In this document: positions 1 through 64,000 of the stretch, piece by piece
How the letters are laid out: every line of letters starts with the position of its first letter
How positions within the stretch are numbered: position 1 is the stretch's first letter
Sequence record: NC_041878.1
Direction: 5' to 3' (one strand)
Length of the DNA stretch: 64,000 bases
The notes under the pieces: model-generated
What the model saw: only the letters and a program-made list of their open reading frames with translations
Databases searched by the model: none
What the model was told of the DNA's origin: nothing
Program-made: the position numbers and the translations under genes

Positions 1-267
1 GCAAGTTTAGTTGATGGAAGGAATGAAGCTCCACAAAGACTAATACAAGCTAGTTTAGGTATGTACAAGTATGATTATTTGTCATGTCCTGAACCATATG
101 TTAATTTCTGGAAAGAACGTGCAATGCAAGCTCTACAAAAAGCGGTTGCAATTCTCCAGAAAACATATATACTTAAATTCAGAAACGCGACAATGTATGA
201 CTTATCTCCAGTGCCGGAGAGATTCACGCCAATAAACGCTTTTCATTGGAATATAAAAAGGACGTAA
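1..267 (+). CDS. hypothetical protein (5' partial)
   Basis: Frame open from base 1; followed by terminator. Confidence 0.6.
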   Translation, partial: ASLVDGRNEAPQRLIQASLGMYKYDYLSCPEPYVNFWKERAMQALQKAVAILQKTYILKFRNATMYDLSPVPERFTPINAFHWNIKRT

Positions 268-282
268 TTTTCGTCCTTTTTT
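256..282 (+). terminator. intrinsic terminator
   Basis: AAAAAGGACG-taattt-CGTCCTTTTTT hairpin + U tract. Confidence 0.75.
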
Positions 283-293
283 CATTTTAGCCC

Positions 294-325
294 TTGACAG
301 GGCATGAAAAATGCAGTACTATAAT
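294..325 (+). promoter_or_regulatory. sigma70-type promoter
   Basis: TTGACA-17-TACTAT. Confidence 0.85.
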
Positions 326-403
326 CACATGAAAACAACGGCTCTAGCCGTGAACTTCTATGGGTTAAAAAATAAACTTTCTATATCTTAAAAAGGAACC
401 AGA

Positions 404-943
404 ATGAAAACTGTAACTTTCGTATACACCGACAACGTAACCTACAAAGCCGCCAACGTAATTTCTATTGACAATCACGGCGATACTATTGAGTACGTTC
501 AGGACAGCACCAACACTGATGGCTCTATTGTCGGTCTGAACATGCGTTCTGTTGACACCTACGATCTTCTGTACGCAGTAGTTAAAGATGTTGACACCAA
601 AGAAGTGACTATCATTCCTGGTCTGTTTGACAGCTTTGATGTTGTTCCTAAAGGTGTAGCAGTTCAACGTCAGGCAAACATCGATGCAGAAGCGGCTCGC
701 GTAGCAGCAGATCGTGCAGCGAAAGCACCAGCACGTGAAGCAAAAGAAAAAGCAAAATACGAAGCTCGTCGTGCGGCTCGTAAAGCAGAATGGGTTGGCA
801 ACGAAGGTGATGTTGCGGTGGCCGACACCACTGAAGCGGCTCCAGTAGCAGCAGAAACCGAAGATAACAGCGTGTTCGGTCAACTGGCAGCAGCAGGTAT
901 CTCTGCTCGTGATCTGGCTGTTCTGCGTGAAGTTCTAAAGTAA
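404..943 (+). CDS. hypothetical protein, Ala-rich helical C-half
   Basis: SD AAGGA, high-expression codon bias. Confidence 0.85.
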   Translation: MKTVTFVYTDNVTYKAANVISIDNHGDTIEYVQDSTNTDGSIVGLNMRSVDTYDLLYAVVKDVDTKEVTIIPGLFDSFDVVPKGVAVQRQANIDAEAARVAADRAAKAPAREAKEKAKYEARRAARKAEWVGNEGDVAVADTTEAAPVAAETEDNSVFGQLAAAGISARDLAVLREVLK

Positions 944-976
944 TAAAATTTGACTTTCAAATAAGGAAAAGGTAAT

Positions 977-1177
977 ATGAAATCTGGTAATTACATTATT
1001 GCAGGTACTGATAAGGCAACTGGTCGTAGCTCAATTTCGGCAAAACCAAAAGAGCATGTAAGCGAAGCATCAGCGAAAGCTGAAGCAGCACGTCTTGCTC
1101 AGGACAACGACGAAAAAGATTTTACTGTACTACGTGTTGTCGCTACTGCTTCAGTAGCTAAAGTATCCTGGCGTTAA
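977..1177 (+). CDS. hypothetical protein
   Basis: SD AAGG, co-oriented ORF. Confidence 0.8.
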   Translation: MKSGNYIIAGTDKATGRSSISAKPKEHVSEASAKAEAARLAQDNDEKDFTVLRVVATASVAKVSWR

Positions 1178-1187
1178 GGTTTGTTTT

Positions 1188-1212
1188 GGGGAATGAAAGT
1201 TCCCCGCTTTTT
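1188..1212 (+). terminator. intrinsic terminator
   Basis: GGGGAA-tgaaag-TTCCCC then T tract. Confidence 0.7.
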
Positions 1213-1235
1213 AATTTAACTGCGAGAATTATAAG

Positions 1236-2432
1236 ATGAAAGGCAAATATTTTTTCAACGATGGTCGTCAGAACATTGAAATTCAAGAGTTCGATTACGA
1301 CTATGTTCGTAACTCATTGTTAAAAGTATTTGATAAGAACGTTGCTAAGAAATATATCTTCAACGTTATTGTCAGCCGTACCTATGATGGTAACGGTATG
1401 CCGATCTTTGATGTTCGTCCGTTGAATCTGAACGACATTTTCTATGATAGTACTCGGCTCCGTGTACTGGAAATGATGTTAGATGACATTTATTTCGGAC
1501 GGATCTCAATCAAAGAACTTCCGGTTCCTCGCTTACAGCAGGAATATCAGGAGTATCTTGAAGGTCGTGCAAAACCAGTAGTACAAAATACTACACCTGA
1601 CGTTCCTGCACCAATCGTGTTCGAACGTGTAGAACTGAACGAAAACGATTCACGTCTTCCTGCTATCATTGAAATGCAGAAAGATCAAGAAAACTTTCAT
1701 CCAATGAAAGTACTCGACTGGATTGAAAACTTCGAAGTGTGTAGCCAGGAAATCACGGTTAGCATTCAGAAGTCATCCGAAGAACAGATTCGTTTAGTAC
1801 AGGTCTTGAAAACTAACAGTGAATACATCCACGGTGTTTTCAACAATCTGACCTCTGTACTGGAAAGTTTGTTCCCACTGAAGCCAAGCTTTACACAACG
1901 TCTGTTCGGTTATAAGAAAGATGTTGAAGTGAAGCAGGAAGACTTAGGTACTATTCTAAGTACTCTGCGTAATGCGGTTGCTATTGACCCTAATCGCTTT
2001 AGTGGTATCTCTGAAGTCTTTAAAGGAATTCAGAGCAATTTCTCTGACATTAAAGATACTGTAGAACACGGTATCAAAGGTTGTGAGTATGTAATCACTA
2101 CAGAAGAAGATGCGTATGAGTTCGAACTTCGTCGGGAACGTCTGATGAAGATTCGTGCAACCACGGATATTTCTGAAATGTCATTAACTACGATCAACAA
2201 AAAATTCCTTTCTGACTTGAATAAGTTGAAAGAAGTACAGGAAGTGGTTGTACCACTGCTGATTGTTAAACTTCAGAATCAGGTTTCTAAGAAAGTTGAT
2301 GACGAAACAGTTAACATCATCCGTAATCTTGCGTATCGTCAAGAAGCTCCGATCCAATCGGACTCTACCGAAGCAAGTAATGATGACAGTACTGAGCAAG
2401 GCACTGGAACGTTTAGTACGGGTCCGAAATAA
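1236..2432 (+). CDS. hypothetical coiled-coil protein upstream of TelA
   Basis: 398 aa ORF, helical C-half. Confidence 0.8.
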   Translation: MKGKYFFNDGRQNIEIQEFDYDYVRNSLLKVFDKNVAKKYIFNVIVSRTYDGNGMPIFDVRPLNLNDIFYDSTRLRVLEMMLDDIYFGRISIKELPVPRLQQEYQEYLEGRAKPVVQNTTPDVPAPIVFERVELNENDSRLPAIIEMQKDQENFHPMKVLDWIENFEVCSQEITVSIQKSSEEQIRLVQVLKTNSEYIHGVFNNLTSVLESLFPLKPSFTQRLFGYKKDVEVKQEDLGTILSTLRNAVAIDPNRFSGISEVFKGIQSNFSDIKDTVEHGIKGCEYVITTEEDAYEFELRRERLMKIRATTDISEMSLTTINKKFLSDLNKLKEVQEVVVPLLIVKLQNQVSKKVDDETVNIIRNLAYRQEAPIQSDSTEASNDDSTEQGTGTFSTGPK

Positions 2433-2444
2433 TCGAAAAAACCC

Positions 2445-2473
2445 TTGACAAATCATGTGGGTGCTGTTAGAAT
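2445..2473 (+). promoter_or_regulatory. sigma70-type promoter
   Basis: TTGACA-17-TAGAAT. Confidence 0.85.
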
Positions 2474-2524
2474 GTTTACATCAAGACGGCACTCCTAATT
2501 AACTTAGAATGAAGGATTTAAAAG

Positions 2525-3667
2525 ATGGCAATTGACGACGTTAACAATGGTTTCGAAGAAGTTAAGCCACAGCGTAAAACTGGAACTCGTAAGCGTAAAC
2601 CTGCGGCAACTAAAGCAGAACCAGTAACTATCGAACAAGAAGAATTCGCACAGAGCGAAAAACAGTTACCATCTCTGCGTGATGCAAAAGGTACTTCAAT
2701 GGAACTGACTGTAGCGAATATCCATACTTTGGGTTCCGATGCTGGTCAGAACATTGGTAAACTTTCTGAAGAAATTCTTTCTAAAGTTAAAGTTGCTGAT
2801 ACTGGTGAACTCGGTGATGGTATTTCTAATATTCTGACTTTGACTCGTAAAGTCGATATTACCCGCCTGGGTGAACAACGTAATGGTCTGCTTTCTCGTG
2901 TTTGGAATATCTTTGGTGATACCAAACAGAAAGTACTGGATCAGTTCGAAACCAGTAAAGACCAAATCGAAAAGATCACTGGCACTCTCAGTACTGGTAT
3001 TGATCGTATGCGTGGTGAAGCAGTATGGCTTGAAAATGCATATGATGCGAACATTGAATATCTGCATGAACTGGAAGATATTCTGGTAAACGTTGATGAA
3101 GTTAAAATCATTGAAGATCAGAAGTTGGCTAAACTCATGGCTGATCCTGAAACTCCAATGAACGTACTGGATGACCAGCGTATGCTTACCGATGCACTGG
3201 ATAAGCAAGCCGACAAACTTCGCCGTCTGGTACAACTGGCAAAACTGACCGCACCGCAGATTGCGTCAATGCGTAAAGTTAACATGAACACCGTTGAGAA
3301 GTTTGAATCTCTCAACACCGTTGTTATCCCAGCGTGGAAAAACAACATGAGTCTTTCTCTGATTAGTTTGCAGCAGAAGAAAGATAACGAATTGTCGAAC
3401 ATGATCGACAATGAAACAAACCGTCTGTTGAAAGACAACGCGAAAACTGTTGCACAGAACATGAAAGACGCAGCAGCGGCGAACCAACGTGGGGTAGTGG
3501 ATTTGAGTACTCTTCAGTCTATCCAGAACGATATGTTGAATGGTATCAAAGAAACCATTCGCATTGAAGAAGCTGGACGCCAAGAGCGTAAACAAGCTGC
3601 AATCGAAATGCAGAAAATGGATCAAAATCTGAAAATCGCACTTCGCGATATTGCTCAGAAAAAATAA
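2525..3667 (+). CDS. telA: toxic anion (tellurite) resistance protein TelA family
   Basis: 380 aa; LLSRVWNIFG...LDQFET and SLNTVVIPAWKNNM segments typical of TelA. Confidence 0.85.
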   Translation: MAIDDVNNGFEEVKPQRKTGTRKRKPAATKAEPVTIEQEEFAQSEKQLPSLRDAKGTSMELTVANIHTLGSDAGQNIGKLSEEILSKVKVADTGELGDGISNILTLTRKVDITRLGEQRNGLLSRVWNIFGDTKQKVLDQFETSKDQIEKITGTLSTGIDRMRGEAVWLENAYDANIEYLHELEDILVNVDEVKIIEDQKLAKLMADPETPMNVLDDQRMLTDALDKQADKLRRLVQLAKLTAPQIASMRKVNMNTVEKFESLNTVVIPAWKNNMSLSLISLQQKKDNELSNMIDNETNRLLKDNAKTVAQNMKDAAAANQRGVVDLSTLQSIQNDMLNGIKETIRIEEAGRQERKQAAIEMQKMDQNLKIALRDIAQKK

Positions 3668-3687
3668 TCCAAAAAGCAGTACTACAA

Positions 3688-3714
3688 AAGCTCCCAACAC
3701 TTGGGGGCTTTTTT
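3688..3714 (+). terminator. intrinsic terminator
   Basis: AGCTCCCAA-cac-TTGGGGGCT TTTTT. Confidence 0.8.
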
Positions 3715-3733
3715 CATATGGAGAAATAAAAAT

Positions 3734-4066
3734 ATGGATAACCTATACACTCAAGAACTACTAACTAAGCTATCAGAAATCATTTCAGAAAATGATATGG
3801 ATGATGATAAAGAAGGTAAGTACAATGATGAAGGTATCAAGTACATCACAGTTGTAGAAGGTGATTGGACAGACGAAGGTAAGTACTCTTTCTGTGACTG
3901 GACTTTCTTCTTCCCTGAACTAAATGTATATGTCTATTGCTCACAATCTCGTAGTGGTTCTTACTATAGCGATTACTACTATGACGACCCTGATTTTAGC
4001 TTTGTAGAACCATACACCGAAACGGTTGTAGTTACAAATTACCGTACTGTTAAGGTGACTGCATAA
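3734..4066 (+). CDS. hypothetical protein
   Basis: SD GGAG; start moved to MDNLY. Confidence 0.8.
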   Translation: MDNLYTQELLTKLSEIISENDMDDDKEGKYNDEGIKYITVVEGDWTDEGKYSFCDWTFFFPELNVYVYCSQSRSGSYYSDYYYDDPDFSFVEPYTETVVVTNYRTVKVTA

Positions 4067-4740
4067 TGAATCTTTTTTCTTTAGACATTGAAACACTTGG
4101 TACTCCAGAGAACTCAGGTTATGGAATCGTAATTCCGAACTATGCTATTGTTAAAATCCCTGAAGTACTAACACATGAATTAGAATGGATTTATGTTCAA
4201 CTACCAATTCAAGATCAGATTGATGTAGGTCTTAAAATGGATGCAAGTACTATGAACTTCTGGTTCGATACTTGTGCACAGGAATTCCCTCTAGCATTGT
4301 GTGAAATGCAGCAATCATTTAAACTTAAAGCACCAACGGTTCTACACTCAGATGGTGATACTCATGAATCCACCAATATTCCACTAGTCGTTAAGAATTT
4401 CTTACATGGACAGGAAGAACCAAAGTTCAATACTAAAGTCTTTGGAAATGGTTGTAACTTTGATTGTAGTATTCTACAAGAGAACCATCGAGTAATGTTC
4501 GGTGACGGTAATTTGTGGCAATATGCTGCACCAAACAATGTTCGTTCACTAAGACTTCTTCTTTCTAAAGAAGATGAAGAATTAATGAAAGATACGATTG
4601 ATCCATATCTTAGCCGGTTCTGTGATTCTATTGATGAAGTGGGTTGGATGTTTGATCTTTGTTTACATAATCCTCTGTTCGATGCGGCTAAAGAAGCGTT
4701 GTTCGTAACTTATATTATGAACTTAAAAAAATCAGCTTGA
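4066..4740 (+). CDS. DEDDh 3'-5' exo(ribo)nuclease
   Basis: SLDIETLG, GNGCNFD and HNPLFDA motifs. Confidence 0.75.
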   Translation: MNLFSLDIETLGTPENSGYGIVIPNYAIVKIPEVLTHELEWIYVQLPIQDQIDVGLKMDASTMNFWFDTCAQEFPLALCEMQQSFKLKAPTVLHSDGDTHESTNIPLVVKNFLHGQEEPKFNTKVFGNGCNFDCSILQENHRVMFGDGNLWQYAAPNNVRSLRLLLSKEDEELMKDTIDPYLSRFCDSIDEVGWMFDLCLHNPLFDAAKEALFVTYIMNLKKSA

Positions 4741-4766
4741 CAAACAGCCCCTTAACGTTGTACAAT
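4737..4766 (+). promoter_or_regulatory. sigma70-type promoter
   Basis: TTGACA-18-TACAAT. Confidence 0.7.
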
Positions 4767-4796
4767 AGCCCTGTTAACCACTAATAGGGCTAGATC

Positions 4797-5894
4797 ATGA
4801 ATTTCCTCATTATTGCTGCACCAGCGTTATTGATCATGATCATCATGAAATATAAGTACTCACATCAAATAACAACTAAGGAATTAGGTTTTCATTTCTT
4901 AGCAGTGTGCGTAAGTATTGGTATCATGATGGGAATCACTTACACAAGTTTATACGTATCAATGGCTGATACTGAAATTTTAAATGGTAAAGTACTTTCT
5001 AAATCTCGTGATGTTGAATGGTGTACTTCACAAAGTTCTTCATGTAAACATTACACATGGCATGAACGTTGTTCGTACTACACAGATAGTAAAGGTAAAC
5101 GCCAGAAGTCGTGTGAATCATATAAAGTTTTTGATTATCCATACGAAGTAGATTGGACAGTACGGACTTCAGTTGATTCACATACTATTGAACGTGTAAA
5201 CCGTCAGGGAACTAAAGTACCGCCACGTTGGGCACAAATTAATATTGGTGATCCAGCAAGTACTGAACACCGTTATATCAATTACCTTTTAGGTAATAAA
5301 GATTCTTTATTCTACGAGAATGAATACGAAAAAGAATTCACCGAAGAATACAAGAAAGAGTTACCAAATTACCCACAAGTTTATGATTATTATCGTGTAA
5401 ACCACGTAATAAATTTGACAAAGGCTGATGCCACAGGGTATAATGATTACATCAACATGGCACTGCGGGAAATGGGAGCGAGTAAACAAGTTAACATTGT
5501 ACTGATTATGTATCCTGCTACTAATGTTGATTTGGTAAAAGCAACCACAGCAAAATGGCGTGGCGGTAAAAAGAACGATGTAATTATGTTCGCTGGCTTG
5601 GATGAAGATGGTACTGTAACTAAGTTTAGTAGTACTTCATTCGGCAAGGGAATGAAAAATGAATACTTACATAGTACTTTACGAATGACTGCACTAACTG
5701 AGAAAATGTCTCTGAACTTAGTACAGTTACTTGTAAAAGACGTAAATGATAATTTCAATCGTCTTCCTAATAAGGAATTCGAATACTTGAAATATAAATT
5801 AGAACCTAGCCTTTGGGTAGTTATTTTATGCTCAATCTTAGCTGCGGTATCTTCAATCTTAGTTGGTAATTACATGAGGAAAGTTGATTTATGA
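4797..5894 (+). CDS. membrane protein (2 N-terminal + 1 C-terminal TM), TPM-like C domain
   Basis: Hydrophobic termini; WRGGKKNDVIMF segment. Confidence 0.7.
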   Translation: MNFLIIAAPALLIMIIMKYKYSHQITTKELGFHFLAVCVSIGIMMGITYTSLYVSMADTEILNGKVLSKSRDVEWCTSQSSSCKHYTWHERCSYYTDSKGKRQKSCESYKVFDYPYEVDWTVRTSVDSHTIERVNRQGTKVPPRWAQINIGDPASTEHRYINYLLGNKDSLFYENEYEKEFTEEYKKELPNYPQVYDYYRVNHVINLTKADATGYNDYINMALREMGASKQVNIVLIMYPATNVDLVKATTAKWRGGKKNDVIMFAGLDEDGTVTKFSSTSFGKGMKNEYLHSTLRMTALTEKMSLNLVQLLVKDVNDNFNRLPNKEFEYLKYKLEPSLWVVILCSILAAVSSILVGNYMRKVDL

Positions 5895-6445
5895 AAGCAG
5901 GAACAGCAGTACTTCTGTCATTCGTTGCAGTGATCGCGGTGGGTGCTTTGGGTTTTGCGGGTATGTATAAGAGTTCTTACGATACTGCAAATAATTACGA
6001 AGCAAATATCAATCGTCTGAACAAAGCAAGTGAATCGCAGCTTAGTACTTATACTTTGAAAGTACAAGAACAAGCACAAATTCCTGCTATGTATTCTGAA
6101 GATCTTCAGAAAACTATTAAGGCGTACTTCGAAGGTCGTGGTAAACAAGATGAAACATTCATCCGTTCCTTCGTAACACAGAACGTACCTAATCTGTCAC
6201 CTAAGATGTATGAAAATCTGATGGTAACAATTGATGCTGGTCGTGATGCGTTTAACAACGTACAGAAACAGAAGATCGATACCTGTTCTGACTATGATGA
6301 ATTCCGTGGTAAATTCTGGAGTAGCTTTACTCTGCCAGGGAAGTTCCCAAGCAAGAATATCGAAAAGCTCTGCCAGGTAGTTTCTGATGCACGTACTCAG
6401 AAAGCATTCGAAACTGGTGTTCAGGAAACTATTAAATTCCGCTAA
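5891..6445 (+). CDS. membrane-anchored LemA-like protein
   Basis: N-terminal TM + helical domain, coupled to preceding membrane gene; family call is inference. Confidence 0.55.
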   Translation: MKAGTAVLLSFVAVIAVGALGFAGMYKSSYDTANNYEANINRLNKASESQLSTYTLKVQEQAQIPAMYSEDLQKTIKAYFEGRGKQDETFIRSFVTQNVPNLSPKMYENLMVTIDAGRDAFNNVQKQKIDTCSDYDEFRGKFWSSFTLPGKFPSKNIEKLCQVVSDARTQKAFETGVQETIKFR

Positions 6446-6453
6446 TAGTTTAT

Positions 6454-6481
6454 AAGCTGGCCTTAGTTGGTCAGCTTTTTT
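6454..6481 (+). terminator. intrinsic terminator
   Basis: AAGCTGGCC-ttagtt-GGTCAGCTTTTTT. Confidence 0.8.
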
Positions 6482-6494
6482 AAGTAAGAAGTGC

Positions 6495-6523
6495 TTGACA
6501 AATTGAATATAAAATGTTATAGT
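6495..6523 (+). promoter_or_regulatory. sigma70-type promoter
   Basis: TTGACA-17-TATAGT. Confidence 0.8.
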
Positions 6524-6557
6524 ACTAGCAAGATATGAAATTAAGTGAGGGTTCACT

Positions 6558-6737
6558 ATGTCGTACTTAATATTAGTTCTCGCAATGAAAGCAGGTAACT
6601 TAGCTCCTACGTCTGTAACAATGAAACTTGATGTAGATGTTGATAACTGTGAACAGGTCTTTATTCCTGAAGCAAAGAAACAGTATGCGAGTACGCCTCT
6701 TACAGTAATTTCAGCAAAATGTTTTCCGACTAAGTGA
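6558..6737 (+). CDS. small hypothetical protein (59 aa, below ORF-track cutoff)
   Basis: SD GAGG, MSYLILVLAM...CFPTK*. Confidence 0.65.
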   Translation: MSYLILVLAMKAGNLAPTSVTMKLDVDVDNCEQVFIPEAKKQYASTPLTVISAKCFPTK

Positions 6738-6748
6738 GGGTTTAACAA

Positions 6749-7096
6749 ATGTGGGCGTTTCTATCGATCATGCTTCTTTGCATGGTAATAAACTTTGGAA
6801 TTTGGTACGCAGTTTCGCGTTGGTATCTTAAAGACGACTTTGTTATCATCATTGGTGATAACATGAAACGCTTCATGAAAACAATGCTAATTGCAATTGT
6901 AATTTCAATTCTGTTGTGTTCTGTTAAACTTTATAAAATGGCTTCATGTCAAACTAAAGGTTGGATTACGAATGCCAGTACTCAATACTCATGGGTAATG
7001 GATCAATGCCAGGCAAAAAATAGTACTGGAGTATACGTAGATATTGAACGTACTCGTGGTACACCTGGTGAAGAAAATCACGACACAGCACAATAA
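6749..7096 (+). CDS. membrane protein
   Basis: Two hydrophobic segments. Confidence 0.75.
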   Translation: MWAFLSIMLLCMVINFGIWYAVSRWYLKDDFVIIIGDNMKRFMKTMLIAIVISILLCSVKLYKMASCQTKGWITNASTQYSWVMDQCQAKNSTGVYVDIERTRGTPGEENHDTAQ

Positions 7097-7101
7097 TAAA
7101 T

Positions 7102-7126
7102 AAAACCCTCCTAGTGAGGGTTTTTT
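7102..7126 (+). terminator. intrinsic terminator
   Basis: AAAACCCTC-ctagt-GAGGGTTTTTT. Confidence 0.8.
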
Positions 7127-7144
7127 ATATTTTAGGAGATTTGA

Positions 7145-7777
7145 ATGCCAAAAAAATTAGTTTATGAACATGGAATTAATGATTCAGACGAACCTATATG
7201 TAAACAAGAAAAAATTAATGGTAAATGGAAGGTTATTTGGAGATGCCCAATATATACTATGTGGAGAAATATACTAGAACGATGCTATTCGCAAAAACTT
7301 AAAGATAAATTTCCAACGTATAAAGATTGTACAATTCACGAAGAATGGTTGTATTTTTCAAATTTTAAGTCATGGGTTTTAACACAACCATATCAAAACC
7401 GAGATATTGATAAAGATTTATTATATAAAAATAATAAACACTATTCCCCACATACTTGCATTTTCGTTCCTCATGAAATCAATACATTTATTTTGCAATC
7501 TTCTACCATTCGCGGAGATTATGCATTAGGTGTATCTTATAATGCTTGTAGAAAAGCAAAACCTTTTTATTCTTATATTAGCGTTGAGAATAAAAAACTT
7601 CATCTTGGCGTTTTTGATAATGAATATGAAGCACATTTAGCATGGCAGCACAAAAAAATTTATTTTTGTAACCAATACATTGAGAAATACACCGATGATA
7701 AAAATATTATTTTAGTGTTAGAAAAATATAGAGATTCGATACAAAAAGATATTGACGAAAATAGGTTTACTATATAA
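7145..7777 (+). CDS. HNH-type homing endonuclease with AP2-like DNA-binding domain
   Basis: YTMWRNILERCY, EEWLYFSNF, DIDKDLL, YSPHTCIFVP motifs; lower GC than flanks. Confidence 0.75.
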   Translation: MPKKLVYEHGINDSDEPICKQEKINGKWKVIWRCPIYTMWRNILERCYSQKLKDKFPTYKDCTIHEEWLYFSNFKSWVLTQPYQNRDIDKDLLYKNNKHYSPHTCIFVPHEINTFILQSSTIRGDYALGVSYNACRKAKPFYSYISVENKKLHLGVFDNEYEAHLAWQHKKIYFCNQYIEKYTDDKNIILVLEKYRDSIQKDIDENRFTI

Positions 7778-8262
7778 TGTTTGAATTTGATGAAAATCCG
7801 ATATACAATCCTGAAGAAGATGGCATCACTCATATCAACATATATAGTCAAGCGAAAACTGAATTAGGAAGAATGCTCTCCAATTTTTATTACTCACCTT
7901 TCACATTTGAACCTTATGGGGAGTTTGCATCAGGGGAATCGTTCTGGTACTGGTATTTAACTGGTCAACAACACAATTCACTAAAAACCTTGCATGGTTT
8001 TGAAGCCAAAAAAGAAGGACGTAAATATCGTAATGACAGATTGGATGTACTTGGTCTAACTAATGAAGATTTAGAAGTTATGGAACAGATGTTAGTACAC
8101 AAGATTGCATACAATCCCAATATTGCGAAATTACTAAAAGAAAGTACTTTGCCGTTTGTTCACTATTATTCTTATCATGGTAGAGTAATAGTGCCAGATG
8201 GGGTAGACTGGTTATCCACCAGCTACGAGGATATCAGAACAGTCCTTAAAGAAACGAACTGA
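7777..8262 (+). CDS. NADAR/YbiA-like protein
   Basis: THINIYS...LGRMLSNFYYSPF...SGESFWY. Confidence 0.5.
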   Translation: MFEFDENPIYNPEEDGITHINIYSQAKTELGRMLSNFYYSPFTFEPYGEFASGESFWYWYLTGQQHNSLKTLHGFEAKKEGRKYRNDRLDVLGLTNEDLEVMEQMLVHKIAYNPNIAKLLKESTLPFVHYYSYHGRVIVPDGVDWLSTSYEDIRTVLKETN

Positions 8263-8321
8263 CCAAAGAATGGTCAATTTTATAAATAGTTCTACATTTT
8301 TTATACAACATGGAGTGTTAT

Positions 8322-10046
8322 ATGAATAAAACCAAAAATGTTCTACAAGTGGTTGTCAATTTTGAAACTGCTGAATCAGTACAAGAGCTTAAAAATCTAA
8401 TCCAATCTAAAGTTGGTGATGTTGATATTGTTCGTTACTCAGTTAATCCAACCAACGTAGTTCTTTATGTTCTTGCTGAACCGTCAGCCAATCTACATAC
8501 TATTCAGGTAGAAGATACAGGTAAAACTTACAGTACTATCAATGTAGTCGAATCTATTGTAGAAGACGGTACTAAAGAATATACAGGTACTGTTCAAGAG
8601 GCATTTGCTGAAGTTCAAACTTCTGAACCAAAACCTGCCAACGTTATCATCTTTGAACACGATCCTAAGCTCGTTGCATTACTTAATAAAGAATATAAAC
8701 TATCAAACGTTAGTGTTTATGATGGTTTGGTTTCTATCAGTACTGAAGATGAGATTGTGCTAATTGAACCACAAGTTAATGTGACTATTGATTATAGTAC
8801 TTATAATGAGAGTACTGGTACAGTCAAACTTGTTCAAACCAAAGATGAAGAATCTTCTATAATTGAAGCTTTTAACAATCGTGTTGCAGAAATTCAAGAA
8901 GAAGAATTGTCTAGTCGTGATTTTTCTGAATTAGTAAGTGCAATTGACAATATTGATAATGACCGATTATCATTAACCGAACAGTTTAAGGATAGTATTT
9001 TTGGTCCAGGTATTGCTAAAGCAGAAGACTATGCACGTATGAGTACCGAACGCAATACTATTAATCTAATGTCTGACATTATGAATACGTTTAATGCTAT
9101 TGAAAACGATTTACCTTACAAACTACCAGTTGAAGCACTTGCTAAGATGGATGAACATGAACGCAACGTGCATGAAATGAAAAACATTCTTCTAAATGTA
9201 CAAGGTTTAGGTGAAGAAATTTCTATGGCAGCAGCATTGAAAGAAGACGTGTCTCATACAACAGTAAAAGAAGTAGCTGGTGCGTCACAATCTGGATTTG
9301 TTGATGAAGATGATGATGATATAGAATCTCTATCAGCTTATAGTATTGGTGATACCGTAGTTGAAACAGTAACTCTAAAAGTTGCACTAATTAGCTTTAA
9401 TGCTTTTGATGAGTATGCTGCAAATCACAATATTGTTGGTTGGGATCTATTCACACCAACTACACTACTAATCAAGTACATGGAAGAAGGTGTAACTTCT
9501 GAAGAAAAAATTAAGAAATTTCATGAGATGATGGATAGTCTTGATACTGGTTGGGTACAGAAAGTTTCAGATGAAACTAAATTCTTATCAGAATTCAAGC
9601 AAGTACTAGACCGTGATGTAACACAAGAGTTCTTAGCTCGTGTTAAGAAACACAATGTCTTTGTTCGTGAAAATCTAGCGAAAATTCGTTCTGCACTTCT
9701 AGATATGGAAAAAGACTACGAAGAACTAAAAGATGAAGTCAATCTAACCATCGATTGGGAAAATCTAACCGCATTTGCATCCAAAAAGGAACGTATTGAG
9801 CATCGTGTAAGAGGTGTTCAAATGGTGTTCTCTGGCTCTAATCGTCCAGATGCAAACGTTGTAAGAGTTGATTCTGAATATGAAGGGAAAGATTTTTACA
9901 TTCCATTTAGTTTGATTACTGATGAAATTCGTGAAAAATATGTACTAGATAACGAACTTCTATACATTGAAAATGTTCCAGACTTCGCATTCTATGAAGT
10001 ACCTGTAAATGGTCATGTCATGATTATTGAAAAAACTGACCTATAA
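8322..10046 (+). CDS. large acidic hypothetical protein
   Basis: ~574 aa ORF. Confidence 0.8.
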   Translation: MNKTKNVLQVVVNFETAESVQELKNLIQSKVGDVDIVRYSVNPTNVVLYVLAEPSANLHTIQVEDTGKTYSTINVVESIVEDGTKEYTGTVQEAFAEVQTSEPKPANVIIFEHDPKLVALLNKEYKLSNVSVYDGLVSISTEDEIVLIEPQVNVTIDYSTYNESTGTVKLVQTKDEESSIIEAFNNRVAEIQEEELSSRDFSELVSAIDNIDNDRLSLTEQFKDSIFGPGIAKAEDYARMSTERNTINLMSDIMNTFNAIENDLPYKLPVEALAKMDEHERNVHEMKNILLNVQGLGEEISMAAALKEDVSHTTVKEVAGASQSGFVDEDDDDIESLSAYSIGDTVVETVTLKVALISFNAFDEYAANHNIVGWDLFTPTTLLIKYMEEGVTSEEKIKKFHEMMDSLDTGWVQKVSDETKFLSEFKQVLDRDVTQEFLARVKKHNVFVRENLAKIRSALLDMEKDYEELKDEVNLTIDWENLTAFASKKERIEHRVRGVQMVFSGSNRPDANVVRVDSEYEGKDFYIPFSLITDEIREKYVLDNELLYIENVPDFAFYEVPVNGHVMIIEKTDL

Positions 10047-10057
10047 TGTCTCCATAT

Positions 10058-10082
10058 ACCAGCCTAGTGCTGGTATTTTTTT
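10058..10082 (+). terminator. intrinsic terminator
   Basis: TACCAGC-ctagt-GCTGGTA TTTTTT. Confidence 0.8.
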
Positions 10083-10094
10083 AAGTAAGATTTA

Positions 10095-10123
10095 TGAAAC
10101 GTACTGAAAAAACATGGTATAAT
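10095..10123 (+). promoter_or_regulatory. class-B promoter (TGAAAC-17-TATAAT)
   Basis: TGAAAC gtactgaaaaaacatgg TATAAT. Confidence 0.75.
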
Positions 10124-10129
10124 GTCAGT

Positions 10130-10622
10130 ACAAGAATTATTAGATACAACTCTGATTGACAAGGATAGTCCTTGATGAGTAAAGAACCTGAACCTATCGA
10201 AAACGTAGATGGCAGATGAGTAGTTCAATCAGTACGATGTGCAAAAGAAACCCGTTAGAGTACTAGCAATCATACAAACGCGATGTAAGTCTACGAATCA
10301 CGGCAATGCGGCACAATAAAGGAATACACTAAGCATATCAAGTATTCCCTAGATAGACATATAAGGTCACTTACCAATACGCTAAGGGAGCCAGAAATGG
10401 CACAGTACTAATTTGGTCGAATAGATCAGTACTGAGTGTGGGAATGTTTAAATCCACGACCGTTGCATATGACTGTGATAGAGAGATTACCGAGCAACCC
10501 GCTTTCGCTCTCAGAAATTGTACAATGAAGTTGTATCTAAAATTCAGAGAAATTCACAATTCGACAGATTCCGACGACTATCATCGTCAGAAAAAATTCG
10601 TACACACTTGTGTACTTTTTTT
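10130..10622 (+). ncRNA. large structured RNA, ROOL-like
   Basis: Own promoter and terminator; no credible ORF; 12-bp helix 10140-10151/10529-10540; short motifs resembling ROOL as recalled. Confidence 0.55.
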
Positions 10623-10784
10623 ATGTCTTTATTCCCCTGCGGGGGGATGAAAATGTCCTCAACAAATCTCGTCAGTATAAATTGTGTTAAACATATAAAA
10701 TGTGAATTGAGTTAAGTACGAACAACGTGAGTACTAACGAAAATTCTTTGACATTCGAAGAATGGCAAATGAAAAGGAATAGAA

Positions 10785-11024
10785 ATGATCACTGCAATAT
10801 GTGAAATGTCAGATCAGGCTTGTGGTATTGAAGCAGTACGGATTATTGAAAATACACCTGAATCCATTGCGAGTTTTGAAGAAGAAATGGATGAAATGAT
10901 GTGTATGTTTGGTTATCAATTGTATTTCTATAATTCGATAATACCAGATACCAATAGTAATGAATCCATTGTTTATCAGTGGATGCGAGATAATGAACAA
11001 TATGAAATTGATGTGGATGTGTAA
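10785..11024 (+). CDS. hypothetical protein
   Basis: Co-oriented ORF with SD. Confidence 0.75.
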   Translation: MITAICEMSDQACGIEAVRIIENTPESIASFEEEMDEMMCMFGYQLYFYNSIIPDTNSNESIVYQWMRDNEQYEIDVDV

Positions 11025-11026
11025 TT

Positions 11027-11467
11027 ATGCCTAATATGAGTTACTGCATGTTTGAGAATACCTCAAAAGATATGCAAGATATTATTGATAAAATGTACGA
11101 AGATGATTTTGATCCTGATGAACTTTCTCGTTATGAACGTAGATACTACGATCAGTTATGGGATCAATGCGAAACTATGCTTCAGAGACTTGAAGAACTT
11201 CAAGAAATGATGGATGAACGAGAAGAAGCAGAGCAACGCCGTTTAGAAGATGAAGAACTTAGACGTGAAGAATATGACATGCATCGTGCAATTGTTGGTA
11301 CTCAACGAGCAGATGAAGATTTTGGTCATACCTTCACTCGTCATGATGATAGTAGTACTGACAATCATTCAACACATACTTTCAGTCGTGCTGATGACTG
11401 TTCTAGTTCAAGCTATGATTCTGGTAGTAGCAGTAGTGATTCAGGAAGTTCTTGTTCAGGAGATTAA
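11027..11467 (+). CDS. hypothetical protein with Ser/Asp/Gly-rich tail
   Basis: SSSSYDSGSSSSDSGSSCSGD C-terminus. Confidence 0.75.
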   Translation: MPNMSYCMFENTSKDMQDIIDKMYEDDFDPDELSRYERRYYDQLWDQCETMLQRLEELQEMMDEREEAEQRRLEDEELRREEYDMHRAIVGTQRADEDFGHTFTRHDDSSTDNHSTHTFSRADDCSSSSYDSGSSSSDSGSSCSGD

Positions 11468-11468
11468 T

Positions 11469-11672
11469 ATGTTTAACGAAGATGCAGTAAATGCTTTTTA
11501 TGCTGGTAAAGAAGATGGTTATGAGGAAAAACAGTACTCTAATCCTCACGCAGAAATGGTAGACTTTCTTGCTAAAAATGGTGTAACCGTATCAGTATCT
11601 AACAAACTACATGAACAGTACAAACGTGGTTATGAATGGGGTAAAGCTCAGAAAGATGAGGAAAAATCCTAA
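11469..11672 (+). CDS. hypothetical protein
   Basis: Start moved to MFNED; coupled to neighbours. Confidence 0.7.
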   Translation: MFNEDAVNAFYAGKEDGYEEKQYSNPHAEMVDFLAKNGVTVSVSNKLHEQYKRGYEWGKAQKDEEKS

Positions 11673-12019
11673 TGAAGCAAGAACCTTATATCATTCGTGA
11701 AGTAACACATATTATCCGTGAATATAATCCAGAATATGGTGATGACCGTATCTGTGAATGTGGTCATTCATATGATCGTCATTTTGATTCATATGAAGAT
11801 ATGGAAGCAGTAGGTTGTAAGTACTGTGATTGTTTTGAATTCATCGAAGTCTTACCTGGTCAAAAAACTGGTAAAGATGCAGAAGATGATGGTTATGACG
11901 ATGGTGTTTCGGGTTTGCCAATGCGTACCGAATATGAAAATACCAAATGGAAAGAAGTTTATGAACGTTGGTATGAATATGGAAACAACAAAAGATCTGC
12001 ACAGGACTACAAATTTTAA
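11672..12019 (+). CDS. hypothetical protein, Cys/His metal-binding motif
   Basis: CECGH..H...CKYCDC. Confidence 0.75.
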   Translation: MKQEPYIIREVTHIIREYNPEYGDDRICECGHSYDRHFDSYEDMEAVGCKYCDCFEFIEVLPGQKTGKDAEDDGYDDGVSGLPMRTEYENTKWKEVYERWYEYGNNKRSAQDYKF

Positions 12020-12020
12020 T

Positions 12021-12335
12021 ATGACTGATAATGAAGCACTAAAACTAGCAGTGAAAATGCATGATGAATTTAATGCATTAAGTACTCAATTTGATTTAGA
12101 ATTTGAACTACATAAACATATGTGGTTTAAATCTGGTTCTGATATTTGCGAAAACCGAGATAATAATAAAGAAGACCTCTTTGAAGGTGATGGTAATACT
12201 TATGGTTGGGAAGTTCGTTATATTCGTTATGAAGATGATGATTTCCTTCTCGCAAAAGTTGATAATGGTTGTGGTGACCAGTACTTTGCATTATTTTTAA
12301 AAGAGTTTGAGGTTAGTGAGTATGAAGACTGCTGA
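12021..12335 (+). CDS. hypothetical protein
   Basis: Start moved to MTDNE. Confidence 0.75.
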   Translation: MTDNEALKLAVKMHDEFNALSTQFDLEFELHKHMWFKSGSDICENRDNNKEDLFEGDGNTYGWEVRYIRYEDDDFLLAKVDNGCGDQYFALFLKEFEVSEYEDC

Positions 12336-12672
12336 TGAAGTACTTCACGAATTAAATTCAATCGTAGATGGATGGTCTTTATCATTTGACACTACTGAAT
12401 ACGCAATTCAATTAGGTGATTCATCTGGAGCAGCTTATGTCTTTTTTAATCAGACCCTATTGATTGAAATGACATATTGGACACACTCAAAAACTTATTC
12501 TGCATTACACCGCAAAGTTGTATTTGGTGATCGCCAAAATGCAGAAAGTGGCGAACGTGAATCTGCATTCGATGCTTATATTGGCTTGCAATGGATAATT
12601 AGAATGAAAGCCAAAGAATTATTAAACATTATTAATGAAATGAACAAGGATAGAAAGAATGGCAACTCGTAG
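12322..12672 (+). CDS. hypothetical protein
   Basis: Co-oriented ORF. Confidence 0.7.
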   Translation: MKTADEVLHELNSIVDGWSLSFDTTEYAIQLGDSSGAAYVFFNQTLLIEMTYWTHSKTYSALHRKVVFGDRQNAESGERESAFDAYIGLQWIIRMKAKELLNIINEMNKDRKNGNS

Positions 12673-13378
12673 TAATATTAACGTTAAAGTTGGTGATGTA
12701 TATCATACTATCTACTGTCACTTTGACGGTTATCCAGAAGGTGTAGGTAAAACTCTAGTACTAAATTATAATTCACAGGAACTGGCAGAAAAACTAGTTT
12801 CCTTTGGTGATATGTCATCTATTGATGATTCATGTGATGCACCAGCAGGTCATAGTTATGATAAACCAGTAAAAGGTCATTGTGTATATTATGGTCGTGA
12901 CCGTGGAGAAACTGGTACAGATATGAAAGTATCTGATAAACCACGTTACGAAGAAGAATACTGTTATGTATGGGAAGGTAATGGTTGGTACGTATCTGGT
13001 TATGATCTTGATCACAAGTTAGTATTAGATGTATTGGATATTGAAGTAATGACTGATGAAGTAGGTGATGAAGACGAAGAACCTATTTCCGATGGTGATA
13101 AAGTATTCAAGTACTTTGGTTGTTCAATTGAAGAAGTAATTGCAATTAACAATGAATGGGCTGTTACTTTCAATACACCAGATGAACGCATGACTGATGC
13201 ATATAACGAACGTATTCGTTGGATGGTTCGCCATCGTGAAGCACCGTATCAGGGTCTTGATGAAGATGGTATTTGGCATCACTCTTTCTTTGGTCGTACT
13301 TTGTACGAAGCAGTAAAACGTGGCGAAGAATATCTAAAACGTGGAAAAGATTGGGAAGCGGAACAGCATGGCAATTGA
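12659..13378 (+). CDS. conserved phage hypothetical protein
   Basis: MATRS...IYCHFDGYPEGVG N-terminus. Confidence 0.8.
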   Translation: MATRSNINVKVGDVYHTIYCHFDGYPEGVGKTLVLNYNSQELAEKLVSFGDMSSIDDSCDAPAGHSYDKPVKGHCVYYGRDRGETGTDMKVSDKPRYEEEYCYVWEGNGWYVSGYDLDHKLVLDVLDIEVMTDEVGDEDEEPISDGDKVFKYFGCSIEEVIAINNEWAVTFNTPDERMTDAYNERIRWMVRHREAPYQGLDEDGIWHHSFFGRTLYEAVKRGEEYLKRGKDWEAEQHGN

Positions 13379-13616
13379 TGAGAAATTGTTTGATACATTT
13401 CCCATTGATGAGCTAAAAGTTCCACAAGATAACCATAAAGTTTATATGAAACGGTACTGGATTGTATACGAAGGTTCAGTACTTCGTTTCAAGAAAACTA
13501 AAGCTTGGCAGTGTAATGGATTCAAACAGATAGTAGAACAGGTTATTGAAACCAATCCTATCTATGAAGGTTGTGAAATACAGTATTTCGAGTACTTATA
13601 CGTACCAGAGGGTTAA
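13368..13616 (+). CDS. hypothetical protein
   Basis: Co-oriented ORF. Confidence 0.7.
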   Translation: MAIDEKLFDTFPIDELKVPQDNHKVYMKRYWIVYEGSVLRFKKTKAWQCNGFKQIVEQVIETNPIYEGCEIQYFEYLYVPEG

Positions 13617-13620
13617 TACG

Positions 13621-13815
13621 ATGGATGAGCAATATATCTTTGATGAACCAAATGAATGCATTCAACGTGCTATTCGTGGTTTAGAACGTGCTGGTTTTAA
13701 CGGTACTGAGAAAGAAGCACTTGATTACTTGCAAGGGAAATTCACCAGTTACAGCAGGGATGAATTGCAACAAATTTATCGTCAGTACGGCGAAGTTGAA
13801 GATTTTGAAATTTAA
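13621..13815 (+). CDS. hypothetical protein
   Basis: Start moved to MDEQY. Confidence 0.7.
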   Translation: MDEQYIFDEPNECIQRAIRGLERAGFNGTEKEALDYLQGKFTSYSRDELQQIYRQYGEVEDFEI

Positions 13816-13831
13816 TATAAGGTAAAGAACA

Positions 13832-14851
13832 ATGTCACATTTTACAGTACTAGTACATCTGACTGAAGAAGAAGTTAAGAATAACATCCAAGAATGTGCA
13901 GCAATCAAACTGCAACCATATCATGAATTTGAATGTACTGGAGTCAAAGATCAGTACGTGGTAAAAGTTGATGAAACTGATGAAAAGTTGTATGATTACA
14001 ACACTGAAACAGTTGAAGCTGTTTATGATGAAGATGGAGCACTTCTTGGTTCTAAGTATTCTGAAGCATGTAAACGTTTCTGGCAACGTGCTGGTTATGG
14101 ATATTCTTCTGAAGATAAATTTGAACTTCCAGAAGGTTATACACTACGTAAAACTCCATTAAACGAAATTTATACCTTTGAAGGTTTCCTTCGTGATTGG
14201 CACGGTTATAGTTTAGATGGAGAGTATTCATCTTTAGAAGATGGTAAGTTTTATCGTTTTACAAACCCAAATGCTAAGTGGGATTGGTGGACTGTAGGCG
14301 GTCGTTGGTCTGGTATGTTCCTTGATACTAATGGTCAGAAGCAAGACATTATTCAGAAAAAAGATTGGGATCTTGCTGGTGAAGCTACAAAAGCAATTAC
14401 AGACTTTGCACCGTTCTTTGACCGCTTTGAAGAACACGCTGATAAATTCGACGGAGTGGTATTCATGTCATGGGATGAATGCTGTGATAAGTTTAAAACT
14501 CCAGATGGTAAAACTGATTATAATTCTGCTCGTGAATTTTATCATAACCAAGAGTACAAGAATATTTTAAAAACCGTGTTCAGTTCTGTCGGTGATGGCG
14601 AGCATGAATGGCTACTACATGACCCTAATAACTTCTATAACGTATCACGTGAAGACTTCATGAAAGCTCGTATCTTCAATCGCATAGGCACGTTCGCTGT
14701 ACTGGATGACGCTGGGTGGCACGAGAAAGGCTCTATGGGCTGGTTCGCGTGTGTGAGCGATGAAAAGGCAGATTGGAACCAAATTTACCTTGACAAAATC
14801 AACTCCATCCCTGATAATGATTACCTAGTTCTTGTGGATTGCCACATTTAA
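13832..14851 (+). CDS. conserved phage hypothetical protein
   Basis: NPNAKWDWWTVGGRWSG and LVLVDCHI motifs. Confidence 0.85.
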   Translation: MSHFTVLVHLTEEEVKNNIQECAAIKLQPYHEFECTGVKDQYVVKVDETDEKLYDYNTETVEAVYDEDGALLGSKYSEACKRFWQRAGYGYSSEDKFELPEGYTLRKTPLNEIYTFEGFLRDWHGYSLDGEYSSLEDGKFYRFTNPNAKWDWWTVGGRWSGMFLDTNGQKQDIIQKKDWDLAGEATKAITDFAPFFDRFEEHADKFDGVVFMSWDECCDKFKTPDGKTDYNSAREFYHNQEYKNILKTVFSSVGDGEHEWLLHDPNNFYNVSREDFMKARIFNRIGTFAVLDDAGWHEKGSMGWFACVSDEKADWNQIYLDKINSIPDNDYLVLVDCHI

Positions 14852-14860
14852 GGATAAATT

Positions 14861-15232
14861 ATGAATACGTTTGAAATTTGTCGTGGAATCCGCAGGGTTA
14901 TACTTAATAGTACTGCTGAAGTAATGAACTATCCTTCTTGGGGTTCTGAATTTGCATATAAACAAATTACCCAGCTTGCAGAAAGAATTAAAGATAATAG
15001 TACATTTAAATTTATTGACCCATCCGATTTAACTTTATCTGAAATGCAAGAATTAGGATTTGGGAAATGGGAAGAAGGATCAAAGTTGATGCTTATTCCG
15101 CTATGGCTAATGCAGTTTATTGATCCTGAACTTGAAGTAACTTGTATTTCTGGTGAAGTGTACAAATTTAAAGATGCTGACAATGATAATCGTTATGGTT
15201 GTCTTGCTTATGGCATTTTTCCCAAAGAATAA
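14861..15232 (+). CDS. hypothetical protein
   Basis: SD AAGGA. Confidence 0.75.
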   Translation: MNTFEICRGIRRVILNSTAEVMNYPSWGSEFAYKQITQLAERIKDNSTFKFIDPSDLTLSEMQELGFGKWEEGSKLMLIPLWLMQFIDPELEVTCISGEVYKFKDADNDNRYGCLAYGIFPKE

Positions 15233-15249
15233 AAATTGAGAATTTAAAA

Positions 15250-16299
15250 ATGAAAGAATCAGGTTTGTTTTTTGGTAAATTCGCCCCGTTACATACGGGG
15301 CATATTTCTGCAATTTTAAATGCAGCAACACAAGTAGAAGAACTTTATGTTGTACTGTGTTGGGATGAAAAGTTTCAAAGTACTTTAACCCCTGAATTGC
15401 AGAAGGTAATGACTTTACGTAATCGTCTTATGTGGTTGAAAGATACCTTCAAGCATATGAAAAAGATTAAAATTACATATGTGAATGAAACACCAATTCC
15501 TGCTTATCCGGTAGGTTGTGATGATTTCACAAAGCTGGTTCGTAATAAACTTATTACCGAATTCCACCAGCCTTATGTAGATATGGTATTCAGTTCTGAA
15601 ACTGATTATAACGATTACTTTAGTCAGTACTGGCCTGATTCTGAACATGTACTAATTGACCCACCACGTGAATTCGTGAACATTAGTGCTACTCGTATTC
15701 GCAACAATCCATATCAACATTGGGATCTGTTAGCTCCAGCTTCACATAAACATTTTGTGAAGAAAGTTTGTATTATCGGAGTTGAAAGCACTGGTAAAAG
15801 TACTTTAACTATAAATCTGGCAAACCACTTCAGTACTCAGTACGTTGAAGAAGTTGGGCGTACTATTTGCGAAAATGAATACCATTGGTCTGAAGCAATG
15901 ATGAACATTGAAGATTATGTTTACGTTGCGATGGAACATAAAGTAAAAGAACACAAAATGGCTGCTACAGCTAATAAAGTACTTTTTAGTGATACAAATA
16001 ACTTGATCACTTTATTCAGTGCTGAATGTAGCGGTCATACAAGTAGTCCTCTCCTAAGTCAAATGGCGTTCGCAGAGGATTATGACCTTGTAATAATGCT
16101 TGACATTGATGTACCGTGGGTGTATGATCCACTCAGGTTGAACAACACCGCTGAACTGCGGGAAAAAACGTTCAATCATTTAAAGTTTCTTTGTAAAGCA
16201 CACGGCGTTGAATATACCACAGTAAGTGGTGACTTTAATACCCGTTTTAAAACGGCGGTTGAACTCGTACAAAATCTATTACAAGGTAATAACAAATGA
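15250..16299 (+). CDS. nadR: NadR-like NMN adenylyltransferase / nicotinamide riboside kinase
   Basis: FGKFAPLHTGH (HxGH), NISATRIR, Walker A GVESTGKST. Confidence 0.9.
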   Translation: MKESGLFFGKFAPLHTGHISAILNAATQVEELYVVLCWDEKFQSTLTPELQKVMTLRNRLMWLKDTFKHMKKIKITYVNETPIPAYPVGCDDFTKLVRNKLITEFHQPYVDMVFSSETDYNDYFSQYWPDSEHVLIDPPREFVNISATRIRNNPYQHWDLLAPASHKHFVKKVCIIGVESTGKSTLTINLANHFSTQYVEEVGRTICENEYHWSEAMMNIEDYVYVAMEHKVKEHKMAATANKVLFSDTNNLITLFSAECSGHTSSPLLSQMAFAEDYDLVIMLDIDVPWVYDPLRLNNTAELREKTFNHLKFLCKAHGVEYTTVSGDFNTRFKTAVELVQNLLQGNNK

Positions 16300-17099
16300 A
16301 CGCACTCGTCACAAGTTTAAATTTGTCACCAACATTACTGTTGGGATACATTCTGTTTTTAACTACGGTTTGTGGAATTTACATTTACCGTATTGCTGGA
16401 ACTGATTTGAAACTTTCCCAAGTATTCAGTACTTGTGTAACAGACTTCAAAGGTTGGACAGTTAAAGAATATCTTTGGCTGTTTACTGCACCAGCAATCA
16501 TTTGTGCCGTATCACTTATTATGGGTGGCGGTTGGGTAGAATTCGTCTGCTCAGTTACAAGTATTATCGGTGCTATTCTTGTAGCTAAGGGTAAAATCAG
16601 TTCTTATGTTTGGGGATTTGTCGGTACTGCTTTGTATCTGTACATTTCTTACAAATATAAATTATACGGTGAAACGATCACATACGCATTGCTTTTCTTA
16701 CCGATGCAAGTATCAGGTTACTATTACTGGATTGTAAACAGTAAAGAAAAAGATACTGACGTAATTAAGAAAGTGATGACAACTAAACAACGTATCTGGT
16801 TGTTTGCCGGTACTGGTATTGCAATCGCTGCATATGCTGCATTCCTTCGTTATCTGGAAGGTGCAACGCCAGGTTTAGATTCAGCAACATCTATTCTGAG
16901 TATTGTAGCAACAACTCTGATGGTAAAACGTTATGCTGAACAATGGTTGATCTGGATTCTGGTTAACACCGTTGCAATCGTAATGTGGGTACTGGCAGTA
17001 CTTCATCATCAAGATCAAGGTTTCGCAGTACTGACTATGTGGATCACCTTCTGGTTGAACTCCGTATACGGTTGGTATCAATGGCGTAAAGGTAATTAA
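16296..17099 (+). CDS. pnuC: nicotinamide riboside transporter PnuC
   Basis: Multi-TM; LDSATSILSIVATTLMVKRYAEQWLIW; coupled to nadR. Confidence 0.9.
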   Translation: MNALVTSLNLSPTLLLGYILFLTTVCGIYIYRIAGTDLKLSQVFSTCVTDFKGWTVKEYLWLFTAPAIICAVSLIMGGGWVEFVCSVTSIIGAILVAKGKISSYVWGFVGTALYLYISYKYKLYGETITYALLFLPMQVSGYYYWIVNSKEKDTDVIKKVMTTKQRIWLFAGTGIAIAAYAAFLRYLEGATPGLDSATSILSIVATTLMVKRYAEQWLIWILVNTVAIVMWVLAVLHHQDQGFAVLTMWITFWLNSVYGWYQWRKGN

Positions 17100-17100
17100 T

Positions 17101-17412
17101 ATGTATGCACTCTATAATACTAAAAATAAACAATTTGCATGTTTAGGGTATATTCATACTGATGTTAGTGAGATTGAAGATACCTGTGTTTCAGTACTTT
17201 CATATGTACAAACAGATTGTGTATTCATACGCAATGATAAGAAAGAATTAGAGCGTATTATTTGTGAAAAAGATTGCAGTGATGATTCTTATGATGATGA
17301 ACTTGGTTATTTGGGAGATCTCAAAGGATCTCCATTAAATCCAATAATTATGTTTGAGTCGAACGATTATGATGAAACAATCATCATTGAAGTACAACCC
17401 AAATTGTCTTAA
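17101..17412 (+). CDS. hypothetical protein
   Basis: Co-oriented ORF. Confidence 0.7.
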   Translation: MYALYNTKNKQFACLGYIHTDVSEIEDTCVSVLSYVQTDCVFIRNDKKELERIICEKDCSDDSYDDELGYLGDLKGSPLNPIIMFESNDYDETIIIEVQPKLS

Positions 17413-17431
17413 TATATGTGACGAGGATAAT

Positions 17432-17674
17432 ATGAAATTCACTGAGTTTGTAAAATTTAAAGCAGTACAATTCCACGGTACAGAAGTACATGTACCTGAA
17501 CATATCAAGTACATCGCTGCTGATAAATCAGGTAAAGTAATTGGCTTTGAAAAAGAACCTGTACCTGATGCAGAATTTGAATGGTGGGATAATCCGACCG
17601 CAGATGATATGTACGATGTTGGTACTGTTGATCTGGAAGGAATGAACTGGACTGAAACTCTGGTCATTCTGTAA
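17432..17674 (+). CDS. hypothetical protein (related to 41202-41468)
   Basis: SD GAGG; V.FHGTEVHVP..IKYIAAD..G. Confidence 0.75.
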   Translation: MKFTEFVKFKAVQFHGTEVHVPEHIKYIAADKSGKVIGFEKEPVPDAEFEWWDNPTADDMYDVGTVDLEGMNWTETLVIL

Positions 17675-17681
17675 GAAGTAT

Positions 17682-17705
17682 CCCTGTACTAAGTACAGGG
17701 TTTTT
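17682..17705 (+). terminator. intrinsic terminator
   Basis: CCCTGTAC-taa-GTACAGGG TTTTT. Confidence 0.75.
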
Positions 17706-17720
17706 AATTGAGAGAACTAT

Positions 17721-17924
17721 ATGAAATATGAAGATTATCGTGACTTGCGTGATTGGTTTAATTTTGCACCTCGTAAGTTGAAGACCAACGTTAAATGGTT
17801 TATACTTGAACTTGGCTATGATAATAGTTCAGAATTGTGGAGTCACATTCTTGAGTGTTATCATATCCGCACCAATCGTGCAGTACTGAAACAATTAATT
17901 GACCATTACAAGGATTTAAAATGA
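17721..17924 (+). CDS. hypothetical protein
   Basis: Co-oriented ORF. Confidence 0.7.
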   Translation: MKYEDYRDLRDWFNFAPRKLKTNVKWFILELGYDNSSELWSHILECYHIRTNRAVLKQLIDHYKDLK

Positions 17925-18358
17925 AATACTTTCGTGTAAATTGCGGGGATGCTTCCGGTATGTCAGAATTTTGGGAATACTTTGCATTAAAGGAATACTC
18001 AATGTCTGATGAAGATTTGATGGATGAAGCCATTTCTCTTTTCACTGAAAATAATCATTGGGTTTATTCTCTGGATTGTGACCGCCGCCGTGCAGAAGAA
18101 TTGACTGAAGAACAGTACAAAACAGGTTTGCTGTTCAATAAGATGTACCAATATCAGCATGAACTGAATGCGTTTCGTCGTGAGCACAATATCTATCCTA
18201 CTATGGATATGGCAGTACTGTTCGCAAAGCGTGATCATAAATCTGGTTATGTTCGTGTTGGTCATCCTAACATTCATAATGTTTATAAAGTGAATGCTGA
18301 TGGTAATTTCATTTTTGTATATCATCACTGGTCTGACCGTGTTGGAGTACTGAAATGA
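17921..18358 (+). CDS. hypothetical protein
   Basis: ATGA overlap coupling. Confidence 0.75.
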   Translation: MKYFRVNCGDASGMSEFWEYFALKEYSMSDEDLMDEAISLFTENNHWVYSLDCDRRRAEELTEEQYKTGLLFNKMYQYQHELNAFRREHNIYPTMDMAVLFAKRDHKSGYVRVGHPNIHNVYKVNADGNFIFVYHHWSDRVGVLK

Positions 18359-18660
18359 TCCATATCATTTATGACATGAATGACGGCGTTTCTGTGCCAG
18401 ATAACAAGGTTAAAAACTTTGCAGCAGACATGGTATGGGATCTCGGTACTATCGATGAAGTTATTGAAGTACGAGTAGGTCAACTGAATATTATTCGTTC
18501 TGTTGCTTATGCAATGAAACACCGTAATATCCCGCATACTAATCTAACTATTAGTTATGCTCATAGTGATTCTAAAATCTGGTTAAATGCAGATTATCAT
18601 TTAGACGGTGTTTTTGATTTTTGTAATCACGATATTGAAGTACTAATGGACATGCTATGA
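18355..18660 (+). CDS. hypothetical protein, tandem paralog 1 (MIHIIYD family)
   Basis: Similar to next two ORFs. Confidence 0.75.
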   Translation: MIHIIYDMNDGVSVPDNKVKNFAADMVWDLGTIDEVIEVRVGQLNIIRSVAYAMKHRNIPHTNLTISYAHSDSKIWLNADYHLDGVFDFCNHDIEVLMDML

Positions 18661-18968
18661 TTCATATTATATACGACAAAAATTCTCCAGTTGCTTTCAA
18701 TGATGCTGCAATTATGAAAATTGCAGACAAAATTGTTAAAGAACATGGCAGTACTGAAGAAATTCATGAATGTACGGTAGGACAAGAATTGTTCTTGTCT
18801 GCTATTCGCTCTGCAATGTGTGTACAAGGCGTATCACATGAAAACCTTGTTGTATTTGCTGTTGATGATGAGAAAATACATCGAATTACTATTAATGACT
18901 GTTATAGTTTCGAAACATACGTTCATTTTCCTAATATAGTTTGTGAAATTTTAATGCCTTTATTTTAA
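18657..18968 (+). CDS. hypothetical protein, tandem paralog 2
   Basis: MIHIIYD start; GQ..I.SA.R pattern. Confidence 0.75.
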   Translation: MIHIIYDKNSPVAFNDAAIMKIADKIVKEHGSTEEIHECTVGQELFLSAIRSAMCVQGVSHENLVVFAVDDEKIHRITINDCYSFETYVHFPNIVCEILMPLF

Positions 18969-18976
18969 GGAACTGT

Positions 18977-19321
18977 ATGCTAATTGTTCAGTACAAGCCA
19001 AACGATTCTTCTGTAGCAATTGCTGATGGAAAAATAAAAGAAGTAGCCGAAGAATGGGTGCGTGATATTACGTTTCATGAACGTAAGGTTGTTTCCATCA
19101 GTCAATTACTTATGATTGATGGTATTCGTGCCGCATTGGTGGATCTGTATGTTGATCCATCATTGGTTGTAATTGAGGTTTATAACGCAGATGATGAACT
19201 TATGGAATCTGTAAGCATCACTGATCGTTATTGCTTGACTTCTTGGAATTCATTTCCACAAGTCCAAGTCGATTGTTTAAGAACTACAATTAAGAGTAGA
19301 AAATATGGACAAAACAACTAA
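18977..19321 (+). CDS. hypothetical protein, tandem paralog 3
   Basis: VAIADGKIKE..SQLLMIDGIR pattern. Confidence 0.7.
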   Translation: MLIVQYKPNDSSVAIADGKIKEVAEEWVRDITFHERKVVSISQLLMIDGIRAALVDLYVDPSLVVIEVYNADDELMESVSITDRYCLTSWNSFPQVQVDCLRTTIKSRKYGQNN

Positions 19322-19658
19322 TACAAGTAAAAGTTTTATTATTCGTTGTCATTGCTCTGATGCACGTGAACATGCTATTCATATTTGTCAGTACAATACT
19401 GGTGATGATACTGATGATTCAGAAATCGGTCTTTGTACTATCAATCTTAGTATGGAAATTCGTAATCCGTGGTATAAGCGTGTATGGATAGGTCTGAAAT
19501 ATATGTTCGGATATACTGACCATATGCATTACATGGATACAATGGTAGATGTTGATGTTTTGAAAGAAGTAGTTTCTAAACTAGACGATAACCGTACTGA
19601 AGAACAGAAAGCCGCTGCTAAAGAGCAACGTGAATGGAATAAATTTGAAGTATTGTAA
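19305..19658 (+). CDS. hypothetical protein
   Basis: Co-oriented ORF. Confidence 0.75.
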   Translation: MDKTTNTSKSFIIRCHCSDAREHAIHICQYNTGDDTDDSEIGLCTINLSMEIRNPWYKRVWIGLKYMFGYTDHMHYMDTMVDVDVLKEVVSKLDDNRTEEQKAAAKEQREWNKFEVL

Positions 19659-20017
19659 TGGAAAATATATTTGAGGGTCTAGAGTACGTTAAAAAATACG
19701 TACTCTTTGAAGATACAAAAAGTGTGTACTGGTATGATATTATTACTAATACATCAAATAACGTTGTAGTTATAAGTAATAAAAACTTCGATCCATATGT
19801 AACGTTAATTGCTGATGGCTACACACTCAAATATGATGGAACTGAATTGAAATTGACCTGTCTTATCGCAGGAAAATCATTTGATGACATTTGTGACCCA
19901 AATATTACCGAAGAATGGTTTTTCCAGTTGAGTACTATTAAAGACTTTGGTGCGTTGGAGTACATTGAAATTGAATTTGTAAAAGAAGTTTATAAAAGAT
20001 GTTTTAATACTAATTAG
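19658..20017 (+). CDS. hypothetical protein, EExxFQxxT family
   Basis: TEEWFFQLSTIKD. Confidence 0.7.
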   Translation: MENIFEGLEYVKKYVLFEDTKSVYWYDIITNTSNNVVVISNKNFDPYVTLIADGYTLKYDGTELKLTCLIAGKSFDDICDPNITEEWFFQLSTIKDFGALEYIEIEFVKEVYKRCFNTN

Positions 20018-20027
20018 GGGATTTAAT

Positions 20028-20333
20028 ATGCTTAATCCAATTTTTGAATCTATACTCAATGACGAGCGTTATGAAAGATATGACGGAATCAATGAAGTTC
20101 TGATTTTAAGTACAGTTGATTACGAAGTGAAAGTAACCAAAGAATACATGAAATTGGATAAAGTGCAATATAATATGAATTTGGTTAATCCACATCATGG
20201 AATCCCTTTACACCGCGAGACTGTTGCGGTAATCTACTATGAAACATTCCTTGCGTCAGACGACGAGGAAACATTTGGCATCACGAAAGACGATGTGAAC
20301 GCCGTTTTAAGCTATTATCGGAGTTTAGGATGA
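20028..20333 (+). CDS. hypothetical protein
   Basis: Co-oriented ORF. Confidence 0.7.
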   Translation: MLNPIFESILNDERYERYDGINEVLILSTVDYEVKVTKEYMKLDKVQYNMNLVNPHHGIPLHRETVAVIYYETFLASDDEETFGITKDDVNAVLSYYRSLG

Positions 20334-20779
20334 ATCAATTTGCAAGCGTAGTTGACCTGAAAGCAGACGAGTTGGAGTTTAAATTTAGTGAGTTCTACCA
20401 GCCCTGGAACAGTGTTAAACTAAATTACGATACCGTTGTGTTCACGGAAAAATTTAATATCAACATCAATATCTCTGAACGCAGCAGTTCTGTACATTTT
20501 ATGGATAACTTTGTCGATGATGGCAATAGTAAGCGTACTGTACATGTAGATTTCCGTACTGATGAAGACGAAGGTTACACTGTATCATTATTCAAAATGA
20601 ACCTTTCTGGTGATGAAAATGACTTCATTGAAGATTATGATGGCATTGATTATATTCCAGAGGTAGATCTCCGTCGCTGCTCGTTGGATGTAGAGACTTT
20701 ACGGGCTATGGCAAAACTTGCTGTTGAGATTGTAGAAAATCTCAAGAAAAATGAAACGATTATAAATTCTGTGCTATAA
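20330..20779 (+). CDS. hypothetical protein
   Basis: Co-oriented ORF. Confidence 0.7.
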   Translation: MNQFASVVDLKADELEFKFSEFYQPWNSVKLNYDTVVFTEKFNININISERSSSVHFMDNFVDDGNSKRTVHVDFRTDEDEGYTVSLFKMNLSGDENDFIEDYDGIDYIPEVDLRRCSLDVETLRAMAKLAVEIVENLKKNETIINSVL

Positions 20780-20780
20780 T
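20752..20780 (+). promoter_or_regulatory. class-B promoter
   Basis: TGAAAC-17-TATAAT before tRNA-Ser. Confidence 0.75.
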
Positions 20781-20790
20781 ATAAGTACTT

Positions 20791-20880
20791 GGTGAGTTGG
20801 GGGAGTGGTTTAACCCAGCACCCTGCTAAGGTGTCGGCCTCGCAAGAGGCCCGTGGGTTCAAATCCCACACTCACCGCCA
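20791..20880 (+). tRNA. tRNA-Ser(GCT)
   Basis: Cloverleaf, loop CTGCTAA, long variable arm, GTTCAAATC, CCA. Confidence 0.95.
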
Positions 20881-20894
20881 ATAAGAGAATAATA

Positions 20895-21311
20895 ATGATA
20901 ATTTTAAAAGAGAATTTTAAGCTTCGCGAAAATGAAGAAAAAGAAGTAACGTACACAAAGACTACAAGTGATGAAGGTAAAGAAACACATCATTATTCGT
21001 ATTTTGCTTGTACCTGTAGCGACGAAGATGAGAAGTACTGGAAAGATAAATTGAACGATGAGTTCAAAGATTATGATCCAGAAATTCATGCTGATTTCAC
21101 AAGCCAGTTAGCGATGGAAATAGCCCATACATTTGATGGTGGTATTAGTATTAATGCTGATATGTGGTTCGGAATCAGTACTTCCTGTAATATATGGAAT
21201 GGTGAAACTTCAGAATCTGTACATGTTTATATGTATTGTGATGAAATTGCAATTGGTCTTCTCGCTATAGTTGAAATACTTCGTAAGGTCACTGATAATG
21301 CCACAGATTAA
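20895..21311 (+). CDS. hypothetical protein
   Basis: Start moved past tRNA to MIILK. Confidence 0.7.
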   Translation: MIILKENFKLRENEEKEVTYTKTTSDEGKETHHYSYFACTCSDEDEKYWKDKLNDEFKDYDPEIHADFTSQLAMEIAHTFDGGISINADMWFGISTSCNIWNGETSESVHVYMYCDEIAIGLLAIVEILRKVTDNATD

Positions 21312-22125
21312 ATGGCTTGTGCAGGACACATCACGTATGTATTCTGCGATTGAGAATGAATTCACACCATTGGTTAGTTTAGGATATGAGGTAATACCGT
21401 TCGGTGTTATTCCCTTCACTAATACAATAACTGGAATTGATGATTTGAATCCTGACGATTTTTATATTATTCGTTCAGGTACAAAGATTGTACAATTACT
21501 TGAAAGTGGTGAACCTGATAATCTTTCTCCAGAATTAACTGCAAAGTTACGATTGGGTATTTCGTACAATCATCGTAACTTTGACCAAGCGTATTATTCA
21601 CAGTTAAACTTACCGCTACTGAATAGTACTCCAGAGATTTTAAATCTAAGTGATGAAAAAGATTTGTTTGCATCATTTAGCGTACCAAAGTTTGTAAAAC
21701 CAAGTTCAGACCTGAAAGCATTTACTGCGGGTATTCTTGAACCTGGTGAAGTACTGAAGTATTTCATTGAAAGTCATTACTACCGTTCTGGCTATCAGGA
21801 AGAAACTGCTTTAGTCCATGATGTAGTAGATATTATTGCTGAACATCGTTTCATTTGTCTTAATGGTGAAGTTATTACTGGTTCACAATATCGCCGTAAT
21901 AACAGTACTGTTTATGATGCTAATATTCCACAAGATGTACTTCGTGCCGCAGATGAATATGCAAAATTGTATGAACCTGCTGAAATTTACACGATGGATT
22001 TGGCTGAAACACCGTCCGGTATCAAGATAGTAGAATATAACTGCTGGAATGGTTCAGGCTTGTATCATATGGATACTAAAAAGCTTTTCAGTACAATTCA
22101 TGAATATTACAAAGGTAAACTTTAA
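21298..22125 (+). CDS. ATP-grasp domain protein
   Basis: KFVKPSSDLKAF, EHRFICLNGEV, MDLAETPSGIKIVEYN. Confidence 0.8.
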   Translation: MPQIKWLVQDTSRMYSAIENEFTPLVSLGYEVIPFGVIPFTNTITGIDDLNPDDFYIIRSGTKIVQLLESGEPDNLSPELTAKLRLGISYNHRNFDQAYYSQLNLPLLNSTPEILNLSDEKDLFASFSVPKFVKPSSDLKAFTAGILEPGEVLKYFIESHYYRSGYQEETALVHDVVDIIAEHRFICLNGEVITGSQYRRNNSTVYDANIPQDVLRAADEYAKLYEPAEIYTMDLAETPSGIKIVEYNCWNGSGLYHMDTKKLFSTIHEYYKGKL

Positions 22126-23390
22126 TGGGTTCTTTTAACACAACTTGTGCAGTAAGTCATTCACCCATTCGTGAAGGTGATAAAGTACGTTTATTCTTTT
22201 TAGTATCACAGCCACACTGGTATAAATTTGATCCACTTCGTCATTCATTGAATCAAGGGTGTCAATGTTATGCATGGGATGATTTTAATGTAATTGGCGG
22301 CATTTCACTTGAAGCTAAGTATAGTGATTACAATACTTATGAATTCGATGAAGATAGCATTTATGCACGTTACATTCGCTGGCTTATTCGTTCTAATTAC
22401 GTTATGAACGTTCCAGAAGAAGGTAAAGAATATAACGAATTCCACGATCACATGAATGTTCCTGTGGAAGATTTAACTTGGGAAAAGATTTTCGACATGC
22501 AACATAGCGGTCGTTTATTTTTACGAGGTTATGGTTCTGGTCCGCTTCCGTTCGTTGGTATTATGGCAATTCATGAATCTGTATATCAGATTATGTTGAA
22601 TGAACCATTCGAGGTTTATGTTGGTCGTGAAGACGGCAATGATTATCCTTATAAAATGGTAAGTTTTGAATCAGCACTTGCTAAAAAGCTTGCGGTTAGT
22701 GATCAACAAGAACTTGAAAAATTAGTACAAGAATTTAAAGAGTACTGTAAAGACCAAGATTGGTCTGAAGAAAAGCAGAATGAATGTGCATTACGAATGG
22801 CACAACACAAAATTGATAGTCGTTCTGAACGGCATCAATTGAATTTTGCATACACGAACGGGGTAACACCATACGCACAAATTCGTGATCTTTTAGCCTT
22901 TAATAATGAAAAAGATGACTCGGATGAAACTAAAATTGATTTTGGTGGTGTAACACTAGATGACATTAAAGCCAAAACCTTTGAAGGTGAATTCTTCAAT
23001 CAGCGTTTTGATGAACGTAACTTTATGTATCGTCCTATCATGACTTCTGGACAAGAACATGATTTAGTACGTGATGGTATTTTCTGGTCTAAAGTCAGTG
23101 CTGCAATTGGTTCTATCGGTTCTGAATGGGAAGAAGAAGAACATGTGGTAACACGTAAGTACTCTAGATCTTGGCAGGAAGTTACTATTGCTGAGATTAT
23201 GGAACGATTAACTGATTGGTACGAATCCGATGATGAAGAATTTATTGAACAGAAAAATCTTTTCGATGAACTTCTAAAAGATAAAGATGTAGTTGTTATT
23301 TCAGCAGAAGATTTTGATAAACCAGAATATTCAGCAATTCGTTCCTTAATTTGGAACAAAAGTTTAGACCTGCATATTTTTGCAAAGTAA
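22125..23390 (+). CDS. conserved phage hypothetical protein
   Basis: MGSFNTTCAVS start; 421 aa. Confidence 0.85.
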   Translation: MGSFNTTCAVSHSPIREGDKVRLFFLVSQPHWYKFDPLRHSLNQGCQCYAWDDFNVIGGISLEAKYSDYNTYEFDEDSIYARYIRWLIRSNYVMNVPEEGKEYNEFHDHMNVPVEDLTWEKIFDMQHSGRLFLRGYGSGPLPFVGIMAIHESVYQIMLNEPFEVYVGREDGNDYPYKMVSFESALAKKLAVSDQQELEKLVQEFKEYCKDQDWSEEKQNECALRMAQHKIDSRSERHQLNFAYTNGVTPYAQIRDLLAFNNEKDDSDETKIDFGGVTLDDIKAKTFEGEFFNQRFDERNFMYRPIMTSGQEHDLVRDGIFWSKVSAAIGSIGSEWEEEEHVVTRKYSRSWQEVTIAEIMERLTDWYESDDEEFIEQKNLFDELLKDKDVVVISAEDFDKPEYSAIRSLIWNKSLDLHIFAK

Positions 23391-23429
23391 CAAAGAAACA
23401 AATTTCTATAAACAAACAAAAGGTACAAG

Positions 23430-24620
23430 ATGTATAATCAAAGCGGTGACGTAATCACGATTGCTCGTGAATTTGGTAATAAAATTGAGAAGATTCCAGC
23501 AGGTACTTATACTGTTGAACAGAATCCTCAAACGGGGCAGTACTATCTTCTATCTTCAGCACCTTTCACACGTCCAGAGAAAGTGTACGGTGAAATGGCT
23601 TCACGTAACGAGAAAGTAATTAATACTTATCTAAAACGTGAAGGTAAAAACACTGGCGTACTACTAAGTGGTACTAAAGGTGCTGGTAAAACTCAACTAG
23701 CAAAAGATGTAAGTATTGCTCTTGCTGGTATGGGTATTCCAACCATCATTATTCAGAACTGCTACACTGATGGTGGATTTATTAACTTCATCAAAGATAT
23801 TAAAGACAAAGCTCTTATTCTTTTTGATGAGTTCGAAAAGGTTTATTCTGAGCGTGAGCATCAGGAAGCAATTCTAACGCTACTGGATGGTACTGGTTCG
23901 TACAATAAATTGTACATTCTAACCTCTAACAACCGTAACGTTTCTGAATTCCTACGTAACCGTCCTAGCCGTATCTTCTACCATTTCGAGTACAAGAAAC
24001 TTGCTAAACAAGTTATGTTTGATCTTCTGAACGACAAACTAGTGAACAAGTCGTTCATCCCACAGTTTGATACACTATGGGAAGTTGCGGAAACTATCAG
24101 TTTCGATATGATTCAGTGTCTAATCGAAGAACTGAACCGTTACCCAACTCAGACTTTCACTGAAACATTCCGTGAATTGAATGTTGAAGTTGAAACTCGT
24201 GAAGGTAACTCTTTCGCACTAACTGAGTTCACTATCGATGGTCAAGAGATCAAGTTCGATGCGAAGTACACCAACCGCTTCACTGCGTTCTCATTCATGT
24301 CTAAGTACGATTGTCTACGTGCGTATATCTACGCAGACGAAGGTACTCGTGAGAAAGAACTTCTAGCAATCGGTGCACGTGTATACGACATGGATTGGGA
24401 AGATGATGAAGTCGCCGCAGAAAGTGACTCTGAATCTGAAGAAGCAGTAGCACTTCGCGAGATTCAGTACTTCTTGAACCTAGAGTTCGACAAGGCTGAT
24501 ACTGTTGTTAACAGTACTAGCATCACCATTAATCGTGCATTCGGTGAACATCGGGTTCATGCGAAATTCTCGAAAGTGGATGCTCCAGACGTGATCGAAA
24601 CCATGTTCGATGGTAAATAA
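23430..24620 (+). CDS. AAA+ ATPase
   Basis: Walker A GTKGAGKT, Walker B ILFDEFEK, NRPSRI arginine finger. Confidence 0.9.
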   Translation: MYNQSGDVITIAREFGNKIEKIPAGTYTVEQNPQTGQYYLLSSAPFTRPEKVYGEMASRNEKVINTYLKREGKNTGVLLSGTKGAGKTQLAKDVSIALAGMGIPTIIIQNCYTDGGFINFIKDIKDKALILFDEFEKVYSEREHQEAILTLLDGTGSYNKLYILTSNNRNVSEFLRNRPSRIFYHFEYKKLAKQVMFDLLNDKLVNKSFIPQFDTLWEVAETISFDMIQCLIEELNRYPTQTFTETFRELNVEVETREGNSFALTEFTIDGQEIKFDAKYTNRFTAFSFMSKYDCLRAYIYADEGTREKELLAIGARVYDMDWEDDEVAAESDSESEEAVALREIQYFLNLEFDKADTVVNSTSITINRAFGEHRVHAKFSKVDAPDVIETMFDGK

Positions 24621-24674
24621 ATAAGAACAGAGAGAGGACTTTGTTAGTACTTGTACTTCCCCCTCTCTCGATTT

Positions 24675-24749
24675 GGGAGTATCGTATATCGGCTATTATG
24701 TTCGGTTCCAACCCGAAAGAGCAGGGTTCAACTCCTTGTGCTCCCGCCA
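24675..24749 (+). tRNA. tRNA-Trp(CCA)
   Basis: TTCGG-TTCCAAC-CCGAA arm, GGTTCAACTCC, CCA. Confidence 0.9.
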
Positions 24750-24756
24750 AATAAAT

Positions 24757-24785
24757 TTGACTTCCCATGACAGTGCGTGTAGAAT
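24757..24785 (+). promoter_or_regulatory. sigma70-type promoter
   Basis: TTGACT-17-TAGAAT. Confidence 0.75.
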
Positions 24786-24816
24786 AGCCCTATCTTAAAA
24801 GTTAGGGTTTTATTCT

Positions 24817-25290
24817 ATGAAATTGCTCACGAAGGACGGACATAAAGTTTACTACAGCCAGTACCATCTGAAAGTACACGCAGATGTTATTGAGTACTTA
24901 GAAGAAGCTATGAGCAAAATTGACAGTAAAGATGAATCATTCATTAAAGTAGCTGTTGATTTCAATAAAACCATCGGTCATAGTACTTGTGTTAAAGTAC
25001 AAGACGGTGATAAATTCCGTTATGCTAAACGTTTAGGTAGGAAATATCCAACACGCTTCGTAATGAATCGTGAACCTGAACCGTGTAGTACTGTAACTGT
25101 TATTATGAAACGTACACCTAATAGTGATAAGTATGGATACTCTTTACTTACTGCTTATATCGGTGGATTAGCAACTAAAGAAGTACACGATCCTAAATTA
25201 GAATATGAAGAAGCTCATGAAGCAAATGAGTTCTGGAGTAAACATGCTTTAATTTGGGATGAAACGATATTAGAAAAAGAAGACGCTTAG
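24817..25290 (+). CDS. hypothetical protein
   Basis: ORF ending in TAG. Confidence 0.8.
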   Translation: MKLLTKDGHKVYYSQYHLKVHADVIEYLEEAMSKIDSKDESFIKVAVDFNKTIGHSTCVKVQDGDKFRYAKRLGRKYPTRFVMNREPEPCSTVTVIMKRTPNSDKYGYSLLTAYIGGLATKEVHDPKLEYEEAHEANEFWSKHALIWDETILEKEDA

Positions 25291-25313
25291 AGCGTCTTTT
25301 TTATTGGGATAGT

Positions 25314-25646
25314 ATGACAGTACAAGAATTAATTGAAGAACTTCTAAGATACAATTTAGAAGACGAAGTTGTAATTGGTGCGAGTTATACCTTTATTACA
25401 GCAGGCCAAAGACCAAGTACTAATGTTATAGGTACACAGAAAGGGTTTGATTGGGATAGAGGAAAAATATTCATCAGAACTGAGCCGCATTTAGTACAAC
25501 TAAATAACTACCAATATGGTGAGTTCTGTAAAGAAATTAGAGAACATGACTGGATTAGAAGTGATATACATCGTGGTATAAAACCTCGTGGTGTAATTCC
25601 TCCAATGTTTAATCCTACAGCACCAGAAAATAAAACTGAGGAATAA
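25314..25646 (+). CDS. hypothetical protein
   Basis: MTVQELIEEL start. Confidence 0.7.
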   Translation: MTVQELIEELLRYNLEDEVVIGASYTFITAGQRPSTNVIGTQKGFDWDRGKIFIRTEPHLVQLNNYQYGEFCKEIREHDWIRSDIHRGIKPRGVIPPMFNPTAPENKTEE

Positions 25647-25649
25647 CCT

Positions 25650-26237
25650 ATGCCATATGGCTATTGCCCTTATTGTGGTGGTGAAGGTGTTACTGCTGCC
25701 CGTAATCCAGTTGGTCCAACCTATTGCGAAAACGGTCATGAATATCCGCATATGATGCGACAACCTACACCTAATCCATTACCAGTACTAGCAGGTACTA
25801 AACGCTCTCTCCGTATCTATGTTGATATGGATGGTGTGATTGCAGACTTTGAAAAGAATCTTAATGGTCGTAATCCTAAAGCTGTAAAATTGATGCCTGG
25901 TACATATATTCGTTTAGACCCAATTCCTGGGGCTATTGAAGCGGTACGTAAACTTATTGCAATGGGTCATGATGTTTGGATTGCTACAAAAACTCCAACA
26001 CATAACTTACTTGCGGATTCGGAAAAGAAACACTGGATTAGTGAACATATTCCAGAGTTACTTCCGAAAACCATCATTACTCCAGACAAAGGTTGTTTGC
26101 GTGGTGATGTACTAATTGATGATCGCAAGCATAAAGCAAATTGCGAATCATTTGAAGGACACTTTATTCATTATGGAACAGAAGAATTTCCATCATGGGA
26201 TGAAGTACTAAAATATATTGAGGAAATAGAATGTTAA
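25650..26237 (+). CDS. 5'(3')-deoxyribonucleotidase (HAD) with N-terminal Zn ribbon
   Basis: IYVDMDGVIADF; KKHWISEH; GDVLIDDR; CPYC...CENGH. Confidence 0.85.
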   Translation: MPYGYCPYCGGEGVTAARNPVGPTYCENGHEYPHMMRQPTPNPLPVLAGTKRSLRIYVDMDGVIADFEKNLNGRNPKAVKLMPGTYIRLDPIPGAIEAVRKLIAMGHDVWIATKTPTHNLLADSEKKHWISEHIPELLPKTIITPDKGCLRGDVLIDDRKHKANCESFEGHFIHYGTEEFPSWDEVLKYIEEIEC

Positions 26238-26785
26238 AAGAAGTACAGGACGTAATTAAACGCATTGAAGCATTTTTAGCTGAAAAAGAAAATTTCGAAA
26301 CCGTTGTTGAACAAGATGGTCTAGCAATTCGGGTATTTCCTCGTGATGCTGAACCTTCAGTTTATCATGGTTATGAACTATTCCTAATGGAAAAAGTAGT
26401 ACAGAAACTTGGTCATACTCTGGACTTTAAACTATCTAAAGATGATGAAGGTATTGAACGCTTTATCGTAACAACTGAAGCTAACTTTAATCTAATGTCT
26501 TATATTCGCAGTACTAACGAATCACTTGCGGCTGCTTGTGCACAAAGCGATGAACTAAGTACTATTTTCCTATGTGAAAAACTAACTGAAGATTCACGTG
26601 GTGAATTTACTATTCTAACTGGTTATTCTAACGGTACTTGGACACGTTGCGACATTACTAAAGCTGAACTGCTTTATGCTGCAACTCATGACCTTGCTAT
26701 TACACAGAACGAAAATGGTATCTTCTGGTACGAAGACCTAATCACTATGAATAACTCTCTTTTTGATGAAATCGAAGCAGAGTAA
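26231..26785 (+). CDS. hypothetical protein
   Basis: High-expression codon bias. Confidence 0.8.
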   Translation: MLKEVQDVIKRIEAFLAEKENFETVVEQDGLAIRVFPRDAEPSVYHGYELFLMEKVVQKLGHTLDFKLSKDDEGIERFIVTTEANFNLMSYIRSTNESLAAACAQSDELSTIFLCEKLTEDSRGEFTILTGYSNGTWTRCDITKAELLYAATHDLAITQNENGIFWYEDLITMNNSLFDEIEAE

Positions 26786-26837
26786 TTCAATACAATATGA
26801 GTGGTTCAAAAAATCACTCATTTTTAAGTAAGAAAAA

Positions 26838-26866
26838 TGAAACGACAAAATTTTTTGTGATATAAT
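26838..26866 (+). promoter_or_regulatory. class-B promoter
   Basis: TGAAAC-17-TATAAT. Confidence 0.75.
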
Positions 26867-26907
26867 ATACACATGAACAGAATGAGACAGATTGGAGAAT
26901 CAGCAGA

Positions 26908-27486
26908 ATGAAATTAACACTACGTAAAGCACATCGTTTAGTAAAAGAATTACAACAAAAAGCAGCAGTACGTTTCGCTGCAAAAGCAATTCATCATTCT
27001 GCAACGGATGAAGAAGTACTAGAAACTATCGCAGCAGTGAACAGCGAAAGTTTCAAAGCTGTTGAAACAGCACTTGCTGTACAAGATGCAATTTACGAAA
27101 TTCGTAAAGCTCTACAGGAAGCAAATTCCAAAGAAGTTGATGGTAACTCCATTGATTCTCTACTGAATCAGAAGGTTCTGGTAGAAGCTCGTATGAAAGT
27201 ACTTGCTGTCTTCCGTGAGAAGTCTAAATCCACCGATGAAGAAACGCAAAACCGCATTCTTCGTGAAGTGCAAGACAATCATACCAGTACTTCTGAGTAC
27301 CGTAACACTTACACACAAGTAAGTGGGCTATCAGCAGTAATGCATGATAATCTGAACAGTCTGTACATTCAGATGAAACAAGAACAAGAAAGTGTAAGCG
27401 ATAAACTTGCTTACATCAACAACAAACTTGAAATCGAAATTGATGACAAGTTCGCAGAATTGTTTAAAGAACTTCAGGTTCTTTAA
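26908..27486 (+). CDS. coiled-coil hypothetical protein (MKLTLRKA family)
   Basis: 192 aa helical ORF after its own promoter. Confidence 0.8.
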   Translation: MKLTLRKAHRLVKELQQKAAVRFAAKAIHHSATDEEVLETIAAVNSESFKAVETALAVQDAIYEIRKALQEANSKEVDGNSIDSLLNQKVLVEARMKVLAVFREKSKSTDEETQNRILREVQDNHTSTSEYRNTYTQVSGLSAVMHDNLNSLYIQMKQEQESVSDKLAYINNKLEIEIDDKFAELFKELQVL

Positions 27487-27489
27487 TAA

Positions 27490-27780
27490 CTGAACACTGC
27501 TCCTTGAAGTGTGTTTACAATGGAGATAGGTGAGTAATTTAGATTAACTCACTCCCTAACTCCCCTTGCTAAAGAAGCACATCGCCTACAAAGCGATGCT
27601 CTTATCTTCGTATGAAGAATGGTCAATTACAATTTATGTAATCTACTATTGAAAGAGTTTGCTCCATTTATACTGAACAGATATTATATCTTGCTTGGTT
27701 GTGGAAATGGCTTAACTCGATTGTGTGGTTGCTTGTTTGTATGGTTGCCTGGTTGCTTCGCTTCTTTAGCACAATCTTTT
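27490..27780 (+). ncRNA. candidate structured RNA downstream of coiled-coil ORF
   Basis: 12-bp helix 27567-27578/27760-27771, internal hairpins, GGTTGY repeats. Confidence 0.45.
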
Positions 27781-27818
27781 TACTATGTTTTTATATTGTT
27801 AAATAAAAATGTAGTACT

Positions 27819-27891
27819 GCTTCTATCGTATAATGGCTTATTACTTTGGCTTTGTAACCCAAAAATCTGCGTTCGATTCGCAGTGGAAGCA
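27819..27891 (+). tRNA. tRNA-Thr(TGT), C31-C39 mismatch, no encoded CCA
   Basis: Acceptor GCTTCTA/TGGAAGC, loop TTTGTAA, CTGCG-TTCGATT-CGCAG. Confidence 0.8.
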
Positions 27892-27901
27892 CAAAAATAA
27901 T

Positions 27902-28042
27902 CATATTATAAGGATGTAATAAGATGGTGATGCAGAAAATAATTCCCCATCTAATCTAAAAATACTTTGCCCGAATTGTCATTCAATGACACCGACATTT
28001 AGGGCAAGAAATAAAAACTCTAAAAGAAAAAGATAATGACTG
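27902..28042 (+). pseudogene. HNH endonuclease remnant
   Basis: HI-[IRM**]-DGDAENNSPSNLKILCPNCHSMTPTF; N-terminus missing, two in-frame stops. Confidence 0.7.
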
Positions 28043-28362
28043 AAGAACAAATTAAAGAAATATCAGAATTAATTCCAACCGTTTATCATGAACTGTTTTC
28101 CAGTAAAGAAGATATTGCTAATCGGTTTGAAATCCCATTGAGTGATATTGAAGATTTAGAAATTCTTTATGCATTTTATGAGTATGAAGATTATTCCGGT
28201 TCTGCAACTGTATTCTATTATGATCCTAAAGACAATACTTACTATGAAGTTCGTGGTGGTCATTGTTCTTGTTACGGTCTAGAAGGTCAGTGGGACCCAG
28301 AAGAAATTGGTTATTTCAGTACTTTTATTGAATACGTACAGCGTGTAAATTACAAGTACTAA
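28036..28362 (+). CDS. conserved phage hypothetical protein
   Basis: YEDYSGSA...EVRGGHCSCYGLEGQW. Confidence 0.8.
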   Translation: MTEEQIKEISELIPTVYHELFSSKEDIANRFEIPLSDIEDLEILYAFYEYEDYSGSATVFYYDPKDNTYYEVRGGHCSCYGLEGQWDPEEIGYFSTFIEYVQRVNYKY

Positions 28363-28455
28363 AGAATTCCCTGTAGGTTAGGGTATGCTGCAATAGGTTT
28401 TCTGTTGCGGATTAGACAAGTCATCATTTCTGACTATAACTGAAATTTTTTAAAA

Positions 28456-28521
28456 CGTCATACACAGCACAAGCTGTATCGAAGAAATTCTGAGGCCAGT
28501 CAGCCAAGAAACAGAATGACA
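28456..28521 (+). ncRNA. ACAGCA-helix family RNA, variant closing helix
   Basis: GTCAT-ACACAGCA...AGA-ATGAC. Confidence 0.4.
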
Positions 28522-28547
28522 TAAGAAAAGTACTTCGGTGCTTTTAT

Positions 28548-28671
28548 CGGGAATTGGTGTAATGGCAGCACAACGTTATAACATAGATTCTTGTATATAG
28601 GAATTTCACAGCAACCAATACAATTGCATAGGGAGCCGTGAGATGAGGTTCGATTCCTTGATTCCCGACTA
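28548..28671 (+). ncRNA. tRNA-Pro-like (AGG loop) with 50-nt ACAGCAA insert in anticodon stem
   Basis: Acceptor CGGGAAT/ATTCCCG-A, D arm, T arm GGTTCGATTCC; insert 28576-28625. Confidence 0.6.
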
Positions 28672-28679
28672 ATTAACTA

Positions 28680-28702
28680 AACCAGCTTTATGCTGGTTTT
28701 TT
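28680..28702 (+). terminator. intrinsic terminator
   Basis: AAACCAGC-tttat-GCTGGTTTTTT. Confidence 0.75.
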
Positions 28703-28720
28703 CATTTCTGAGGTCATACC

Positions 28721-28870
28721 ATGAAGATATTAAAAGTACACAAAAGTATCGGATATTCAATTTTGCCGTTTAAGCAGAATCCTACTTATGGTCGTTGCTC
28801 CACTTGCGGAAGATATGATAATGATGGTGGTCCATTATGTGGTAATGTATTTTGCCCAGGAGGGAACTGA
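28721..28870 (+). CDS. small Cys-rich hypothetical protein (49 aa)
   Basis: SD GAGG; CSTC...CGNVFC. Confidence 0.55.
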   Translation: MKILKVHKSIGYSILPFKQNPTYGRCSTCGRYDNDGGPLCGNVFCPGGN

Positions 28871-29124
28871 TGAATCCTAATGATTTAAACAATTCTGAAA
28901 ATTTTACATGGTGTTATACTTGGTCAGACCTTCGTGAGAATTATGATAAAGTAAAACTAGTTAATCCAGAATTCATTGAACTGTATGGATTTGCTATTCC
29001 AGATGATGTGAAAGTTGGTGATGTTTTTGCAGTCACAGAACTTACTGAAGATGGTGGAACTCGTGTTGACCGTGGATTTGTTATTCCACGTCAATATCTT
29101 GATTACTTTGAGGCTAATTGCTGA
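28870..29124 (+). CDS. hypothetical protein
   Basis: Start moved to MNPND. Confidence 0.7.
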   Translation: MNPNDLNNSENFTWCYTWSDLRENYDKVKLVNPEFIELYGFAIPDDVKVGDVFAVTELTEDGGTRVDRGFVIPRQYLDYFEANC

Positions 29125-29915
29125 TGCACTTTTTGATAATGGATAAGTACTTTAACGAAGATGGATTTCGTATCATGAAAGAATACATGGTACAGAATAA
29201 TATTCCTCATACTTCAGTTAAGCCTGTGCCATTTATTAACATATTCGTACCAGAAGACGTTAATGATTATTCTGATTCTACATATGAAAAGTACTTCGAC
29301 AAAAGCATTCCTACTATGTCATTTGGTAGTTATGCATTAGCTCATCAGCTAATTGAAGCCGGTTATACACCTGGTGGATATATTAATGATAATCATAATA
29401 TTGAAATACAGATGCGTGAATGGGGTTCTGAGAATTTCTTAAATGGTAATTGTATCTTCACTACTATGGGTGAAATTGAGAATCCTGGTTGGGATAATAT
29501 TTTCATTCGCCCTGTACATGATACTAAAGTTATGGTTGCTCGTGTAATGGAACAACGTAATTTTAATGCTGAAGTTGATGCATTCTTTTCATTCTACGGT
29601 GATCCAGAATTTGAAGTACTATTAGCAGAAGCACAAGAAATACTGGCAGAATATCGGTTATTCATTGTTAACGGTAAAGTTGTATCACATTCTTTATATA
29701 AAGTTCGTGGAACATTTTGTATCAATCCTGAAGTGCCAAAAGAAATTATTGATATTGCAGAAGAACTCTGTACTAAATGGGTTCCAGCCGATGCATTTGT
29801 TATGGATTTTGCGGAAACAGATAACGGCTTTAAAGTACTGGAAGTTAATAACATAAATTGTGCTGGATTTTATGCAGCCAACATACCAGCAATAGTTGAG
29901 GCATTCCGTGCGTAA
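29124..29915 (+). CDS. ATP-grasp domain protein (paralog of 21298-22125)
   Basis: IFIRPVHDTK, EYRLFIVNGKV, MDFAETDNGFKVLEVNNINCAGFY. Confidence 0.8.
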   Translation: MHFLIMDKYFNEDGFRIMKEYMVQNNIPHTSVKPVPFINIFVPEDVNDYSDSTYEKYFDKSIPTMSFGSYALAHQLIEAGYTPGGYINDNHNIEIQMREWGSENFLNGNCIFTTMGEIENPGWDNIFIRPVHDTKVMVARVMEQRNFNAEVDAFFSFYGDPEFEVLLAEAQEILAEYRLFIVNGKVVSHSLYKVRGTFCINPEVPKEIIDIAEELCTKWVPADAFVMDFAETDNGFKVLEVNNINCAGFYAANIPAIVEAFRA

Positions 29916-30285
29916 TCATCTTAAAGAATTTCTTGAAAAACATAATACAGTTGCGTATGAATTACAAACTGATGTTAGAAAAAGTATTGAAGATTTAGAG
30001 TTCGTTTATATAAAACTTACGTGTGTATATAATGATTATATGACTCTGCACTATTATACAGATAGTGATAATTTACAAATATGGGATGAGATTGATAAAT
30101 CGGTATACATATATAATGACTTTTCAAAGTTATCTGATGAAGCATACCATTTCCAACAAATGACAGTACTAGACCATATCGGATTTGAACATGATGAAGT
30201 GCAGCCGATGATGGATATTATAAACCGGATTAAAAGAAAACATGAAACCAAATCTACCAAAAGAACCAGATCCAAGACTAATTGA
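29908..30285 (+). CDS. hypothetical protein, EExxFQxxT family
   Basis: DEAYHFQQMTVLD. Confidence 0.65.
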   Translation: MRNHLKEFLEKHNTVAYELQTDVRKSIEDLEFVYIKLTCVYNDYMTLHYYTDSDNLQIWDEIDKSVYIYNDFSKLSDEAYHFQQMTVLDHIGFEHDEVQPMMDIINRIKRKHETKSTKRTRSKTN

Positions 30286-30703
30286 AAGTATGTGTCTACG
30301 TTATGACCATTCTCATGCTATGCGTGTACCACGCTTTAAGAATGGGTCATTTGAAATTGAAACAGAAGAAGAATTTGAACGCCGTAGAGATGCAAATCGT
30401 CGTGTAATGCGTCAATTGTATGAAGAAGTATCCGGTAACGGTTTCTATCAATATCCAAATCCAAAGGACAAAATGAATAAATCTATTTGCTTAACTCTAC
30501 CTGAAGGTGATCAGTCCGACCTTGAAATTGCAGTTTCTCGTTTTATTGAAAGCCTTAATATTGGTTCTGAAGAACCGTGGGGTGAATGCTATGTACTGCA
30601 AGGTAATATCTTACATGGTGTTCAATGGTCATTAACTGAAGATGGTGATTGTGAAATTGGGTGCTCATGGCACGAAAATGATAATTACTCTGGAGAAGCA
30701 TGA
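30242..30703 (+). CDS. hypothetical protein
   Basis: Co-oriented ORF. Confidence 0.7.
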   Translation: MKPNLPKEPDPRLIESMCLRYDHSHAMRVPRFKNGSFEIETEEEFERRRDANRRVMRQLYEEVSGNGFYQYPNPKDKMNKSICLTLPEGDQSDLEIAVSRFIESLNIGSEEPWGECYVLQGNILHGVQWSLTEDGDCEIGCSWHENDNYSGEA

Positions 30704-30972
30704 TGAGTACTAAAGTAACATTTAAAGTCACTGATGAAGATATGGAATATGCACGTTCTATTTGGGATAGTGCTGATTATGTACTTTCTGAAGTGAACCG
30801 TATATTAGCTGAACGTGGTATTGATATTAAATTTGATGTTGATAACTGCCATGATGATGAATATCTTGAAGAGTACTGGAATGAAGAACATCCAGATTAT
30901 AATCGGGGTATTGTCATTGTAGAAACACCTAACGATGATGAATGCGACTTCATGGACAAATTGATTAAATGA
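30700..30972 (+). CDS. hypothetical protein
   Basis: Co-oriented ORF. Confidence 0.7.
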   Translation: MMSTKVTFKVTDEDMEYARSIWDSADYVLSEVNRILAERGIDIKFDVDNCHDDEYLEEYWNEEHPDYNRGIVIVETPNDDECDFMDKLIK

Positions 30973-31484
30973 CAAAAACTGATCCAAATCTAAATGATGA
31001 TTTTATCGATTACTTAGCAGATGTATATCCAGATGCAGCCTGGAGTATTACATACATTCACTGGCATGAAAGTGTTGGTGAATACTGCGTGTATATCGAT
31101 GACAAATGGCGTGATTATGTTCCAGAAGAATATATCTTCAAAGCAGGGTTCGAACATTATACACGGTGGGTGAACTATTGGAACAAATATCGTGAACAAG
31201 AACTTGAAATGTATCTGGTAGGAAAACATGTTAGAACGCTTATCAAATTTTGTACGGAAAAAGGTACTGTATCATCTGATTATTTGGGCTATGTACAGTA
31301 CTTTATTGATACTATACGGAGTCGGGCGATTACTTCAGAAATGCAGGATTTTGCCTTAACACGAGCTAAAGAGTGGTTAGAACAAAATGGATACACGGCT
31401 GGTGCAGGACTTGTGGTTTCGGAAATTGGAAATAAAAGTGAGCAACATTCTAGGATTCAAAGAACTTCTCGACAAGTTCTTTAA
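30969..31484 (+). CDS. hypothetical protein
   Basis: Co-oriented ORF. Confidence 0.7.
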   Translation: MTKTDPNLNDDFIDYLADVYPDAAWSITYIHWHESVGEYCVYIDDKWRDYVPEEYIFKAGFEHYTRWVNYWNKYREQELEMYLVGKHVRTLIKFCTEKGTVSSDYLGYVQYFIDTIRSRAITSEMQDFALTRAKEWLEQNGYTAGAGLVVSEIGNKSEQHSRIQRTSRQVL

Positions 31485-31893
31485 ACATGATGCAGTACTT
31501 CGAAAAACAGTGAATCGTTCAACTGCTTGTTATTTCAAATTCGGAGTACAGGAACATTTGGAAGTAAAAATTACTGAACATGGGCTTGTTGAATTTAAAT
31601 ATAAGCCTAATGTGTATGATCACTATCATCTGAATTATGATATTAAAAATGATTCACTAATTCGATATAAAACATCTGTATCATATGCGGGTCAAAATCA
31701 TAATCGTGCTGCCCCGCAAAATGAGTTAGTACTAAGAAACTTAAAACGTCTTTGTACTGAAGAAGGATTTTTTCAAGAAATGACACGTCAGGACTTGACA
31801 AATCTAGAAGAAGCTGATATTATACGTTTCTTAGATTTGGTAGATAAGATTATAAAAATCAGGAACGAAGCAAATGACAAAGCCAGTACTTGA
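31387..31893 (+). CDS. hypothetical protein, EExxFQxxT family
   Basis: TEEGFFQEMTRQD. Confidence 0.65.
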   Translation: MDTRLVQDLWFRKLEIKVSNILGFKELLDKFFKHDAVLRKTVNRSTACYFKFGVQEHLEVKITEHGLVEFKYKPNVYDHYHLNYDIKNDSLIRYKTSVSYAGQNHNRAAPQNELVLRNLKRLCTEEGFFQEMTRQDLTNLEEADIIRFLDLVDKIIKIRNEANDKAST

Positions 31894-32302
31894 ATATAAG
31901 TGTTATGTACTTCTACGTGAAGACCTTGAGATGCCTATTGGGAAATTCTCTGCACAGGTTGGTCATGGTTTAGACCAAGTTTGGGGTCAGTACAATACGT
32001 ACAAAGAACGTAGCCGTAAAGAAGATAATGAAGACCTAATTATGCCTGTCGCTAACTTTGAAGGTTGGCATAAAGAAGGTCGTCGTAAGATTATTCTTCG
32101 TATCAAAGATGAAGATCAAATGAATAAGGTGAAAGCCAAAATTCAGGAACAGATCGACGGTGAACAGTACCATCCTGGTTATTTTGTTCATGACATTTTT
32201 GATTACGGTTTCAACTTCTTCAACGGTCTAACACAAACTGGTTTGATTATCTATCCGAACAAAGAAGAAATCAAAGCAGTAAAAAGGTTGCGTTGTTGGT
32301 AA
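31874..32302 (+). CDS. peptidyl-tRNA hydrolase, Pth2 type
   Basis: YVLLREDLEMPIGKFSAQVGHG, RKIILR, DYG...T. Confidence 0.8.
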   Translation: MTKPVLEYKCYVLLREDLEMPIGKFSAQVGHGLDQVWGQYNTYKERSRKEDNEDLIMPVANFEGWHKEGRRKIILRIKDEDQMNKVKAKIQEQIDGEQYHPGYFVHDIFDYGFNFFNGLTQTGLIIYPNKEEIKAVKRLRCW

Positions 32303-32308
32303 AATAAA

Positions 32309-32337
32309 TGAAACGGAACTAAAAATTGTGGTATAAT
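32309..32337 (+). promoter_or_regulatory. class-B promoter
   Basis: TGAAAC-17-TATAAT (TGTGG extended -10) before tRNA-Leu. Confidence 0.8.
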
Positions 32338-32356
32338 ATAGATAAATAAGACAAAC

Positions 32357-32442
32357 GGGGATGTGGCGAAATTGGTAGCACGCATGAGTTTTAGGTACTC
32401 ACGCCTTCGGGCGTGTCGGTTCGAGTCCGACCATCCCCACCA
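32357..32442 (+). tRNA. tRNA-Leu(TAG)
   Basis: TGAGT-TTTAGGT-ACTCA, long variable arm, CCA. Confidence 0.95.
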
Positions 32443-32488
32443 ATTAAAGTTTTTATTTTGGAGTCTTATAACACGTCTTAAATCTTTT

Positions 32489-32517
32489 TTGACACTAAAC
32501 GCTATAAATGTTATAGT
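32489..32517 (+). promoter_or_regulatory. sigma70-type promoter
   Basis: TTGACA-17-TATAGT. Confidence 0.75.
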
Positions 32518-32574
32518 ATGAGTGTTAAGCTTTCAAGCTGCTTAATGCAGCTTTTTTTATTTCTGGAGAATAAG

Positions 32575-32934
32575 ATGAATAATACAAACGTTGGTTGGTT
32601 TATCTTCTTTTGGATTGCATTCACTGTTGTTAACATCAAGATTAGTATGTTGGATGTTCGTGAAGAAGTAGTACAGCAATATACTAAGAAAGAAACTGAA
32701 GCCAAACGTCAAGACGAACCGATGTATATTGCAGTACTTAATAAAATCAAAGATGAATCCTGTAAAGGAACAACTGATAAAGAGAACAACACTTTCTATG
32801 TTTGTGCTGATGGTTCCAAAGTTAGCATGATACATTGGACTCGCGGCACTGATCGCAAAGGTGTTGTTACTCGTGAGTATGATCCAAATGGTAAATTAAT
32901 TCTAATCTACGGACACCCTGACGATGTTTACTAA
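32575..32934 (+). CDS. membrane-anchored hypothetical protein
   Basis: SD GGAG; N-terminal TM. Confidence 0.7.
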   Translation: MNNTNVGWFIFFWIAFTVVNIKISMLDVREEVVQQYTKKETEAKRQDEPMYIAVLNKIKDESCKGTTDKENNTFYVCADGSKVSMIHWTRGTDRKGVVTREYDPNGKLILIYGHPDDVY

Positions 32935-33157
32935 AATTGAAAACGCTGAAGTACTAATTAAAACCGCTGGTGGTTATAAAGTACTTCCTGTGTACTTCCG
33001 AAACAGCAATGAATATTTGTATGCAAAAAATGGTCAAATGTTCATCGCCCTCCTTAATAGCTCTGTAACGAGTAATGCAAAAATGACTTGGCAGGAGATT
33101 AATATTCCTGTACAATACGAAAAAGGTAATATGGTGCAATGCAACACTACATCCTAA
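32924..33157 (+). CDS. hypothetical protein
   Basis: Co-oriented ORF. Confidence 0.7.
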   Translation: MFTKIENAEVLIKTAGGYKVLPVYFRNSNEYLYAKNGQMFIALLNSSVTSNAKMTWQEINIPVQYEKGNMVQCNTTS

Positions 33158-33241
33158 CGAGTACACAAGGTAATCGTACTTTTATGATGACAAGTCACGA
33201 TTTGCACTCTTTCATTGTGTTTGACAATCCAAAAAGTGAAG

Positions 33242-33271
33242 TTGACAAACACGGAAACACACTGGTATACT
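33242..33271 (+). promoter_or_regulatory. sigma70-type promoter
   Basis: TTGACA-18-TATACT. Confidence 0.65.
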
Positions 33272-33302
33272 TCAGTACTATTCACATTCGCAGGATATAA
33301 TT

Positions 33303-33557
33303 ATGACTAAGGTAGTTCGTAAACGTCGCGTATTAGATAATGATGAGTTTAAAACTTTAGATATTCATCGCAACTTATGGCGTAGGCTTTGTGCTGGCGA
33401 ACCGCAGTTAGTAGTTACTGAAACTTACGAAGAACCTGAAAAACTGTTTGGACAGTACTTTGCTGTATTCAACCATTTTATGAATAAAGGTCTACTCAGG
33501 GTAATTACCATTGATGAGTTAGATCCATCAGAACACGAATTTACTGTAATTAAATGA
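33303..33557 (+). CDS. hypothetical protein
   Basis: SD AGGA. Confidence 0.75.
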   Translation: MTKVVRKRRVLDNDEFKTLDIHRNLWRRLCAGEPQLVVTETYEEPEKLFGQYFAVFNHFMNKGLLRVITIDELDPSEHEFTVIK

Positions 33558-33563
33558 GGATTT

Positions 33564-33926
33564 ATGTGGAATAACCGAATAATGATCGAATCATATACTT
33601 TTGAAGATGGTGAAGTTGAACTAACTGCAACTGTTCATGAAGTATATTATATGAAAGAAGGTGTTGGATATACTAGTCCTATCTCACCTGCTGGTACTGG
33701 AGAAACTGAACTTGCCGCATTAGAAGAACTGAAGTTAGAACTTCAATTAATGCTTGAGGCAGTTGATTATGCGATACAGAATAAAACTTCTGTTTTCGAT
33801 TATGATAATCCTGAAACTCATAATCCTGGTGCACCTTCTTTAATCATGCGTGAACATAAAGCAAAAAATTCAGTACTGGACAAAGATGATGCCTACATGG
33901 ATGAAAAATATGGCGAAGAAGATTGA
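33564..33926 (+). CDS. hypothetical protein
   Basis: SD GAGG. Confidence 0.75.
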   Translation: MWNNRIMIESYTFEDGEVELTATVHEVYYMKEGVGYTSPISPAGTGETELAALEELKLELQLMLEAVDYAIQNKTSVFDYDNPETHNPGAPSLIMREHKAKNSVLDKDDAYMDEKYGEED

Positions 33927-34374
33927 ACTACTTAGTTTTAGAAATATTATTGATAAAGCAAACGAATTAATTGATTCCAATCCCATTCTTCATCAAGAAA
34001 GAGATGATGAATGTAAAATAACAGTTCCTAATCCAACTAATATTGGATATGATGAATTGTGGGAAATATGGGGATATGAACGATTCGTGAGAATTAAGTT
34101 CAGAGATCCAGACCAATTAATTGAATATCAAATCGATCTTCTTCCCTGGAACATGTCAGTAAATTATAATATCTGGAATGATAATAAGAATTCCCCTTCA
34201 TCGATGGTAAGAAAAATACATATTAAATTTACCGACACAGAAGAAGAATACTTTCAACGAATGACTCAACAGGATAATTCATTCTTCACGATGGAAGAAT
34301 TGCGTGATGCAAAACTTCTAATGAAAAGAGTTTACGAGTACTTCAATATCACTCCAGTACCACAAGAACAATAA
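33910..34374 (+). CDS. hypothetical protein, EExxFQxxT family
   Basis: TEEEYFQRMTQQD; start uncertain. Confidence 0.65.
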   Translation: MAKKIELLSFRNIIDKANELIDSNPILHQERDDECKITVPNPTNIGYDELWEIWGYERFVRIKFRDPDQLIEYQIDLLPWNMSVNYNIWNDNKNSPSSMVRKIHIKFTDTEEEYFQRMTQQDNSFFTMEELRDAKLLMKRVYEYFNITPVPQEQ

Positions 34375-34395
34375 TTAAAATAGAAAAGGATTTCT

Positions 34396-35256
34396 ATGAA
34401 ACCAATAACAGTACTATCGTTATTCAACGGTATGTCCTGCGGGTATATGGCATTACAAAATGCTGGTATTCCTATTGACAAGTACTACTCATCTGAAATC
34501 GACAAGTACGCAATTGCGGAAAGTCAAGAAAACTTTCCTGATATAATCCAACTTGGTGATGTTACTAAGTGGGAAGAATGGGATATAGACTGGAGTAGTA
34601 TTGATCTTCTTATGGGTGGATTCCCATGTCAAGCTTGGTCAGTCGCAGGTAAACAAGGTGGAACTAACGATCCACGTGGTATGTTGTTCCATACAATGAT
34701 TGATATTTTCAATCATATAAAAAGTGTAAATCCAGATGTGAATTATCTTTTCGAAAACGTCAAGATGAAGAAGGATTTTGAAGAGTACTGTTCTGGTATT
34801 ATTGGCAGAACTCCGCACTTAATTAATTCAGAAAACTACACAGCACATTACAGGCAACGTTATTATTGGATTAGTACTGATAACTTTATTATTCCTCCAC
34901 CAAAAAGCATTGCACCTGAACTTTATCAAATACTTGAATCAGGATTTGTTGATAGAACTAAATCTTATTGTTTAGATGCAAATTATTTCAAAGGTGGAGA
35001 TGCTAACCAGTACTTTAATAAATCCAGGCGTCAGCTAGTATTTTTTAATTATCCTATTGACAAGCAGTATCTTGTTGAAAACGGTAAAAATGGGGTTGAC
35101 TATCGTAAGCTAAGTGTGGTAGAATGTTGTCGTCTTCAGGGTGTTCCTGATGATTTTTTTAAAGTTTCTTCAAATACACAAGCGTACAAAATGCTTGGGA
35201 ATGGCTGGACAGTTCCAGTTATTGAACATCTTTTAAGAGAAATATTTAATGGATAA
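34396..35256 (+). CDS. DNA (cytosine-5) methyltransferase
   Basis: LSLFNG motif I, GGFPCQ motif IV, FENV motif VI, RQRYYW motif VIII, KMLGNG motif X. Confidence 0.92.
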   Translation: MKPITVLSLFNGMSCGYMALQNAGIPIDKYYSSEIDKYAIAESQENFPDIIQLGDVTKWEEWDIDWSSIDLLMGGFPCQAWSVAGKQGGTNDPRGMLFHTMIDIFNHIKSVNPDVNYLFENVKMKKDFEEYCSGIIGRTPHLINSENYTAHYRQRYYWISTDNFIIPPPKSIAPELYQILESGFVDRTKSYCLDANYFKGGDANQYFNKSRRQLVFFNYPIDKQYLVENGKNGVDYRKLSVVECCRLQGVPDDFFKVSSNTQAYKMLGNGWTVPVIEHLLREIFNG

Positions 35257-35560
35257 GATCGAATTTTTAAAACAAGCCGAAGCAGACTTATGGGAACAGG
35301 TTCAGAATCTACGCAACCGTAGTAATGAATCACTTGAAAGTGATGCTCAGTACTGTTTTGTTTTGTGCAATGCGAAGATTAACTTTATTAATTCAATTTT
35401 GAACTCAGTTCGCTTCGCAATGTCTGGACATGCACCTGAAGAAGTGGTAGAATCTACCATAGAAGCAGTGAAGCACGTAGAAGAAAACTTTAAAGTATTC
35501 TTGGGTACTCCATGCGAAACTTCAGTTTGTAAACGTACTGAAAATGAACTTGGTATCTAA
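35249..35560 (+). CDS. hypothetical protein
   Basis: Co-oriented ORF. Confidence 0.7.
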   Translation: MDKIEFLKQAEADLWEQVQNLRNRSNESLESDAQYCFVLCNAKINFINSILNSVRFAMSGHAPEEVVESTIEAVKHVEENFKVFLGTPCETSVCKRTENELGI

Positions 35561-35562
35561 CC

Positions 35563-35904
35563 ATGAAAAAAGCCAAAGTGAAATTTCTTATTGATGCATA
35601 TGGTGTTATCGATGGTATTAATGATGGTACTATCTATGCACGAATTTATGATATTAATACCTATGAATATATCGACGATATAACATTAAGTATTGATGAA
35701 TTTTGTACTGAACATCAAGAACTGTTGCATCCAACTGTTATATTCACTTGGCGGTTAGGGTACATTGGTAAGAAGGCATTTTCTAACTTTAGAGTTAAAA
35801 TGCGGGAATATCCACGTTTACCAAAAATGACTTACGAGGAAATATGTGAACTTTCTCGTAGGGTACGAAATAACGATTCAATCGACTTTGGTGAAGCAGA
35901 ATGA
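35563..35904 (+). CDS. hypothetical protein
   Basis: Co-oriented ORF. Confidence 0.7.
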   Translation: MKKAKVKFLIDAYGVIDGINDGTIYARIYDINTYEYIDDITLSIDEFCTEHQELLHPTVIFTWRLGYIGKKAFSNFRVKMREYPRLPKMTYEEICELSRRVRNNDSIDFGEAE

Positions 35905-36605
35905 ATGAAAAACTGAAAAAAGCATTAGAAGCTGCTGCGGAAGATATTCGCAATATGCCACGTGATGAATTCTTTAAATCACTATTTGGGTATACTCCAG
36001 AAGAAGAAAAAGCGTATACTCAAGAACAGTTTCTTGAAGAACTGACTTATCTTCGTACTTTTTTTGTAAACGGGCAGTATTCTTTTGAGCCGAAATATAA
36101 TGGTGAACCAGAAGCAACTGTAAGTAAGTTATTCTGGAATTACATCAATAAAAATGCACGTTCTAACTATCAAGATAGTACTGAAACGTTCCCAACGTAC
36201 TATATCGAATTACCACAATATGGCATTCGTGTAACGCAAATTTACGGCCAGGGTACACTTACCATTGTCGAAGATTTTGATTACAGTGATGTGAAGTACA
36301 TCATTAGTAATGCTACACGTCTGAAGCGTGAAGCAGTTTGGCGTGAACAAGAACGTATCAAAGAAATGCTTCGTGGTAAACCGAACCTTTATGATGAAGT
36401 ACGGTTCAGTACTGAAGTGAATGGTATCGGTATTGTAGACACTGGTGTAATCACTAAGGTTTACACGAAGAAAGGTGTTATTCGTTACATGATCGATTCT
36501 GTACACAACGGAACAGTACTGGTTTATTTTGAACAGGGTGACAAATATCCTATGGACATGGTTGAAGTAACCGTGTATCATCCTGACAACTACGATAATT
36601 ATTAA
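35901..36605 (+). CDS. hypothetical protein
   Basis: Co-oriented ORF. Confidence 0.8.
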   Translation: MNEKLKKALEAAAEDIRNMPRDEFFKSLFGYTPEEEKAYTQEQFLEELTYLRTFFVNGQYSFEPKYNGEPEATVSKLFWNYINKNARSNYQDSTETFPTYYIELPQYGIRVTQIYGQGTLTIVEDFDYSDVKYIISNATRLKREAVWREQERIKEMLRGKPNLYDEVRFSTEVNGIGIVDTGVITKVYTKKGVIRYMIDSVHNGTVLVYFEQGDKYPMDMVEVTVYHPDNYDNY

Positions 36606-36615
36606 GGTACATAAC

Positions 36616-36972
36616 ATGGAAATCGATTTCAAACTGGTACGTGAAATTACCCATGATCTGGAAATGAACGGTCGCCAGTACATTATTCGTTGTCGTAAAA
36701 TTGACGAAATGAAAAATGACGGTACATACGATGTTAAACATGGACAAGATTTACAGTACTTCCATATTGTAAGTTCTATGGGTAATGCAGTACTGGAAAA
36801 GATTTTCATGTACTTTGAACTTCGCCATCTTTCTGACGAGTTAGAAAAAGCATTTCGTGAGAATGTAGAAAAAGCATATGCTGAGTACAAAGAACGTTTG
36901 ACGCACTCAGGCTTTTTAACTGAAATGGATCGTAAGTACTGTTTGAATTTTTATAATAAAACTGCGGAATAA
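36616..36972 (+). CDS. hypothetical protein
   Basis: SD AAGG. Confidence 0.75.
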   Translation: MEIDFKLVREITHDLEMNGRQYIIRCRKIDEMKNDGTYDVKHGQDLQYFHIVSSMGNAVLEKIFMYFELRHLSDELEKAFRENVEKAYAEYKERLTHSGFLTEMDRKYCLNFYNKTAE

Positions 36973-36975
36973 TTT

Positions 36976-37500
36976 ATGGATTTGAAAAAACCAGAAATCA
37001 TTTCACGTTTGAATGCAATGGCTAATAAGTACCAACAAGTAGTAAAAGATTCATTTCGTTTGTTTAATTACGATTTTGAAATCAGTTGGACAGGACATTT
37101 CATTGACCGTTTCATTCAGCGTTACCCGACTTATGAAGTAGCTCAAGGTATTGTTGAACCAATGCTGGATTTGTTCTTTGAAAACAAAAACGAACTGATC
37201 TTTAGTGGTGTTGATGGTTTCAAAGAGTACAAACTTGTAAACATTCGTCATTCGAACTTACAACGTCAAAATGTAATTGTTATGACAGTTGAACGTATCG
37301 ACAATGTTTTTAAAATCACGTTTGTAACGGTGTATCGTAAAACAACATCGTACATTAACAACAATCCAACTGAGTATGTACAGCTTCATAAGAAACCACG
37401 CTTTTTTGTTCCAGGTGTAGTTGGTAAACGTTTAAAGAAGTTTGCTGAAAATAATGAAGTGCCTGAAGAACTGAAATGCATTAGCAAACTTTGGAATTAA
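36976..37500 (+). CDS. hypothetical protein (HFIDRF motif)
   Basis: Co-oriented ORF. Confidence 0.75.
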   Translation: MDLKKPEIISRLNAMANKYQQVVKDSFRLFNYDFEISWTGHFIDRFIQRYPTYEVAQGIVEPMLDLFFENKNELIFSGVDGFKEYKLVNIRHSNLQRQNVIVMTVERIDNVFKITFVTVYRKTTSYINNNPTEYVQLHKKPRFFVPGVVGKRLKKFAENNEVPEELKCISKLWN

Positions 37501-37501
37501 T

Positions 37502-37699
37502 ATGCAAAAAGAACCACGTTTGACGCCTAAATATTGGGCTGCACATGATTCACGTACTGATGATCTACTAATCAGTACTATGTTTAAACACCGTCAAGAT
37601 ACCTATGATCAACTGGTATCAATGTTCGGGGAAAATTGGGAAGAAACACATCCTCATTTTCAAATAGATTTGGTTGAACTCAAACTAGTTCAGCAATAA
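37502..37699 (+). CDS. hypothetical protein
   Basis: Co-oriented ORF. Confidence 0.7.
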   Translation: MQKEPRLTPKYWAAHDSRTDDLLISTMFKHRQDTYDQLVSMFGENWEETHPHFQIDLVELKLVQQ

Positions 37700-37708
37700 T
37701 GATCACTG

Positions 37709-37958
37709 ACCGTTGTTAGGATGTAGGCTTAGAAGCAGCCACATTTAAAGAGTGTCGAGGACGATCCGTAATTGGGAAACATATCACAAGTACCAAACGT
37801 ATAAGTTCAGGGGAAGAAAAGACCGGATACAGTTGTATTAATATGGTATACACGGGCGGCGTATACTTAATGACATGAATCGTAGGTGATATTACGTGAA
37901 GCGTTAGATGTTAATACAGACCCTTAGAGACTTTGGCGTAACAGCACACTATCAACGG
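37709..37958 (+). ncRNA. 23S rRNA GTPase-associated-centre (uL11-binding, H42-H44) mimic with ~181-nt insert
   Basis: AGGATGTAGGCTTAGAAGCAGCCACATTTAAAGAGTG...GCGTAACAGCACACT matches 23S nt ~1054-1105; closed by CCGTTG/CAACGG. Confidence 0.8.
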
Positions 37959-38002
37959 CTTTTTAATTGAGATTTTATTAACCATAGAAAGAGGAAATAA
38001 AA

Positions 38003-38341
38003 ATGGCACAATAGAATGAAAAAACTTGGATTTACGTATTTGTTCGCACGGATCTTCCGATTGAACAAATAGTAGTACAATCAAACCACGCAGCTTATGA
38101 AAGCGGCTTGGCCTTCGAAAATAACAGTACTGAGACTAGTTCTTTAATTGTTATTTCGTGTAAGAATAAACATAAGTTACAAAAAGCATATGATGAACTC
38201 AAAGATTCTGGTATTGACTTTGTTCAGTTCCATGAACCTGATTGGGATTATGGCTTCACCGCCTTTGCTAGTGCTCCTGTAACTGCTGAACAGCGTAGTA
38301 TCTTCCGTAAGTATCAATTATTCAAGGGAGGTGCTAAATGA
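38003..38341 (+). CDS. Pth2-like protein with in-frame TAG at codon 4
   Basis: SD GAGG, ATG GCA CAA TAG AAT...; IYVFVRTDLP..QIVVQSNHAA, FHEPD..YGFTA. Confidence 0.65.
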
Positions 38342-38904
38342 TTTATCCTAACACTTTCGAAGAATTACTACACGTAATGCAGAATACAGAACAAATGAAA
38401 GATCTTAGTGTACATGCACATGGTCTGATGGTTGTTGAGCAATATAAAGTACTAATTTCTGAATTAGACACTGGATAGGGCGATTCTGTACTACTTGAAG
38501 TATATGGTAAAATCAAAGATAAGATTCTACCAGATGAAATAGTACTACGATACCAGGAATATCATGATTGTGGTAAACCATTGTGTCGTGTAGTTGATGA
38601 AGATGGAAAAGTACATTTCCCTGATCACGCTAATATTAGTGCTGATACTTGGAAGCACTTATTCCCTGAAGAAACTGTCATTCAAGAGTTAATGCGAAAG
38701 GATATGACTTTTCACATGGCAAAATCGGAAGATTTTGAATCCATCTGGAATGATCCGTTAGCACCAACTTTATATTTGACAGCGTGGGCTGAAATACTCG
38801 CGAACTGCACAATGTTTGGTGGACAGGATAGTACATCTTTTAAAATCAAAAAGAAAAAACTAATCCAAGCGGGTAAAAAGTACTTAAACTCTTTGCCTAA
38901 ATAA
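38338..38904 (+). CDS. HD-domain protein with in-frame TAG (38476-38478)
   Basis: SD GGAGG, ATGA overlap; SVHAHG...TG*GD...YHDCGKP...HFPDHA. Confidence 0.7.
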
Positions 38905-38949
38905 AAATGTATTGGCACTCATCTGAGTGCCACTATTAAGGAAACTGTA

Positions 38950-39381
38950 ATGCAAGATCCTATTTTGAAGTTTCAGAAATATTGTTCACAAACTGATAAA
39001 CTTATTGATGTGTGTCAGATTCGTTTGCAGTACTTTACACCAGAAGCAATCACTGAACTATGGGATTATGAAGTAGACCATAAAGGTGATTGGAAACGTG
39101 CATTCAAATGTGGTGAAATAAATTCACGTGAACATACTACCAAAATATTGTTCGGTGTTAATGGATATGTTTACTCTTTTGCTAAGGTATTTGCTAAAAG
39201 TGGAAAACATCATCCACATGATCATTTGGTTGCATCATTTAGTGGATATGGTGATTGTACTGGCTCTACTATTATTATGGATCTTGCACAGTACTCTAAT
39301 GCAGCTTCCTCCGCATTGAAACCGATCATTGATGATTATGATCTGCTGATGCAAAAATATAATGAAATTAATGTAACATAA
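38950..39381 (+). CDS. hypothetical protein
   Basis: SD AAGGA. Confidence 0.75.
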   Translation: MQDPILKFQKYCSQTDKLIDVCQIRLQYFTPEAITELWDYEVDHKGDWKRAFKCGEINSREHTTKILFGVNGYVYSFAKVFAKSGKHHPHDHLVASFSGYGDCTGSTIIMDLAQYSNAASSALKPIIDDYDLLMQKYNEINVT

Positions 39382-39390
39382 GGAAATGTC

Positions 39391-39585
39391 ATGATTACAG
39401 AAAACGTGACAATCTATGATAACCTAAATGAAAGTTATGGTTCTCCATATGGTTTCAGTTATCATGGGTTTATCTTTGTCTTCGAAACTGCTGAAGAACG
39501 CGATGCGTGGATTCAGGATTGTACAGTAGAAGATTTAGAATACATCATCAATGAAAGTGAAGAAGAAATAAACGCCGAGGGCTAA
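39391..39585 (+). CDS. hypothetical protein
   Basis: SD AAGGA. Confidence 0.7.
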   Translation: MITENVTIYDNLNESYGSPYGFSYHGFIFVFETAEERDAWIQDCTVEDLEYIINESEEEINAEG

Positions 39586-39586
39586 A

Positions 39587-39937
39587 ATGGGTTCGAACGT
39601 AGAAGCAGAAGTTAAAGTTAAACTCCTTAAACAACCACGTGGTGTTAAAGGAGCAACAATTGATATGTCACAGTTACACAAAGATCTTGAAACAATTGTA
39701 ACTGATGAAAGTTTTTATATTCAACGAGATACTTTTGTTGCACAGCAAGAATGTCGCTGGTATTCGATTGAAGAAGATATGCGTAAACTTTCAGCGATGT
39801 ATCCAGGTGTACTATTCACTGTAAAATCAGATGTACCTGATTATGGTGAAGATCCAGTTGTTCAGTACTTCTACGAAGGTAAAACACATAAAGCAGTAAT
39901 CACATATTCGCCATTTGACGAATCATTGTTAAACTAA
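39587..39937 (+). CDS. hypothetical protein, tandem paralog A
   Basis: WYSIEEDMRKLSAMYPGVLFTV. Confidence 0.75.
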   Translation: MGSNVEAEVKVKLLKQPRGVKGATIDMSQLHKDLETIVTDESFYIQRDTFVAQQECRWYSIEEDMRKLSAMYPGVLFTVKSDVPDYGEDPVVQYFYEGKTHKAVITYSPFDESLLN

Positions 39938-39947
39938 TAGAGGAATA

Positions 39948-40283
39948 ATGGGATATTACACAAACTACGAAATTTCTATTGATAAACATAATTCTGAAAT
40001 AGATGTACATAGTTCCGATTTTGTTGAAATTGTAGTTAATCGTTTAAACGAACTTTCTGACTACGGATTCGATGAAGACCTATCTCAGTACGGTATTAAA
40101 TGGTACGATTGGGAAGAACATATGAGGCAACTTAGTTCTGAATTCCCTTCAGTACTGTTCACCGTTAATGGTGTTGGTGAAGAAGATGGTGATATTTGGC
40201 GAGCATACTTTACTAATGGTAAAAGCCAGATTGAACAAGCACGAGTTTCTTTTGCACCGTTCGACGAAACAAAATTGAAGTAA
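39948..40283 (+). CDS. hypothetical protein, tandem paralog B
   Basis: WYDWEEHMRQLSSEFPSVLFTV. Confidence 0.8.
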   Translation: MGYYTNYEISIDKHNSEIDVHSSDFVEIVVNRLNELSDYGFDEDLSQYGIKWYDWEEHMRQLSSEFPSVLFTVNGVGEEDGDIWRAYFTNGKSQIEQARVSFAPFDETKLK

Positions 40284-40303
40284 ATAATATGCCACAAAGT
40301 TTT

Positions 40304-40332
40304 TGAAACAATCAAAGATTTTGTGGTATAAT
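40304..40332 (+). promoter_or_regulatory. class-B promoter
   Basis: TGAAAC-17-TATAAT before tRNA-Arg. Confidence 0.8.
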
Positions 40333-40344
40333 AGTAATATCAAT

Positions 40345-40419
40345 GCTCCTATAGTTAAGTGGAAATAACAGGAACCTTCTAAGTTCTAGTCCCTGGTTCG
40401 ATTCCAGGTGGGAGTGCCA
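40345..40419 (+). tRNA. tRNA-Arg(TCT)
   Basis: GGAAC-CTTCTAA-GTTCT, T arm, CCA. Confidence 0.95.
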
Positions 40420-40425
40420 ATTTAA

Positions 40426-40450
40426 ACCCAAGCATAGTCTTGGGTTTTTT
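40426..40450 (+). terminator. intrinsic terminator
   Basis: AAACCCAAG-catagt-CTTGGGTTTTTT. Confidence 0.75.
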
Positions 40451-40467
40451 CTTTTGTGGAGCAATCT

Positions 40468-40572
40468 ATGAGTAATAAAGATAAAAAGCCATCGCCTATG
40501 GATCGAGTCAAAGACCTCCTTAAAACGCCTCCTATGCCCGTCAACAAGTACCCAAAGGATGGTAAGCAATGA
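40468..40572 (+). CDS. small hypothetical protein (34 aa)
   Basis: SD GGAG; overlaps next start. Confidence 0.45.
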   Translation: MSNKDKKPSPMDRVKDLLKTPPMPVNKYPKDGKQ

Positions 40573-40790
40573 GCCTCGATCTAGGCATGAGCTTCGGCAC
40601 GTTGACTCTGGAGGGCTGGTCAGCCCAGGGTTTCACCGAACTCTTTGAAAATGCTAAAAAAGTACTTGACACGATACCAGCAATTCGGGTACAATTTCAC
40701 TTCAACGGATACATGATCGTAGTGAACGATAACACTGCACAAAGTGCGTGGGAAAAGTATCTTAACAAAGAATTTGAAAAAATAGGTTGA
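40569..40790 (+). CDS. hypothetical protein
   Basis: Co-oriented ORF. Confidence 0.6.
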   Translation: MSLDLGMSFGTLTLEGWSAQGFTELFENAKKVLDTIPAIRVQFHFNGYMIVVNDNTAQSAWEKYLNKEFEKIG

Positions 40791-40815
40791 CTATGAATCC
40801 ACGACCGAATACAAT
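40787..40815 (+). promoter_or_regulatory. sigma70-type promoter
   Basis: TTGACT-17-TACAAT. Confidence 0.65.
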
Positions 40816-40911
40816 GGCTAAGCCGATGAGTGATGAGCAAAAACTTCGCTTACTGGAAATGATTAAACCCAATAGTAATGTAGTATTCGTTGACTTCAAA
40901 AGGAAGTAATT

Positions 40912-41205
40912 ATGGATACGTTATTAACTTTGATGTACTGGTACATTGGTTTAAGTTTTGCTGGTATGCTATATATTGCATTGTACTTCGCATATACAGA
41001 TTTGCGAGCATATTTCCATATTAATGGGCATAAACCAGACAATAAATTTGGGTATGCGTATGGTTCTGGAATTGTGTTAACAATTTTCTTTATCCTTGCT
41101 GCACTTCCATTTGTTAATATAGTGTCTGCTGGGGTAGTGATTTATCTTTCTATCTTTAATAAGAAGGAAAGAGCTAAACGTGAAGCACAAAAGGCGAACC
41201 AATGA
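40912..41205 (+). CDS. membrane protein
   Basis: Two hydrophobic segments. Confidence 0.75.
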   Translation: MDTLLTLMYWYIGLSFAGMLYIALYFAYTDLRAYFHINGHKPDNKFGYAYGSGIVLTIFFILAALPFVNIVSAGVVIYLSIFNKKERAKREAQKANQ

Positions 41206-41468
41206 AACTTACATCGTACACTGAACCAGTACTGGTAACTATTAACGGTACTGAAGTAAAAGTACCTAAAGGTATTTTGTTTTTAACTATTAACCAGTAC
41301 AATCATCTTCAGGGATGGATTACTCGTCCATCAATTGATGAAGGTTTTTGGTCATCTTCCACGCAACCTATTTCTTTAGGTTTTGTTGAACTTGAAGAAG
41401 ATGATAAACGTTGGGATATTTTTGATGTTAAACGCAACGACTGGTACGAGAGTTATTACTATGACTAA
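41202..41468 (+). CDS. hypothetical protein (related to 17432-17674)
   Basis: INGTEVKVP..ILFLTIN. Confidence 0.7.
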   Translation: MKLTSYTEPVLVTINGTEVKVPKGILFLTINQYNHLQGWITRPSIDEGFWSSSTQPISLGFVELEEDDKRWDIFDVKRNDWYESYYYD

Positions 41469-41715
41469 TAGTGAAGTTTACAATGCAGCTATGATCTATC
41501 GTGAACTTCGTGCTAAACGTGGTTGTAGTAAAGATAAAAAGTACTGGAATACTGAATTAAGAATTCGTGTTGCAGTAGTTAATCATGAGATAATCATGAA
41601 TCGTGGAAAGGCTGGAACAGATAAAGAACGTCCTGAACTTCAGGATGCATATGATTATCTGGCTGAAGGTTTAAAAGAAGCCATGACTTATGCTGTTCCA
41701 CTTAAATGTCAGTAA
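41461..41715 (+). CDS. hypothetical protein
   Basis: Start moved to MTNSE. Confidence 0.7.
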   Translation: MTNSEVYNAAMIYRELRAKRGCSKDKKYWNTELRIRVAVVNHEIIMNRGKAGTDKERPELQDAYDYLAEGLKEAMTYAVPLKCQ

Positions 41716-41730
41716 AATAAAGAAAAAACT

Positions 41731-41759
41731 TGAAACGGCGATAAAAACTGTGGTATAAT
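41731..41759 (+). promoter_or_regulatory. class-B promoter
   Basis: TGAAAC-17-TATAAT. Confidence 0.8.
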
Positions 41760-41785
41760 AAAGGCATCGGTAAGGAGATAAACAA

Positions 41786-41986
41786 ATGGCAAAGAATGGT
41801 CGTTTGGGTCGTTACACGGTGATTATTAATGGTGATTATGGTTATCTGAGTAAACATGTTAAAGCACATAGTTATTCTGAAGCTGAAGAAGTCGCCACGG
41901 AAGAATACAAAAACGAGAATCCTGAAGATAAAGATGTTGGCTGTGCTGGAATTATTCGCGGCTGGCATGTAGTTTGGGGTGCTTAA
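41786..41986 (+). CDS. hypothetical protein
   Basis: SD AAGGAG. Confidence 0.75.
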   Translation: MAKNGRLGRYTVIINGDYGYLSKHVKAHSYSEAEEVATEEYKNENPEDKDVGCAGIIRGWHVVWGA

Positions 41987-41994
41987 AGAATTAC

Positions 41995-42068
41995 GCCTTT
42001 GTAGCTCAGCGGTAGAGCGGGGATCTCTAAAATCCTTTGTCGTGGGTTCGAATCCCTCCATCGGCACA
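41995..42068 (+). tRNA. tRNA with CTA anticodon (amber suppressor candidate), Phe-like body
   Basis: GGGAT-CTCTAAA-ATCCT; canonical D arm; 2 acceptor and 1 T-stem mismatches. Confidence 0.7.
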
Positions 42069-42113
42069 AATTGAAAATATAAGTGAGCTTTAGTGGTTCA
42101 TTGGTAAAACAAT

Positions 42114-42203
42114 GCGGGTAGTAGTGTTATTGACCTAGCACGTATCGGTTTCCTTAACTTTAGCCGATAAAGATTGGGGGTTTGAATCCCTCTACCCGCC
42201 GCA
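42114..42203 (+). ncRNA. tRNA-like RNA with 13-nt anticodon loop
   Basis: Acceptor GCGGGTA/TACCCGC; TATCGGT-13nt-GCCGATA; GGGGG-TTTGAAT-CCCTC. Confidence 0.55.
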
Positions 42204-42282
42204 CTAAAGGTAGCGTACATAGTACGAGCAACTAACACGAGGCGTCGGATTCCACGCCTACACTTATATTAAACTGTACAAT

Positions 42283-42369
42283 GCGGGTGTGGCGGTATTG
42301 GTAGTACGCAAGGGATTTAAAATCCCTCAGACTTCGGTCTTGTGAGTTCGAATCTCATCACCCGTACCA
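42283..42369 (+). tRNA. tRNA-Leu(TAA)
   Basis: AGGGA-TTTAAAA-TCCCT, long variable arm, CCA. Confidence 0.95.
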
Positions 42370-42371
42370 AT

Positions 42372-42483
42372 GCATAAATGACGGAATTGGTAAACGTAGA
42401 GTCTGACAATAGCGAAAGCGACGATAGGACTTCGGGAGTAGCCGTGAGGTTCCCTTGTAGGTTCGAATCCTGCTTTATGCACC
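42372..42483 (+). ncRNA. class II tRNA-like RNA with anticodon loop replaced by ~22-nt insert
   Basis: GCATAAA/TTTATGC acceptor, D and T arms intact; GC-GAAA-GC in place of anticodon. Confidence 0.6.
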
Positions 42484-42506
42484 TTTTTAATTAAGCGGAG
42501 TTTATC

Positions 42507-42740
42507 ATGGATAAATGTACTGTTTGTAATGGTGATGGTTGGCATTATGGTGGTGATGGTACTATGTACGAATGTGAACCATGTAATAGTACTGGTGTAG
42601 TTCAAACAAATCGTCGTGTACTTTCTGAAGAATCTTTCAATCAAGTACAAGAAGCAATTAACAAACCAGCTAATCCATTTTTAATGCTGCGTAAACTTAT
42701 GCGTCGTAAAAGTACTAACAGTACTTATATCAAGAAATAA
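42507..42740 (+). CDS. hypothetical protein with CxxC-CxxC Zn ribbon
   Basis: CTVCNGDG...CEPCNSTG. Confidence 0.7.
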   Translation: MDKCTVCNGDGWHYGGDGTMYECEPCNSTGVVQTNRRVLSEESFNQVQEAINKPANPFLMLRKLMRRKSTNSTYIKK

Positions 42741-42747
42741 TTAATTC

Positions 42748-42824
42748 GGCCCTTTGTACTGTCGCGTGAAAGTACTCTGCTCATAACAGATGTAAGGTGG
42801 GTTAGACTCCCACAAGGGCCACCA
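42748..42824 (+). tRNA. tRNA(CAT), probably Ile2 (lysidine)
   Basis: GGCCCTT/AAGGGCC-ACCA with C4:G69, C5:G68 like E. coli ileX; loop CTCATAA; T loop TTAGACT. Confidence 0.8.
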
Positions 42825-42850
42825 ACTTTTTAAATGGATTTTGTGTTTTA

Positions 42851-43255
42851 ATGAAAATGGATTTAGAATATCCGTACAACCAAGATTGGCAACGCGGATA
42901 CCTTGTGGTTAATCCAGAAGGAAGAAAAACAGTTATATTGTTTAATTCGGATAATGATAGAAGCTCTACTGCATATGCACGATATTTACTAGCAGTAAAA
43001 GAGGGTAGATATTTAACTGAAAATGAACAAGCTGATCATATAGATGCGGATAAAACTAATGATAGTATTGATAATCTGCAAATATTAACAATAGAACAGC
43101 ATAAAGAAAAAAGTTTATTTGAATCTCCTGGTAAAACGTATGTTGAATTTATATGCCAATATTGTGGGGAATCATTTAAAAGAGAAATTCGCCAAATTAA
43201 ACCATACACTAAGTATTGTAGTAGAAGATGTGGATGGGATAGTTTAAAAAAATAA
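42851..43255 (+). CDS. HNH homing endonuclease
   Basis: ADHIDADKTNDSIDNLQILT..H; C-terminal CQYC...YCSRRC. Confidence 0.85.
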   Translation: MKMDLEYPYNQDWQRGYLVVNPEGRKTVILFNSDNDRSSTAYARYLLAVKEGRYLTENEQADHIDADKTNDSIDNLQILTIEQHKEKSLFESPGKTYVEFICQYCGESFKREIRQIKPYTKYCSRRCGWDSLKK

Positions 43256-43266
43256 CTAAGAATTAT

Positions 43267-43437
43267 GCCGTGTACAGGTTCGATTCCTGTTCATTCACTG
43301 AGAGAAAGTACTCGAAAGGTGCACACAGTACAGTACGAGTATCAATAATGGTATTGTGATAGGGTGACAAGAAGATATTCTTGAGTGGTTGGTACTACGT
43401 TCATCTGAAATGGGTTCGAACCCCATTTGCGGCTCCT
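43267..43437 (+). ncRNA. RNA with two T-arm modules
   Basis: ACAGG-TTCGATT-CCTGT and ATGGG-TTCGAAC-CCCAT; ends GCCGTG/TGCGGC pair. Confidence 0.5.
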
Positions 43438-43455
43438 ATTAATTGAGGATTGAAT

Positions 43456-43608
43456 ATGATGCAGTACTTAAAAGAAAACTTGTGTTTTATTTTGTTCGGT
43501 ATCTTATTCTTATGCGTCTGTGGCATTATTACTAATGCAATTATTGACGGTGTACAGCGTAACATCACTCAGAAAATGATTGATGACACATATCGTATTC
43601 ACAAGTGA
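43456..43608 (+). CDS. small membrane protein (50 aa)
   Basis: SD GAGG; hydrophobic N-half. Confidence 0.55.
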   Translation: MMQYLKENLCFILFGILFLCVCGIITNAIIDGVQRNITQKMIDDTYRIHK

Positions 43609-43614
43609 GATCAT

Positions 43615-43815
43615 ATGACAATCAAAGAAATCCAAAAAGTACTCAGTACTTCGTTTAAAAACGGGGTATACATTCGCCGTCCAAGTTTTAACAACATTGA
43701 ACTTTATATTAATAAAGATGGTAAAGTGTGGCAATGTGAAAAACTAACTGGTCACGTGTTCGAAACAGAACTCATGAAGCATGAATTTAATCATGATGAT
43801 TGGGAAGTTGTATAA
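43615..43815 (+). CDS. hypothetical protein
   Basis: Co-oriented ORF. Confidence 0.7.
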   Translation: MTIKEIQKVLSTSFKNGVYIRRPSFNNIELYINKDGKVWQCEKLTGHVFETELMKHEFNHDDWEVV

Positions 43816-44030
43816 TGAATACTATGTTTGTAATACAACTTATTATTTCAGCCATTCTCGGTGTAGCTTCAAGTATTTTGTATCCAGGTTTTAAATCCGG
43901 CTCATATAGCAGTATTTTTCTTGCTATAATCTTTATATCTATTTTCCTAATGGGTAAAGGTTTTGGTGAATTGTGTACTGCAATGAAACTTCGTGAAGAT
44001 AAACCAGAATCGGGGTTTAAAAAGAAATGA
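43815..44030 (+). CDS. membrane protein
   Basis: Two TM segments. Confidence 0.7.
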   Translation: MNTMFVIQLIISAILGVASSILYPGFKSGSYSSIFLAIIFISIFLMGKGFGELCTAMKLREDKPESGFKKK

Positions 44031-44224
44031 GTCCAGTACTAGCAATTATTTGTATTTGGGCGTTTATGTTTTCGATTTATTATATGAGTAAATCTATTAA
44101 AACTATAATCGCTGGTGAATTTCGTAAATTCGGGTCTGCTGTTGGTATGTTTGTACCATTTGCAATTGTTTGGATTGATGCGTTTCTTCGTATCTTTTCG
44201 GTTCAACACACAGGTTTGTGGTAA
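44027..44224 (+). CDS. membrane protein
   Basis: Two TM segments. Confidence 0.7.
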   Translation: MSPVLAIICIWAFMFSIYYMSKSIKTIIAGEFRKFGSAVGMFVPFAIVWIDAFLRIFSVQHTGLW

Positions 44225-44664
44225 TGGAAATTCTAACCCCTGATAATATGCCAGTTAAAGTACTGGCTGAAATGGCATTAAATGAAGGTTTATATCATTC
44301 ACCAGCATGGACAATGATTTCATGTTATCGTGATATTATTACTAATCCAGATGTTGAAGAAACTTCAGTCATGCTGGTACTGCGTGATGATGAACAGAAT
44401 TGCATTGGTGCTACATTCTTCAATGATGAATTCTGTGATTATTATTGGGGTACTAACATTCAGATGTTTGTTAAGCCTCAGTATCGCGGTCAGGGGTATG
44501 CAAAATTATTATTCACACAACTGAATAATTACTTGAAAAAATCTGGCTGGAATGGTACACTGTTTTGCGGTTACGGTGTTGAAGGTTCAGGTAATTTTTG
44601 GTATCAAATGAACAAATTACATTTGAATGAACCTGAACAGTACTGTCAAGTTTGTTTAAATTAA
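44224..44664 (+). CDS. GNAT-family acetyltransferase
   Basis: MFVKPQYRGQGYAKLL acetyl-CoA motif; NFWY. Confidence 0.8.
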   Translation: MEILTPDNMPVKVLAEMALNEGLYHSPAWTMISCYRDIITNPDVEETSVMLVLRDDEQNCIGATFFNDEFCDYYWGTNIQMFVKPQYRGQGYAKLLFTQLNNYLKKSGWNGTLFCGYGVEGSGNFWYQMNKLHLNEPEQYCQVCLN

Positions 44665-44671
44665 AAATTTA

Positions 44672-44756
44672 GCGTTTGTGGTGAAATTGGTAAACACAGG
44701 AGACTTAAAATCTCCCGCCTTTAGGTTTGTCGGTTCGAGTCCGACCAGACGCACCA
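44672..44756 (+). tRNA. tRNA-Leu(TAA), second copy
   Basis: GGAGA-CTTAAAA-TCTCC, CCA. Confidence 0.95.
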
Positions 44757-44770
44757 ATCATGAGGTTTAT

Positions 44771-44983
44771 ATGGATAAGTACGTAATCTCTTATGTTGAT
44801 AGTACTGGTAACACACATTATCTTATAAGTTCAGGTGCACAGACTTATACTGCCAATGTTGGCGAAGCTACAGAGTTCGATCATGAAACTGCAATTGCAT
44901 TGCAAAACTATATTACTCGTGTGAAGAAAACTGAAGCTCAAATGTCACGTGTTGAAAAAATCTATCATAAGGTTCAAAACTGA
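44771..44983 (+). CDS. hypothetical protein
   Basis: SD GAGG; start moved past tRNA. Confidence 0.7.
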   Translation: MDKYVISYVDSTGNTHYLISSGAQTYTANVGEATEFDHETAIALQNYITRVKKTEAQMSRVEKIYHKVQN

Positions 44984-45228
44984 TGAAGACTTTGAATAAA
45001 CTGATTTTGGGTGTAGCAATTGCTGCTGCCCTAGTTAGTACTGCAAACGCAGAAAGAATGCGACCCGCACGATATATTGCAGAGTGCTCCACTCCGAAAG
45101 GAGTTTATGAAGAAAAAGTGTATGATTACGACTACTATAATGGTAGTAGTATCAAAGTAACACCACTTCTCGGAAAGCAAATTTTATTTGTAAATGCTTT
45201 TTGTGTATTTTATCCATTGGAAAATTAA
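44983..45228 (+). CDS. exported hypothetical protein
   Basis: Signal-peptide-like N-terminus (AxA). Confidence 0.7.
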   Translation: MKTLNKLILGVAIAAALVSTANAERMRPARYIAECSTPKGVYEEKVYDYDYYNGSSIKVTPLLGKQILFVNAFCVFYPLEN

Positions 45229-45230
45229 TA

Positions 45231-45458
45231 ATGAAAATTATCGAAGATGCAGTACTGGCTAAAATGAATCTGCAACGTCTGAAAGCACATCGCACTTCAG
45301 TACTTGCACATATTAGTAAAAACTTTTATGAAAACGACGAAGATGATATTCGCCGTCCAGTAAATCACGATACTCAAGAATTTAAAGATGCTATTGAGTA
45401 TCGTAATAAAGTAAACAAATACTACGACTCTGCTCGTACCGCAATTAAGGTTAAGTAA
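45231..45458 (+). CDS. hypothetical protein
   Basis: Co-oriented ORF. Confidence 0.7.
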   Translation: MKIIEDAVLAKMNLQRLKAHRTSVLAHISKNFYENDEDDIRRPVNHDTQEFKDAIEYRNKVNKYYDSARTAIKVK

Positions 45459-45718
45459 TGTCTGATAAGTTTATTCTTGAAACACGCTTTTGTATGGTAA
45501 GCAGTGATGTTAATTCAGTAGGTAAGATGCTTGGCCTGGAATGGAACTATGTTTGTGGTTTAGTTTCTGAGGCAGGATTGTACGGCGAAGATGGTGCTGG
45601 TTATACTATCGTTGAACGTGATGAATATGAATTTGATTCAGAACTGGATCAAATCTTTGACAAAATTTTTGCAGACAATCCAGAATGTAATGTAATTTAT
45701 ATTTTAGACGACTGCTAA
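45458..45718 (+). CDS. hypothetical protein
   Basis: Co-oriented ORF. Confidence 0.7.
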   Translation: MSDKFILETRFCMVSSDVNSVGKMLGLEWNYVCGLVSEAGLYGEDGAGYTIVERDEYEFDSELDQIFDKIFADNPECNVIYILDDC

Positions 45719-45724
45719 AAACCC

Positions 45725-45753
45725 TTGACAGTACTGTAACTGTATGATATAGT
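45725..45753 (+). promoter_or_regulatory. sigma70-type promoter
   Basis: TTGACA-17-TATAGT. Confidence 0.8.
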
Positions 45754-45780
45754 ACTGTTTATTAAGTGAGAGAACAAATC

Positions 45781-45984
45781 ATGACTAAAGCAGAATTGAT
45801 TGAAGCATTGAAAGATTATCCAGATGATGCCTGTATTGAAATAGTACATGGTTCTGGTGGCAATCATTATGATATTGGTAAAGTAGTACATTATAATGAT
45901 TATGGTATTCAAATTGCAGAACTGGCTATTAGTGAACCTAAAACTGTGCCAGAATCTATTATTCGTGGTATTCGCGAGGCTTAA
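45781..45984 (+). CDS. hypothetical protein
   Basis: MTKAELIEAL start. Confidence 0.7.
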   Translation: MTKAELIEALKDYPDDACIEIVHGSGGNHYDIGKVVHYNDYGIQIAELAISEPKTVPESIIRGIREA

Positions 45985-46785
45985 ATGAACGAGTTCATCG
46001 AGAAGTTTATTACAGGTTATACTGGTTTGAGTTCTAAAACTCGTAACCATATTCGTTCTTTCAACCGCCGAATCAGTAATTACAAATTTGTAATGATTCA
46101 TCCAGTACTTATTAAAGATGATTATGAACTGATGGTGGGATTTGTTAATGACAACTCCAATATCTGGCCTTTGGGTGAAGAAGAACAGCGTAAAGCGTTT
46201 GAATTCATTGGTCATCGTGGTCATGAATTCCTGCGTACTGATGATAAGCTGGATACGGAAATGTTCAACCAAACGTTGTACATTGAAACTTCCCGTTTCT
46301 CTCCAATTGCTTTGGAAACCGGTTCTTGGGAGCAATTACTGAATGCTCCGAAAATCGAAGATGGTGACTTTGAACTTCTCAGTGAACCATTTAGTACTTT
46401 CTTTAATCTGGATGAACATTACAACAACGATTTTGACGTATGGGAATTCTTTCAAGAAAAGAATAAACCATCTGACGTAGAACTGCGTGTTGTCTGGAAA
46501 GATGTTGACAGTGACCATAAGTACGGGAACATTAACACACTAATTTTCTGGCAGGGTGAATTCATCGGATGGGTGAATAGTGGTTCTAAATGGTTGGCAA
46601 CACACGTGTATAATACTGTGAATGCTGAACGTTGGGCTGCATTCATGCAGTACTTGTATCAGTGTTCCGGTCAAACGCCAAATAATACATTACGTGGAAT
46701 TTACGTGGTTGACATGAATAGCGTTACTGACGTTGAGAGTGTTATCAGTATTCCTGGATTAACTGAACCAGATTACGGTGAATAA
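45985..46785 (+). CDS. hypothetical protein
   Basis: 266 aa ORF. Confidence 0.8.
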   Translation: MNEFIEKFITGYTGLSSKTRNHIRSFNRRISNYKFVMIHPVLIKDDYELMVGFVNDNSNIWPLGEEEQRKAFEFIGHRGHEFLRTDDKLDTEMFNQTLYIETSRFSPIALETGSWEQLLNAPKIEDGDFELLSEPFSTFFNLDEHYNNDFDVWEFFQEKNKPSDVELRVVWKDVDSDHKYGNINTLIFWQGEFIGWVNSGSKWLATHVYNTVNAERWAAFMQYLYQCSGQTPNNTLRGIYVVDMNSVTDVESVISIPGLTEPDYGE

Positions 46786-47089
46786 TATGACATTCATGCA
46801 TTTTGTTAACTTCGGAAAGAAAAAACCACAAAGTGATGAAAAAATTATTATTCATCTTGAACATTCTGTTTTTGAAAGTGGCATTACTGAAGAATTGGAA
46901 GGTATAATCGCAAAAGCATTAAAAGATGGTACATGGTCACGTACTACGCTTATACCACCATCACCAATAAGTATCAATATGAGTACTGGTGAAGGTACAC
47001 CATTGCCACTAGGTCAAATGTCAACGGATATTTTAATTGACATGTGTAATGAAATCCTTAAACGTTTGCAGGATGATACTGATGAATGA
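46778..47089 (+). CDS. hypothetical protein
   Basis: Co-oriented ORF. Confidence 0.65.
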   Translation: MNNMTFMHFVNFGKKKPQSDEKIIIHLEHSVFESGITEELEGIIAKALKDGTWSRTTLIPPSPISINMSTGEGTPLPLGQMSTDILIDMCNEILKRLQDDTDE

Positions 47090-47489
47090 ACTGATTGAAA
47101 CTTGGATGCACAATGTTAAAGTGTATCCACCTGCGGAAATCTTTTTTGAAAAGTACGGGAAAGAAGCAAAAGCTGAAGAACGTATTAAGCAACTTTGTGA
47201 AGATGTTTATCGTTTCTGCTTCCCTGAAGGTACTAAAAACCCGTTGGGTGATCTTGGTCAATCGTATCGTGAATTTGAAGTTGCATATCTTATGGGCTTC
47301 GACGGCATGAAACCAGAGTACATCACAAAAGTTAAAGATGCGTTCCTTGCTGATGTGAAGTACGCAATAACTGAACTGGAAAAAATGTTCAAAAAGGATC
47401 AAATCCTTCAGCAGTACTATGCACCGTGGAAAGTCAAATTCGCGGATATTAACTCAGCCGTTTATGATATGACTAAGGATTATGTATGA
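47082..47489 (+). CDS. hypothetical protein
   Basis: Start moved to MNELI. Confidence 0.7.
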   Translation: MNELIETWMHNVKVYPPAEIFFEKYGKEAKAEERIKQLCEDVYRFCFPEGTKNPLGDLGQSYREFEVAYLMGFDGMKPEYITKVKDAFLADVKYAITELEKMFKKDQILQQYYAPWKVKFADINSAVYDMTKDYV

Positions 47490-47713
47490 AAATCTTAGCC
47501 ATTGAACGTTATGGTGATTTTGATATGCCATATCTGGTATTATTCAAAGGTTCAGAAGAATCCCCTGAACCATCGGTAGTACTTGCTGAACTTGAAGCAA
47601 TCAATGAACCAACTTGGTTGGAACAAGAGAAACTTCATAATCAAATGGTTCGTATTTTGACTAGTCATGGCTATACAAAATTTGAACCACCAATGGTCAC
47701 TATTAGTGATTAA
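47486..47713 (+). CDS. hypothetical protein
   Basis: Co-oriented ORF. Confidence 0.7.
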   Translation: MKILAIERYGDFDMPYLVLFKGSEESPEPSVVLAELEAINEPTWLEQEKLHNQMVRILTSHGYTKFEPPMVTISD

Positions 47714-47722
47714 TATTTAAAA

Positions 47723-47836
47723 GCAGTGATCGTCTAGCGGCCCAGGACACGAAAAGCGATTCTTGATTAAGAATCTTACGGCATCTATAACTTTCATTTC
47801 ACGAACGTAACGTAGGTTCGAATCCTACTCACTGCT
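47723..47836 (+). tRNA. tRNA-Glu(TTC) with 41-nt insert between nt 28 and 29
   Basis: Glu-type D arm GTCTAGCGGCCCAGGAC; CG[insert 47752-47792]TTC-ATTTCAC-GAACG. Confidence 0.65.
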
Positions 47837-47859
47837 CAAATTATAAAAGGCTTTTTAAA

Positions 47860-48153
47860 ATGAAAAGTATTTTATTCTTTCAATATGCAGCAACTGGTGA
47901 AGGTTGGCGTACAGAAATCCGTTTCTGTAATCAGTCAAGACTCAGTGATGAACAAGCGATAGAACAGTTTAAGCAGAAACATCACGAGTACTTTCATTGT
48001 GGTATAGAAATGCATGACATTGATGAAGCGAAGGAAGACAAACGTTTTCTGCAACATTTGCAAGAACACGTACCTGCTTTACATCGTTATGTTGTGGGAA
48101 ATCGTGGTTGTTTAATTGATATTGACTACGTTCATTACGTGAATTTCTCATAA
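47860..48153 (+). CDS. hypothetical protein
   Basis: Co-oriented ORF. Confidence 0.7.
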   Translation: MKSILFFQYAATGEGWRTEIRFCNQSRLSDEQAIEQFKQKHHEYFHCGIEMHDIDEAKEDKRFLQHLQEHVPALHRYVVGNRGCLIDIDYVHYVNFS

Positions 48154-48159
48154 AAATCC

Positions 48160-48188
48160 TTGACTTGCGTCGGTTGACCTGATAGAAT
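48160..48188 (+). promoter_or_regulatory. sigma70-type promoter
   Basis: TTGACT-17-TAGAAT. Confidence 0.75.
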
Positions 48189-48228
48189 GTATTTACTGAT
48201 TTGAAATATAAAAGTTAACGAGGCTATC

Positions 48229-48510
48229 ATGAGCAACGGTACTGGTATTGCAATGCGTATTCAGATATTACCTAGTGGTCTTATCATCGGTCATGTGGTT
48301 CCTGAAGAACATCCGGCAAATGGTCATATTACAATGAAAACTGATCACGTATATGAGTTGCAGTTTGAACTTGCATACGGACGTGAACAATTGCGTGATA
48401 TTGGCGAAGCCGATGTGAAAATGTTTGATATTCAACCTGGTGGTTGTGGTCTGGATAAATTCATTGCTCTGGCTGGTGGTAAACATCTTACTGTGAAGAA
48501 CGGAAAGTAA
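48229..48510 (+). CDS. hypothetical protein
   Basis: SD GAGG. Confidence 0.75.
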   Translation: MSNGTGIAMRIQILPSGLIIGHVVPEEHPANGHITMKTDHVYELQFELAYGREQLRDIGEADVKMFDIQPGGCGLDKFIALAGGKHLTVKNGK

Positions 48511-48512
48511 CC

Positions 48513-48710
48513 ATGAAAGTACAATGGATCAAAATTAAAAATCCAGACGATATGCAATTCTTCGCTGGAAAGATTTATCCAAAAGATGATGCTGACTATC
48601 AGTACATCGAAGATGAATTTGGTACTCAGTACTCAGTAAGTCCTGATGGACTTAAAGAACTTCAGAATTTCGGATGGGAAATTGAGGTACAATATGAAAG
48701 TATACATTGA
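48513..48710 (+). CDS. hypothetical protein
   Basis: Co-oriented ORF. Confidence 0.7.
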   Translation: MKVQWIKIKNPDDMQFFAGKIYPKDDADYQYIEDEFGTQYSVSPDGLKELQNFGWEIEVQYESIH

Positions 48711-49059
48711 TGATATTCGTGATCCTCAAAAGTACTTGACTGCTGAACAAGCTGAAGGTATTGTATGGCTCAAAGAATGGTGGGAAGCAAAACGTTTTTT
48801 GATTGAACATTCTTCTGAAATTGAAGTAATTCATTTTGACCATTATATGGATGAACCAACTTTAACTGGTACTGATCTGTTTATGATGGTTGCGGGTGAT
48901 TGCATGTGGGGTGATAAAGAAAATTGGCCTAATGTGAAAACCATTTATCTTCATTCTTCGGATGAAGACAGTATTGAAGAATTGATGGAAAACTATGCAG
49001 AACCTATGCATAAGGCTGGTGTAGAAGTTATCAATAATAGTCAGAGGAATAATTACTGA
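48694..49059 (+). CDS. cyclic-phosphate-processing receiver domain protein
   Basis: KVYIDDIRDP...IHFDHYM...TGTD...IYLHSS. Confidence 0.7.
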   Translation: MKVYIDDIRDPQKYLTAEQAEGIVWLKEWWEAKRFLIEHSSEIEVIHFDHYMDEPTLTGTDLFMMVAGDCMWGDKENWPNVKTIYLHSSDEDSIEELMENYAEPMHKAGVEVINNSQRNNY

Positions 49060-49415
49060 TGAAAGTATATGTTGATGATATTCGTAATCCAGAAAACCAT
49101 CTCAGTGCTGAACAGGCAGAAGGAATCCACTGGAAAAAAGAATGGTGGGAAGCAAAGAACTTTATCTTCGATAACTGCGAAGAAATTGAAACTATCCATC
49201 TGGACAATTTCTTAGGTGATCGTACTCATACTGGTGCTGATATACTTCGTATGGTAACTCGTAGTTTAAAACGCGGTACGTTCCCTAAACTGAAACAAAT
49301 TTATCTTCACAGTTCTGACAAAGAAGTTGTGAATAACTTATATAACTCTCAGATTGAGTGTTGTAAAGAAGCAGGTGTTGAGTTAATTAAAAACTCACGT
49401 CCTAATCGTACTTAA
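49059..49415 (+). CDS. cyclic-phosphate-processing receiver domain protein (tandem paralog)
   Basis: KVYVDDIRNP...IHLDNFLG..TGAD...IYLHSS. Confidence 0.7.
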   Translation: MKVYVDDIRNPENHLSAEQAEGIHWKKEWWEAKNFIFDNCEEIETIHLDNFLGDRTHTGADILRMVTRSLKRGTFPKLKQIYLHSSDKEVVNNLYNSQIECCKEAGVELIKNSRPNRT

Positions 49416-49423
49416 TAAAATAT

Positions 49424-49548
49424 GGCGAGTTAGCTCAGTGGTAGAGCACGTATGAAACCCAGGATTCCTGTACTTGAATCCCGCAGCAACTATACTCTCA
49501 AGCCTTTTAAGCTCGTGGTCATTGGTTCGAATCCAATACTCGCCACCA
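49424..49548 (+). tRNA. tRNA-Lys(TTT) with 50-nt insert between nt 28 and 29
   Basis: Removing 49451-49500 leaves a 75-nt cloverleaf: CGAGC-CTTTTAA-GCTCG, ACCA. Confidence 0.75.
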
Positions 49549-49565
49549 AACATTGAGGAAAAGAT

Positions 49566-49799
49566 ATGTCTATCTTTGCTGAAATTAAACAAAGTTTTTT
49601 AGATGCAGTACGTACTGATGTGACTTTTGCTGATCCAGCAATTGCACGTGAGCAATCATCTAAGTCAGTAAACCCTACTACTTATGATCGCTATCAGAAG
49701 TATCATTTTGACGCTGGTGAAATGTCTAAACTGGACAAAGTACTTGGCAATTTTATTAACCCTGTAATCGATAATATTAAAAAGGTTATCATTAAATGA
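49566..49799 (+). CDS. hypothetical protein
   Basis: SD GAGG. Confidence 0.7.
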   Translation: MSIFAEIKQSFLDAVRTDVTFADPAIAREQSSKSVNPTTYDRYQKYHFDAGEMSKLDKVLGNFINPVIDNIKKVIIK

Positions 49800-50419
49800 C
49801 AATTAAACTGACTCCTGTTAGTACTAAAAATCCATTAAGTCTACTTCGTGTAAAGCTATCCTTTATGCATGGTGATGCAGACGCATACACTAGTGACAGT
49901 TTTGATGTTCGTCTTCCAAATGTGGAAAACAAAAATGAACTGATCGGTCGTATTCTTCGCGGAGTCAGTATTGGCTTAGATTTGATGGATGATGATAATT
50001 ATCCAGAATGTCCGTTTATGGTTGCTGATGGGGATTGGAATACATCTAATATGATTGATGGTATTCCGTTAATCGGTACTAAAGTTCAATTCGTATATGA
50101 AGTTAAGCATTCTGAATACTGGACTGAACGTTGTATTGATACTGGTACTGTAGTAGAAGCAAACGAAGACACAGTTACTGTTGAATTCGAAGGTTCTAAA
50201 TACGTAGTACCGAACGATGAAGATCATATTGCACCAGAAAGTTCAGTTGCCATTATTGTTGATGGTAATGAATGTACCTTTACGGTTGATGGTGCGAAAG
50301 TGTATTTTAACGGTCAGGGTGATTGTACTTGTGATGGTCAACGTTCAGCCCAGCCAAGTTTTGACGAAGTACTTTACTTTGACGAAAACGGCAACAAATT
50401 CACTGTTTCGGGATTCTAA
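49796..50419 (+). CDS. hypothetical protein
   Basis: 207 aa ORF. Confidence 0.8.
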   Translation: MTIKLTPVSTKNPLSLLRVKLSFMHGDADAYTSDSFDVRLPNVENKNELIGRILRGVSIGLDLMDDDNYPECPFMVADGDWNTSNMIDGIPLIGTKVQFVYEVKHSEYWTERCIDTGTVVEANEDTVTVEFEGSKYVVPNDEDHIAPESSVAIIVDGNECTFTVDGAKVYFNGQGDCTCDGQRSAQPSFDEVLYFDENGNKFTVSGF

Positions 50420-50443
50420 GTGTAAAAAAACCAGCGGGAACGC

Positions 50444-50472
50444 TTGACAACTGCCAAACACCCCGCTATAAT
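50444..50472 (+). promoter_or_regulatory. sigma70-type promoter
   Basis: TTGACA-17-TATAAT. Confidence 0.85.
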
Positions 50473-50485
50473 AGTGGGGTATCCT

Positions 50486-50641
50486 ATGAAGTACTTTTTT
50501 GAAGTTTTAATTTTAATTATCATAGTTATGGCGTTGTTGGCATTCGTCTTTAAAAGCCATGTAATAGCAATCACTGGCATTACCATATTTCTTTTGGGAT
50601 GCTTACTTGAATACATTCTTAACAGGAATTCAAAAACATGA
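50486..50641 (+). CDS. small membrane protein
   Basis: Two TM; start moved to MKYFF. Confidence 0.65.
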   Translation: MKYFFEVLILIIIVMALLAFVFKSHVIAITGITIFLLGCLLEYILNRNSKT

Positions 50642-51012
50642 AATATTTTAGTGAAGTACTTTTCCTCGCTCTGGCACTTATTCTGTTTGTATGTGGTCAA
50701 ACTGGCCTTGCAATATTCTCTGCAATGTTCTGTGTAATTGCATGGATGTGGCCGCATTATAAAGAACCAAAAACTGCTGAACAGTTGATGGCAGAAGCTG
50801 ATCCAGGTAATGCAGTACTGGTATTTGTTGAATATGAATTTAATTCTAACAAAGGTGAAACCTTCACTGCTGAATTGCATCATGACAGTACTATTCCTCT
50901 TACTGAAGAAGAAGTACTAACTGATCTGGCTGAACATGTAACTGAACACACTGGTATTCCGATTGATGCTTCACGCCTTCATGTACTGAAGTTCAATCAA
51001 ATTGCAGCGTAA
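50638..51012 (+). CDS. membrane protein
   Basis: N-terminal TM hairpin resembling previous ORF. Confidence 0.75.
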   Translation: MKYFSEVLFLALALILFVCGQTGLAIFSAMFCVIAWMWPHYKEPKTAEQLMAEADPGNAVLVFVEYEFNSNKGETFTAELHHDSTIPLTEEEVLTDLAEHVTEHTGIPIDASRLHVLKFNQIAA

Positions 51013-51061
51013 TTAAACGATCCTTTAATAAGTATTAGTTTAATAAAAATAAATTTTAATT

Positions 51062-51085
51062 AAGCCCTTATCATAGGGCTTTTTA
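51062..51085 (+). terminator. intrinsic terminator
   Basis: AAGCCCT-tatcat-AGGGCTTTTT. Confidence 0.75.
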
Positions 51086-51088
51086 TTT

Positions 51089-51174
51089 GGGAATATGGCG
51101 AAATTGGTAGTACGCACCACACTCAAAATGTGGCGAGGCAACTCGTGTCGGTTCGAGTCCGACTATTCCCACCA
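51089..51174 (+). tRNA. tRNA-Leu(CAA)
   Basis: CCACA-CTCAAAA-TGTGG, long variable arm, CCA. Confidence 0.95.
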
Positions 51175-51203
51175 ATTTTAATTGAGAAAGGTAGTTTATA
51201 TTC

Positions 51204-51788
51204 ATGCATACGTTTGATGTTTGTGAAACGGATTTAGAACTACTAGGTGAAGGTTCTTCGCGTAGAGTTTATGGTTTAGATCCAGAATGGGCTATTAAAA
51301 AGCCAATTAATTACGGCGGCATTTGGCAAAACAAAAATGAAATAAAAGTTTTTAAAAAGTACAAGAACAGTACTTTACCGTTGTGTCCAATTGATCTTGA
51401 ACGTTCAACATCGCAATCTATTATTATGCGTAGAGTGAAGCCATTAGATGATATGCAATTAAGCATGTTTGATGGTGCAGTAATGGATTATGTTGATGAA
51501 TGTCATATAAAATATATTAGTACTGAACAGAAGCGTAACTTCATAAAAGAAATGATTGAAAGCAACTATGATCCTAAAGTAGTTGAATTCGTAAAGAAAC
51601 TTGCACGTTTCAAAAGTGAAGATATTCATCATTTCTTTTATGATGTTTGCTCTTTTAATTGTGGTATGTTAAATGATCAAATTGTAATTATTGATTATGG
51701 TTATCCTGATGAAGATTACCATGATGATCATTTTTATACCAGTACTAAGGAATATGAAAGATATTTTGAATGTTCTTTGACAGCTTAA
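51204..51788 (+). CDS. minimal protein-kinase-like protein
   Basis: LGEGSSRRVY, AIKK, NKNE, IIMRRV, D...FNCG, VIIDYG. Confidence 0.7.
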   Translation: MHTFDVCETDLELLGEGSSRRVYGLDPEWAIKKPINYGGIWQNKNEIKVFKKYKNSTLPLCPIDLERSTSQSIIMRRVKPLDDMQLSMFDGAVMDYVDECHIKYISTEQKRNFIKEMIESNYDPKVVEFVKKLARFKSEDIHHFFYDVCSFNCGMLNDQIVIIDYGYPDEDYHDDHFYTSTKEYERYFECSLTA

Positions 51789-51806
51789 TTAAAAAAGAGT
51801 AATATT

Positions 51807-52313
51807 ATGTCTGATACAATGTTTCCTTATATTGGTAAAGGTTGTTCAAGGATGGTGTACGCGATTAATGATGATATAGTCATTAAGGTTGCACGATACT
51901 TAGATAGTTCATCTGGCACTACATTAGCCAAATGGGGCATAGATCAGTGTAAAACAGAATTAGATACGTACTTAAAGTACGGAGAAAAGATGCCATTCTG
52001 TAAAATTTACGTTGACATGTGCACAGATGAGCGTATAATAATGGAACGGGTCACACCACTGTCTGACCTTCCGAGTGAAATTACAGATTTTGATGAAGTG
52101 ACTGACTTGATTTCACGTTTAGAATTTGAACGTGAGAACGAGTCTGGATATTTAGAGTCGTTACATCCTGCGATGCAGCGGTTTGCTGAAAAAGTTTTAA
52201 AAAGTGGCTTGACACGTCAGGAAATACGAGATATACTCTCTGACGTTGAGTACAGTAATATGGGTATTAAAAACGGGGAACTTTATATTTTAGACTTTGG
52301 AATATACGGCTAA
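51807..52313 (+). CDS. minimal protein-kinase-like protein (tandem paralog)
   Basis: IGKGCSRMVY, VIKVA, CKTE, IIMERV, DVEYSNMG, ILDFG. Confidence 0.75.
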   Translation: MSDTMFPYIGKGCSRMVYAINDDIVIKVARYLDSSSGTTLAKWGIDQCKTELDTYLKYGEKMPFCKIYVDMCTDERIIMERVTPLSDLPSEITDFDEVTDLISRLEFERENESGYLESLHPAMQRFAEKVLKSGLTRQEIRDILSDVEYSNMGIKNGELYILDFGIYG

Positions 52314-52330
52314 AATATTTAAAAAAGTCC

Positions 52331-52359
52331 TTGACTCTGGTTTGAAAGTTTGATACTAT
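52331..52359 (+). promoter_or_regulatory. sigma70-type promoter
   Basis: TTGACT-17-TACTAT. Confidence 0.75.
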
Positions 52360-52461
52360 AATCACATCGACGGATGTAAAGCGTAAAAGTTGGTATATAA
52401 TTATAAAATAAAGATTATAATTAGTACTTTTTGTAAAAATAAAATATAAGGTTTATAAAGA

Positions 52462-52677
52462 ATGGCTAAGAATGTTATTACTGATATTGGCGAAGTTGAA
52501 CGTACTGTGAACTACATCCAGTTCCAGATCTCTCAGGCAGATGCAATGCTTGCTCCTTTCGCTAACAGCGATAAATCAAAGATCTGCTATGCACATCTTC
52601 TGGATTGGAAGAAGTCTTTGCAGAACGAACTGCATGAGATCCGTAAGGCTCAGCAGAAAGCACGTTACCACAAGTAA
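52462..52677 (+). CDS. hypothetical protein
   Basis: High-expression codon bias. Confidence 0.75.
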   Translation: MAKNVITDIGEVERTVNYIQFQISQADAMLAPFANSDKSKICYAHLLDWKKSLQNELHEIRKAQQKARYHK

Positions 52678-52740
52678 TGTGAAGCCATGCCGCCAACATT
52701 GTTGGCGGTACTTTTAAGTTAGAAACAAAGGAACTGCAAA

Positions 52741-52983
52741 ATGAAAAGTGCAACTGACCTTAAAAACTTGCATAAACGTATTCAACAGTTGAAAGGGCAG
52801 CAGAAGTTACTTAATGTAGAATATGCTGAACTGGATGCTAAAGAAAACAAAACCAAAGATGAAACGAAACATCTTGCGTCTATTCGCAATTTGCAGTGGT
52901 CTTTGATTTATCAAATTCGTGGGCTGGAATTAACGTTCAAAGAACTGAAAGACCAGGTTATTCAAGAAATTATTAACTCGTAA
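52741..52983 (+). CDS. coiled-coil hypothetical protein
   Basis: SD AAGGA. Confidence 0.7.
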   Translation: MKSATDLKNLHKRIQQLKGQQKLLNVEYAELDAKENKTKDETKHLASIRNLQWSLIYQIRGLELTFKELKDQVIQEIINS

Positions 52984-52995
52984 CTGGAGATTATA

Positions 52996-53466
52996 ATGGG
53001 TACAATTATACTGTACTGTGTTTTGGGAAGTCTAGGTTTATTCATTCTGTACATGTTGGTGATCACTTCATCTTTGGGTACTGAACGTTTTAAAGTACCG
53101 CAATTCTTAATGTCATCTTTGACGTACAGCGAAGAAGCAACAACTAAGTTGAATCTTCTGATTGATAAGTACGAAGCTGGTCTTCTGAACATTCGCCGTA
53201 CTGATAAAACATTAATTTTTACTGATGTTGAAACTGGTCAAAAAGCTGGTGAAATCTGGATTCAGAACAAGTACTATTCGTATGGTAATCTGCATCGTTA
53301 CGGTGCACAAGATGACAAACAATGGTCTTGTAATAAACCAAACATCAAAACGTTCAAGCGTATTATCAAACTTGAACAAACTCTAGAAAAAACTTCTCAA
53401 GAGCAATCTGCGGTTAGTACTCCTAAACCAGCAGCTAAAGCTGGTGAAGAAGTTGTTCTAGACTAA
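52996..53466 (+). CDS. membrane-anchored hypothetical protein
   Basis: SD GGAG; N-terminal TM. Confidence 0.75.
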   Translation: MGTIILYCVLGSLGLFILYMLVITSSLGTERFKVPQFLMSSLTYSEEATTKLNLLIDKYEAGLLNIRRTDKTLIFTDVETGQKAGEIWIQNKYYSYGNLHRYGAQDDKQWSCNKPNIKTFKRIIKLEQTLEKTSQEQSAVSTPKPAAKAGEEVVLD

Positions 53467-53484
53467 GGGCGAAAGCCCTTTTTT
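53466..53484 (+). terminator. intrinsic terminator
   Basis: AGGGC-gaaa-GCCCT TTTTT. Confidence 0.8.
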
Positions 53485-53520
53485 AATTGAGATGTTTTTC
53501 AGTACTTTATGAAAAATAAA

Positions 53521-53549
53521 TGAAACGATAGAAATTTTTGTGGTATAAT
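53521..53549 (+). promoter_or_regulatory. class-B promoter
   Basis: TGAAAC-17-TATAAT before permuted tRNA mimic. Confidence 0.8.
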
Positions 53550-53566
53550 ATAGTACATAAGGCAAC

Positions 53567-53687
53567 GGAATCTTACAGCAAAAATAATTAATTTTTGATG
53601 AAAACAAAACGATGGCGGTTCGAATCCCCACCCACGATTTTGCCTTATTTTAAGTGGGAGCATGGTGCTGGATAAACAAGAGATTCC
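53567..53687 (+). ncRNA. circularly permuted tRNA mimic (ACAGCAA family)
   Basis: GGAATC-TTACAGCAA, T arm, CCCAC/GTGGG closed acceptor, D-like hairpin, GATTCC. Confidence 0.7.
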
Positions 53688-53709
53688 AGATTTTAATTTA
53701 GAAAATTTT

Positions 53710-53738
53710 TGAAACGAATCAAAAATTTGTGGTATAAT
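53710..53738 (+). promoter_or_regulatory. class-B promoter
   Basis: TGAAAC-17-TATAAT. Confidence 0.8.
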
Positions 53739-53755
53739 AAACGTATTAGCAACAC

Positions 53756-53873
53756 GAAATCTTACAGCAAACAATATCTTATATTTTTTATGCGAAAAAA
53801 ACGATGTGGTTCGAATCCACAACAACCATGTTGCTATGTTGGTTGTGCATGGGGCTAGAAAACAAAAGATTTC
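53756..53873 (+). ncRNA. circularly permuted tRNA mimic (ACAGCAA family)
   Basis: GAAATCTT-ACAGCAA; TGTGG-TTCGAAT-CCACA; ACAACC/GGTTGT; AAGATTTC. Confidence 0.75.
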
Positions 53874-53907
53874 AGTTTTTTTAATTAAGACAAATAGGAC
53901 AACGGCA

Positions 53908-54054
53908 ATGACCGCAGAAGAAAATTTAGAAATCCTTCGTAAAATTCTTGACGGAATTCGTGATGGCGATTTGAATGAAGTAATGTCCGAAATAGGTTTT
54001 GAAGTATCCAAAAGTACAGATAAAAGTACTGAATGGATAAACAAAAACCAATAA
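53908..54054 (+). CDS. small hypothetical protein
   Basis: SD AGGA; MTAEENLEIL. Confidence 0.6.
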   Translation: MTAEENLEILRKILDGIRDGDLNEVMSEIGFEVSKSTDKSTEWINKNQ

Positions 54055-54060
54055 CAATCA

Positions 54061-54133
54061 GTTCCCATCGTCTAGTGGTAGGACTTTTGACTTTCTATCA
54101 AAAAACCTCGGTTCGAATCCGGGTGGGAACGCA
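54061..54133 (+). tRNA. tRNA-Glu(TTC)
   Basis: TTTGA-CTTTCTA-TCAAA, T arm. Confidence 0.9.
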
Positions 54134-54142
54134 AAGATATTT

Positions 54143-54231
54143 GGGGGAATAGTCCGTAGTTGGTAGCGGGGCAGACTGTAAATCTGCTACACGAAAGTGT
54201 TCGGGTGGTTCGACTCCATCTTCCCTCACCA
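54143..54231 (+). tRNA. tRNA-Tyr(GTA)
   Basis: GCAGA-CTGTAAA-TCTGC, long variable arm, CCA. Confidence 0.95.
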
Positions 54232-54232
54232 A

Positions 54233-54338
54233 AAGAATCGCACAGCAAACATCAATCTTATATATTTCATTTGGCGAAAACACCTTCGGTTCGATTCCGA
54301 TTTACCACTGGATGTGGGGATAGAAAAACACGATTCTT
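54233..54338 (+). ncRNA. ACAGCAA family RNA with T arm and short closed acceptor
   Basis: AAGAATCG-CACAGCAA...TCGG-TTCGATT-CCGA...CGATTCTT. Confidence 0.65.
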
Positions 54339-54376
54339 GTTTCTAATTTAGCGTGAGTTAACAGAATTTAGCACAC

Positions 54377-54533
54377 GGATTCAGACAGCAAACATAAAAT
54401 CTTAAAAATCATATCATATAACGAGATTGTCTACTCGGACGTAAAACTCCCTTCGTAGTCACTTGGCAACTAGGGATATATAAATTAGTTGTATCGAACA
54501 GTGCTAAGGTTTTTGTTCGATTACATTGAATCC
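54377..54533 (+). ncRNA. ACAGCAA family RNA with inverted closing helix
   Basis: GGATTCA-GACAGCAA...TGAATCC. Confidence 0.55.
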
Positions 54534-54563
54534 AGTAATCAAAGTACTTCATTGTACTTTTAT

Positions 54564-54654
54564 GGAAGATTGGCAGAGCGGTTTAATGCACATGTCTTGA
54601 AAACATGCGGGGGTTAATAGCCCTCCCTGGGTTCGAATCCCAGGTCTTCCACCA
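54564..54654 (+). tRNA. tRNA-Ser(TGA)
   Basis: CATGT-CTTGAAA-ACATG, long variable arm, CCA. Confidence 0.95.
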
Positions 54655-54660
54655 AATTTT

Positions 54661-54781
54661 GGGAAAGTAGCTCAGTTGGTAGAGCACGTATAGACGATTC
54701 TTGTAGTTGAATCTTACAGCAACCATACAATTGCATATATGAAAGCACGGTGTCATTGGTTCGAATCCAGTCTTTCCCACA
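54661..54781 (+). ncRNA. tRNA (Phe-like body) with 43-nt ACAGCAA insert and 10-nt loop
   Basis: GGGAAAG/CTTTCCC, canonical D and T arms; CG[54689-54731]TGC-ATATATGAAA-GCACG. Confidence 0.65.
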
Positions 54782-54845
54782 TAGAATCTAACAGCAAACC
54801 TTATTTTATCAAACCTAACCTTTGAAGCGAAAATAATAGATTCTA
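54782..54845 (+). ncRNA. minimal ACAGCAA family RNA
   Basis: TAGAATCTA-ACAGCAA...TAGATTCTA. Confidence 0.6.
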
Positions 54846-54870
54846 GTACTTTTAATTTGAGAAATACATA

Positions 54871-55272
54871 TTGGAAAATGATGAAATTGAAAATATGTTA
54901 GTTGACGCATTGCGAAAAATCGACACTTCATCATATGATTTTAAATCTTCCAAAGAGATTTCGAATTCAGAATTCGGTTCTGACGGCAAACGGCGATACT
55001 TGAAACTCTACTTTCAAAAAAGTTCAGGTGAAGGTATTATAGAATTCATTTATCATTCGATAAAAGATACGCTACGATTCAGAATTCAATATATTGATAA
55101 CTCTGATGAAGATGAAGATTTTGATGGAACTAGCATATCGTATAAGATACCAAGAACTGAGGAACAATATTTTCAGTACGATACAATTCAGGACAACATG
55201 TTTAGTTTAGAATTCTATATTTTACTAGAAAAAACAATGTCAGAATTGACACTACTATGGTATAGTAGATGA
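54871..55272 (+). CDS. hypothetical protein, EExxFQxxT family
   Basis: TEEQYFQYDTIQD. Confidence 0.7.
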   Translation: MENDEIENMLVDALRKIDTSSYDFKSSKEISNSEFGSDGKRRYLKLYFQKSSGEGIIEFIYHSIKDTLRFRIQYIDNSDEDEDFDGTSISYKIPRTEEQYFQYDTIQDNMFSLEFYILLEKTMSELTLLWYSR

Positions 55273-55295
55273 TTTAATCACCACAAGGAAATGAA

Positions 55296-55505
55296 ATGTT
55301 TTACGATTATTATTATAAAGTAGATGGTGCACTTCGTCGTCATACTTCTGCGGAAGAACTAAATGATGAACAAGTAAGCAACATCTTCGGTGCACAAAAA
55401 CGTGTAGTACTTCTTGAGCCAGTAGTGTTTGAACGCGAAGTTCAGGAAGATGAAAAAACTAAAACTGTTAAAGAACATGTAGGGTTTATCGGTTACGTAG
55501 AATAA
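55296..55505 (+). CDS. hypothetical protein
   Basis: SD AAGGA. Confidence 0.7.
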   Translation: MFYDYYYKVDGALRRHTSAEELNDEQVSNIFGAQKRVVLLEPVVFEREVQEDEKTKTVKEHVGFIGYVE

Positions 55506-55532
55506 TAAATGTAACGTACTGATAAATAAAAT

Positions 55533-55577
55533 AGAATCCATCCAGCATTGACCGGAAAATAATATATTGGATTCTTG
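55533..55577 (+). ncRNA. minimal ACAGCAA family variant
   Basis: AGAATCCA-TCCAGCA...TGGATTCT-TG. Confidence 0.45.
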
Positions 55578-55600
55578 TATTAATTGAGATGAGATATATT

Positions 55601-55825
55601 ATGGATAATCAACACAAACAAATTAAAGGATACCGAGATTTATCTCAGAAAGAGATTAATCAAATGAATGCATTAAAAGATATTGCTAATAAAGTTGGCG
55701 ATATTATTGAAGCACTACAAGATGACCCTGACGTTGATCAACGATGGCTTGCAATTGCGAAGACTGACCTTCAAAAAGGTTTCATGTCAGCAGTTCGAAG
55801 CGTTGCTAAACCGGACTCGTTTTAA
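55601..55825 (+). CDS. acb2: anti-CBASS cyclic-nucleotide sponge, Acb2 family
   Basis: MDNQHKQIKGYRDLSQKEI..MN...RWLAIAKTDLQKGFM...AKPDSF matches Acb2/Vs.4 as recalled. Confidence 0.85.
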   Translation: MDNQHKQIKGYRDLSQKEINQMNALKDIANKVGDIIEALQDDPDVDQRWLAIAKTDLQKGFMSAVRSVAKPDSF

Positions 55826-56223
55826 TGGACAAATATGATCGTTTAGATTCAATAGGTGAAGAACACCTGTTGAGCTTGATGAAAGTACAAAATCCAAGAA
55901 CAATGATAGGATTATCTGACCAGATAGTGTTTAATGAAAATGATTCATTCTCACTTATTACTGGAGAGGTAATCCTTTTTCATTTGGATGATGGTAGTAA
56001 CACATTTAGTGTAATGATACTACCAAACAATACATTCAAAGTACTGTACTATGTAACAGATGATGAAGATGATGGTAACTACATATTCACTTTCAACAAT
56101 GTTCCATATGATATTACTGAAGAATGGCATTTTCAAAAGAGTACACAAAAACGTTTACCATTCACTTATGAATTTCATGAGAAGATGAAAGAATTCGTTG
56201 AGTACTGTTTGAAGTTAATTTAA
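55825..56223 (+). CDS. hypothetical protein, EExxFQxxT family
   Basis: TEEWHFQKSTQK. Confidence 0.7.
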   Translation: MDKYDRLDSIGEEHLLSLMKVQNPRTMIGLSDQIVFNENDSFSLITGEVILFHLDDGSNTFSVMILPNNTFKVLYYVTDDEDDGNYIFTFNNVPYDITEEWHFQKSTQKRLPFTYEFHEKMKEFVEYCLKLI

Positions 56224-56226
56224 CCT

Positions 56227-56300
56227 AGCGGGTTAGTATAGAGGCATTACACTCGACTGATAATCGAGCGAAGGCGGATCGTTACCGCCACCCGCTACCA
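56227..56300 (+). tRNA. tRNA-Ile(GAT), atypical T loop
   Basis: CTCGA-CTGATAA-TCGAG; GGCGG-ATCGTTA-CCGCC; CCA. Confidence 0.9.
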
Positions 56301-56310
56301 ACGAATTTTC

Positions 56311-56448
56311 GGAATCTAACAGCAATTAAAAATGTTAACTAAAAAATAGCTGCCGCAAGGCTTGTAGGTTCAAGTCCTACAAATTATGTCTTCATGAATA
56401 ATGATGGTGAAAATGGTAAACACGGCTATTAACTAAACAATGGATTCC
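56311..56448 (+). ncRNA. circularly permuted class II (Leu-like) tRNA mimic, ACAGCAA family
   Basis: GGAATC-TAACAGCAA; ATAGC; CC-GCAA-GG variable arm; TGTAGG-TTCAAGT-CCTACA; D arm GGTGAAAATGGTAAACAC; GCTAT; GGATTCC. Confidence 0.8.
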
Positions 56449-56464
56449 TGTATTAATTAAACCA

Positions 56465-56560
56465 CAAGAGCATACGTACATTGATTCAATAATCTATAGG
56501 CTTTGTACGATGGGTGGCAGATGGATTATCATCTGAAGATAGTTACGCTGCGGCTATCAA
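56465..56560 (+). ncRNA. candidate three-hairpin RNA
   Basis: CGTACA/TGTACG, CAGATG/CATCTG, GATAG/CTATC hairpins in tandem. Confidence 0.3.
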
Positions 56561-56567
56561 CAAAATT

Positions 56568-56712
56568 TGGAATTTGCCAGCAATTAACTTATTCAACGCT
56601 GCGGGTCGCAGGTTCGAGTCCTGCCAGATATGAAATGATGCTTCGTAAGATAAATCAGATTAGTACTGTAGCTCAGTTGGGAGAGCAGCAGCCCACACAA
56701 AGATGAATTCCA
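56568..56712 (+). ncRNA. circularly permuted tRNA mimic, ACAGCAA family
   Basis: TGGAATT-TGCCAGCAA; GCTGC; GCAGG-TTCGAGT-CCTGC; CAG/CTG; TAGCTCAGTTGGGAGAGC; GCAGC; GAATTCCA. Confidence 0.85.
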
Positions 56713-56725
56713 GTATTAATTAAGT

Positions 56726-56902
56726 AGGGCGGTTGTAACCAGTACTAGAATAATACTTAGGAGAGTAGTGACTCAATAGTACTAGTAGCTTTTCAGAAAT
56801 GAGAGCTTTCACGAGGCCAGCACAGTTAAGATCACAACTTAATTGTACACGTAGAGTTGGCAAAAAACGGATAAGTAGTCATTCACTGGTTAGGGTGGCC
56901 TT
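56726..56902 (+). ncRNA. candidate nested multi-helix RNA
   Basis: TAACCAGT/ACTGGTTA, GTGACT/AGTCAT, GCCAGC/GTTGGC, ACAGTTAAG/CTTAATTGT. Confidence 0.5.
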
Positions 56903-56959
56903 ATAAACTATTAATTGAGACATAAATATTCCTATACGTTTTTTAGTAAGGATATAATT

Positions 56960-57559
56960 ATGGAAATGAAAAAACTAATGGAAGATATTTCTGCCATTAT
57001 GGAAGGACAATTACCTGACTATTACTATCATGGTAGTTCTTCACCAATCACAAATTTCAGTGATGAGTTTGTTGGTAGAGGTAATGATGAATACGGTCCT
57101 GGTATATATTTTAGCTCCGTTCCTAGTACTGCAATTGGTTATGCCAAAGATGGTGCAAATGGTGTAGTATATCAGTGTCAGATAACTTTAAGAAAAGTAC
57201 TCTCAAAGAAACAAAAAATCAATAAAGCAGTACTTTTAAAGTTAATGCAAGCAACACCAGATGATGAAGCATATACTAATTGGGATGAAAACCCCAATAG
57301 AGCATATCAAAATGCATTGAATTCATATATTGATGCAGAAACTAATATGTATGATGCTTTGATGGATGTATGGTACGATTGGTATCGTTATCATGGTACT
57401 GAATTTGTACGTAATCTTGTTAAATTAGGTTATGATGGTTATATCTACGAATTTCCAAATGGAGAAAGATTTGTAGTAGTATATAATCCAGCAAGTATTA
57501 AAGTTGTAAATAGTTATTCTCCAGAAGAAGCTCTACAAACACTAGTTAAATCTAAATAA
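56960..57559 (+). CDS. ADP-ribosyltransferase-fold protein (ART-PolyVal-like)
   Basis: YHGS....F...GPGIYFS....AIGYA...LGYDGYI...VVYNP..IK. Confidence 0.6.
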   Translation: MEMKKLMEDISAIMEGQLPDYYYHGSSSPITNFSDEFVGRGNDEYGPGIYFSSVPSTAIGYAKDGANGVVYQCQITLRKVLSKKQKINKAVLLKLMQATPDDEAYTNWDENPNRAYQNALNSYIDAETNMYDALMDVWYDWYRYHGTEFVRNLVKLGYDGYIYEFPNGERFVVVYNPASIKVVNSYSPEEALQTLVKSK

Positions 57560-57593
57560 TTATAGTACTAACTATATTAGAAGGATTTTTAAA

Positions 57594-57947
57594 GTGTTTA
57601 AGACTAGATTAAAAGTTGAATTAATCAACAACGAAGGAAAGAAGTGGAAACTTATTGAAGATTTAGTTTACGAAGATGAAATGCATGGAAGAATTACTGT
57701 TCCTGCTGGATTTGAAACTGACTTTGCAAGTGTACCTAGAATACCAGTTGTGTTTGAATTGGTAGGGGATCGTGGTCATGCAGCAGCAACACTTCACGAT
57801 TGGTTGTATCATAATGATAATCTATCACGTAAAGAAGTTGATAAGATTCTACTTCAGGCTTTAAGAGATACGAATGTGGGTAAAGTTCGTTCATATTTGA
57901 TGTACTTTGGTGTACGTGGATTTGGATGGTTATTCTACATGAAATAA
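57594..57947 (+). CDS. DUF1353 family protein
   Basis: ITVPAGFETDFASVPR...AATLHDWLY. Confidence 0.85.
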   Translation: MFKTRLKVELINNEGKKWKLIEDLVYEDEMHGRITVPAGFETDFASVPRIPVVFELVGDRGHAAATLHDWLYHNDNLSRKEVDKILLQALRDTNVGKVRSYLMYFGVRGFGWLFYMK

Positions 57948-57952
57948 GAATT

Positions 57953-58210
57953 TGGAATTTAACAGCACAAAACATTTTGTCGCAGGTTCGAATCCTGCCA
58001 GAAATATTTAATTTGTAGATTACTTTATTATCATTTTCTAGATATTGATAATATTGAACATGTAACACCGTGGAGGTAACAGCTTTAGCGGGTTGTGAGA
58101 TAAACGCAGGGGTTACAATATATGTTGCAACGACCGATATGGCTAATCATAACAAATTAACTTAGTTCTGTAGCTTAGCTGGTAGAGCAAATGATAACGA
58201 ATAAATTCCA
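57953..58210 (+). ncRNA. circularly permuted tRNA mimic with 162-nt acceptor-stem insert
   Basis: TGGAATTT-AACAGCA; CATTT; GCAGG-TTCGAAT-CCTGC; CAGAA..TTCTG; TAGCTTAGCTGGTAGAGC; AAATG; AAATTCCA. Confidence 0.8.
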
Positions 58211-58245
58211 GTATTAATTAAACTAAAAAAAAAAGGTGCAATACA

Positions 58246-58680
58246 GTGGAACACGCTTTTAAAATTAACATCGGAGATTATTCTGATGATGGTCATGGTA
58301 AAAACGAAGTTATTATTGTTAAAAGTACTAAATCAGTACAAGATGTACTTAATGCGTTCATCAGTGCTGGTACTAAATTGAATGTAGTTCAACATGGTAG
58401 ATTTGTAATTGCTGAAGAATATGAAGATTCAAAGCTAAGTAATGAACATGCTGACTTCCTTCGTAATGCAGGTATCGAATTCGAAGATCTAGTTTATAAC
58501 GATGGTGACGAAGAAGAACCTGAATACATGATTAACGGCACTAATGAAATCATCCATTTAGTAATGCGTATTGCACAAACAGAATTAGACTTCGATTATC
58601 AAATTGCGAATGATACAATTCCATCATTCAATGGTTTTAGTGGAGCGGGTCCACAAATCGGATACGGTCTATTCTGGTAA
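58246..58680 (+). CDS. conserved phage hypothetical protein
   Basis: IGDYSDDGHGK...IGYGLF. Confidence 0.8.
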   Translation: MEHAFKINIGDYSDDGHGKNEVIIVKSTKSVQDVLNAFISAGTKLNVVQHGRFVIAEEYEDSKLSNEHADFLRNAGIEFEDLVYNDGDEEEPEYMINGTNEIIHLVMRIAQTELDFDYQIANDTIPSFNGFSGAGPQIGYGLFW

Positions 58681-58687
58681 TAAAATT

Positions 58688-58753
58688 TGGAATCTAGCAG
58701 CAACCATAAAATGAAATCAACTGTTAATTGAAAACCTCAAAAAATGGATTCCA
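58688..58753 (+). ncRNA. minimal ACAGCAA family RNA carrying Asn-type anticodon hairpin
   Basis: TGGAATC-TAGCAGCAA...TCAA-CTGTTAA-TTGA...GGATTCCA. Confidence 0.65.
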
Positions 58754-58760
58754 GCCTTTT

Positions 58761-59072
58761 ATGAATATAAAAGAAATTGTAGAACAAATTGAAAGTACTA
58801 TGAAAACTTCAGGTGATAATTACATGAAGGAGTTAATACTAACAAATAGGAAGAAATTACGTAACACATTCTGTGATGAATGTAATTCTTACTCCGTGTT
58901 CATGATAGTACATGATGAATTATGGAACATCATAAGTGACGGTAACTTAGATATTTTCTTATGTCCTAAATGTATGGAAAATCGATTAGGTAGAAAAATA
59001 GAAATTGCTGATTTAAAAATTTGTAATGTAAATTACCCTTACTTTTTAGCATTACAAATGATTGAAAAATAA
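58761..59072 (+). CDS. hypothetical protein with CxxC motifs
   Basis: CDEC...LCPKCMENRLGR. Confidence 0.65.
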   Translation: MNIKEIVEQIESTMKTSGDNYMKELILTNRKKLRNTFCDECNSYSVFMIVHDELWNIISDGNLDIFLCPKCMENRLGRKIEIADLKICNVNYPYFLALQMIEK

Positions 59073-59073
59073 A

Positions 59074-59102
59074 TGAAACGCCACAAGAAATTGTGGTATA
59101 AT
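59074..59102 (+). promoter_or_regulatory. class-B promoter
   Basis: TGAAAC-17-TATAAT before tRNA-Asn. Confidence 0.8.
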
Positions 59103-59122
59103 ATAAGTAAGAAAAACAACTT

Positions 59123-59196
59123 GACTGTATAGCTCAGAGGCAGAGCGGCTCCCTGTTAAGGAGAAGGTCGGGATTTCGAAATTCCCTACGGTCGCA
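59123..59196 (+). tRNA. tRNA-Asn(GTT)
   Basis: CTCC-CTGTTAA-GGAG; acceptor GACTGTA/TACGGTC. Confidence 0.9.
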
Positions 59197-59320
59197 AAGA
59201 ATCAAATTCACCAGGCGTACTATGGTGCAATACGGATAGCATGTTATTCTATAAGATTGGAATAGAATACGTATTAGAACCTTGTAAAGTTCTTCTGTAA
59301 ACTCAATTTGATACCTTCTT

Positions 59321-59387
59321 TAGAATCTAACAGCAAACACATTTAAACATATATTTTTGGGATATAAAACGTTAAAAACGGATTCTA
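59321..59387 (+). ncRNA. minimal ACAGCAA family RNA
   Basis: TAGAATC-TAACAGCAA...TATAT-TTTTGGG-ATATA...GATTCTA. Confidence 0.6.
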
Positions 59388-59417
59388 GTCTTATTAAAAG
59401 CAATCGAGAATATTTAC

Positions 59418-59648
59418 ATGAAAACGATCAAAATGTATTTGCTACAACGTCCAGGCCGCGATGATGATTATATCTCAGTACTAGATGATAAAATCAACGT
59501 TCAGTCAAGTCTATTAAAACATATGTGGAATGACCCAAGTAAGATCAATTTCAAAATTCTGACATTCCCTTATACATTAGAAACCTATTATGGTGATTCT
59601 AATGTTCTGGAAGATGCAGTACTATTATGGGAACATAATATAGATTAA
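59418..59648 (+). CDS. hypothetical protein
   Basis: Co-oriented ORF. Confidence 0.65.
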   Translation: MKTIKMYLLQRPGRDDDYISVLDDKINVQSSLLKHMWNDPSKINFKILTFPYTLETYYGDSNVLEDAVLLWEHNID

Positions 59649-59653
59649 AAATT

Positions 59654-59709
59654 TAGAATCTAACAGCAATTAAAACTCATTTGGATAATATGAAAACCGA
59701 TAGATTCTA
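59654..59709 (+). ncRNA. minimal ACAGCAA family RNA (near-identical to 60718-60772)
   Basis: TAGAATCTAACAGCAATTAAAACTCATTTGGATAATATGAAAA...TAGATTCTA. Confidence 0.65.
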
Positions 59710-59715
59710 GTCTTT

Positions 59716-59790
59716 AGGCGTATAGTGTAATTGGTTAGCACACCAGGTTTTGATCCTGGTAATCGAGGTTCAAGTCCTTGTATGCCTGCA
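59716..59790 (+). tRNA. tRNA-Gln(TTG)
   Basis: CCAGG-TTTTGAT-CCTGG; CGAGG-TTCAAGT-CCTTG. Confidence 0.9.
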
Positions 59791-59809
59791 AAATAAAATA
59801 AGGCAAATT

Positions 59810-60058
59810 ATGTTCGAACAAGAATACAGCAATTCAACTCCAGTACAAGATATGCTTGCATATTTTGTAACCGGTACAGTACGAATTAGCGATTATATGG
59901 TTGAAGAACCAAGAAGATATAATAAGTCACACATTGTTTATGCTCTTGATGAAAATGACGCAGAACGTAAGTTCATAGAACATTATGAAAAGAAAACTTC
60001 AGAGTATGAACGTTACTACAGTGTAAGTAATGTAGAAGTTTCAGAAACCTTAATTTAA
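59810..60058 (+). CDS. hypothetical protein
   Basis: Start moved past tRNA to MFEQE. Confidence 0.7.
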   Translation: MFEQEYSNSTPVQDMLAYFVTGTVRISDYMVEEPRRYNKSHIVYALDENDAERKFIEHYEKKTSEYERYYSVSNVEVSETLI

Positions 60059-60194
60059 AAAATTTCATTTCCTTGTGAAACAAGCTCGCATGATTCCCCT
60101 AGCTTGTAAAATTGTATGATGGGAACCGCGTTGCACCTGTACAGGTCAGATTGTAAAGATCAAGTATGTACAGTACTGAGAGCGGCAGTACACT

Positions 60195-60269
60195 GCATCC
60201 ATCGTATATCGGCTATTATAATTGGCTTCCACCCAATAGAACGGAGTTCGACCCTCCGTGGATGCTCGA
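60195..60269 (+). tRNA. tRNA-Gly(TCC)
   Basis: ATTGG-CTTCCAC-CCAAT; U73. Confidence 0.9.
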
Positions 60270-60383
60270 AGATTAACAAACAATAAGGTAAATTATATGC
60301 TATAGAATCCTAGTACTGGTCCTCCTGATAAGTTTAATTCAGAACAAACTACTAAATTAAACAATATCAAAAAGGAACATATT

Positions 60384-60710
60384 ATGTTAAACAAAGAACA
60401 ATACATTACTGTAAAAGCAACCTGGAAAAAAGTAAAAGAGCACACTGTACACGAACACATTATCTATAATGTACTTCGGGGTAAAGAGGCTGATGAAGGG
60501 TTTGTAGCTTTAACTGATTGGGGTCGTTTGAATGCAAGTGATAACAATCCGTGGTTCAACTATGATAACGCAGTACGCGAAATTCACTATCAGTTGAATG
60601 CTAAACGTTATAACTATGAAGGTACAGTAAAACATTATTCCGATGTTTTCGGCATTGATTTAACACCTGAACTAATTGCAGAAGTACTACAAGCAATTAA
60701 GTTCAAGTAA
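60384..60710 (+). CDS. conserved phage hypothetical protein
   Basis: SD AAGGA; HIIYNVLRGK. Confidence 0.75.
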   Translation: MLNKEQYITVKATWKKVKEHTVHEHIIYNVLRGKEADEGFVALTDWGRLNASDNNPWFNYDNAVREIHYQLNAKRYNYEGTVKHYSDVFGIDLTPELIAEVLQAIKFK

Positions 60711-60717
60711 CAGAATT

Positions 60718-60772
60718 TAGAATCTAACAGCAATTAAACTCATTTGGATAATATGAAAAACAATAGATTCTA
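60718..60772 (+). ncRNA. minimal ACAGCAA family RNA
   Basis: Direct repeat of 59654-59709. Confidence 0.65.
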
Positions 60773-60797
60773 GTACTTTTTTAGCTAAGAGACAAAT

Positions 60798-61034
60798 ATG
60801 AAACGTGAATTCATGCATTTTATGCCTGAGCCAAAAGCGAAAGAACCAAAGAAAACAATGACTCCTGAAGCATTTGCTGATATGGTTGAAGAACAAATCA
60901 GAAAAATGTTGGAAGATGGTGAAGAATATGGTGAACTTCGAATTGATATTCCTGAGAATTTAACTCCAGAACAAGCTGCACAGTTTGTTGAAGAAATCAT
61001 CAAACGTTTCAATAGTGAGGAAGATGATGAGTAA
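60798..61034 (+). CDS. hypothetical acidic protein
   Basis: Co-oriented ORF. Confidence 0.7.
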   Translation: MKREFMHFMPEPKAKEPKKTMTPEAFADMVEEQIRKMLEDGEEYGELRIDIPENLTPEQAAQFVEEIIKRFNSEEDDE

Positions 61035-61512
61035 TACTACTGAAAGAACTTTACAGGTATTACGGATGTTCTTCAATAATAAAGAACAACTACAATCAAT
61101 GGTTGACAATGATACATTAAAATGTCATCCTTCTTTGAAGTTCTATGTTAAACATGTACTTGATGGTACTGTTGATAGTCTGGATATGCAACTATATTCA
61201 CGTGACATTAATGAGTATCACAAGATTTTCTTAGACTTAAAAGAAAAGAGTAAGCCAATTCACGGTAACTTCTACGATGACTTGCGTCAGCGTTACTTTG
61301 ATTTACTTAACTGTACACCAATTGAAAATCCCAATGAACCACTAAATGATACACATTTAGCATGGATGTTAACTAAACTCTCAGATGATACAATGTCTGA
61401 AACTAAAAAGCATCGTTGGTTGGGATACATTCAGGGTTGTATGGCGTACCGTGGATTTATTACAGTGAATGAGGAACGTGATAATACACGTGAAATATTC
61501 AAAGGAAAATAA
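61027..61512 (+). CDS. hypothetical protein
   Basis: C-terminal KKHRWLGYIQGCM motif. Confidence 0.75.
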   Translation: MSNTTERTLQVLRMFFNNKEQLQSMVDNDTLKCHPSLKFYVKHVLDGTVDSLDMQLYSRDINEYHKIFLDLKEKSKPIHGNFYDDLRQRYFDLLNCTPIENPNEPLNDTHLAWMLTKLSDDTMSETKKHRWLGYIQGCMAYRGFITVNEERDNTREIFKGK

Positions 61513-61513
61513 T

Positions 61514-61717
61514 ATGAAGTACTTTGTACGATACACATATAAAGCTGATTATAATAATGAAATTCATGATTATGATCGAATTGAAGAAAGTGATATTATT
61601 AGTACTGAAGAAGAATTTGATGATATTTACGATGTGAAAACAGTACTGAAAGGTATGTTCACATGGAAAAATCTTCAAGAAACAGATTTTGATATTATAG
61701 CTTTAACCAAGCTGTAA
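61514..61717 (+). CDS. hypothetical protein
   Basis: SD AAGGA. Confidence 0.7.
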   Translation: MKYFVRYTYKADYNNEIHDYDRIEESDIISTEEEFDDIYDVKTVLKGMFTWKNLQETDFDIIALTKL

Positions 61718-61724
61718 TATTTTT

Positions 61725-61798
61725 GGAGCCATCGTTCAACGGTTAGGATACGGCACTGTCACTGCTGAGATGGGGTTTCGATTACCCCTGGTTCCGCA
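61725..61798 (+). tRNA. tRNA-Asp(GTC)
   Basis: CGGCA-CTGTCAC-TGCTG; G73. Confidence 0.9.
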
Positions 61799-61818
61799 AA
61801 ATAAACAAAGAGACATAT

Positions 61819-62202
61819 ATGAGTATATCAGCATCCATAGATTTTAAAATAATACAAAAATCTGATTTTGATGGTATAAATTTAATCAGAGAAATACAAA
61901 CATTCATAGAACGTATTCAGCGATTGTCTTATTATACTGTTGAATTCGATAATGATTTAAATTATTTTTCAATTTTTTATGATAGATGGGATCATGTAAA
62001 TCATGACCATATTAAACAATCTATTTCAGGATTACATTCATTTGATTTAGAATACAAAGAACATGTTTACGATGGCAGTACTGAACCCTATACAATTAGA
62101 TTAGTAAAAGGTACTGGTGAATGTATCAATCAAATGATTAAATATTATCCGTGGCTTGAAATAGAAGATGAATCTGTACAGGTCGAAGATCTACATGAAT
62201 AA
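61819..62202 (+). CDS. hypothetical protein
   Basis: Co-oriented ORF. Confidence 0.65.
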   Translation: MSISASIDFKIIQKSDFDGINLIREIQTFIERIQRLSYYTVEFDNDLNYFSIFYDRWDHVNHDHIKQSISGLHSFDLEYKEHVYDGSTEPYTIRLVKGTGECINQMIKYYPWLEIEDESVQVEDLHE

Positions 62203-62458
62203 GAAAGCTAAGCAACGAATAATGAATAAATTAATCGAAGCTGAACCATCATTAAGTACTGACTATAAAAGACAGAATCGTTTTAAAAAGATTATTCTGA
62301 TGAGTAGTAGATGTACTGGTGACAAGATGAATGAAGAACGTATACTTAATATGTTGCTTCGTCATATTGAAAATGCAAAACAGTTTCATGCAGCAATAGC
62401 AAAAAGTGCAGTTCGTGAAGAACAATACTATGGTCTGTTGTGTGGTAAACCAAATTAG
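62195..62458 (+). CDS. hypothetical protein
   Basis: Start moved to MNKKA; ends in TAG. Confidence 0.65.
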   Translation: MNKKAKQRIMNKLIEAEPSLSTDYKRQNRFKKIILMSSRCTGDKMNEERILNMLLRHIENAKQFHAAIAKSAVREEQYYGLLCGKPN

Positions 62459-62641
62459 TAACAAAGAGTGTAAGGGTTAGTACTCAGTATCATATTCCCC
62501 CTCTGCCATCTTCCCCCATATGTTATGGGTTCTAGTCGCAGACACAGTTAGTACTTTGTTACTCGCGATTTTCCCGAAAGGGTGACGGTGTGAATAGTGC
62601 ACATCACTGCTGTACGTGACAGTACAGATTTTACAATAATT

Positions 62642-62719
62642 GTTTGTGTAGCTCAGTTGGAATTAGAGCATTTGTCTACGAAACAAAGGGTCGCAGGTTC
62701 GAGTCCTGCCATGAACACA
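62642..62719 (+). tRNA. tRNA-Arg(ACG)
   Basis: TTTGT-CTACGAA-ACAAA; GCAGG-TTCGAGT-CCTGC. Confidence 0.9.
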
Positions 62720-62739
62720 AAATCTAAAGGATTAATGAA

Positions 62740-62958
62740 ATGAGTAAATTACTAGACATGGTTAAAGACAAACACGTTAAGTTTAGCCATTATAAAGAAA
62801 ACGAGTTATGGTACAGTACTGAATGCGGCTTTATGTTTCCGGTTCCGGTATCTGATACAGGTAACGCAGAATTTAAAAATGAAGACAAAGCCACGTTCTT
62901 CATGCGTTGGATTCGTAAACATCTAGAAATGCTTACGAAAGAACAAGAAAATGCATGA
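62740..62958 (+). CDS. conserved phage hypothetical protein
   Basis: LWYSTECGFMFPVPVSDTGNAEF..EDKATFFMRWIRK. Confidence 0.8.
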   Translation: MSKLLDMVKDKHVKFSHYKENELWYSTECGFMFPVPVSDTGNAEFKNEDKATFFMRWIRKHLEMLTKEQENA

Positions 62959-63301
62959 TGAAACTTGGAAGGATTATCCCGATAAAAGGGATTTTCCATC
63001 CGAAGACCAATGGAAGAAGGTGCACTACGTACTCAATGTTTGCCAAACGGTAGGTGTTAAGTACTGTACATCGTACTTCACATATGAGTACTTTAGAAAG
63101 TACTGCTATGTACCGGATACGGGGTTTTGTTTTAACACACAATATGTGTATTTTGACGGAATTCCCCGATACATAGATAAAGTACATTCAGAAGAATCAT
63201 TCTTTCAGCAAAGTACTGTACATGATTATCATGATCTCACATTCGAAGAAATCATGATACTCAAAGAAATCTATGAATTTATAGTAGGGGATTTTCCGTA
63301 A
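62951..63301 (+). CDS. hypothetical protein, EExxFQxxT family
   Basis: SEESFFQQSTVHD. Confidence 0.7.
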   Translation: MHDETWKDYPDKRDFPSEDQWKKVHYVLNVCQTVGVKYCTSYFTYEYFRKYCYVPDTGFCFNTQYVYFDGIPRYIDKVHSEESFFQQSTVHDYHDLTFEEIMILKEIYEFIVGDFP

Positions 63302-63331
63302 GGGAAATCCCTTTTTTCGTTTAGGGATTAT

Positions 63332-63727
63332 ATGGCAAGCTTAGTACAAAAATTTAAAGCATTTACTGATATATCAAGTAATGACATTACAAGAATCTAT
63401 GATGCTCTTTACATACAAAAAATATTAGTTAAGTTTCATCCTAATTTCACATTGTATGCAGATAGAGAAGATATTCTAATACTAGATGTTCAGCAAAAAG
63501 AAGTACTAACATATATTGAATTCCATGAGAATCATATGCTTGTTAATGTATCACGAGATTTCACGGATGACGAAGTAAACAGTGCTGAAGAATTTATTTT
63601 GAAGTACGATGCAACATCAGAATGGTTGTTCCAATTAAGTACTATTCACGATTTAGGATTTATTGAGAATCGTTATATGAAGTACTTGAATAAGTTACGT
63701 GACCTTTATAGTACTGACTATGATTAA
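63332..63727 (+). CDS. hypothetical protein, EExxFQxxT family
   Basis: SEWLFQLSTIHDLG. Confidence 0.7.
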   Translation: MASLVQKFKAFTDISSNDITRIYDALYIQKILVKFHPNFTLYADREDILILDVQQKEVLTYIEFHENHMLVNVSRDFTDDEVNSAEEFILKYDATSEWLFQLSTIHDLGFIENRYMKYLNKLRDLYSTDYD

Positions 63728-63730
63728 AAA

Positions 63731-63759
63731 TGAAACGAAAAAATAAACTATGGTATAAT
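63731..63759 (+). promoter_or_regulatory. class-B promoter
   Basis: TGAAAC-17-TATAAT before tRNA-Pro pair. Confidence 0.8.
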
Positions 63760-63780
63760 GTAGTTAGAAAATAAAAAATT

Positions 63781-63854
63781 CTCCGGTTGGGTCAATGGTT
63801 GATCGCTTGTTTTGGGAACAAGAATATGGAAGTTCGATTCTTTCACTGGAGACA
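63781..63854 (+). tRNA. tRNA-Pro(TGG)
   Basis: CTTGT-TTTGGGA-ACAAG; C1:G72, A73. Confidence 0.85.
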
Positions 63855-63857
63855 AAA

Positions 63858-63933
63858 CGGGATGTAGCTCAGTTGATAGAGTGCGTCGTTTGGGGCGATG
63901 AAGCCGCTGGTTTGAGTCCAGCCATCCCGACCA
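63858..63933 (+). tRNA. tRNA-Pro(TGG), second copy
   Basis: CGTCG-TTTGGGG-CGATG; CCA. Confidence 0.9.
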
Positions 63934-63948
63934 ATTAAGGATAACATA

Positions 63949-64000
63949 ATGAAACGTAATAGACAAATGATATTGTCCAGTACTTCAGAAACCGATATTA
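63949..64000 (+). CDS. hypothetical protein (3' partial)
   Basis: SD AAGGA; runs off window. Confidence 0.5.
   Translation, partial: MKRNRQMILSSTSETDI

Follow-up and report, generated by a model that had tools for sequence, protein, structure and literature searches.

The gap between the CBB_349 and CBB_350 genes of Pectobacterium phage vB_PcaM_CBB is best explained as a stand-alone gene for a large pseudoknotted noncoding RNA, which lies on the plus strand and has its own sigma70-like promoter. The RNA measures about 0.5 kb to its terminator, or about 0.57 kb when a conserved 3' module is included, and it belongs to a family whose plus-strand fold is under selection, which encodes no protein and whose promoter moves with the RNA. 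A previously uncatalogued RNA family of Enterobacterales mobile elements is a well-supported description of it. The original prediction of a stand-alone structured RNA in an enterobacterial phage was therefore borne out, with strong support from covariation; its suggestion that the RNA is a ROOL RNA was not.

Location and extent of the RNA gene

The stretch of DNA analyzed (the window, 64 kb) corresponds to positions 248001 to 312000 of the genome of vB_PcaM_CBB (CBB), a Rak2-like jumbo myovirus of the genus Mimasvirus with a genome of 378 kb. The 738-nt gap at positions 10047 to 10784 of the window is 100% identical to the phage sequence (GenBank accession number KU574722) and is without annotation in GenBank, where CBB_349 ends at 10046 and CBB_350 begins at 10785. 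CBB_349 has its own intrinsic terminator 5' of the RNA, so that the RNA unit is insulated on its 5' side and its 5' limit is marked (Table 1). The predicted promoter is present, scoring 10/12 with an extended -10 element (ATGAAA at 10094 to 10099, TG at 10115 to 10116, and TATAAT at 10118 to 10123), and we infer that the RNA starts near 10130. A terminal hairpin with a U tract had also been predicted and was found at 10600 to 10615, followed by T7; this terminator is the probable main 3' end of the 258-kb copy of CBB, the locus under study. Folded in silico, the plus strand was more stable than its shuffled versions (z = -3.7, with none of 100 shuffles equally stable), and the minus strand also folded well (z = -2.9). 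The nearest tRNA gene, at 20791, is approximately 10 kb away from the RNA locus.

The absence of an open reading frame held up on comparison, as no frame is conserved among orthologs or paralogs: the orthologs lack the 70-amino-acid GTG-led frame of CBB, and the longest ORFs are likewise not conserved in orthologs or paralogs. Short AUG-led frames of 10 to 22 codons, read from the alignments, follow the G-run in most copies; between orthologs this frame is displaced by a 1-nt indel, while the nucleotides there stay conserved. Protein coding was rejected on these grounds, and the "hypothetical proteins" annotated across the RNA in several GenBank records are probably wrong. Judged from the anatomy of the locus, transcription of the RNA is likely. 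In four metatranscriptome or RNA libraries, contigs cover the flanking genes as well as the gap, which could reflect DNA carry-over; in one of these libraries depth was greatest over the gap. As the flanks were covered as well, these contigs were not accepted as proof of expression.

Table 1. Features of the RNA gene (positions in the window) and the five copies in CBB (positions in the phage genome)
Feature	Position	Strand	Remarks
Intrinsic terminator of upstream gene (CBB_349)	10056..10082	+	8-bp stem, then T run
Promoter	10094..10123	+	-35-like ATGAAA/TGAAAC, 18-nt spacer, TGnTATAAT extended -10
Noncoding RNA body	10130..10622	+	putative start to terminator, ~493 nt; both ends putative
P0 5' arm	10134..10151	+	long-range helix of the original prediction; pairs with 10529-10545
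P1	10152-10159/10225-10232	+	99% paired, 8/8 pairs covary; encloses P1a and P2
P1a hairpin	10160-10164/10170-10174	+	94% paired, 5/5 pairs covary
P2 hairpin	10188-10198/10208-10215	+	94-97% paired; conserved loop GAAAAnGUA
P3	10238-10242/10311-10315	+	100% paired; encloses P4 and the P5 module
P4	10252-10255/10300-10303	+	100% paired
P5 exchangeable module	10256-10299	+	long type in the 258-kb copy of CBB
P6 hairpin	10321-10327/10342-10348	+	91% paired, 7/7 pairs covary
P7	10362-10365/10370-10373	+	93% paired; invariant AAGGGAG between P7 and P8
P8 hairpin	10390-10393/10398-10401	+	GAAA loop
P9 bipartite hairpin	10403-10415/10422-10434	+	inner P9 100% paired; conserved UGUAUAG-type loop
P10	10438-10442/10453-10457	+	83-87% paired
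PK pseudoknot helix	10462-10466/10494-10498	+	crosses P11 and P12
P11	10474-10478/10554-10558	+	100% paired, 4 covarying pairs
P12	10481-10485/10502-10506	+	100% paired, 4 covarying pairs
P13	10509-10512/10547-10550	+	90-92% paired; closes the A/U-hairpin module 10513-10546
H9 hairpin	10573..10590	+	3' strand is motif 1, CAUCGUCAG; CGUCAG at 10585-10590
Intrinsic terminator	10600..10622	+	6-bp stem (hairpin 10600-10615), then T7
Conserved 3' module	10628..10677	+	P14, then motif 2; in all lineages, islands and RaK2
P14 hairpin	10628-10637/10642-10651	+	UGCG loop; invariant 3' strand GGGGGGAUGAAA
Motif 2	10660-10677	+	within CAACAAAUCUCGUCAGUA
CBB copy 1	32301-32989	+	
CBB copy 2	94229-94889	+	
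CBB copy 3	174345-175130	+	flanked by the minus-strand genes endonuclease VII and CBB_249
CBB copy 4	258047-258784	+	locus under study
CBB copy 5	336275-336948	+	

Conserved fold of the RNA

Covariation strongly supports approximately 15 helices and one pseudoknot. Alignments were made domain by domain, replacing a global RNAalifold analysis of the unsegmented MAFFT alignment, which was too noisy. In the 5' domain, a MAFFT alignment of 35 sequences had 86.5% of positions in P1, P1a, P2, P3, P4, and P5 paired, with a covariation score of 0.367 compared to 0.141 for shuffles and at most 0.095 for slid controls. A second alignment of this domain, comprising 57 distinct model-aligned copies including those from islands and RaK2, was 93.7% paired. 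Double substitutions affected 30 of the 34 pairs, the covariation score was 0.498 versus 0.150 for shuffles, and none of 500 shuffles attained any of the five measures used. Fitting to the model biases the latter alignment toward the model, and the independent MAFFT result agrees with it. Slid controls of the 5' domain were 29 to 45% paired. In the core domain (42 sequences), PK, P11, and P12 were each 100% paired, with two, four, and four covarying pairs, respectively, and a score of 0.440 compared to 0.185 for shuffles. Counts on the concatenated alignment added P6 (all seven pairs covarying), P7, inner P9, and P14. More than 60 base pairs covary. Among the 2,970 cells of this alignment, G-U combinations outnumbered A-C combinations 268 to 69, and the RNA was thus assigned to the plus strand; an RNA on the minus strand was ruled out by the same ratio, despite the good fold of that strand.

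Between the helices lie conserved and invariant strands. These include GAUGAGUAGUU, a conserved strand that follows P2 in the segment from 10152 to 10232, and CUnGAUAGACAUAU, which is invariant between P6 and P7. Further invariant strands between helices are GAUGAG.AGUU, ACCCGUUAG, CACGGCAAUGCGGC, GAUAGACAUAU, AAGGGAG, CGACCGUUG, and GAAAC.G..CAACCCGC. Tertiary pairs may form among the invariant CCGU, ACGG, GCGG, and CCGC strands. Several of the hairpins are capped by GNRA and UNCG-type loops. Other parts of the RNA are exchangeable, as the short and long forms of P5 are swapped between paralogs of one lineage. The A/U-stemmed module occupies the P13 loop in the 258-kb and 94-kb lineages and P8 in the other three, with bacterial copies carrying it at both sites.

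In the 258-kb copy of CBB, the A/U-hairpin module at 10513 to 10546 provides the 3' arm of P0. This helix had been part of the original prediction, and its 12 bp (10140 to 10151 with 10529 to 10540) are perfect; the predicted extension by GAATT (10134 to 10138) and AATTC (10541 to 10545) is also present, across one bulged A. It is not a feature of the family as a whole, being retained only in orthologs of the 258-kb paralog (GAP32, fHe-Yen9, and BF-type genomes), among which the GAP32 ortholog forms it in a shifted register. P0 is absent in the other four lineages, whose copies are capped by a 5' hairpin instead. A helix between the 5' leader and the module was considered for the 94-kb lineage and rejected, as the duplexes were weak and inconsistent; that lineage has the 5' hairpin.

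Conserved sequence extends approximately 80 nt beyond the terminator, to about 10700, and thus past the extent first assigned to the RNA. This 3' module may be part of the same RNA by way of read-through, a second element, or sequence read as DNA. The terminator that follows motif 1 occurs in three of five lineages and in some island copies and is absent in the rest. H9 was rejected as a conserved helix, since it was 64% paired without double changes in the core-domain alignment and is better described as a sequence motif; it and outer P14 act more as conserved sequence than as helices. In H9 of RaK2, GAAGA/UCUUC replaces GACGA/UCGUC. Motifs 1 and 2 switch jointly by clade, with CGUCAG in CBB-like phages, CGUCAA in 121Q and the islands, and CUUCAA in RaK2. 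This joint change hints at a reader that co-evolves with the motifs, which is unexpected with a fixed host partner.

Copies in Rak2-like phages

CBB carries five dispersed paralogs, all on the plus strand and each in a gap of 660 to 790 nt. The 174-kb copy lies between minus-strand genes and is therefore its own transcription unit rather than a leader. A promoter of the form TGAAAC-N16-17-TGnTATAAT is common to the five paralogs, and 37 copies in IMG/VR have the same architecture. It fits the TGAAACG promoter class that the CBB genome paper described as "divergent RpoD-like" and found to be concentrated before DNA-synthesis genes (PMC5259590).

Two pattern scans of IMG/VR each returned approximately 45 to 50 loci, nearly all of them belonging to Rak2-like phages, either as genomes of about 350 kb or as pieces of such genomes. 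Six loci from the first of these scans and nine loci from bacterial genomes were not matched by the profile and were discarded as chance hits. Using a covariance model built on the 5' domain, five copies were counted in each of GAP32, fHe-Yen9-04, XbC2, and a 366-kb contig, four in 121Q, and three in RaK2; no copies were found with this model in PA5oct, Atu_ph07, or XacN1. Because orthologs group according to genomic position, the paralogs predate the phage genera.

Within the 356 kb of unique CBB sequence, gaps of 52 to 84 kb separate the copies. This spacing is more even than expected by chance in a test that was devised after the pattern had been noticed (minimum gap, P of ~0.005; variance, P of 0.002). 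RaK2 has one gap of 184 kb among its three copies. GC and AT skew, examined as a mark of replication origins, had no inflection at any copy in CBB.

Copies in bacterial islands

When 185,579 species genomes were scanned by pattern, 18 loci emerged, nine of which hold full-length homologs. These were located in the chromosome of Serratia fonticola GTA-SR07, in Serratia sp. 2723, Citrobacter amalonaticus P55, Enterobacter chinensis, Silvania hatchlandensis, and Enterobacteriaceae RIT714, in two enterobacterial metagenome-assembled genomes, and in a 2.8-kb contig binned as Clostridium. Five genomes were searched whole, and each held one copy. Strains bearing an island include C. amalonaticus P55, S. 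fonticola GTA-SR07, and E. coli LR-29-1, and the family as a whole comprises 100 or more copies. The RNA was found in 2 of 5,426 complete Escherichia coli genomes, in none of 150 other sampled genomes of the order, in none of 72,556 plasmids, and in no temperate phage isolate of the phage collection.

Island copies carry the same promoter as the phage copies. In the usual arrangement, an integrase gene on the same strand is followed directly by the RNA and then by a convergent gene for a CI/LexA-like repressor. The integrase is a large serine recombinase at four loci, while a 423- to 432-amino-acid ORF is a possible integrase at two. Approximately 10 metagenome contigs have the same integrase-RNA-repressor order, with integrases only 40% identical to each other. 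The exception is the S. fonticola copy, which is oppositely oriented and follows two ParB/RepB-like genes. The Citrobacter island, of 9.4 kb, lies between ppdD/hofB and nadC and has a GmrSD restriction enzyme aboard; the E. coli island, of ~11 kb, adjoins ffs and holds DUF4326, DUF488, and dual-OB genes.

One DUF4326 protein is the only protein that the islands were found to have in common with CBB, and searches of the unknown island genes against Pfam and PHROG revealed no replication or RNA-binding function. The RNA and its promoter are thus essentially the sole module common to islands and phages, and the RNA has moved as one unit among mobile elements that are not related to each other.

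Relationship to catalogued RNAs

The comparison with ROOL, GOLLD, and OLE that the original prediction called for was made with Rfam 15 (4,227 families) at three sensitivities, and none of the three matched. The 64-kb window gave only tRNAs at the gathering score. No family scored better than chance at an E value of ≤10 in the region from 9900 to 10900, and the other four paralogs together with four island copies matched no family at an E value of ≤0.5. The best hits outside tRNAs had E values of 0.087 to 0.39 and were to snoRNA and sRNA models, far under the gathering scores and at the level of chance. None of the Rfam covariance models for GOLLD, OLE, HEARO, raiA, group I and II introns, RNase P, or tmRNA matched. 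The words quoted as ROOL-like do occur in the sequence, and their likeness to ROOL was not confirmed. That the RNA is a ROOL RNA or belongs to another known large family (GOLLD, OLE, HEARO, raiA, an intron, RNase P, or tmRNA) is therefore exceedingly improbable: its likeness to ROOL lies only in a size of ~0.5 to 0.6 kb and in carriage by a phage, no Rfam 15 family with a plausible model reaches even an E value of 0.39, and ARAGORN-type tRNA and tmRNA models match only tRNA genes more than 10 kb away. The evidence agrees instead with the fallback offered alongside the ROOL assignment, that of a new large RNA.

A full-text literature search found the RNA undescribed in papers on CBB, RaK2, fEgEco12, and other jumbo phages and in those on large RNAs. 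The jumbo phage PA5oct, a relative of the Rak2 group, has four ORF-free, promoter-driven RNAs of several hundred nucleotides, ncRNA001 to ncRNA004, two of which are highly expressed (PMC7318152). Homology with these was considered and rejected: the full-length profile gave no nhmmer match in the 16 kb of PA5oct that contain ncRNA001 and ncRNA002, and the 5'-domain model was likewise empty across the whole genome.

Possible functions

We lean toward placing the RNA in a new class of large structured RNAs that belong to mobile elements and function as RNA, probably via a partner provided by the host. The folded RNA itself would be the working product of the gene, and it would probably serve as a scaffold, ligand, or decoy for that partner. 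A host-supplied partner is suggested because the RNA and its promoter are nearly all that lytic jumbo phages and islands share. The paralogs most likely perform the same job, since their invariant loops and junctions are shared and most of the differences between them are compensating changes in helices; the extra copies in phages would give dosage or timing. Besides the joint change of motifs 1 and 2, two observations go against this reading. The even spacing in CBB (P of ~0.005) is needless for a diffusible RNA, and the ~80 conserved nucleotides past the terminator are not explained by a simple promoter-to-terminator gene.

The main rival explanation, which we consider unlikely though deserving of attention, is that the element is a cis-acting, RNA-primed origin of replication dependent on the phage replisome. 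The R-loops of T4 oriF and oriG and the ColE1 RNA II preprimer are examples of RNA-primed origins. Here the transcript would form or position a persistent RNA-DNA hybrid near its 3' end, where the U tract and a C4/G6 hairpin lie, and a T4-type phage replisome would extend this hybrid; the islands would be satellites or defense islands that copy the module in order to be amplified by an infecting Rak2-like phage. CBB does have a T4-type replisome, and its TGAAACG promoters are concentrated before genes for DNA synthesis (PMC5259590). The five CBB copies are evenly placed, with gaps of 52 to 84 kb (P of 0.005 and 0.002), and copy number scales with genome size, from one in islands of 9 to 11 kb to three to five in genomes of 350 kb. 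Promoter and G-run are separated by ~0.5 kb, the invariant, purine-rich GGGGGGAUGAAA follows the terminator, and no initiator protein is common to phages and islands, as would be expected if none were needed. However, the element is carried by none of 72,556 plasmids, which argues against an autonomous origin that needs only the host, and there is no inflection of GC skew at the copies. Moreover, RaK2 has just three copies with a gap of 184 kb, in three lineages the G-run lies behind a strong terminator, and the invariant loops and pseudoknotted core far exceed the needs of a primer. A self-contained RNA-primed module that fires only with a T4-type replisome, serving Rak2-like phages as three to five evenly spaced origins and captured by small integrative defense islands of enterobacteria for amplification or as a decoy, is a tentative and doubtful proposal; if true, it would be the first origin defined by a conserved pseudoknotted RNA fold of 0.5 kb and common to a virus and its parasites.

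The remaining explanations appear weaker still. The RNA may work with a partner encoded by the phage, the island copy being a decoy or sensor that interferes with Rak2-like phages. The islands do bear antiphage cargo, such as GmrSD, the E. coli island has DUF4326, DUF488, and dual-OB genes, and motifs 1 and 2 covary by clade as if a co-evolving factor read them, yet island copies keep the entire fold by compensating changes, like any working copy, and we regard this arrangement as rather improbable. A cis-regulatory leader, in which the nascent RNA modifies the polymerase (processive antitermination of the HK022 put kind) or senses a signal and so controls read-through of the terminator into downstream genes, would fit the order of promoter, RNA, terminator, conserved module, and same-strand genes at four of the five CBB copies, as well as the potential of H9 and motif 2 to pair alternatively with one 5' strand. 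It is very unlikely given that minus-strand genes follow the 174-kb copy, the island RNA is directed toward the 3' end of a repressor gene in convergent orientation (with the S. fonticola copy reversed), the terminator is missing in two lineages, the downstream genes differ at every copy, and the RNA is 5 to 8 times the size of known antitermination RNAs. Finally, the region could produce no functional RNA at all and be a DNA repeat in dispersed copies, serving protein binding or recombination, or a gene for a small protein. The resemblance of outer P14 and H9 to conserved sequence rather than helices and the AUG-led frames of 10 to 22 codons after the G-run in most copies point in this direction, but with more than 60 covarying base pairs, G-U tolerated on the plus strand only (268 versus 69), a short frame that a 1-nt indel moves between orthologs, and larger ORFs that are not conserved, we give such an origin for the conservation hardly any credence.

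Comparison with known systems

Large, intricate RNAs are rare in bacteria and phages, and the classes OLE, GOLLD, ROOL, raiA, and HEARO opened new biology or architecture. The RNA described here has unusually strong covariation and a pseudoknotted core. It is distinguished by its multiple, evenly spaced copies in jumbo phages and by its sharing with otherwise unrelated small integrase-bearing islands. Its presence in cultured, tractable phages of E. coli, Klebsiella, Pectobacterium, Erwinia, Yersinia, and Serratia makes its function directly testable, and any of the models (a host-targeting RNA, an RNA-defined origin, or a phage-island decoy) would be new if right.

Among RNA-primed origins, ColE1 RNA II and T4 oriF and oriG similarly combine a promoter with a folded transcript of ~0.5 kb that ends near a G-run, and the several dispersed copies in the CBB genome recall origins of the T4 oriF/oriG type. 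In contrast to these known origin RNAs, the CBB-family RNA is far more conserved and has a terminator ahead of the G-run. It has no homology to them: the Rfam family RNAI was not matched on either strand, and a test for a ColE1-type origin among the 72,556 plasmids gave no match. The HK022 put RNA is a processive antitermination RNA that, like the CBB-family RNA, has a promoter, a structured RNA, and a terminator heading same-strand genes. Known RNAs of this kind are 5 to 8 times smaller, however, and the family studied here includes one copy before opposite-strand genes and island copies that face a convergent repressor gene. The ncRNAs of PA5oct resemble the CBB-family RNA in being ORF free, promoter driven, and carried by a Rak2-related jumbo phage; they are not homologous to it.

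The closest parallels are in kind rather than in descent. GOLLD is also a large, ornate phage or prophage RNA with its own transcription unit; the CBB-family RNA is smaller, occurs in other hosts, has no tie to tRNA genes, and has no match in Rfam. ROOL RNAs occur in Firmicutes or Fusobacteria and their phages, often next to tRNA genes (PMC5737381), and assemble into a homo-oligomeric cage (10.1101/2024.12.08.627333). Both they and the CBB-family RNA are large (~0.5 to 0.6 kb), multihelix, pseudoknotted RNAs of phages or prophage elements, whereas the latter has no covariance-model match, is found in Enterobacterales away from tRNA genes, and is present in three to five copies per jumbo phage genome. 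The CBB-family RNA is thus an enterobacterial counterpart of ROOL and GOLLD in kind and not a relative of either.

Conservation and variation of the RNA

Two or three hypothetical proteins are annotated over the RNA gene in several GenBank records, including those of fHe-Yen9-04 (g347 and g348), Kaldavass, SHEFM2K, and the SD-series Salmonella phages. As the RNA covaries and no frame is conserved, these annotated proteins are probably spurious. The Mimasvirus phages XbC2 (OP292654) and XaC1 (OR258281) carry five copies of the RNA apiece, which are 87% identical to the CBB copies. The reported host of both phages is Xanthomonas vesicatoria, which is unexpected for their clade.

Within P3/P4 of the 5' domain, the P5 module was found in a short form, with the loop CAUAGUUUGUA, and a long form of approximately 40 nt (columns 125 to 166 of A1, a MAFFT alignment of this domain from 35 sequences). 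Short and long forms are swapped among paralogs of one genome (L020 versus L021; fHe-Yen9-04 copies), suggesting gene conversion of this single module, and a third form is present in the islands. In the divergent copy L078, the 5' leader forms 12 bp with the strand directly preceding motif 1, a conserved strand near the 3' end of the RNA; this pairing is another lineage-specific closure of the RNA ends.

Using Rfam, 23 tRNA genes were identified in the window; several are unusually long, at up to 122 nt, suggesting that they contain inserts.

Coordinates of features in phage and island sequences
Feature	Sequence	Coordinates	Remarks
23 tRNA genes	CBB	window 20791-63930	all + strand
RNA copy L078	G004 (366-kb contig)	107.7 kb	divergent
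Integrative island, 9.4 kb	Citrobacter amalonaticus P55 (G006)	L231:5846-15200	flanked by ppdD/hofB and nadC
DUF4326 protein	E. coli island	L228:17035-17628	
DUF4326 relative	CBB	genome 87027-87281	40% identical
Recombinase, ParB_N/RepB-like genes, and RNA	Serratia fonticola GTA-SR07	L230:14062-17440	

Islands carrying the RNA

One type of island (L133, L120, L125, L127, and L132) contains a perfect palindrome of approximately 30 bp (CCCTATAAATATC GGTA GATATTTATAGGG), located after the integrase stop codon and immediately 5' of the RNA promoter. This palindrome may function either as an operator or as the terminator of the integrase gene. The 2.8-kb contig L132 (DPOH01000171.1) was assigned to Clostridium sp. 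UBA10317 by binning, probably wrongly; its RNA copy is of the enterobacterial type.

The island of C. amalonaticus P55 encodes a large serine recombinase, the RNA, a 165-aa ORF, and a CI-like S24 repressor, together with three further ORFs, a small resolvase, and a type IV restriction enzyme, GmrSD. This element may be either a phage satellite or a defence island. A single protein connection between islands and phage was detected: CBB encodes a relative of a DUF4326 protein from the E. coli island. The layout of the S. fonticola GTA-SR07 locus is unlike that of the remaining islands: a serine recombinase gene is followed by two ParB_N/RepB-like genes and then by the RNA, which lies on the opposite strand to these genes and adjoins a duplicated host rof gene.

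What the first reader, a model, noticed from the sequence alone, without database searches (positions are those of the whole stretch)
28456..60772. Dispersed family of at least 17 tRNA-hybrid RNAs sharing a GAATC-NN-ACAGCAA / GATTC module, in normal and circularly permuted arrangements
Seen: the same module (a 5-8 bp GAATC/GATTC helix followed by an unpaired (A/G)CAGCAA) occurs in three architectures. (A) As an insert in the 5' anticodon-stem strand of normal-order tRNAs: 28548, 47723, 49424, 54661. (B) As the closing helix of permuted tRNAs read anticodon-3' > T arm > closed acceptor > D arm > anticodon-5': 53567, 53756, 54233, 56311, 56568, 57953. (C) As minimal or variant hairpins: 28456, 54377, 54782, 55533, 58688, 59321, 59654, 60718. 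A and B are circular permutations of one fold, opened either at the acceptor end or in the module's linker. The helix covaries between copies while CAGCA is conserved, which suggests a protein-binding site. Established: bacterial YrlA Y RNAs are permuted tRNA mimics with a closed acceptor stem and a Ro60-binding terminal helix. Inference: this is a phage Y-RNA-like or new RNP family that tethers tRNA or anticodon mimics to one protein, possibly as decoys or repair scaffolds against anticodon nucleases. The motif does not match the canonical Ro60 site as I recall it, and no Ro60/TROVE gene is visible in this window.
Basis: partly seen in the sequence, partly recalled or inferred. Interest (0 to 1): 0.95.

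Follow-up and report, generated by a model that had tools for sequence, protein, structure and literature searches.

The report
Shared RNA handle on phage tRNA mimics
A giant plant-pathogen phage (and several unrelated huge phages) encode about sixteen small RNAs per genome in which one constant "handle" (a short helix next to the unpaired letters ACAGCAA) is joined to whole tRNAs, rearranged tRNA look-alikes or bare anticodon hairpins; this RNA family matches no Rfam family and no paper I could find, and probably serves the phage-host fight over tRNAs.

Summary
The window is Pectobacterium phage vB_PcaM_CBB, bases 248001-312000. GAATCNNRCAGCAA occurs 13 times, all on the + strand, against 0.62 expected. 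16 of the 17 listed elements share one module; 28456 is a different conserved hairpin.

The module is a 7-10 bp helix (core GAWUC in CBB) followed by unpaired ACAGCAA opposite an A-rich strand. The helix covaries in all 9 pairs across 70 copies.

It occurs in three topologies:
- A: a hairpin inserted between positions 28 and 29 of real tRNAs (Lys, Glu; Asp, Tyr in other phages).
- B: the closing helix of circularly permuted tRNA look-alikes. One matches the tRNA-like core of Rfam YrlA at 31 bits, below the cut-off of 69.
- C: the closing helix of anticodon-stem-loop mimics (Lys CUUUUAA, Asn CUGUUAA).

The family is conserved in GAP32, Serratia BF and Yersinia, Erwinia, Xanthomonas and Salmonella relatives. 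It also occurs in metagenomic tRNA arrays that share no protein with CBB. It was not found in cellular genomes or Rfam.

It is not a Ro60/YrlA member: no GNCGAA motif and no TROVE gene.

Best reading, inferred: a Y-RNA-like ribonucleoprotein handle presenting tRNA or anticodon decoys or repair scaffolds. The partner and the expression of the RNAs are unknown.

The parts
28548..28668 (+). Class A: tRNA with handle hairpin. Y GATTC 28586-28590, X GAATT 28601-28605, ACAGCAA 28608-28614. The split anticodon stem is ACG+GC / GC+CGT, with an unusual loop AUAGGGA.
   Evidence: Sequence. The whole element, loop included, is nearly invariant in CBB, GAP32, BF, XbC2, Kaldavass and Yen9-04. It is annotated tRNA-Val(AAC) or tRNA-Pseudo.
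47723..47836 (+). Class A: tRNA-Glu(UUC)-like. The handle hairpin is inserted after C27-G28. Y GATTCTT 47758-64, X AAGAATC 47769-75, variant motif ACGGCAU 47778-84. The anticodon hairpin is TTC-ATTTCAC-GAA, closed by CG.
   Evidence: Sequence. Orthologues in GAP32 and BF carry the same variant. Annotated tRNA-OTHER.
49424..49545 (+). Class A: tRNA-Lys(UUU) with a 50-nt insert between positions 28 and 29. Y GGATTC 49462-67, X GAATCC 49476-81, GCAGCAA 49483-89. The anticodon hairpin is AGC-CTTTTAA-GCT.
   Evidence: Rfam tRNA scores 50.2 bits, with 63 nt where the model has 13 between pairs 27-28 and 42-43. Orthologues exist in GAP32, BF, L123, L124 and L125. They show compensatory changes in both halves of the split stem and in the handle.
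53551..53687 (+). Class B RNA with its own promoter (53520-53549). From 5' to 3' it holds: a leader, X GGAATCT at 53567, ACAGCAA, the anticodon-like hairpin UUUUG-AUGAAAA-CAAAA, a T arm, a closed acceptor, and Y AGATTCC at 53681-87. Leader AUAAGGCAA pairs with UUGCCUUAU, which lies just 3' of the acceptor 3' strand (a pseudoknot).
   Evidence: The ninth leader pair is A-U, U-A or G-C in different phages.
53740..53873 (+). Class B RNA with its own promoter (53709-53738). X GAAATCT at 53756, Y AGATTTC at 53867-73. It has a perfect T arm and a 7-bp acceptor ACAACCA/UGGUUGU. Leader UAGCAACA pairs with the closing loop UGUUGCUA.
54233..54338 (+). Class B, directly after tRNA-Tyr. It runs from AAGAATC to GATTCTT and holds the hairpin UUUC-AUUUGGC-GAAA (UUG-type loop), a T arm and a short closed acceptor.
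   Evidence: Orthologues are in GAP32, BF, L123, L124, L090 and L055.
54377..54533 (+). Long class C element. Its helix has the central pair flipped (GGATTC ... GAATCC), and the motif is ACAGCAA.
   Evidence: Orthologues in L123 and L124 have ACUGCAA instead.
54661..54779 (+). Class A tRNA. Y GATTC 54696-700, X GAATC 54709-13, ACAGCAA 54716-22. In CBB the anticodon loop is an aberrant 10 nt.
   Evidence: Rfam tRNA scores 47.6 bits. Orthologues in GAP32, L087 and L055 are tRNA-Lys (CCA-CUUUUAA-UGG) with a different handle helix, AAUUAC/GUAAUU, and the same CAGCAAC.
54782..54845 (+). Class C: handle, then the second helix UUAUUUU/AAAAUAA, then the hairpin UCAAA-CCUAACC-UUUGA.
   Evidence: In GAP32, BF, L123, L124, L125 and L087 the loop is CUUUUAA or CUUUUAC (Lys type), and the second helix covaries (CCAUAA/UUAUGG against CCACAA/UUGUGG).
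55533..55575 (+). Minimal class C element (43 nt), upstream of the gp526 start codon. The motif is CCAGCAU.
   Evidence: There is a GAP32 orthologue.
56309..56450 (+). Class B: permuted type-II tRNA look-alike. From 5' to 3' it holds the anticodon-stem analogue AUAGC/GCUAU, an extra arm, a T arm, a closed acceptor and a D arm.
   Evidence: RNAalifold on 6 orthologues gives 31 pairs, 12 of them with compensatory changes.
56567..56713 (+). Class B: permuted type-I tRNA look-alike. It holds a T arm, a CAG/CUG acceptor with a 38-nt insert, the D arm GCUCAGUUGGGAGAGC and the stem GCUGC/GCAGC.
   Evidence: YrlA model positions 23-85 align at 31.4 bits. The GAP32 and BF orthologues close a 7-bp acceptor with a UUCG or AUCG tetraloop.
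57952..58211 (+). Class B paralogue of 56567 with an insert of about 150 nt in the acceptor-closing loop.
58687..58754 (+). Class C: handle plus the hairpin UCAA-CUGUUAA-UUGA, which carries the tRNA-Asn anticodon loop.
   Evidence: The same loop occurs in 7 orthologues or paralogues.
59320..59388 (+). Class C: handle plus the hairpin UAUAU-UUUUGGG-AUAUA (UUG-type loop).
59653..59710 (+). Class C. It ends 5 nt before the 5' end of tRNA-Gln (59716).
60717..60773 (+). Class C, a near-copy of 59653, upstream of gp517.

Best explanation
These are phage-encoded small RNAs built from two modules.

**The constant module (the 'handle').** It is a 7-10 bp helix. The strand that leads into the rest of the RNA continues as unpaired ACAGCAA, facing an A-rich strand.

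**The variable module (the 'head').** It is derived from tRNA. It can be a complete tRNA with the handle branching from the anticodon stem between positions 28 and 29. It can be a permuted tRNA body with a closed acceptor stem. Or it can be only an anticodon stem-loop.

**What I think it does.** I think the handle is a docking site for one RNA-binding factor, encoded either by the phage or by a universal host gene. The heads would present tRNA parts to enzymes that act on tRNA. This would work like a bacterial Y RNA (YrlA), with a protein-binding stem plus a tRNA mimic, but with a different handle and no Ro60. The most likely use is in the conflict over tRNAs early in infection. The RNAs could be decoys for anticodon nucleases or tRNA-modifying enzymes, or scaffolds for the phage's RNA-repair enzymes (Rnl1, a second ligase, an RlaP-type nucleotidyltransferase, a Thg1-like enzyme).

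**Shown:** the sequence family, the helices, the tRNA-like folds, the anticodon-loop mimicry, the strand bias, and conservation across unrelated phages.

**Inferred:** transcription into discrete RNAs, protein binding, and a decoy or repair role.
For: - **Enrichment and strand.** The motif is about 20-fold enriched and found only on the transcribed strand. A relaxed scan gives 28 hits on + against 9 on -.
- **Handle helix.** 93.8% of 630 cells are paired, against 74.4% in shuffles. All 9 pairs show changes on both sides. The covariation score is 0.527 against 0.190, reached by 0 of 500 shuffles, and it collapses when the partner is slid. Pair 9-29 was not used to pick the copies, and it shows UA 27, CG 13, UG 11, GC 6, AU 4. 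G-U pairs (16, plus 35 U-G at the end pair) outnumber A-C (9), as expected for an RNA read from the + strand.
- **Class A.** The Rfam tRNA model aligns around the insert. The split stem covaries: CG/CG becomes GG/CC, and AGC/GCU becomes ACA/UGU or CCA/UGG. The same insertion site is used in Lys, Glu, Asp and Tyr tRNAs in unrelated phages.
- **Class B.** There is a partial YrlA match, 12 compensatory pairs, and a leader-trailer pseudoknot with A-U, U-A and G-C at one pair.
- **Class C.** Canonical 7-nt loops occur: CUGUUAA 7 times and CUUUUAA/C 7 times.
- **Transcription signals.** Two members have strong extended -10 promoters.
- **Distribution.** The handle is the only thing shared with tRNA arrays of phage contigs that have no protein in common with the CBB window. 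A strict pattern gives only chance-level hits in 185,579 cellular genomes.
- **Repair genes.** CBB encodes RNA-repair enzymes elsewhere in its genome.
Against: - No partner protein is identified, and there are no expression data.
- The heads cover many specificities (Lys, Asn, Glu, UUG-, GAA-, GCN- and GAU-type loops). Two conserved heads have non-canonical loops (28548 AUAGGGA; 54661 has 10 nt in CBB). A simple 'decoy for one nuclease' picture therefore does not fit.
- The three YrlA-like class B RNAs (56311, 56568, 57953) have no anticodon loop at all.
- The elements fill almost every intergenic gap between 53.5 and 60.8 kb and abut tRNA ends. This fits a processing or insulating role equally well.
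- Hosts as different as enterobacteria and (judging by weak Lak-phage similarity) gut Bacteroidota would need a common partner.
- The helix core pairs were required when I collected copies, so part of the pairing statistic is circular.
Confidence: 0.4

Rival explanations
1. The handle is a processing signal, in effect punctuation or a splice site. An endoribonuclease recognises it. Class A elements are then tRNA genes with an intron at a non-canonical site. Class B elements are permuted genes matured by cutting and end-joining with the phage ligases. Class C elements are structured spacers that define mRNA and tRNA ends in the long early transcripts.
For: - The elements occupy nearly every intergenic gap between 53.5 and 60.8 kb. 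They start 1-10 nt after a tRNA 3' end or a stop codon, and end about 5 nt before a tRNA 5' end or shortly before a start codon.
- Removing the insert from 49424 or 47723 would leave a perfect tRNA-Lys or tRNA-Glu.
- The helix brings the 5' and 3' ends of class B and C elements together. The class A hairpin looks like their joined form.
- CBB has two RNA ligases.
- Permuted two-piece tmRNA genes sit in the same arrays in L132 and L218.
Against: - No bulge-helix-bulge motif forms at the junctions when the sequence is read, and I found no splicing endonuclease annotated.
- Joining the flanks of class B RNAs does not give a conserved anticodon loop. The result would be CUUAAAA in BF, CUAUAAA in GAP32 and CCACACA in CBB.
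- Normal copies of the Glu and Lys tRNAs exist as well.
- A mere spacer would not need the conserved anticodon-loop mimics that class C carries.
Confidence: 0.2
2. The handle itself is the active part. It would be a multi-copy sponge for a host or phage RNA-binding protein, or a small-molecule aptamer. The tRNA-derived parts would serve only as stable, RNase P/Z-processed scaffolds, as in engineered 'tRNA scaffold' RNAs.
For: - There are 16 copies per genome, with the constant part conserved far more than the heads.
- The handle is inserted in the anticodon stem, exactly where engineered tRNA scaffolds carry their cargo (own knowledge).
- The A-rich strand often reads as A-R-N triplets.
Against: - The heads are under their own constraint. 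Anticodon loops are conserved, and the second helix and split stems show compensatory changes.
- No known protein site or Rfam aptamer matches.
Confidence: 0.15
3. This is selfish or decaying DNA. The elements are either small elements with terminal inverted repeats (MITE-like) or debris of duplicated tRNA genes, with no function as RNA.
For: - The helix arms read as 8-10 bp terminal inverted repeats around short variable interiors.
- tRNA arrays of large phages are in flux.
- The CBB copy 54661 has a degraded anticodon loop compared with its orthologues.
Against: - All copies lie in one orientation.
- Orthologous positions are kept across genera.
- The arms change in compensatory fashion, with G-U tolerated more than A-C.
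- Copies within one genome have unrelated interiors, so they are not recent transpositions.
- The hairpin form sits inside tRNAs at one fixed site, in phages that share no proteins.
Confidence: 0.07
4. This is a true Ro60 (Rsr)/Y RNA system. The RNAs would be divergent YrlA that bind a Ro60 orthologue encoded by the phage or the host.
For: The best class B RNA aligns to the tRNA-like core of YrlA. Some jumbo phages do carry TROVE proteins (PMC7824862).
Against: - The score is 31 bits against a gathering score of 69, and only model positions 23-85 align. The Ro-binding ends do not.
- The motif GNCGAAN0-1G (PMC4201824) is absent.
- The CBB annotation tables have no TROVE hit.
- Most members have no YrlA-like body.
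Confidence: 0.03
5. The module is a small self-cleaving ribozyme occurring in permuted forms, as hammerhead and twister ribozymes do.
For: It shows natural circular permutation, lies next to tRNAs, and has a conserved unpaired core.
Against: No Rfam ribozyme matches even at E up to 5. The conserved core is only about 7 nt plus an A-rich strand, with no second conserved junction.
Confidence: 0.05

Closest known systems
Bacterial Y RNA YrlA (Rfam RF02553; Chen et al. 2014, PMC4201824)
   Same: Both are two-module small RNAs. The 5' and 3' ends form a stem with a conserved protein-site-like motif. The body is a permuted tRNA mimic with a T arm, a closed acceptor-like stem and a D arm. Both occur in phages among tRNA genes. 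The YrlA model aligns to the core of 56568.
   Different: - The handle sequence differs (helix plus ACAGCAA, not GNCGAA).
- There is no Ro60/TROVE gene.
- The match is below the Rfam threshold.
- The same handle is also joined to bare anticodon hairpins and inserted into complete tRNAs.
- There are up to 16 copies per genome instead of one or two.
Circularly permuted tRNA genes (Cyanidioschyzon merolae type) and two-piece (permuted) tmRNA genes
   Same: The 3' half (T arm, acceptor 3' strand) lies upstream of the 5' half (acceptor 5' strand, D arm), with an intervening loop at the acceptor end. Permuted tmRNA genes sit in the same arrays in L132 and L218.
   Different: There is no bulge-helix-bulge junction. 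Rejoining gives no conserved anticodon loop. The opening lies in an added hairpin at positions 28/29 rather than inside the tRNA.
tRNA introns at non-canonical positions (archaeal) and group I introns in bacterial or phage tRNAs
   Same: An insert of about 45-50 nt interrupts an otherwise canonical tRNA. tRNAscan-SE calls some copies intron-containing or pseudo.
   Different: The insert lies in the 5' strand of the anticodon stem, between positions 28 and 29. It is far too small for group I, lacks a bulge-helix-bulge motif, and shares its motif with non-tRNA elements.
Anticodon-arm mimics in regulation (the thrS operator) and phage tRNAs that counter tRNA-targeting defences
   Same: Hairpins reproduce the full 7-nt anticodon loop of a particular tRNA. 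They sit in a phage tRNA island that is expressed early.
   Different: Here the mimics are free-standing units closed by a shared handle. No link to a synthetase gene or to a named nuclease has been shown.
RNase III processing hairpins between phage T7 early genes
   Same: A structured element with a lower helix, an internal loop and an upper hairpin lies in most intergenic gaps of an early region.
   Different: The lower helix is only 7-10 bp. The internal loop carries an invariant sequence. The same element occurs inside tRNAs.

Membership tests
YrlA / bacterial Y RNA (RF02553) | Reaches the Rfam gathering score (69 bits) over the full model | tested here: not met
   The best match is 31.4 bits, over model positions 23-85 of 114, at 56600-56690. 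A second match scores 18.6 bits. No other member matches.
YrlA / bacterial Y RNA (RF02553) | tRNA-like body in the order T arm, closed acceptor-like stem, D arm, enclosed by a stem | tested here: met
   This holds for 56311, 56568 and 57953 and their orthologues (cmscan alignment; RNAalifold with compensatory pairs). It does not hold for class A or class C.
YrlA / bacterial Y RNA (RF02553) | Rsr/Ro60-binding motif GNCGAAN0-1G near the 5' end (PMC4201824) | tested here: not met
   The 5' strands read (U/A)(U/A)RGAAUCNNACAGCAA in 70 aligned copies.
YrlA / bacterial Y RNA (RF02553) | Encoded next to, or together with, a Ro60/TROVE gene | tested here: not met
   The longest ORF in positions 27000-64000 is 286 aa. 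The CBB authors' Pfam/HHpred/InterPro table has 0 TROVE hits. I did not run my own profile search of all 554 ORFs.
tRNA (RF00005) | Cloverleaf scoring above the gathering score | tested here: met
   49424 scores 50.2 bits and 54661 scores 47.6 bits. 28548 and 47723 were not reported at gathering, and ARAGORN calls none of the four.
tRNA (RF00005) | Continuous 5-bp anticodon stem with a 7-nt loop (17-nt arm) | tested here: not met
   63 nt lie where the model has 13 between pairs 27-28 and 42-43. The stem is split by the handle.
Permuted tRNA genes (C. merolae type) | 3' half upstream of the 5' half, with the ends forming a bulge-helix-bulge motif; joining restores a canonical tRNA | tested here: not met
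   The permuted order is present. No bulge-helix-bulge motif is present. The joined flanks give non-conserved, partly non-canonical loops in orthologues.
Group I intron in tRNA | Intron of at least about 200 nt with a P3-P9 core, placed in the anticodon loop | tested here: not met
   The insert is 45-50 nt and lies in the stem. There is no Rfam intron match.
MITE-like mobile element | Terminal inverted repeats, both orientations, target-site duplication, near-identical copies | tested here: not met
   Inverted arms are present. However, all copies are on one strand, the interiors are unrelated, and the positions are orthologous across genera.
Known self-cleaving ribozymes and riboswitches (Rfam 15) | Match to a curated covariance model | tested here: not met
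   There is no match at gathering over the window, and none at E up to 5 over 53400-61000.

The most novel reading that the evidence does not exclude
Handle-tagged tRNA and anticodon-loop mimics are a widespread RNA-based counter-defence (or tRNA-repair) system of huge phages that has not been recognised before. One conserved factor would dock on the ACAGCAA handle. It would use the heads to trap, sense or repair the damage done by host anticodon nucleases. The same handle, inserted at positions 28/29, would mark a special class of non-translating tRNAs.
Probability: 0.25. Interest if true: 0.9.

Novelty: new variant of a known kind. Interest (0 to 1): 0.85.

Why it matters
**Scale.** This would be a large structured-RNA family: about 16 genes per genome, in at least six phage lineages with no shared proteins in these regions. 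Annotation has missed it. The elements are currently labelled as odd, pseudo or mis-typed tRNAs, as spurious ORFs, or as nothing.

**New architectures.** I know of no precedent for a complete tRNA carrying a conserved structured branch in the 5' strand of its anticodon stem. I also know of none for free-standing anticodon-loop mimics closed by the same module.

**Testable questions.**
- It gives a concrete handle for asking what phage tRNA islands do beyond matching codon usage.
- It extends the Y-RNA idea (a tRNA mimic tethered to a protein site) to systems without Ro60.
- It may point to substrates for phage RNA ligases and RlaP/Thg1-type repair enzymes, whose natural targets are poorly known.

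**Practical value.** It offers a search motif for annotating huge-phage genomes.

Tried and rejected
- **Rfam.** Scans at gathering and at E up to 5 gave only tRNA and a sub-threshold YrlA core match.
- **Literature.** Searches on permuted tRNA and phage, the CBB paper, YrlA and phage, tRNA-like and jumbo phage, tRNA intron and phage, and ribozyme with tRNA maturation found no description of this element. The library lacks most subscription journals.
- **'YWGUA' as a separate motif, resembling U33-G34-U35-A36 of queuosine tRNAs.** Rejected. It is mostly the outer three helix pairs plus a conserved G.
- **Second helix GUAU/AUAC in class A.** Not conserved in BF, L123 or L124.
- **Pairing of ACAGC with GCUGU after the D arm, as RNAalifold proposed.** Rejected. 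The internal AUAGC/GCUAU to ACAGC/GCUGU change covaries instead.
- **28456 as a member.** Rejected.
- **Exact-pattern scans of IMG/VR.** These are dominated by chance hits and had to be filtered by context.
- **Lak-B2 megaphage region similar to L157.** No handles there, so I do not claim Lak phages proper.
- **T4 stable RNAs C and D.** No clear handle.
- **Shared neighbouring protein across lineages.** None found.
- **GANTC methylation-site idea, boxA/nut, CsrA, MazF (ACA), ToxI and Cas6 repeat resemblances.** Considered from memory only and dropped, for lack of a consistent match.

Full report
**Source.** The window is identical to Pectobacterium phage vB_PcaM_CBB (KU574722/NC_041878), record positions 248001-312000. 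This is a 378-kb myovirus of the RaK2/GAP32 group. The region is the early tRNA island. ARAGORN finds 21 tRNAs and Rfam finds 23, all on the + strand among short + strand ORFs.

**Observation.** GAATCNNRCAGCAA with up to 1 mismatch occurs 13 times, all on the + strand. The expectation is 0.62, and the largest count in 100 shuffles was 3.
- Reading the sequence confirms the listed elements at their coordinates.
- A relaxed search asked for any helix of at least 7 bp next to NCRGCA with an A-rich opposite strand, or a hairpin form. It gives 28 candidates on + and 9 on -. The excess is exactly the known members, and no further convincing copy appears.
- One listed element, 28456, is not a member. 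In six phages its conserved features are an ACAGC-ANAA-GCUGU hairpin and a second hairpin. The proposed GTCAT/ATGAC helix is lost in GAP32 and BF.
- The window therefore holds 16 members.

**The handle.** I collected copies from CBB, GAP32, Serratia BF, Yersinia fHe-Yen9-04 and metagenomic contigs. I aligned the two sides of 70 distinct class B/C copies.
It has three outer pairs, a 5-bp core (GAAUC/GAUUC in most), and one or two inner pairs formed by the 'NN'.
- 93.8% of 630 cells are paired, against 74.4% after shuffling. All nine pairs show changes on both sides. The covariation score is 0.527 against 0.190, reached by 0 of 500 shuffles. Sliding the partner by one column drops pairing to 46-52%.
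- Part of this is circular, because I required the core and two of the three outer pairs when collecting copies. Pair 9-29 was not used for collection, and it shows UA 27, CG 13, UG 11, GC 6, AU 4.
- Other lineages replace the core by GGUUC/GAACC, AGAAC/GUUCU, AAUAC/GUAUU or GAAAC/GUUUC. One GAP32 tRNA uses AAUUAC/GUAAUU. In every case ACAGCAA is kept.
- G-U pairs (16, plus 35 U-G at the terminal pair) outnumber A-C (9). All copies lie on the transcribed strand. Both points argue for an RNA helix rather than a DNA repeat.
- After the helix come an A-A opposition, then CAGCAA facing a run of A, and a near-invariant G three bases past the core on the 3' strand.

**Class A.** The Rfam tRNA model aligns 49424 end to end. 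It places 63 nt where 13 are expected between pairs 27-28 and 42-43.
- The arm reads as C27-G28, then the insert, then AGC-CUUUUAA-GCU, then C42-G43. This is a tRNA-Lys(UUU) whose anticodon stem is split in its 5' strand.
- 47723 is the same for Glu (CG, insert, UUC-AUUUCAC-GAA, CG).
- Orthologues keep the arrangement with compensatory changes. CG/CG becomes GG/CC in L124. AGC/GCU becomes ACA/UGU in BF. The central handle pair is T-A in CBB, T-T in L123 and L125, and A-T in L124.
- 54661 has a 10-nt loop in CBB, but its orthologues are tRNA-Lys.
- 28548 has the loop AUAGGGA, invariant in six phages.
- In unrelated contigs the same insertion site carries the handle in an Asp(GUC) tRNA (L165) and a UUG-type tRNA (L132, L218). 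In BF it carries a Tyr(GUA)-type tRNA.
- Here the handle is a plain hairpin, often with a GNRA-like tetraloop (GUGA, GAAA).
- Normal Glu and Lys tRNAs are present as well.

**Class B.** For 56568 the YrlA model matches positions 23-85, the tRNA-like core, at 31.4 bits.
- The GAP32 and BF orthologues have a clean T arm, a 7-bp acceptor closed by a UUCG or AUCG tetraloop, the D arm GCUCAGUUGGUAGAGC, and a 5-bp anticodon-stem analogue that runs into the handle.
- 56311 is the equivalent for a type-II tRNA with an extra arm. RNAalifold on six orthologues gives 31 pairs, 12 with compensatory changes.
- 53567 and 53756 have strong TG-extended -10 promoters, an anticodon-like hairpin (UUUUG-AUGAAAA-CAAAA; AUGCGAA), a T arm and a closed acceptor.
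Eight to ten nucleotides of the 5' leader of these two RNAs pair with the sequence immediately 3' of the acceptor 3' strand. At one pair the partners are A-U, U-A or G-C in different phages.

**Class C.** The interiors are a second helix plus a hairpin whose loop copies a tRNA anticodon loop.
- UCAA-CUGUUAA-UUGA (Asn) occurs in seven copies.
- UCAAA-CUUUUAA/C-UUUGA (Lys) occurs in seven copies, with the second helix covarying (CCAUAA/UUAUGG against CCACAA/UUGUGG).
- UUG-type loops also occur.
- In random 60-nt windows 18% contain some hairpin of this kind. The argument therefore rests on conservation of specific loops, not on their mere presence.

**Context.** Between 53.5 and 60.8 kb almost every intergenic gap holds one element. 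They begin 1-10 nt after a tRNA 3' end or a stop codon. They end about 5 nt before a tRNA 5' end, or shortly before a start codon.

**Distribution.**
- Among cultured phages one class C element is found only in the roughly 350-kb relatives: Cronobacter, Serratia, Erwinia, Yersinia, Klebsiella fENko-Kae01, Salmonella 7t3/Munch and Xanthomonas XbC2. It is never annotated.
- Filtered IMG/VR hits add contigs with dense tRNA arrays on the same strand as the handles: L132/L165/L218, L157/L009, L211, L112 and L177.
- These contigs share no detectable protein with the CBB window. One is only faintly similar to Lak megaphages, and the matching Lak-B2 region has no handles.
- A strict pattern finds 9 hits in 185,579 cellular genomes. 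None has tRNA neighbours, an A-rich strand or a second copy, so this is chance level.

**Comparison with known families.**
- Nothing in Rfam 15 matches apart from tRNA and the sub-threshold YrlA core.
- YrlA is defined by its Ro60 site (GNCGAAN0-1G) and its linkage to a TROVE gene (PMC4201824). Both are absent here.
- The elements are also not permuted tRNA genes in the red-alga sense, not group I or bulge-helix-bulge introns, and not MITEs (see the membership table).
- I found no paper describing them. The CBB paper counts 33 tRNAs, 31 of them 'functional', without comment.

**Mechanism.**
- Established: a constant, sequence-specific structured module is fused in three topologies to tRNA-derived parts, under purifying selection, in phage tRNA arrays only.
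- Inferred: an invariant unpaired heptamer beside a covarying helix is the usual signature of a protein site. The heads are what tRNA-binding enzymes recognise.
- The closest working analogy is a Y RNA. I therefore favour a ribonucleoprotein that presents tRNA or anticodon mimics, as decoys or repair scaffolds, in the tRNA conflict (0.4).
- The main rival is a processing or splice-like signal (0.2). It explains the intergenic placement and the 'joined' look of class A. It does not explain the conserved anticodon mimics or the lack of a restorable anticodon in class B.
- A sponge or aptamer role for the handle alone (0.15), selfish DNA (0.07), a ribozyme (0.05) and a true Ro60 system (0.03) follow.
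- No expression or binding data exist. All functional statements are hypotheses.

Noticed in passing
window 28456-28545: A separate conserved non-coding element lies upstream of the class A tRNA 28548. It has an ACAGC-ANAA-GCUGU hairpin, a CUGAGGC...GUCAGCC hairpin with an invariant AAGAAACAGAAUGAC tail, and then a covarying GNRA/UUCG-capped hairpin just before the tRNA. It is conserved in six phages.
   Followed up: partly
window 42372-42481: A 110-nt tRNA-like gene (Rfam tRNA 37.3 bits; annotated tRNA-Val GAC) has a different insert in the anticodon region and a long GGGA...UCCC extra arm. It has no handle.
   Followed up: no
window 41995-42067: A tRNA with anticodon CUA (amber-suppressor type; ARAGORN calls it Pyl) is conserved as 'Sup-tRNA' in GAP32 and BF.
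   Followed up: no
window 53499-53822 (- strand) and the four class A tRNAs: The RefSeq CDS gp530 lies antisense over two promoter-driven class B RNAs and is probably spurious. The class A tRNAs are annotated as tRNA-Val(AAC), tRNA-OTHER, tRNA-Phe(GAA) and tRNA-Ser(AGA). These labels do not fit the anticodon loops read here.
   Followed up: partly
L184 1239-1460 (IMG/VR contig of 1,021,348 bp, 25% G+C): Five copies of CATACAGCAAU (three in tandem 20-nt repeats) and two handle-like helices (GAAUCAU...AUGAUUC-UAG; GAAUC...GAUUC-UUG) lie within 220 nt. The contig's size and composition suggest a giant virus of amoebae. No tRNA is nearby. It may be chance or a distant relative of the handle.
   Followed up: partly
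L132 2976-3383 and L218 1994-2362: Circularly permuted (two-piece) tmRNA genes lie inside the same phage tRNA arrays that carry handles.
   Followed up: no
window 53520-53549, 53709-53738, 59073-59102: Three near-consensus promoters have the phage-specific -35 TGAAA(CG) and a TG-extended TATAAT. Two drive class B RNAs and one drives tRNA-Asn. A strong terminator at 53465-53480 precedes them.
   Followed up: partly
L247 (phage T4 70908-71171, rnaC and rnaD): The two T4 stable RNAs of unknown function, which lie next to its tRNA cluster, have no clear handle. rnaD has a 5-bp hairpin followed by CAGCAG, and rnaC ends in a T arm.
   Followed up: partly

Follow-up and report, generated by a model that had tools for sequence, protein, structure and literature searches.

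The analysis of a 64,000-nt stretch of DNA (the window), which comes from Pectobacterium phage vB_PcaM_CBB (Mimasvirus, 378 kb) and covers roughly genome positions 248,001-312,000, reveals an RNA gene that copies the GTPase-associated centre (GAC) of 23S rRNA, carries a folded insert at one fixed site and stands in an array of tRNA genes. The element occupies positions 37710-37958 on the + strand, in an unannotated 408-nt gap between CBB_405, whose stop codon lies upstream at 37699, and CBB_406. It belongs to a widespread, ancient family under clear structural selection, with at least 190 distinct sequences from phages and prophages. We identify the CBB locus as a GAC-folded RNA gene with high confidence, and a role for its RNA as a decoy for uL11 or for translation factors is plausible on the sequence evidence.

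Alignment to the real E. coli gene places 37715-37753 and 37936-37953 on 23S positions 1051-1090 and 1091-1108, with G1062 at 37726, A1067 at 37731 and A1095 at 37940. The preliminary description of this DNA had proposed a copy of H43/H44 including the A1067 and A1095 loops, and this alignment bears it out, with the first segment ending at 37753. The CBB element differs from the E. coli GAC by U1061A, a missing U1078, G1089, a U1090-A1101 swap and U1097C; the swap, which sets U1090 (37753) against A1101 (37946) where E. coli has A-U, is the compensatory T-A pair that had rightly been pointed out. By blastn, the CBB stretch has a counterpart in the 23S gene of all 5,426 E. coli genomes (92-94% identity, alignments of 35-38 nt), while the Rfam bacterial LSU model aligns 37715-37774 to its positions 1092-1151 at a weak score (12.3 bits, E 0.13) because the insert interrupts the match. 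GGCTTAGAAGCAGCC, a 15-mer from the 1067 loop, is found at a single place in the 64-kb window, and shuffles give 0.27 matches to it even with three mismatches permitted. A candidate second copy in the window, at 41668, has three mismatches, lies within coding sequence and lacks the 3' half, and it was rejected.

Moreover, the element stands apart from any rRNA gene. Rfam models find no other rRNA in the 64-kb window, their sole matches being 23 tRNAs, and the element is flanked by phage genes instead of belonging to a contiguous 23S rRNA, in keeping with the earlier reading of an isolated domain. The surrounding region holds 21-24 tRNA genes, every one on the + strand, with small ORFs between them. 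Neither a canonical promoter or terminator of the CBB element nor any candidate above shuffle expectation was found. Thermodynamic stability was dropped as evidence for the RNA, as MFE z-scores of −1.06 on the + strand and −1.68 on the − strand are uninformative.

The architecture of the CBB RNA, all on the + strand, follows the rRNA closely outside the insert. Its 5' end is the strand CCGUUGUUAG (37710-37719) of a closing helix, corresponding to the top of H42 (1051-1055) lengthened by non-rRNA sequence, which pairs with the 3' strand CUAUCAACGG (37949-37958) and is supported by covariation. A closing helix had been predicted and is indeed present and covarying, but it is longer than claimed, extending over 10 positions that include one U.U, with double compensatory changes at 6 of 9 pairs among seven relatives. 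Then come the H43 mimic (37720-37744), which contains G1056 and 1057-1081 with the 1067 loop and without U1078 and is assigned by alignment and covariation, the 1082-1086 turn UUAAA (37745-37749), marked by 1082:1086 covariation, and the 5' strand of H44, G1087 A1088 G1089 U1090 (37750-37753), assigned from G1087-C1102 and U1090-A1101 pairing. The inserted structured domain (37754-37931), a third arm of an H44 three-way junction supported by covariation in seven phages, is joined to G1091 by the linker UUUG (37932-37935), after which the top of H44 with the 1095 loop follows as G1091 C1092 GUAACA G1099 C1100 A1101 C1102 A1103 (37936-37948). Beyond the closing helix lies a U-rich tail, CUUUUUAAU (37959-37967), which is kept in all CBB-like phages and may be the 3' end of the RNA or a processing site.

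As to the limits of the insert, its end at 37935 stands as first described and its start moves from 37755 to 37754. The insert contains a closing helix (37754-37756/37929-37931), the helices GGAC/GUUC (37759-37762/37806-37809), AGGG/CCCU (37810-37813/37921-37924) and UGUAUUAA/UUAAUACA (37834-37841/37911-37918), a GUAUAC/GUAUAC hairpin (37846-37851/37861-37866) and a 7-bp pseudoknot, AUAUCAC/GUGAUAU (37781-37787/37886-37892). All three helices that had been named before are borne out by compensatory changes across the seven related phages, and three more are supported in addition. Over the whole CBB-group structure of 52 pairs, 93.6% of cells are paired in the seven phages versus 28-44% in slid controls, and 23 pairs have changed on both sides. 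An alternative RNAalifold fold of the GAC part, in which GCCA pairs with UGGC and GAGU with ACUU, was rejected as a misfold because these partners lack family-wide covariation.

The wider family was collected by three pattern-anchored scans of viral contigs, and its size is a lower bound: two scans gave at least 141 unique elements and the third at least about 51 more. On viral contigs, the 3'-junction pattern TTTGGCGTANNAGCNCAC gave at least 120 matches, of which 95 of those listed have a 5' GAC half 90-410 nt upstream, and the listed matches to the 5'-half pattern are nearly all GAC-like elements, with just two or three genuine rRNA genes. Among 185,579 reference genomes, 30 of 57 pattern matches are complete elements, mostly on tRNA-rich MAG contigs, and the element-bearing isolates Flintibacter muris, a Clostridiaceae strain and Bacterium D16-76 probably carry it as prophages. 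In cultured phages, blastn finds the element both in CBB relatives (GAP32, Serratia BF, seven Erwinia phages, XbC2, XaC1 and fHe-Yen9-03/04) and in unrelated carriers (Acinetobacter ME3, Xanthomonas XacN1, Aeromonas 4_4572, Pseudomonas pf16, UNO-G1W1, Astolliot and Milchi). These cultured carriers span nine host genera, and their elements always lie in unannotated gaps, usually adjoining tRNAs. Overall, the hosts of phages with the element include Proteobacteria, Firmicutes, Bacteroidota, Bdellovibrionota, Chloroflexota and CPR bacteria. Rfam 15 contains no family matching any of the 21 elements tested beyond the partial LSU match, and the searchable full-text literature, queried with the exact loop sequence included and with subscription-only literature outside the search, contains no description of a phage GAC-like RNA. 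On two contigs, an insert-less, rRNA-like mini-GAC was also observed outside any rRNA gene.

Selection on the GAC fold was assessed in an alignment of 116 distinct sequences, with inserts removed and E. coli numbering applied. Since the search patterns fixed parts of both loops, conservation inside these anchors is partly ascertainment, and covariation was scored at positions fixed by no search pattern, namely 1058:1080, 1057:1081, 1082:1086 and the closing helix; the shuffle and Fisher statistics behind all family covariation figures carry no phylogenetic correction. The pair 1058:1080 is formed in 107 of 107 sequences by four pair types (UA 46, GC 32, AU 21, CG 5), against 38% in shuffles, and 1057:1081 alternates between AU (95) and CG (13). 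The pair 1082:1086 (UA 61, CG 31, AU 14) is paired in 91% versus 58% in shuffles, and the closing helix, 1047-1055:1104-1112, is paired in 70-97% family-wide versus about 40%. G1087-C1102 is present in 114/116 and U1090-A1101 in 115/116, at positions partly constrained by the parser. G1059, U1060, A1077 and A1088 are invariant across the alignment, and the non-canonical features of the rRNA are retained, specifically G/A1056.A1103, U1060.U1078(C), G1093.A1098 and U1060 with A1088.

The strongest test came from 1072/(1092:1099), the base triple that links the two hairpins in the real GAC and that Conn, Gutell and Draper reportedly described in rRNA in 1998. The third scan was selected solely on the U1092-A1099 variant of H44 (at least 51 unique elements). 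C1072 accompanies C1092-G1099 in 83 of 83 sequences and U1072 accompanies U1092-A1099 in 49 of 51, a switch between C/C-G and U/U-A with a Fisher p of 1e-34, uncorrected for phylogeny; among cultured phages, ME3 and fHe-Yen9-04 have the U/U-A version. Because the triple covaries, the phage RNAs adopt the tertiary structure of the GAC and not its helices alone. The family thus displays an H42-closed three-way junction, compensatory helices and the tertiary signature of 1082:1086, U1060/A1088 and the triple.

With secondary and tertiary covariation extending over about 190 phage sequences, the proposal of a GAC mimic at the RNA level, as opposed to a chance match or an rRNA pseudogene, is upheld. 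Real 23S rRNA does occur in some "phage" database records, which would suit a functionless piece of captured host rDNA or an assembly contaminant. This reading is effectively refuted by that compensatory evolution, by features derived in the family and absent from rRNA (the insert site, the near-invariant UUUG linker and A1101), and by flanks that are phage DNA in complete genomes.

The two loops present a more nuanced picture. Sequences nearly identical to the E. coli 1067 and 1095 loops are present throughout the family, with the qualifications that the search patterns fixed parts of both loops and that a minority has G at A1067. This substitution is found in 7/83 of the C1092-G1099 set and 18/51 of the U1092-A1099 set, that is, in 8-35% of members depending on the subset, and it weakens the case for a strict mimic of the factor or thiostrepton site. 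Positions 1096/1097 are likewise variable among members, and taken with A1067G this indicates that the loops contacting factors and thiostrepton are less constrained than in rRNA.

The insert is the most distinctive feature of the family. It sits exactly between U1090 and G1091 in 138 of 141 elements and ranges from 41 to 494 nt, with 34 of 138 inserts no longer than 100 nt. Its linker reads UUUG in 128/138, UUUA in 5, UUAG in 2 and UUGG in 2, the last nucleotide being G in 132/138, A in 5 and another in 1. The two ends of the insert form a short helix: its first three positions are paired with the three that precede the linker in 99, 98 and 91% of members, through GC, AU, UA and CG combinations. 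The insert is flanked by the U1090-A1101 and G1091-C1100 pairs, and the result is a three-way junction that lets H44 keep its coaxial stacking, with the insert branching off from the 5' strand of that helix. Comparison of all inserts with a full rrn operon by blastn gave no rRNA similarity beyond chance-level words. A further hairpin, often with a GAGCA loop, is present at 1077/1078 in about 13% of members.

The preliminary description had regarded the element as split, with an insert that might be spliced. An insert removed as an intervening sequence, whether by self-splicing, by an endonuclease and ligase or by RNase III-type cleavage, would leave a mini-GAC of ~67 nt in one or two pieces. 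Removing the insert and linker does restore an exact rRNA-like H44, and the 5' flank is always U while the insert usually ends in G (as UUUG, 128/138), as at group I splice sites; the inserts of certain CBB tRNA-like genes and the RNA ligase gene beside the XacN1 element, both described below, could also be read in its favor. Nevertheless, Rfam gives no match to Intron_gpI or a known ribozyme at E ≤10 on CBB and pf16, or at E ≤1 and 5 on 19 other loci, and inspection of the region near the 5' end of the CBB insert found no complement to AAAGAGU that could act as a P1 internal guide sequence. The terminal omega-G and ~200-nt size of group I introns are also at odds with a linker ending in A in 5 members and with the many short inserts. 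A group I intron or known ribozyme was therefore rejected from the lack of any Rfam match on 21 elements, the missing guide sequence, the paired ends and the short inserts. An RNase III-excised rRNA intervening sequence was rejected as well, given entry in mid-stem on one strand, a closing helix of 3-4 conserved pairs, poorly suited to cleavage by RNase III, and the absence of an rRNA gene. The near-universal U1090-A1101 pair is, moreover, what would be expected if the junction itself were selected. Paired ends, short inserts and the lack of an intron or ribozyme match together make splicing unlikely, so that we consider excision improbable, and the insert is best read as a retained arm of the three-way junction and not as an intron.

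The retained arm could itself be the functional part, with the GAC as a nuclease-resistant chassis, possibly coated by uL11, and the variable insert as the effector (an aptamer, a base-pairing RNA or a ribozyme). That almost every member has an insert, and that there are several structural classes of insert with pseudoknots, conserved internally and unrelated to one another, would suit such cargo, as would an SRL-like AGUAC-GNRA-GGAA hairpin that occurs only in the L054/L075/L127 subclade. The confinement of this hairpin to one subclade, along with the chance-level blastn result for the inserts, led us to reject a dual mimic of the GAC and the sarcin-ricin loop. Against a cargo role, only the GAC and the linker are common to all members, the shortest inserts (41-60 nt) share no motif, and a mere scaffold would need no strong conservation of the exposed 1067/1095 loops or of the tertiary triple. 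We regard this explanation as unlikely.

At 138 loci, ARAGORN places 744 of 744 tRNAs on the strand of the element and none on the other; 50 of the 138 elements have a tRNA within 30 nt, spacers are typically 2-19 nt, and a tmRNA is present at 5 loci. Same-strand tRNAs, short spacers and the U-rich tail would fit a stable RNA that is processed along with tRNAs. CBB also has tRNA-like genes with 57-63-nt inserts, and in XacN1 an RNA ligase gene adjoins the element. Proteins give no comparable signal: in an all-against-all comparison of ORFs within 3 kb, no neighbor is conserved and the largest cluster covers 8 of 138 loci, so a nearby conserved protein partner was rejected. No ribosomal protein gene cluster lies near the elements, whose neighbors are tRNAs and unrelated small ORFs.

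This context bears directly on the two amber-interrupted genes downstream of the CBB element, for which uL11-dependent readthrough had been suggested. Both genes are real, and each carries one in-frame TAG, at 38012-38014 and 38476-38478; the first encodes a PTH2-like protein (Pfam E 0.002, below cut-off) and the second a protein with HD-type motifs. Cis-regulation of these genes, for example by uL11-dependent attenuation or readthrough, would draw on the position of the CBB-like element directly upstream of them and on a tRNA(CUA) at 41995-42067, 4 kb away; loss of uL11 has been reported to weaken RF1 termination. However, the arrangement is confined to the CBB group, and within it GAP32 and Serratia BF have an additional gene between the element and the PTH2-like gene. 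Across the family no downstream gene is conserved, tRNAs typically flank the elements at close range, and a suppressor tRNA(CUA) is found at just 9 of 138 loci (9 of 744 tRNAs), a count that comes without a control set and is not evidence of enrichment. An association with amber-suppressor tRNAs was rejected on this count, the proposed link between element and amber genes does not extend beyond the CBB group, and we judge cis-regulation to be highly improbable. A role of the RNA in UAG readthrough or in blunting RelA would be conceivable, but it draws no support from these results.

What the family conserves is the domain that binds uL11 in rRNA. The published interface of the uL11 C-terminal domain comprises 1058-1060, 1062-1065, 1075-1083 and 1088, and the footprint of the N-terminal domain and thiostrepton comprises 1059-1064, 1068-1070 and 1095-1098 (PMC1802607). 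The nucleotides of the C-terminal-domain interface (PMC1802607) are invariant across the family or covary as they do in rRNA, and the 1090/1091 insertion site lies outside both footprints. A conserved uL11 interface together with an insertion site outside the footprints favors a trans-acting uL11-binding mimic. We propose that the CBB locus encodes a stable non-coding RNA of about 250 nt, one of a large family in the tRNA-gene regions of many unrelated phages, and that this RNA folds as a faithful copy of the GAC, comprising the top of H42, H43 and its 1067 loop, the turn at 1082-1086, H44 and its 1095 loop, and the base triple. The lineage-specific folded domain, grafted at U1090/G1091 through UUUG, would stay in the mature RNA as a junction arm. 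The RNA is probably co-transcribed and processed with the phage tRNAs. It probably works in trans by imitating the base of the ribosomal stalk, and most likely binds uL11 at the place on the H43 stem that the C-terminal domain contacts; it would then be a competitor of ribosomes for uL11 or for ligands that recognize the uL11-GAC surface. Of these points, the sequence evidence establishes the RNA gene, its GAC fold, the arrangement of the insert and the setting among tRNAs, and uL11 binding, action in trans and a physiological effect are inferred.

We put this uL11-decoy mechanism forward tentatively, as the explanation that serves best as a whole, at somewhat less than even confidence and from sequence comparison. 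Against it stand the A1067G minority, the variable 1096/1097 and the optional 1077/1078 hairpin, which falls inside the C-terminal-domain footprint in about 13% of members. Against a simple uL11 sponge stands the near-universal insert with its near-invariant UUUG, for which such a sponge has no role; and since uL11 is mostly ribosome-bound, titration may be slow. More broadly, a dedicated phage copy of the GAC might form an off-ribosome uL11-RNA particle or capture GAC factors, and so reprogram or protect translation during infection, a suggestion whose chances we also place slightly below even. On the ribosome, the GAC brings in EF-G, EF-Tu, IF2 and release factors, and activation of RelA depends on it.

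The RNA could instead be a decoy or inhibitor of a host enzyme that attacks H43/H44, such as an RNase, an ADP-ribosyltransferase or a methylase, with uL11 not the relevant ligand. The insertion site and linker, near-universal and precisely placed, would be in line with this, and the helix at 1090/1091 might make the mimic a non-productive substrate. The Rhs toxin Tre23 reportedly ADP-ribosylates H44 of the GAC, so GAC-directed toxins would exist, and a parallel is offered by phage tRNAs, whose proposed role is to stand in for tRNAs hit by anticodon nucleases or to protect them. The tRNA arrays that house the element, with their tmRNA, CCA-adding enzyme, PTH2-like and RNA-ligase genes, would be a fitting place for such an RNA. 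On the other side, literature searches found no phage defense that targets the GAC and to our knowledge none has been described, a decoy that works stoichiometrically would be of little use against a catalytic enzyme, and the extreme diversity of the hosts would call for an equally widespread toxin. We hold the enzyme decoy to be rather unlikely, and retain the uL11-binding mimic as the working explanation.

Comparison with known systems places the family more precisely. The phage element shares with the 23S GAC (E. coli 1051-1108, the 58-nt uL11/thiostrepton RNA) near-identical loops, the same junction, non-canonical and covarying pairs and the triple. In contrast to the rRNA domain, it stands alone, is closed by an arbitrary helix, has U1090-A1101, contains a 41-494-nt domain with UUUG at 1090/1091 and in some members the 1077/1078 hairpin, and has G at A1067 in a sizeable minority. 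Like the leaders of ribosomal protein operons (the L10 leader and the L1 site in L11-operon mRNA), it is an extra-ribosomal copy of an rRNA site for a ribosomal protein. Those leaders are cis-acting 5' UTRs of cellular operons that resemble rRNA locally, whereas the phage element lies outside the 5' UTR of any ribosomal protein gene and is a viral stand-alone gene in tRNA arrays that copies a whole rRNA domain nearly base for base.

The element shares its strand, short spacers and location in a translation "toolkit" region with phage tRNAs, tmRNA and the T4 species 1/2 RNAs, and probably also transcription and processing with the RNAs of phage tRNA clusters; unlike those RNAs it mimics rRNA and is not tRNA-like (T4 rnaC/rnaD lay outside this comparison). 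The proposed titration of a partner by ligand mimicry recalls 6S RNA, CsrB/RsmZ and the pseudo-ToxI of phage PhiTE, from which the element differs in that the mimicked target is an rRNA domain and the partner is putative. Finally, rRNA intervening sequences and expansion segments resemble the insert as variable-length, helix-closed additions at a fixed site in an rRNA-type helix. Those known from bacterial rRNA take the place of hairpin tips in H25/H45 of genuine 23S rRNA and form long RNase III duplexes, whereas the phage insert enters the 5' strand of H44 with 3-4 closing pairs and a conserved single-stranded linker.

Genes for tRNAs, tmRNA, ribosomal proteins and translation factors are all known from viruses, and, as far as the searchable literature shows, a stand-alone functional rRNA domain has not been described in them. 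If the proposed function is correct, the family would be, as far as we have found, the first virus-encoded mimic of an rRNA domain, one that might blunt RelA activation, shift the balance of RF1 and RF2 or neutralize a GAC-directed defense. The RNA may also serve as a compact uL11-binding scaffold. As a natural experiment on the GAC fold, the family indicates which nucleotide changes are tolerated and which sites accept extra domains, and the pairs pf16/Pseudomonas putida, CBB/Pectobacterium, ME3/Acinetobacter and XacN1/Xanthomonas are tractable for its study. Overall, the family has the appearance of a viral device, so far undescribed, for acting on host translation, and it offers a testable way into how phages control elongation, termination or the stringent response, or into an attack by the host on the GAC.

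The examination of the hairpins carried by individual members of this family of RNAs mimicking the GTPase-associated centre (GAC) of 23S rRNA reveals two variant forms, at separate places in the element. Within the insert in H44, three loci of a single subclade (L054, L075 and L127), and no others, carry a hairpin resembling the sarcin-ricin loop (SRL) at approximately nt 224-237 of each insert, with the sequence (A)GUAC-GAGA/GGGA/AGAA-GGAA; the L054 insert matches the universal SRL core exactly over 11 nt. In about 13% of family members (L059, L014, L087, L114, L122, L091, L124, L088, L047 and others), the H43 mimic accommodates a second hairpin, often with a GAGCA-type loop, between positions 1077 and 1078, a site that lies inside the published footprint of the uL11 C-terminal domain.

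Two IMG/VR contigs (L145 and L214) hold a 57-nt mini-GAC without insert, located outside any rRNA gene, with U1101 as in rRNA; downstream of it lie a hairpin and a hydrophobic ORF of 56 aa. These mini-GACs may represent an independent capture or an ancestral form. Genuine contiguous 23S rRNA was found in a record filed as Paenibacillus phage Pd_22F (L008, 83.4-84.0 kb) and in many 2-7 kb "phage" records, likely reflecting host contamination or misassembly. In an annotated 23S copy of E. coli NIPH17_0020 (L129, at 2.23 Mb), 4 nt (AAAG, around 1087-1090) are missing from H44 of the GAC, through either true sequence variation or faulty assembly.

Two ORFs overlap the RNA element, namely the 30-aa CDS0239 annotated within it in Erwinia phage Kaldavass (L218, 346-438) and a 45-aa ORF on the opposite strand in CBB (37716-37853, minus strand). 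Both are probably spurious, because the covariation is of RNA type. In Xanthomonas phage XacN1 (L005), the element is directly preceded by a 2'-5' RNA ligase gene (640-1290) and directly followed by a strong hairpin and U-tract resembling a terminator (1542-1583).

In CBB, two neighbouring genes are each interrupted by a single in-frame TAG: a PTH2-like gene (38003-38341; TAG at 38012-14; Pfam E-value of 0.002, below the cut-off), whose TAG is kept in the related phage GAP32, and a gene with HD-type motifs (38338-38904; TAG at 38476-78). A tRNA(CUA) of the amber-suppressor type is encoded 4 kb downstream (41995-42067).

CBB also encodes three tRNA-like genes of 110-122 nt, all on the plus strand, with Rfam tRNA scores of 50.2 bits (49424-49545), 47.6 bits (54661-54779) and 37.3 bits (42372-42481), and ARAGORN made no call for any of the three. 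In the alignments of the first two, the acceptor, D and T arms are normal and a 57-63-nt insert takes the place of the anticodon arm. Beside the GAC element, these genes are a further example in the same phage of a translation RNA with an inserted domain.
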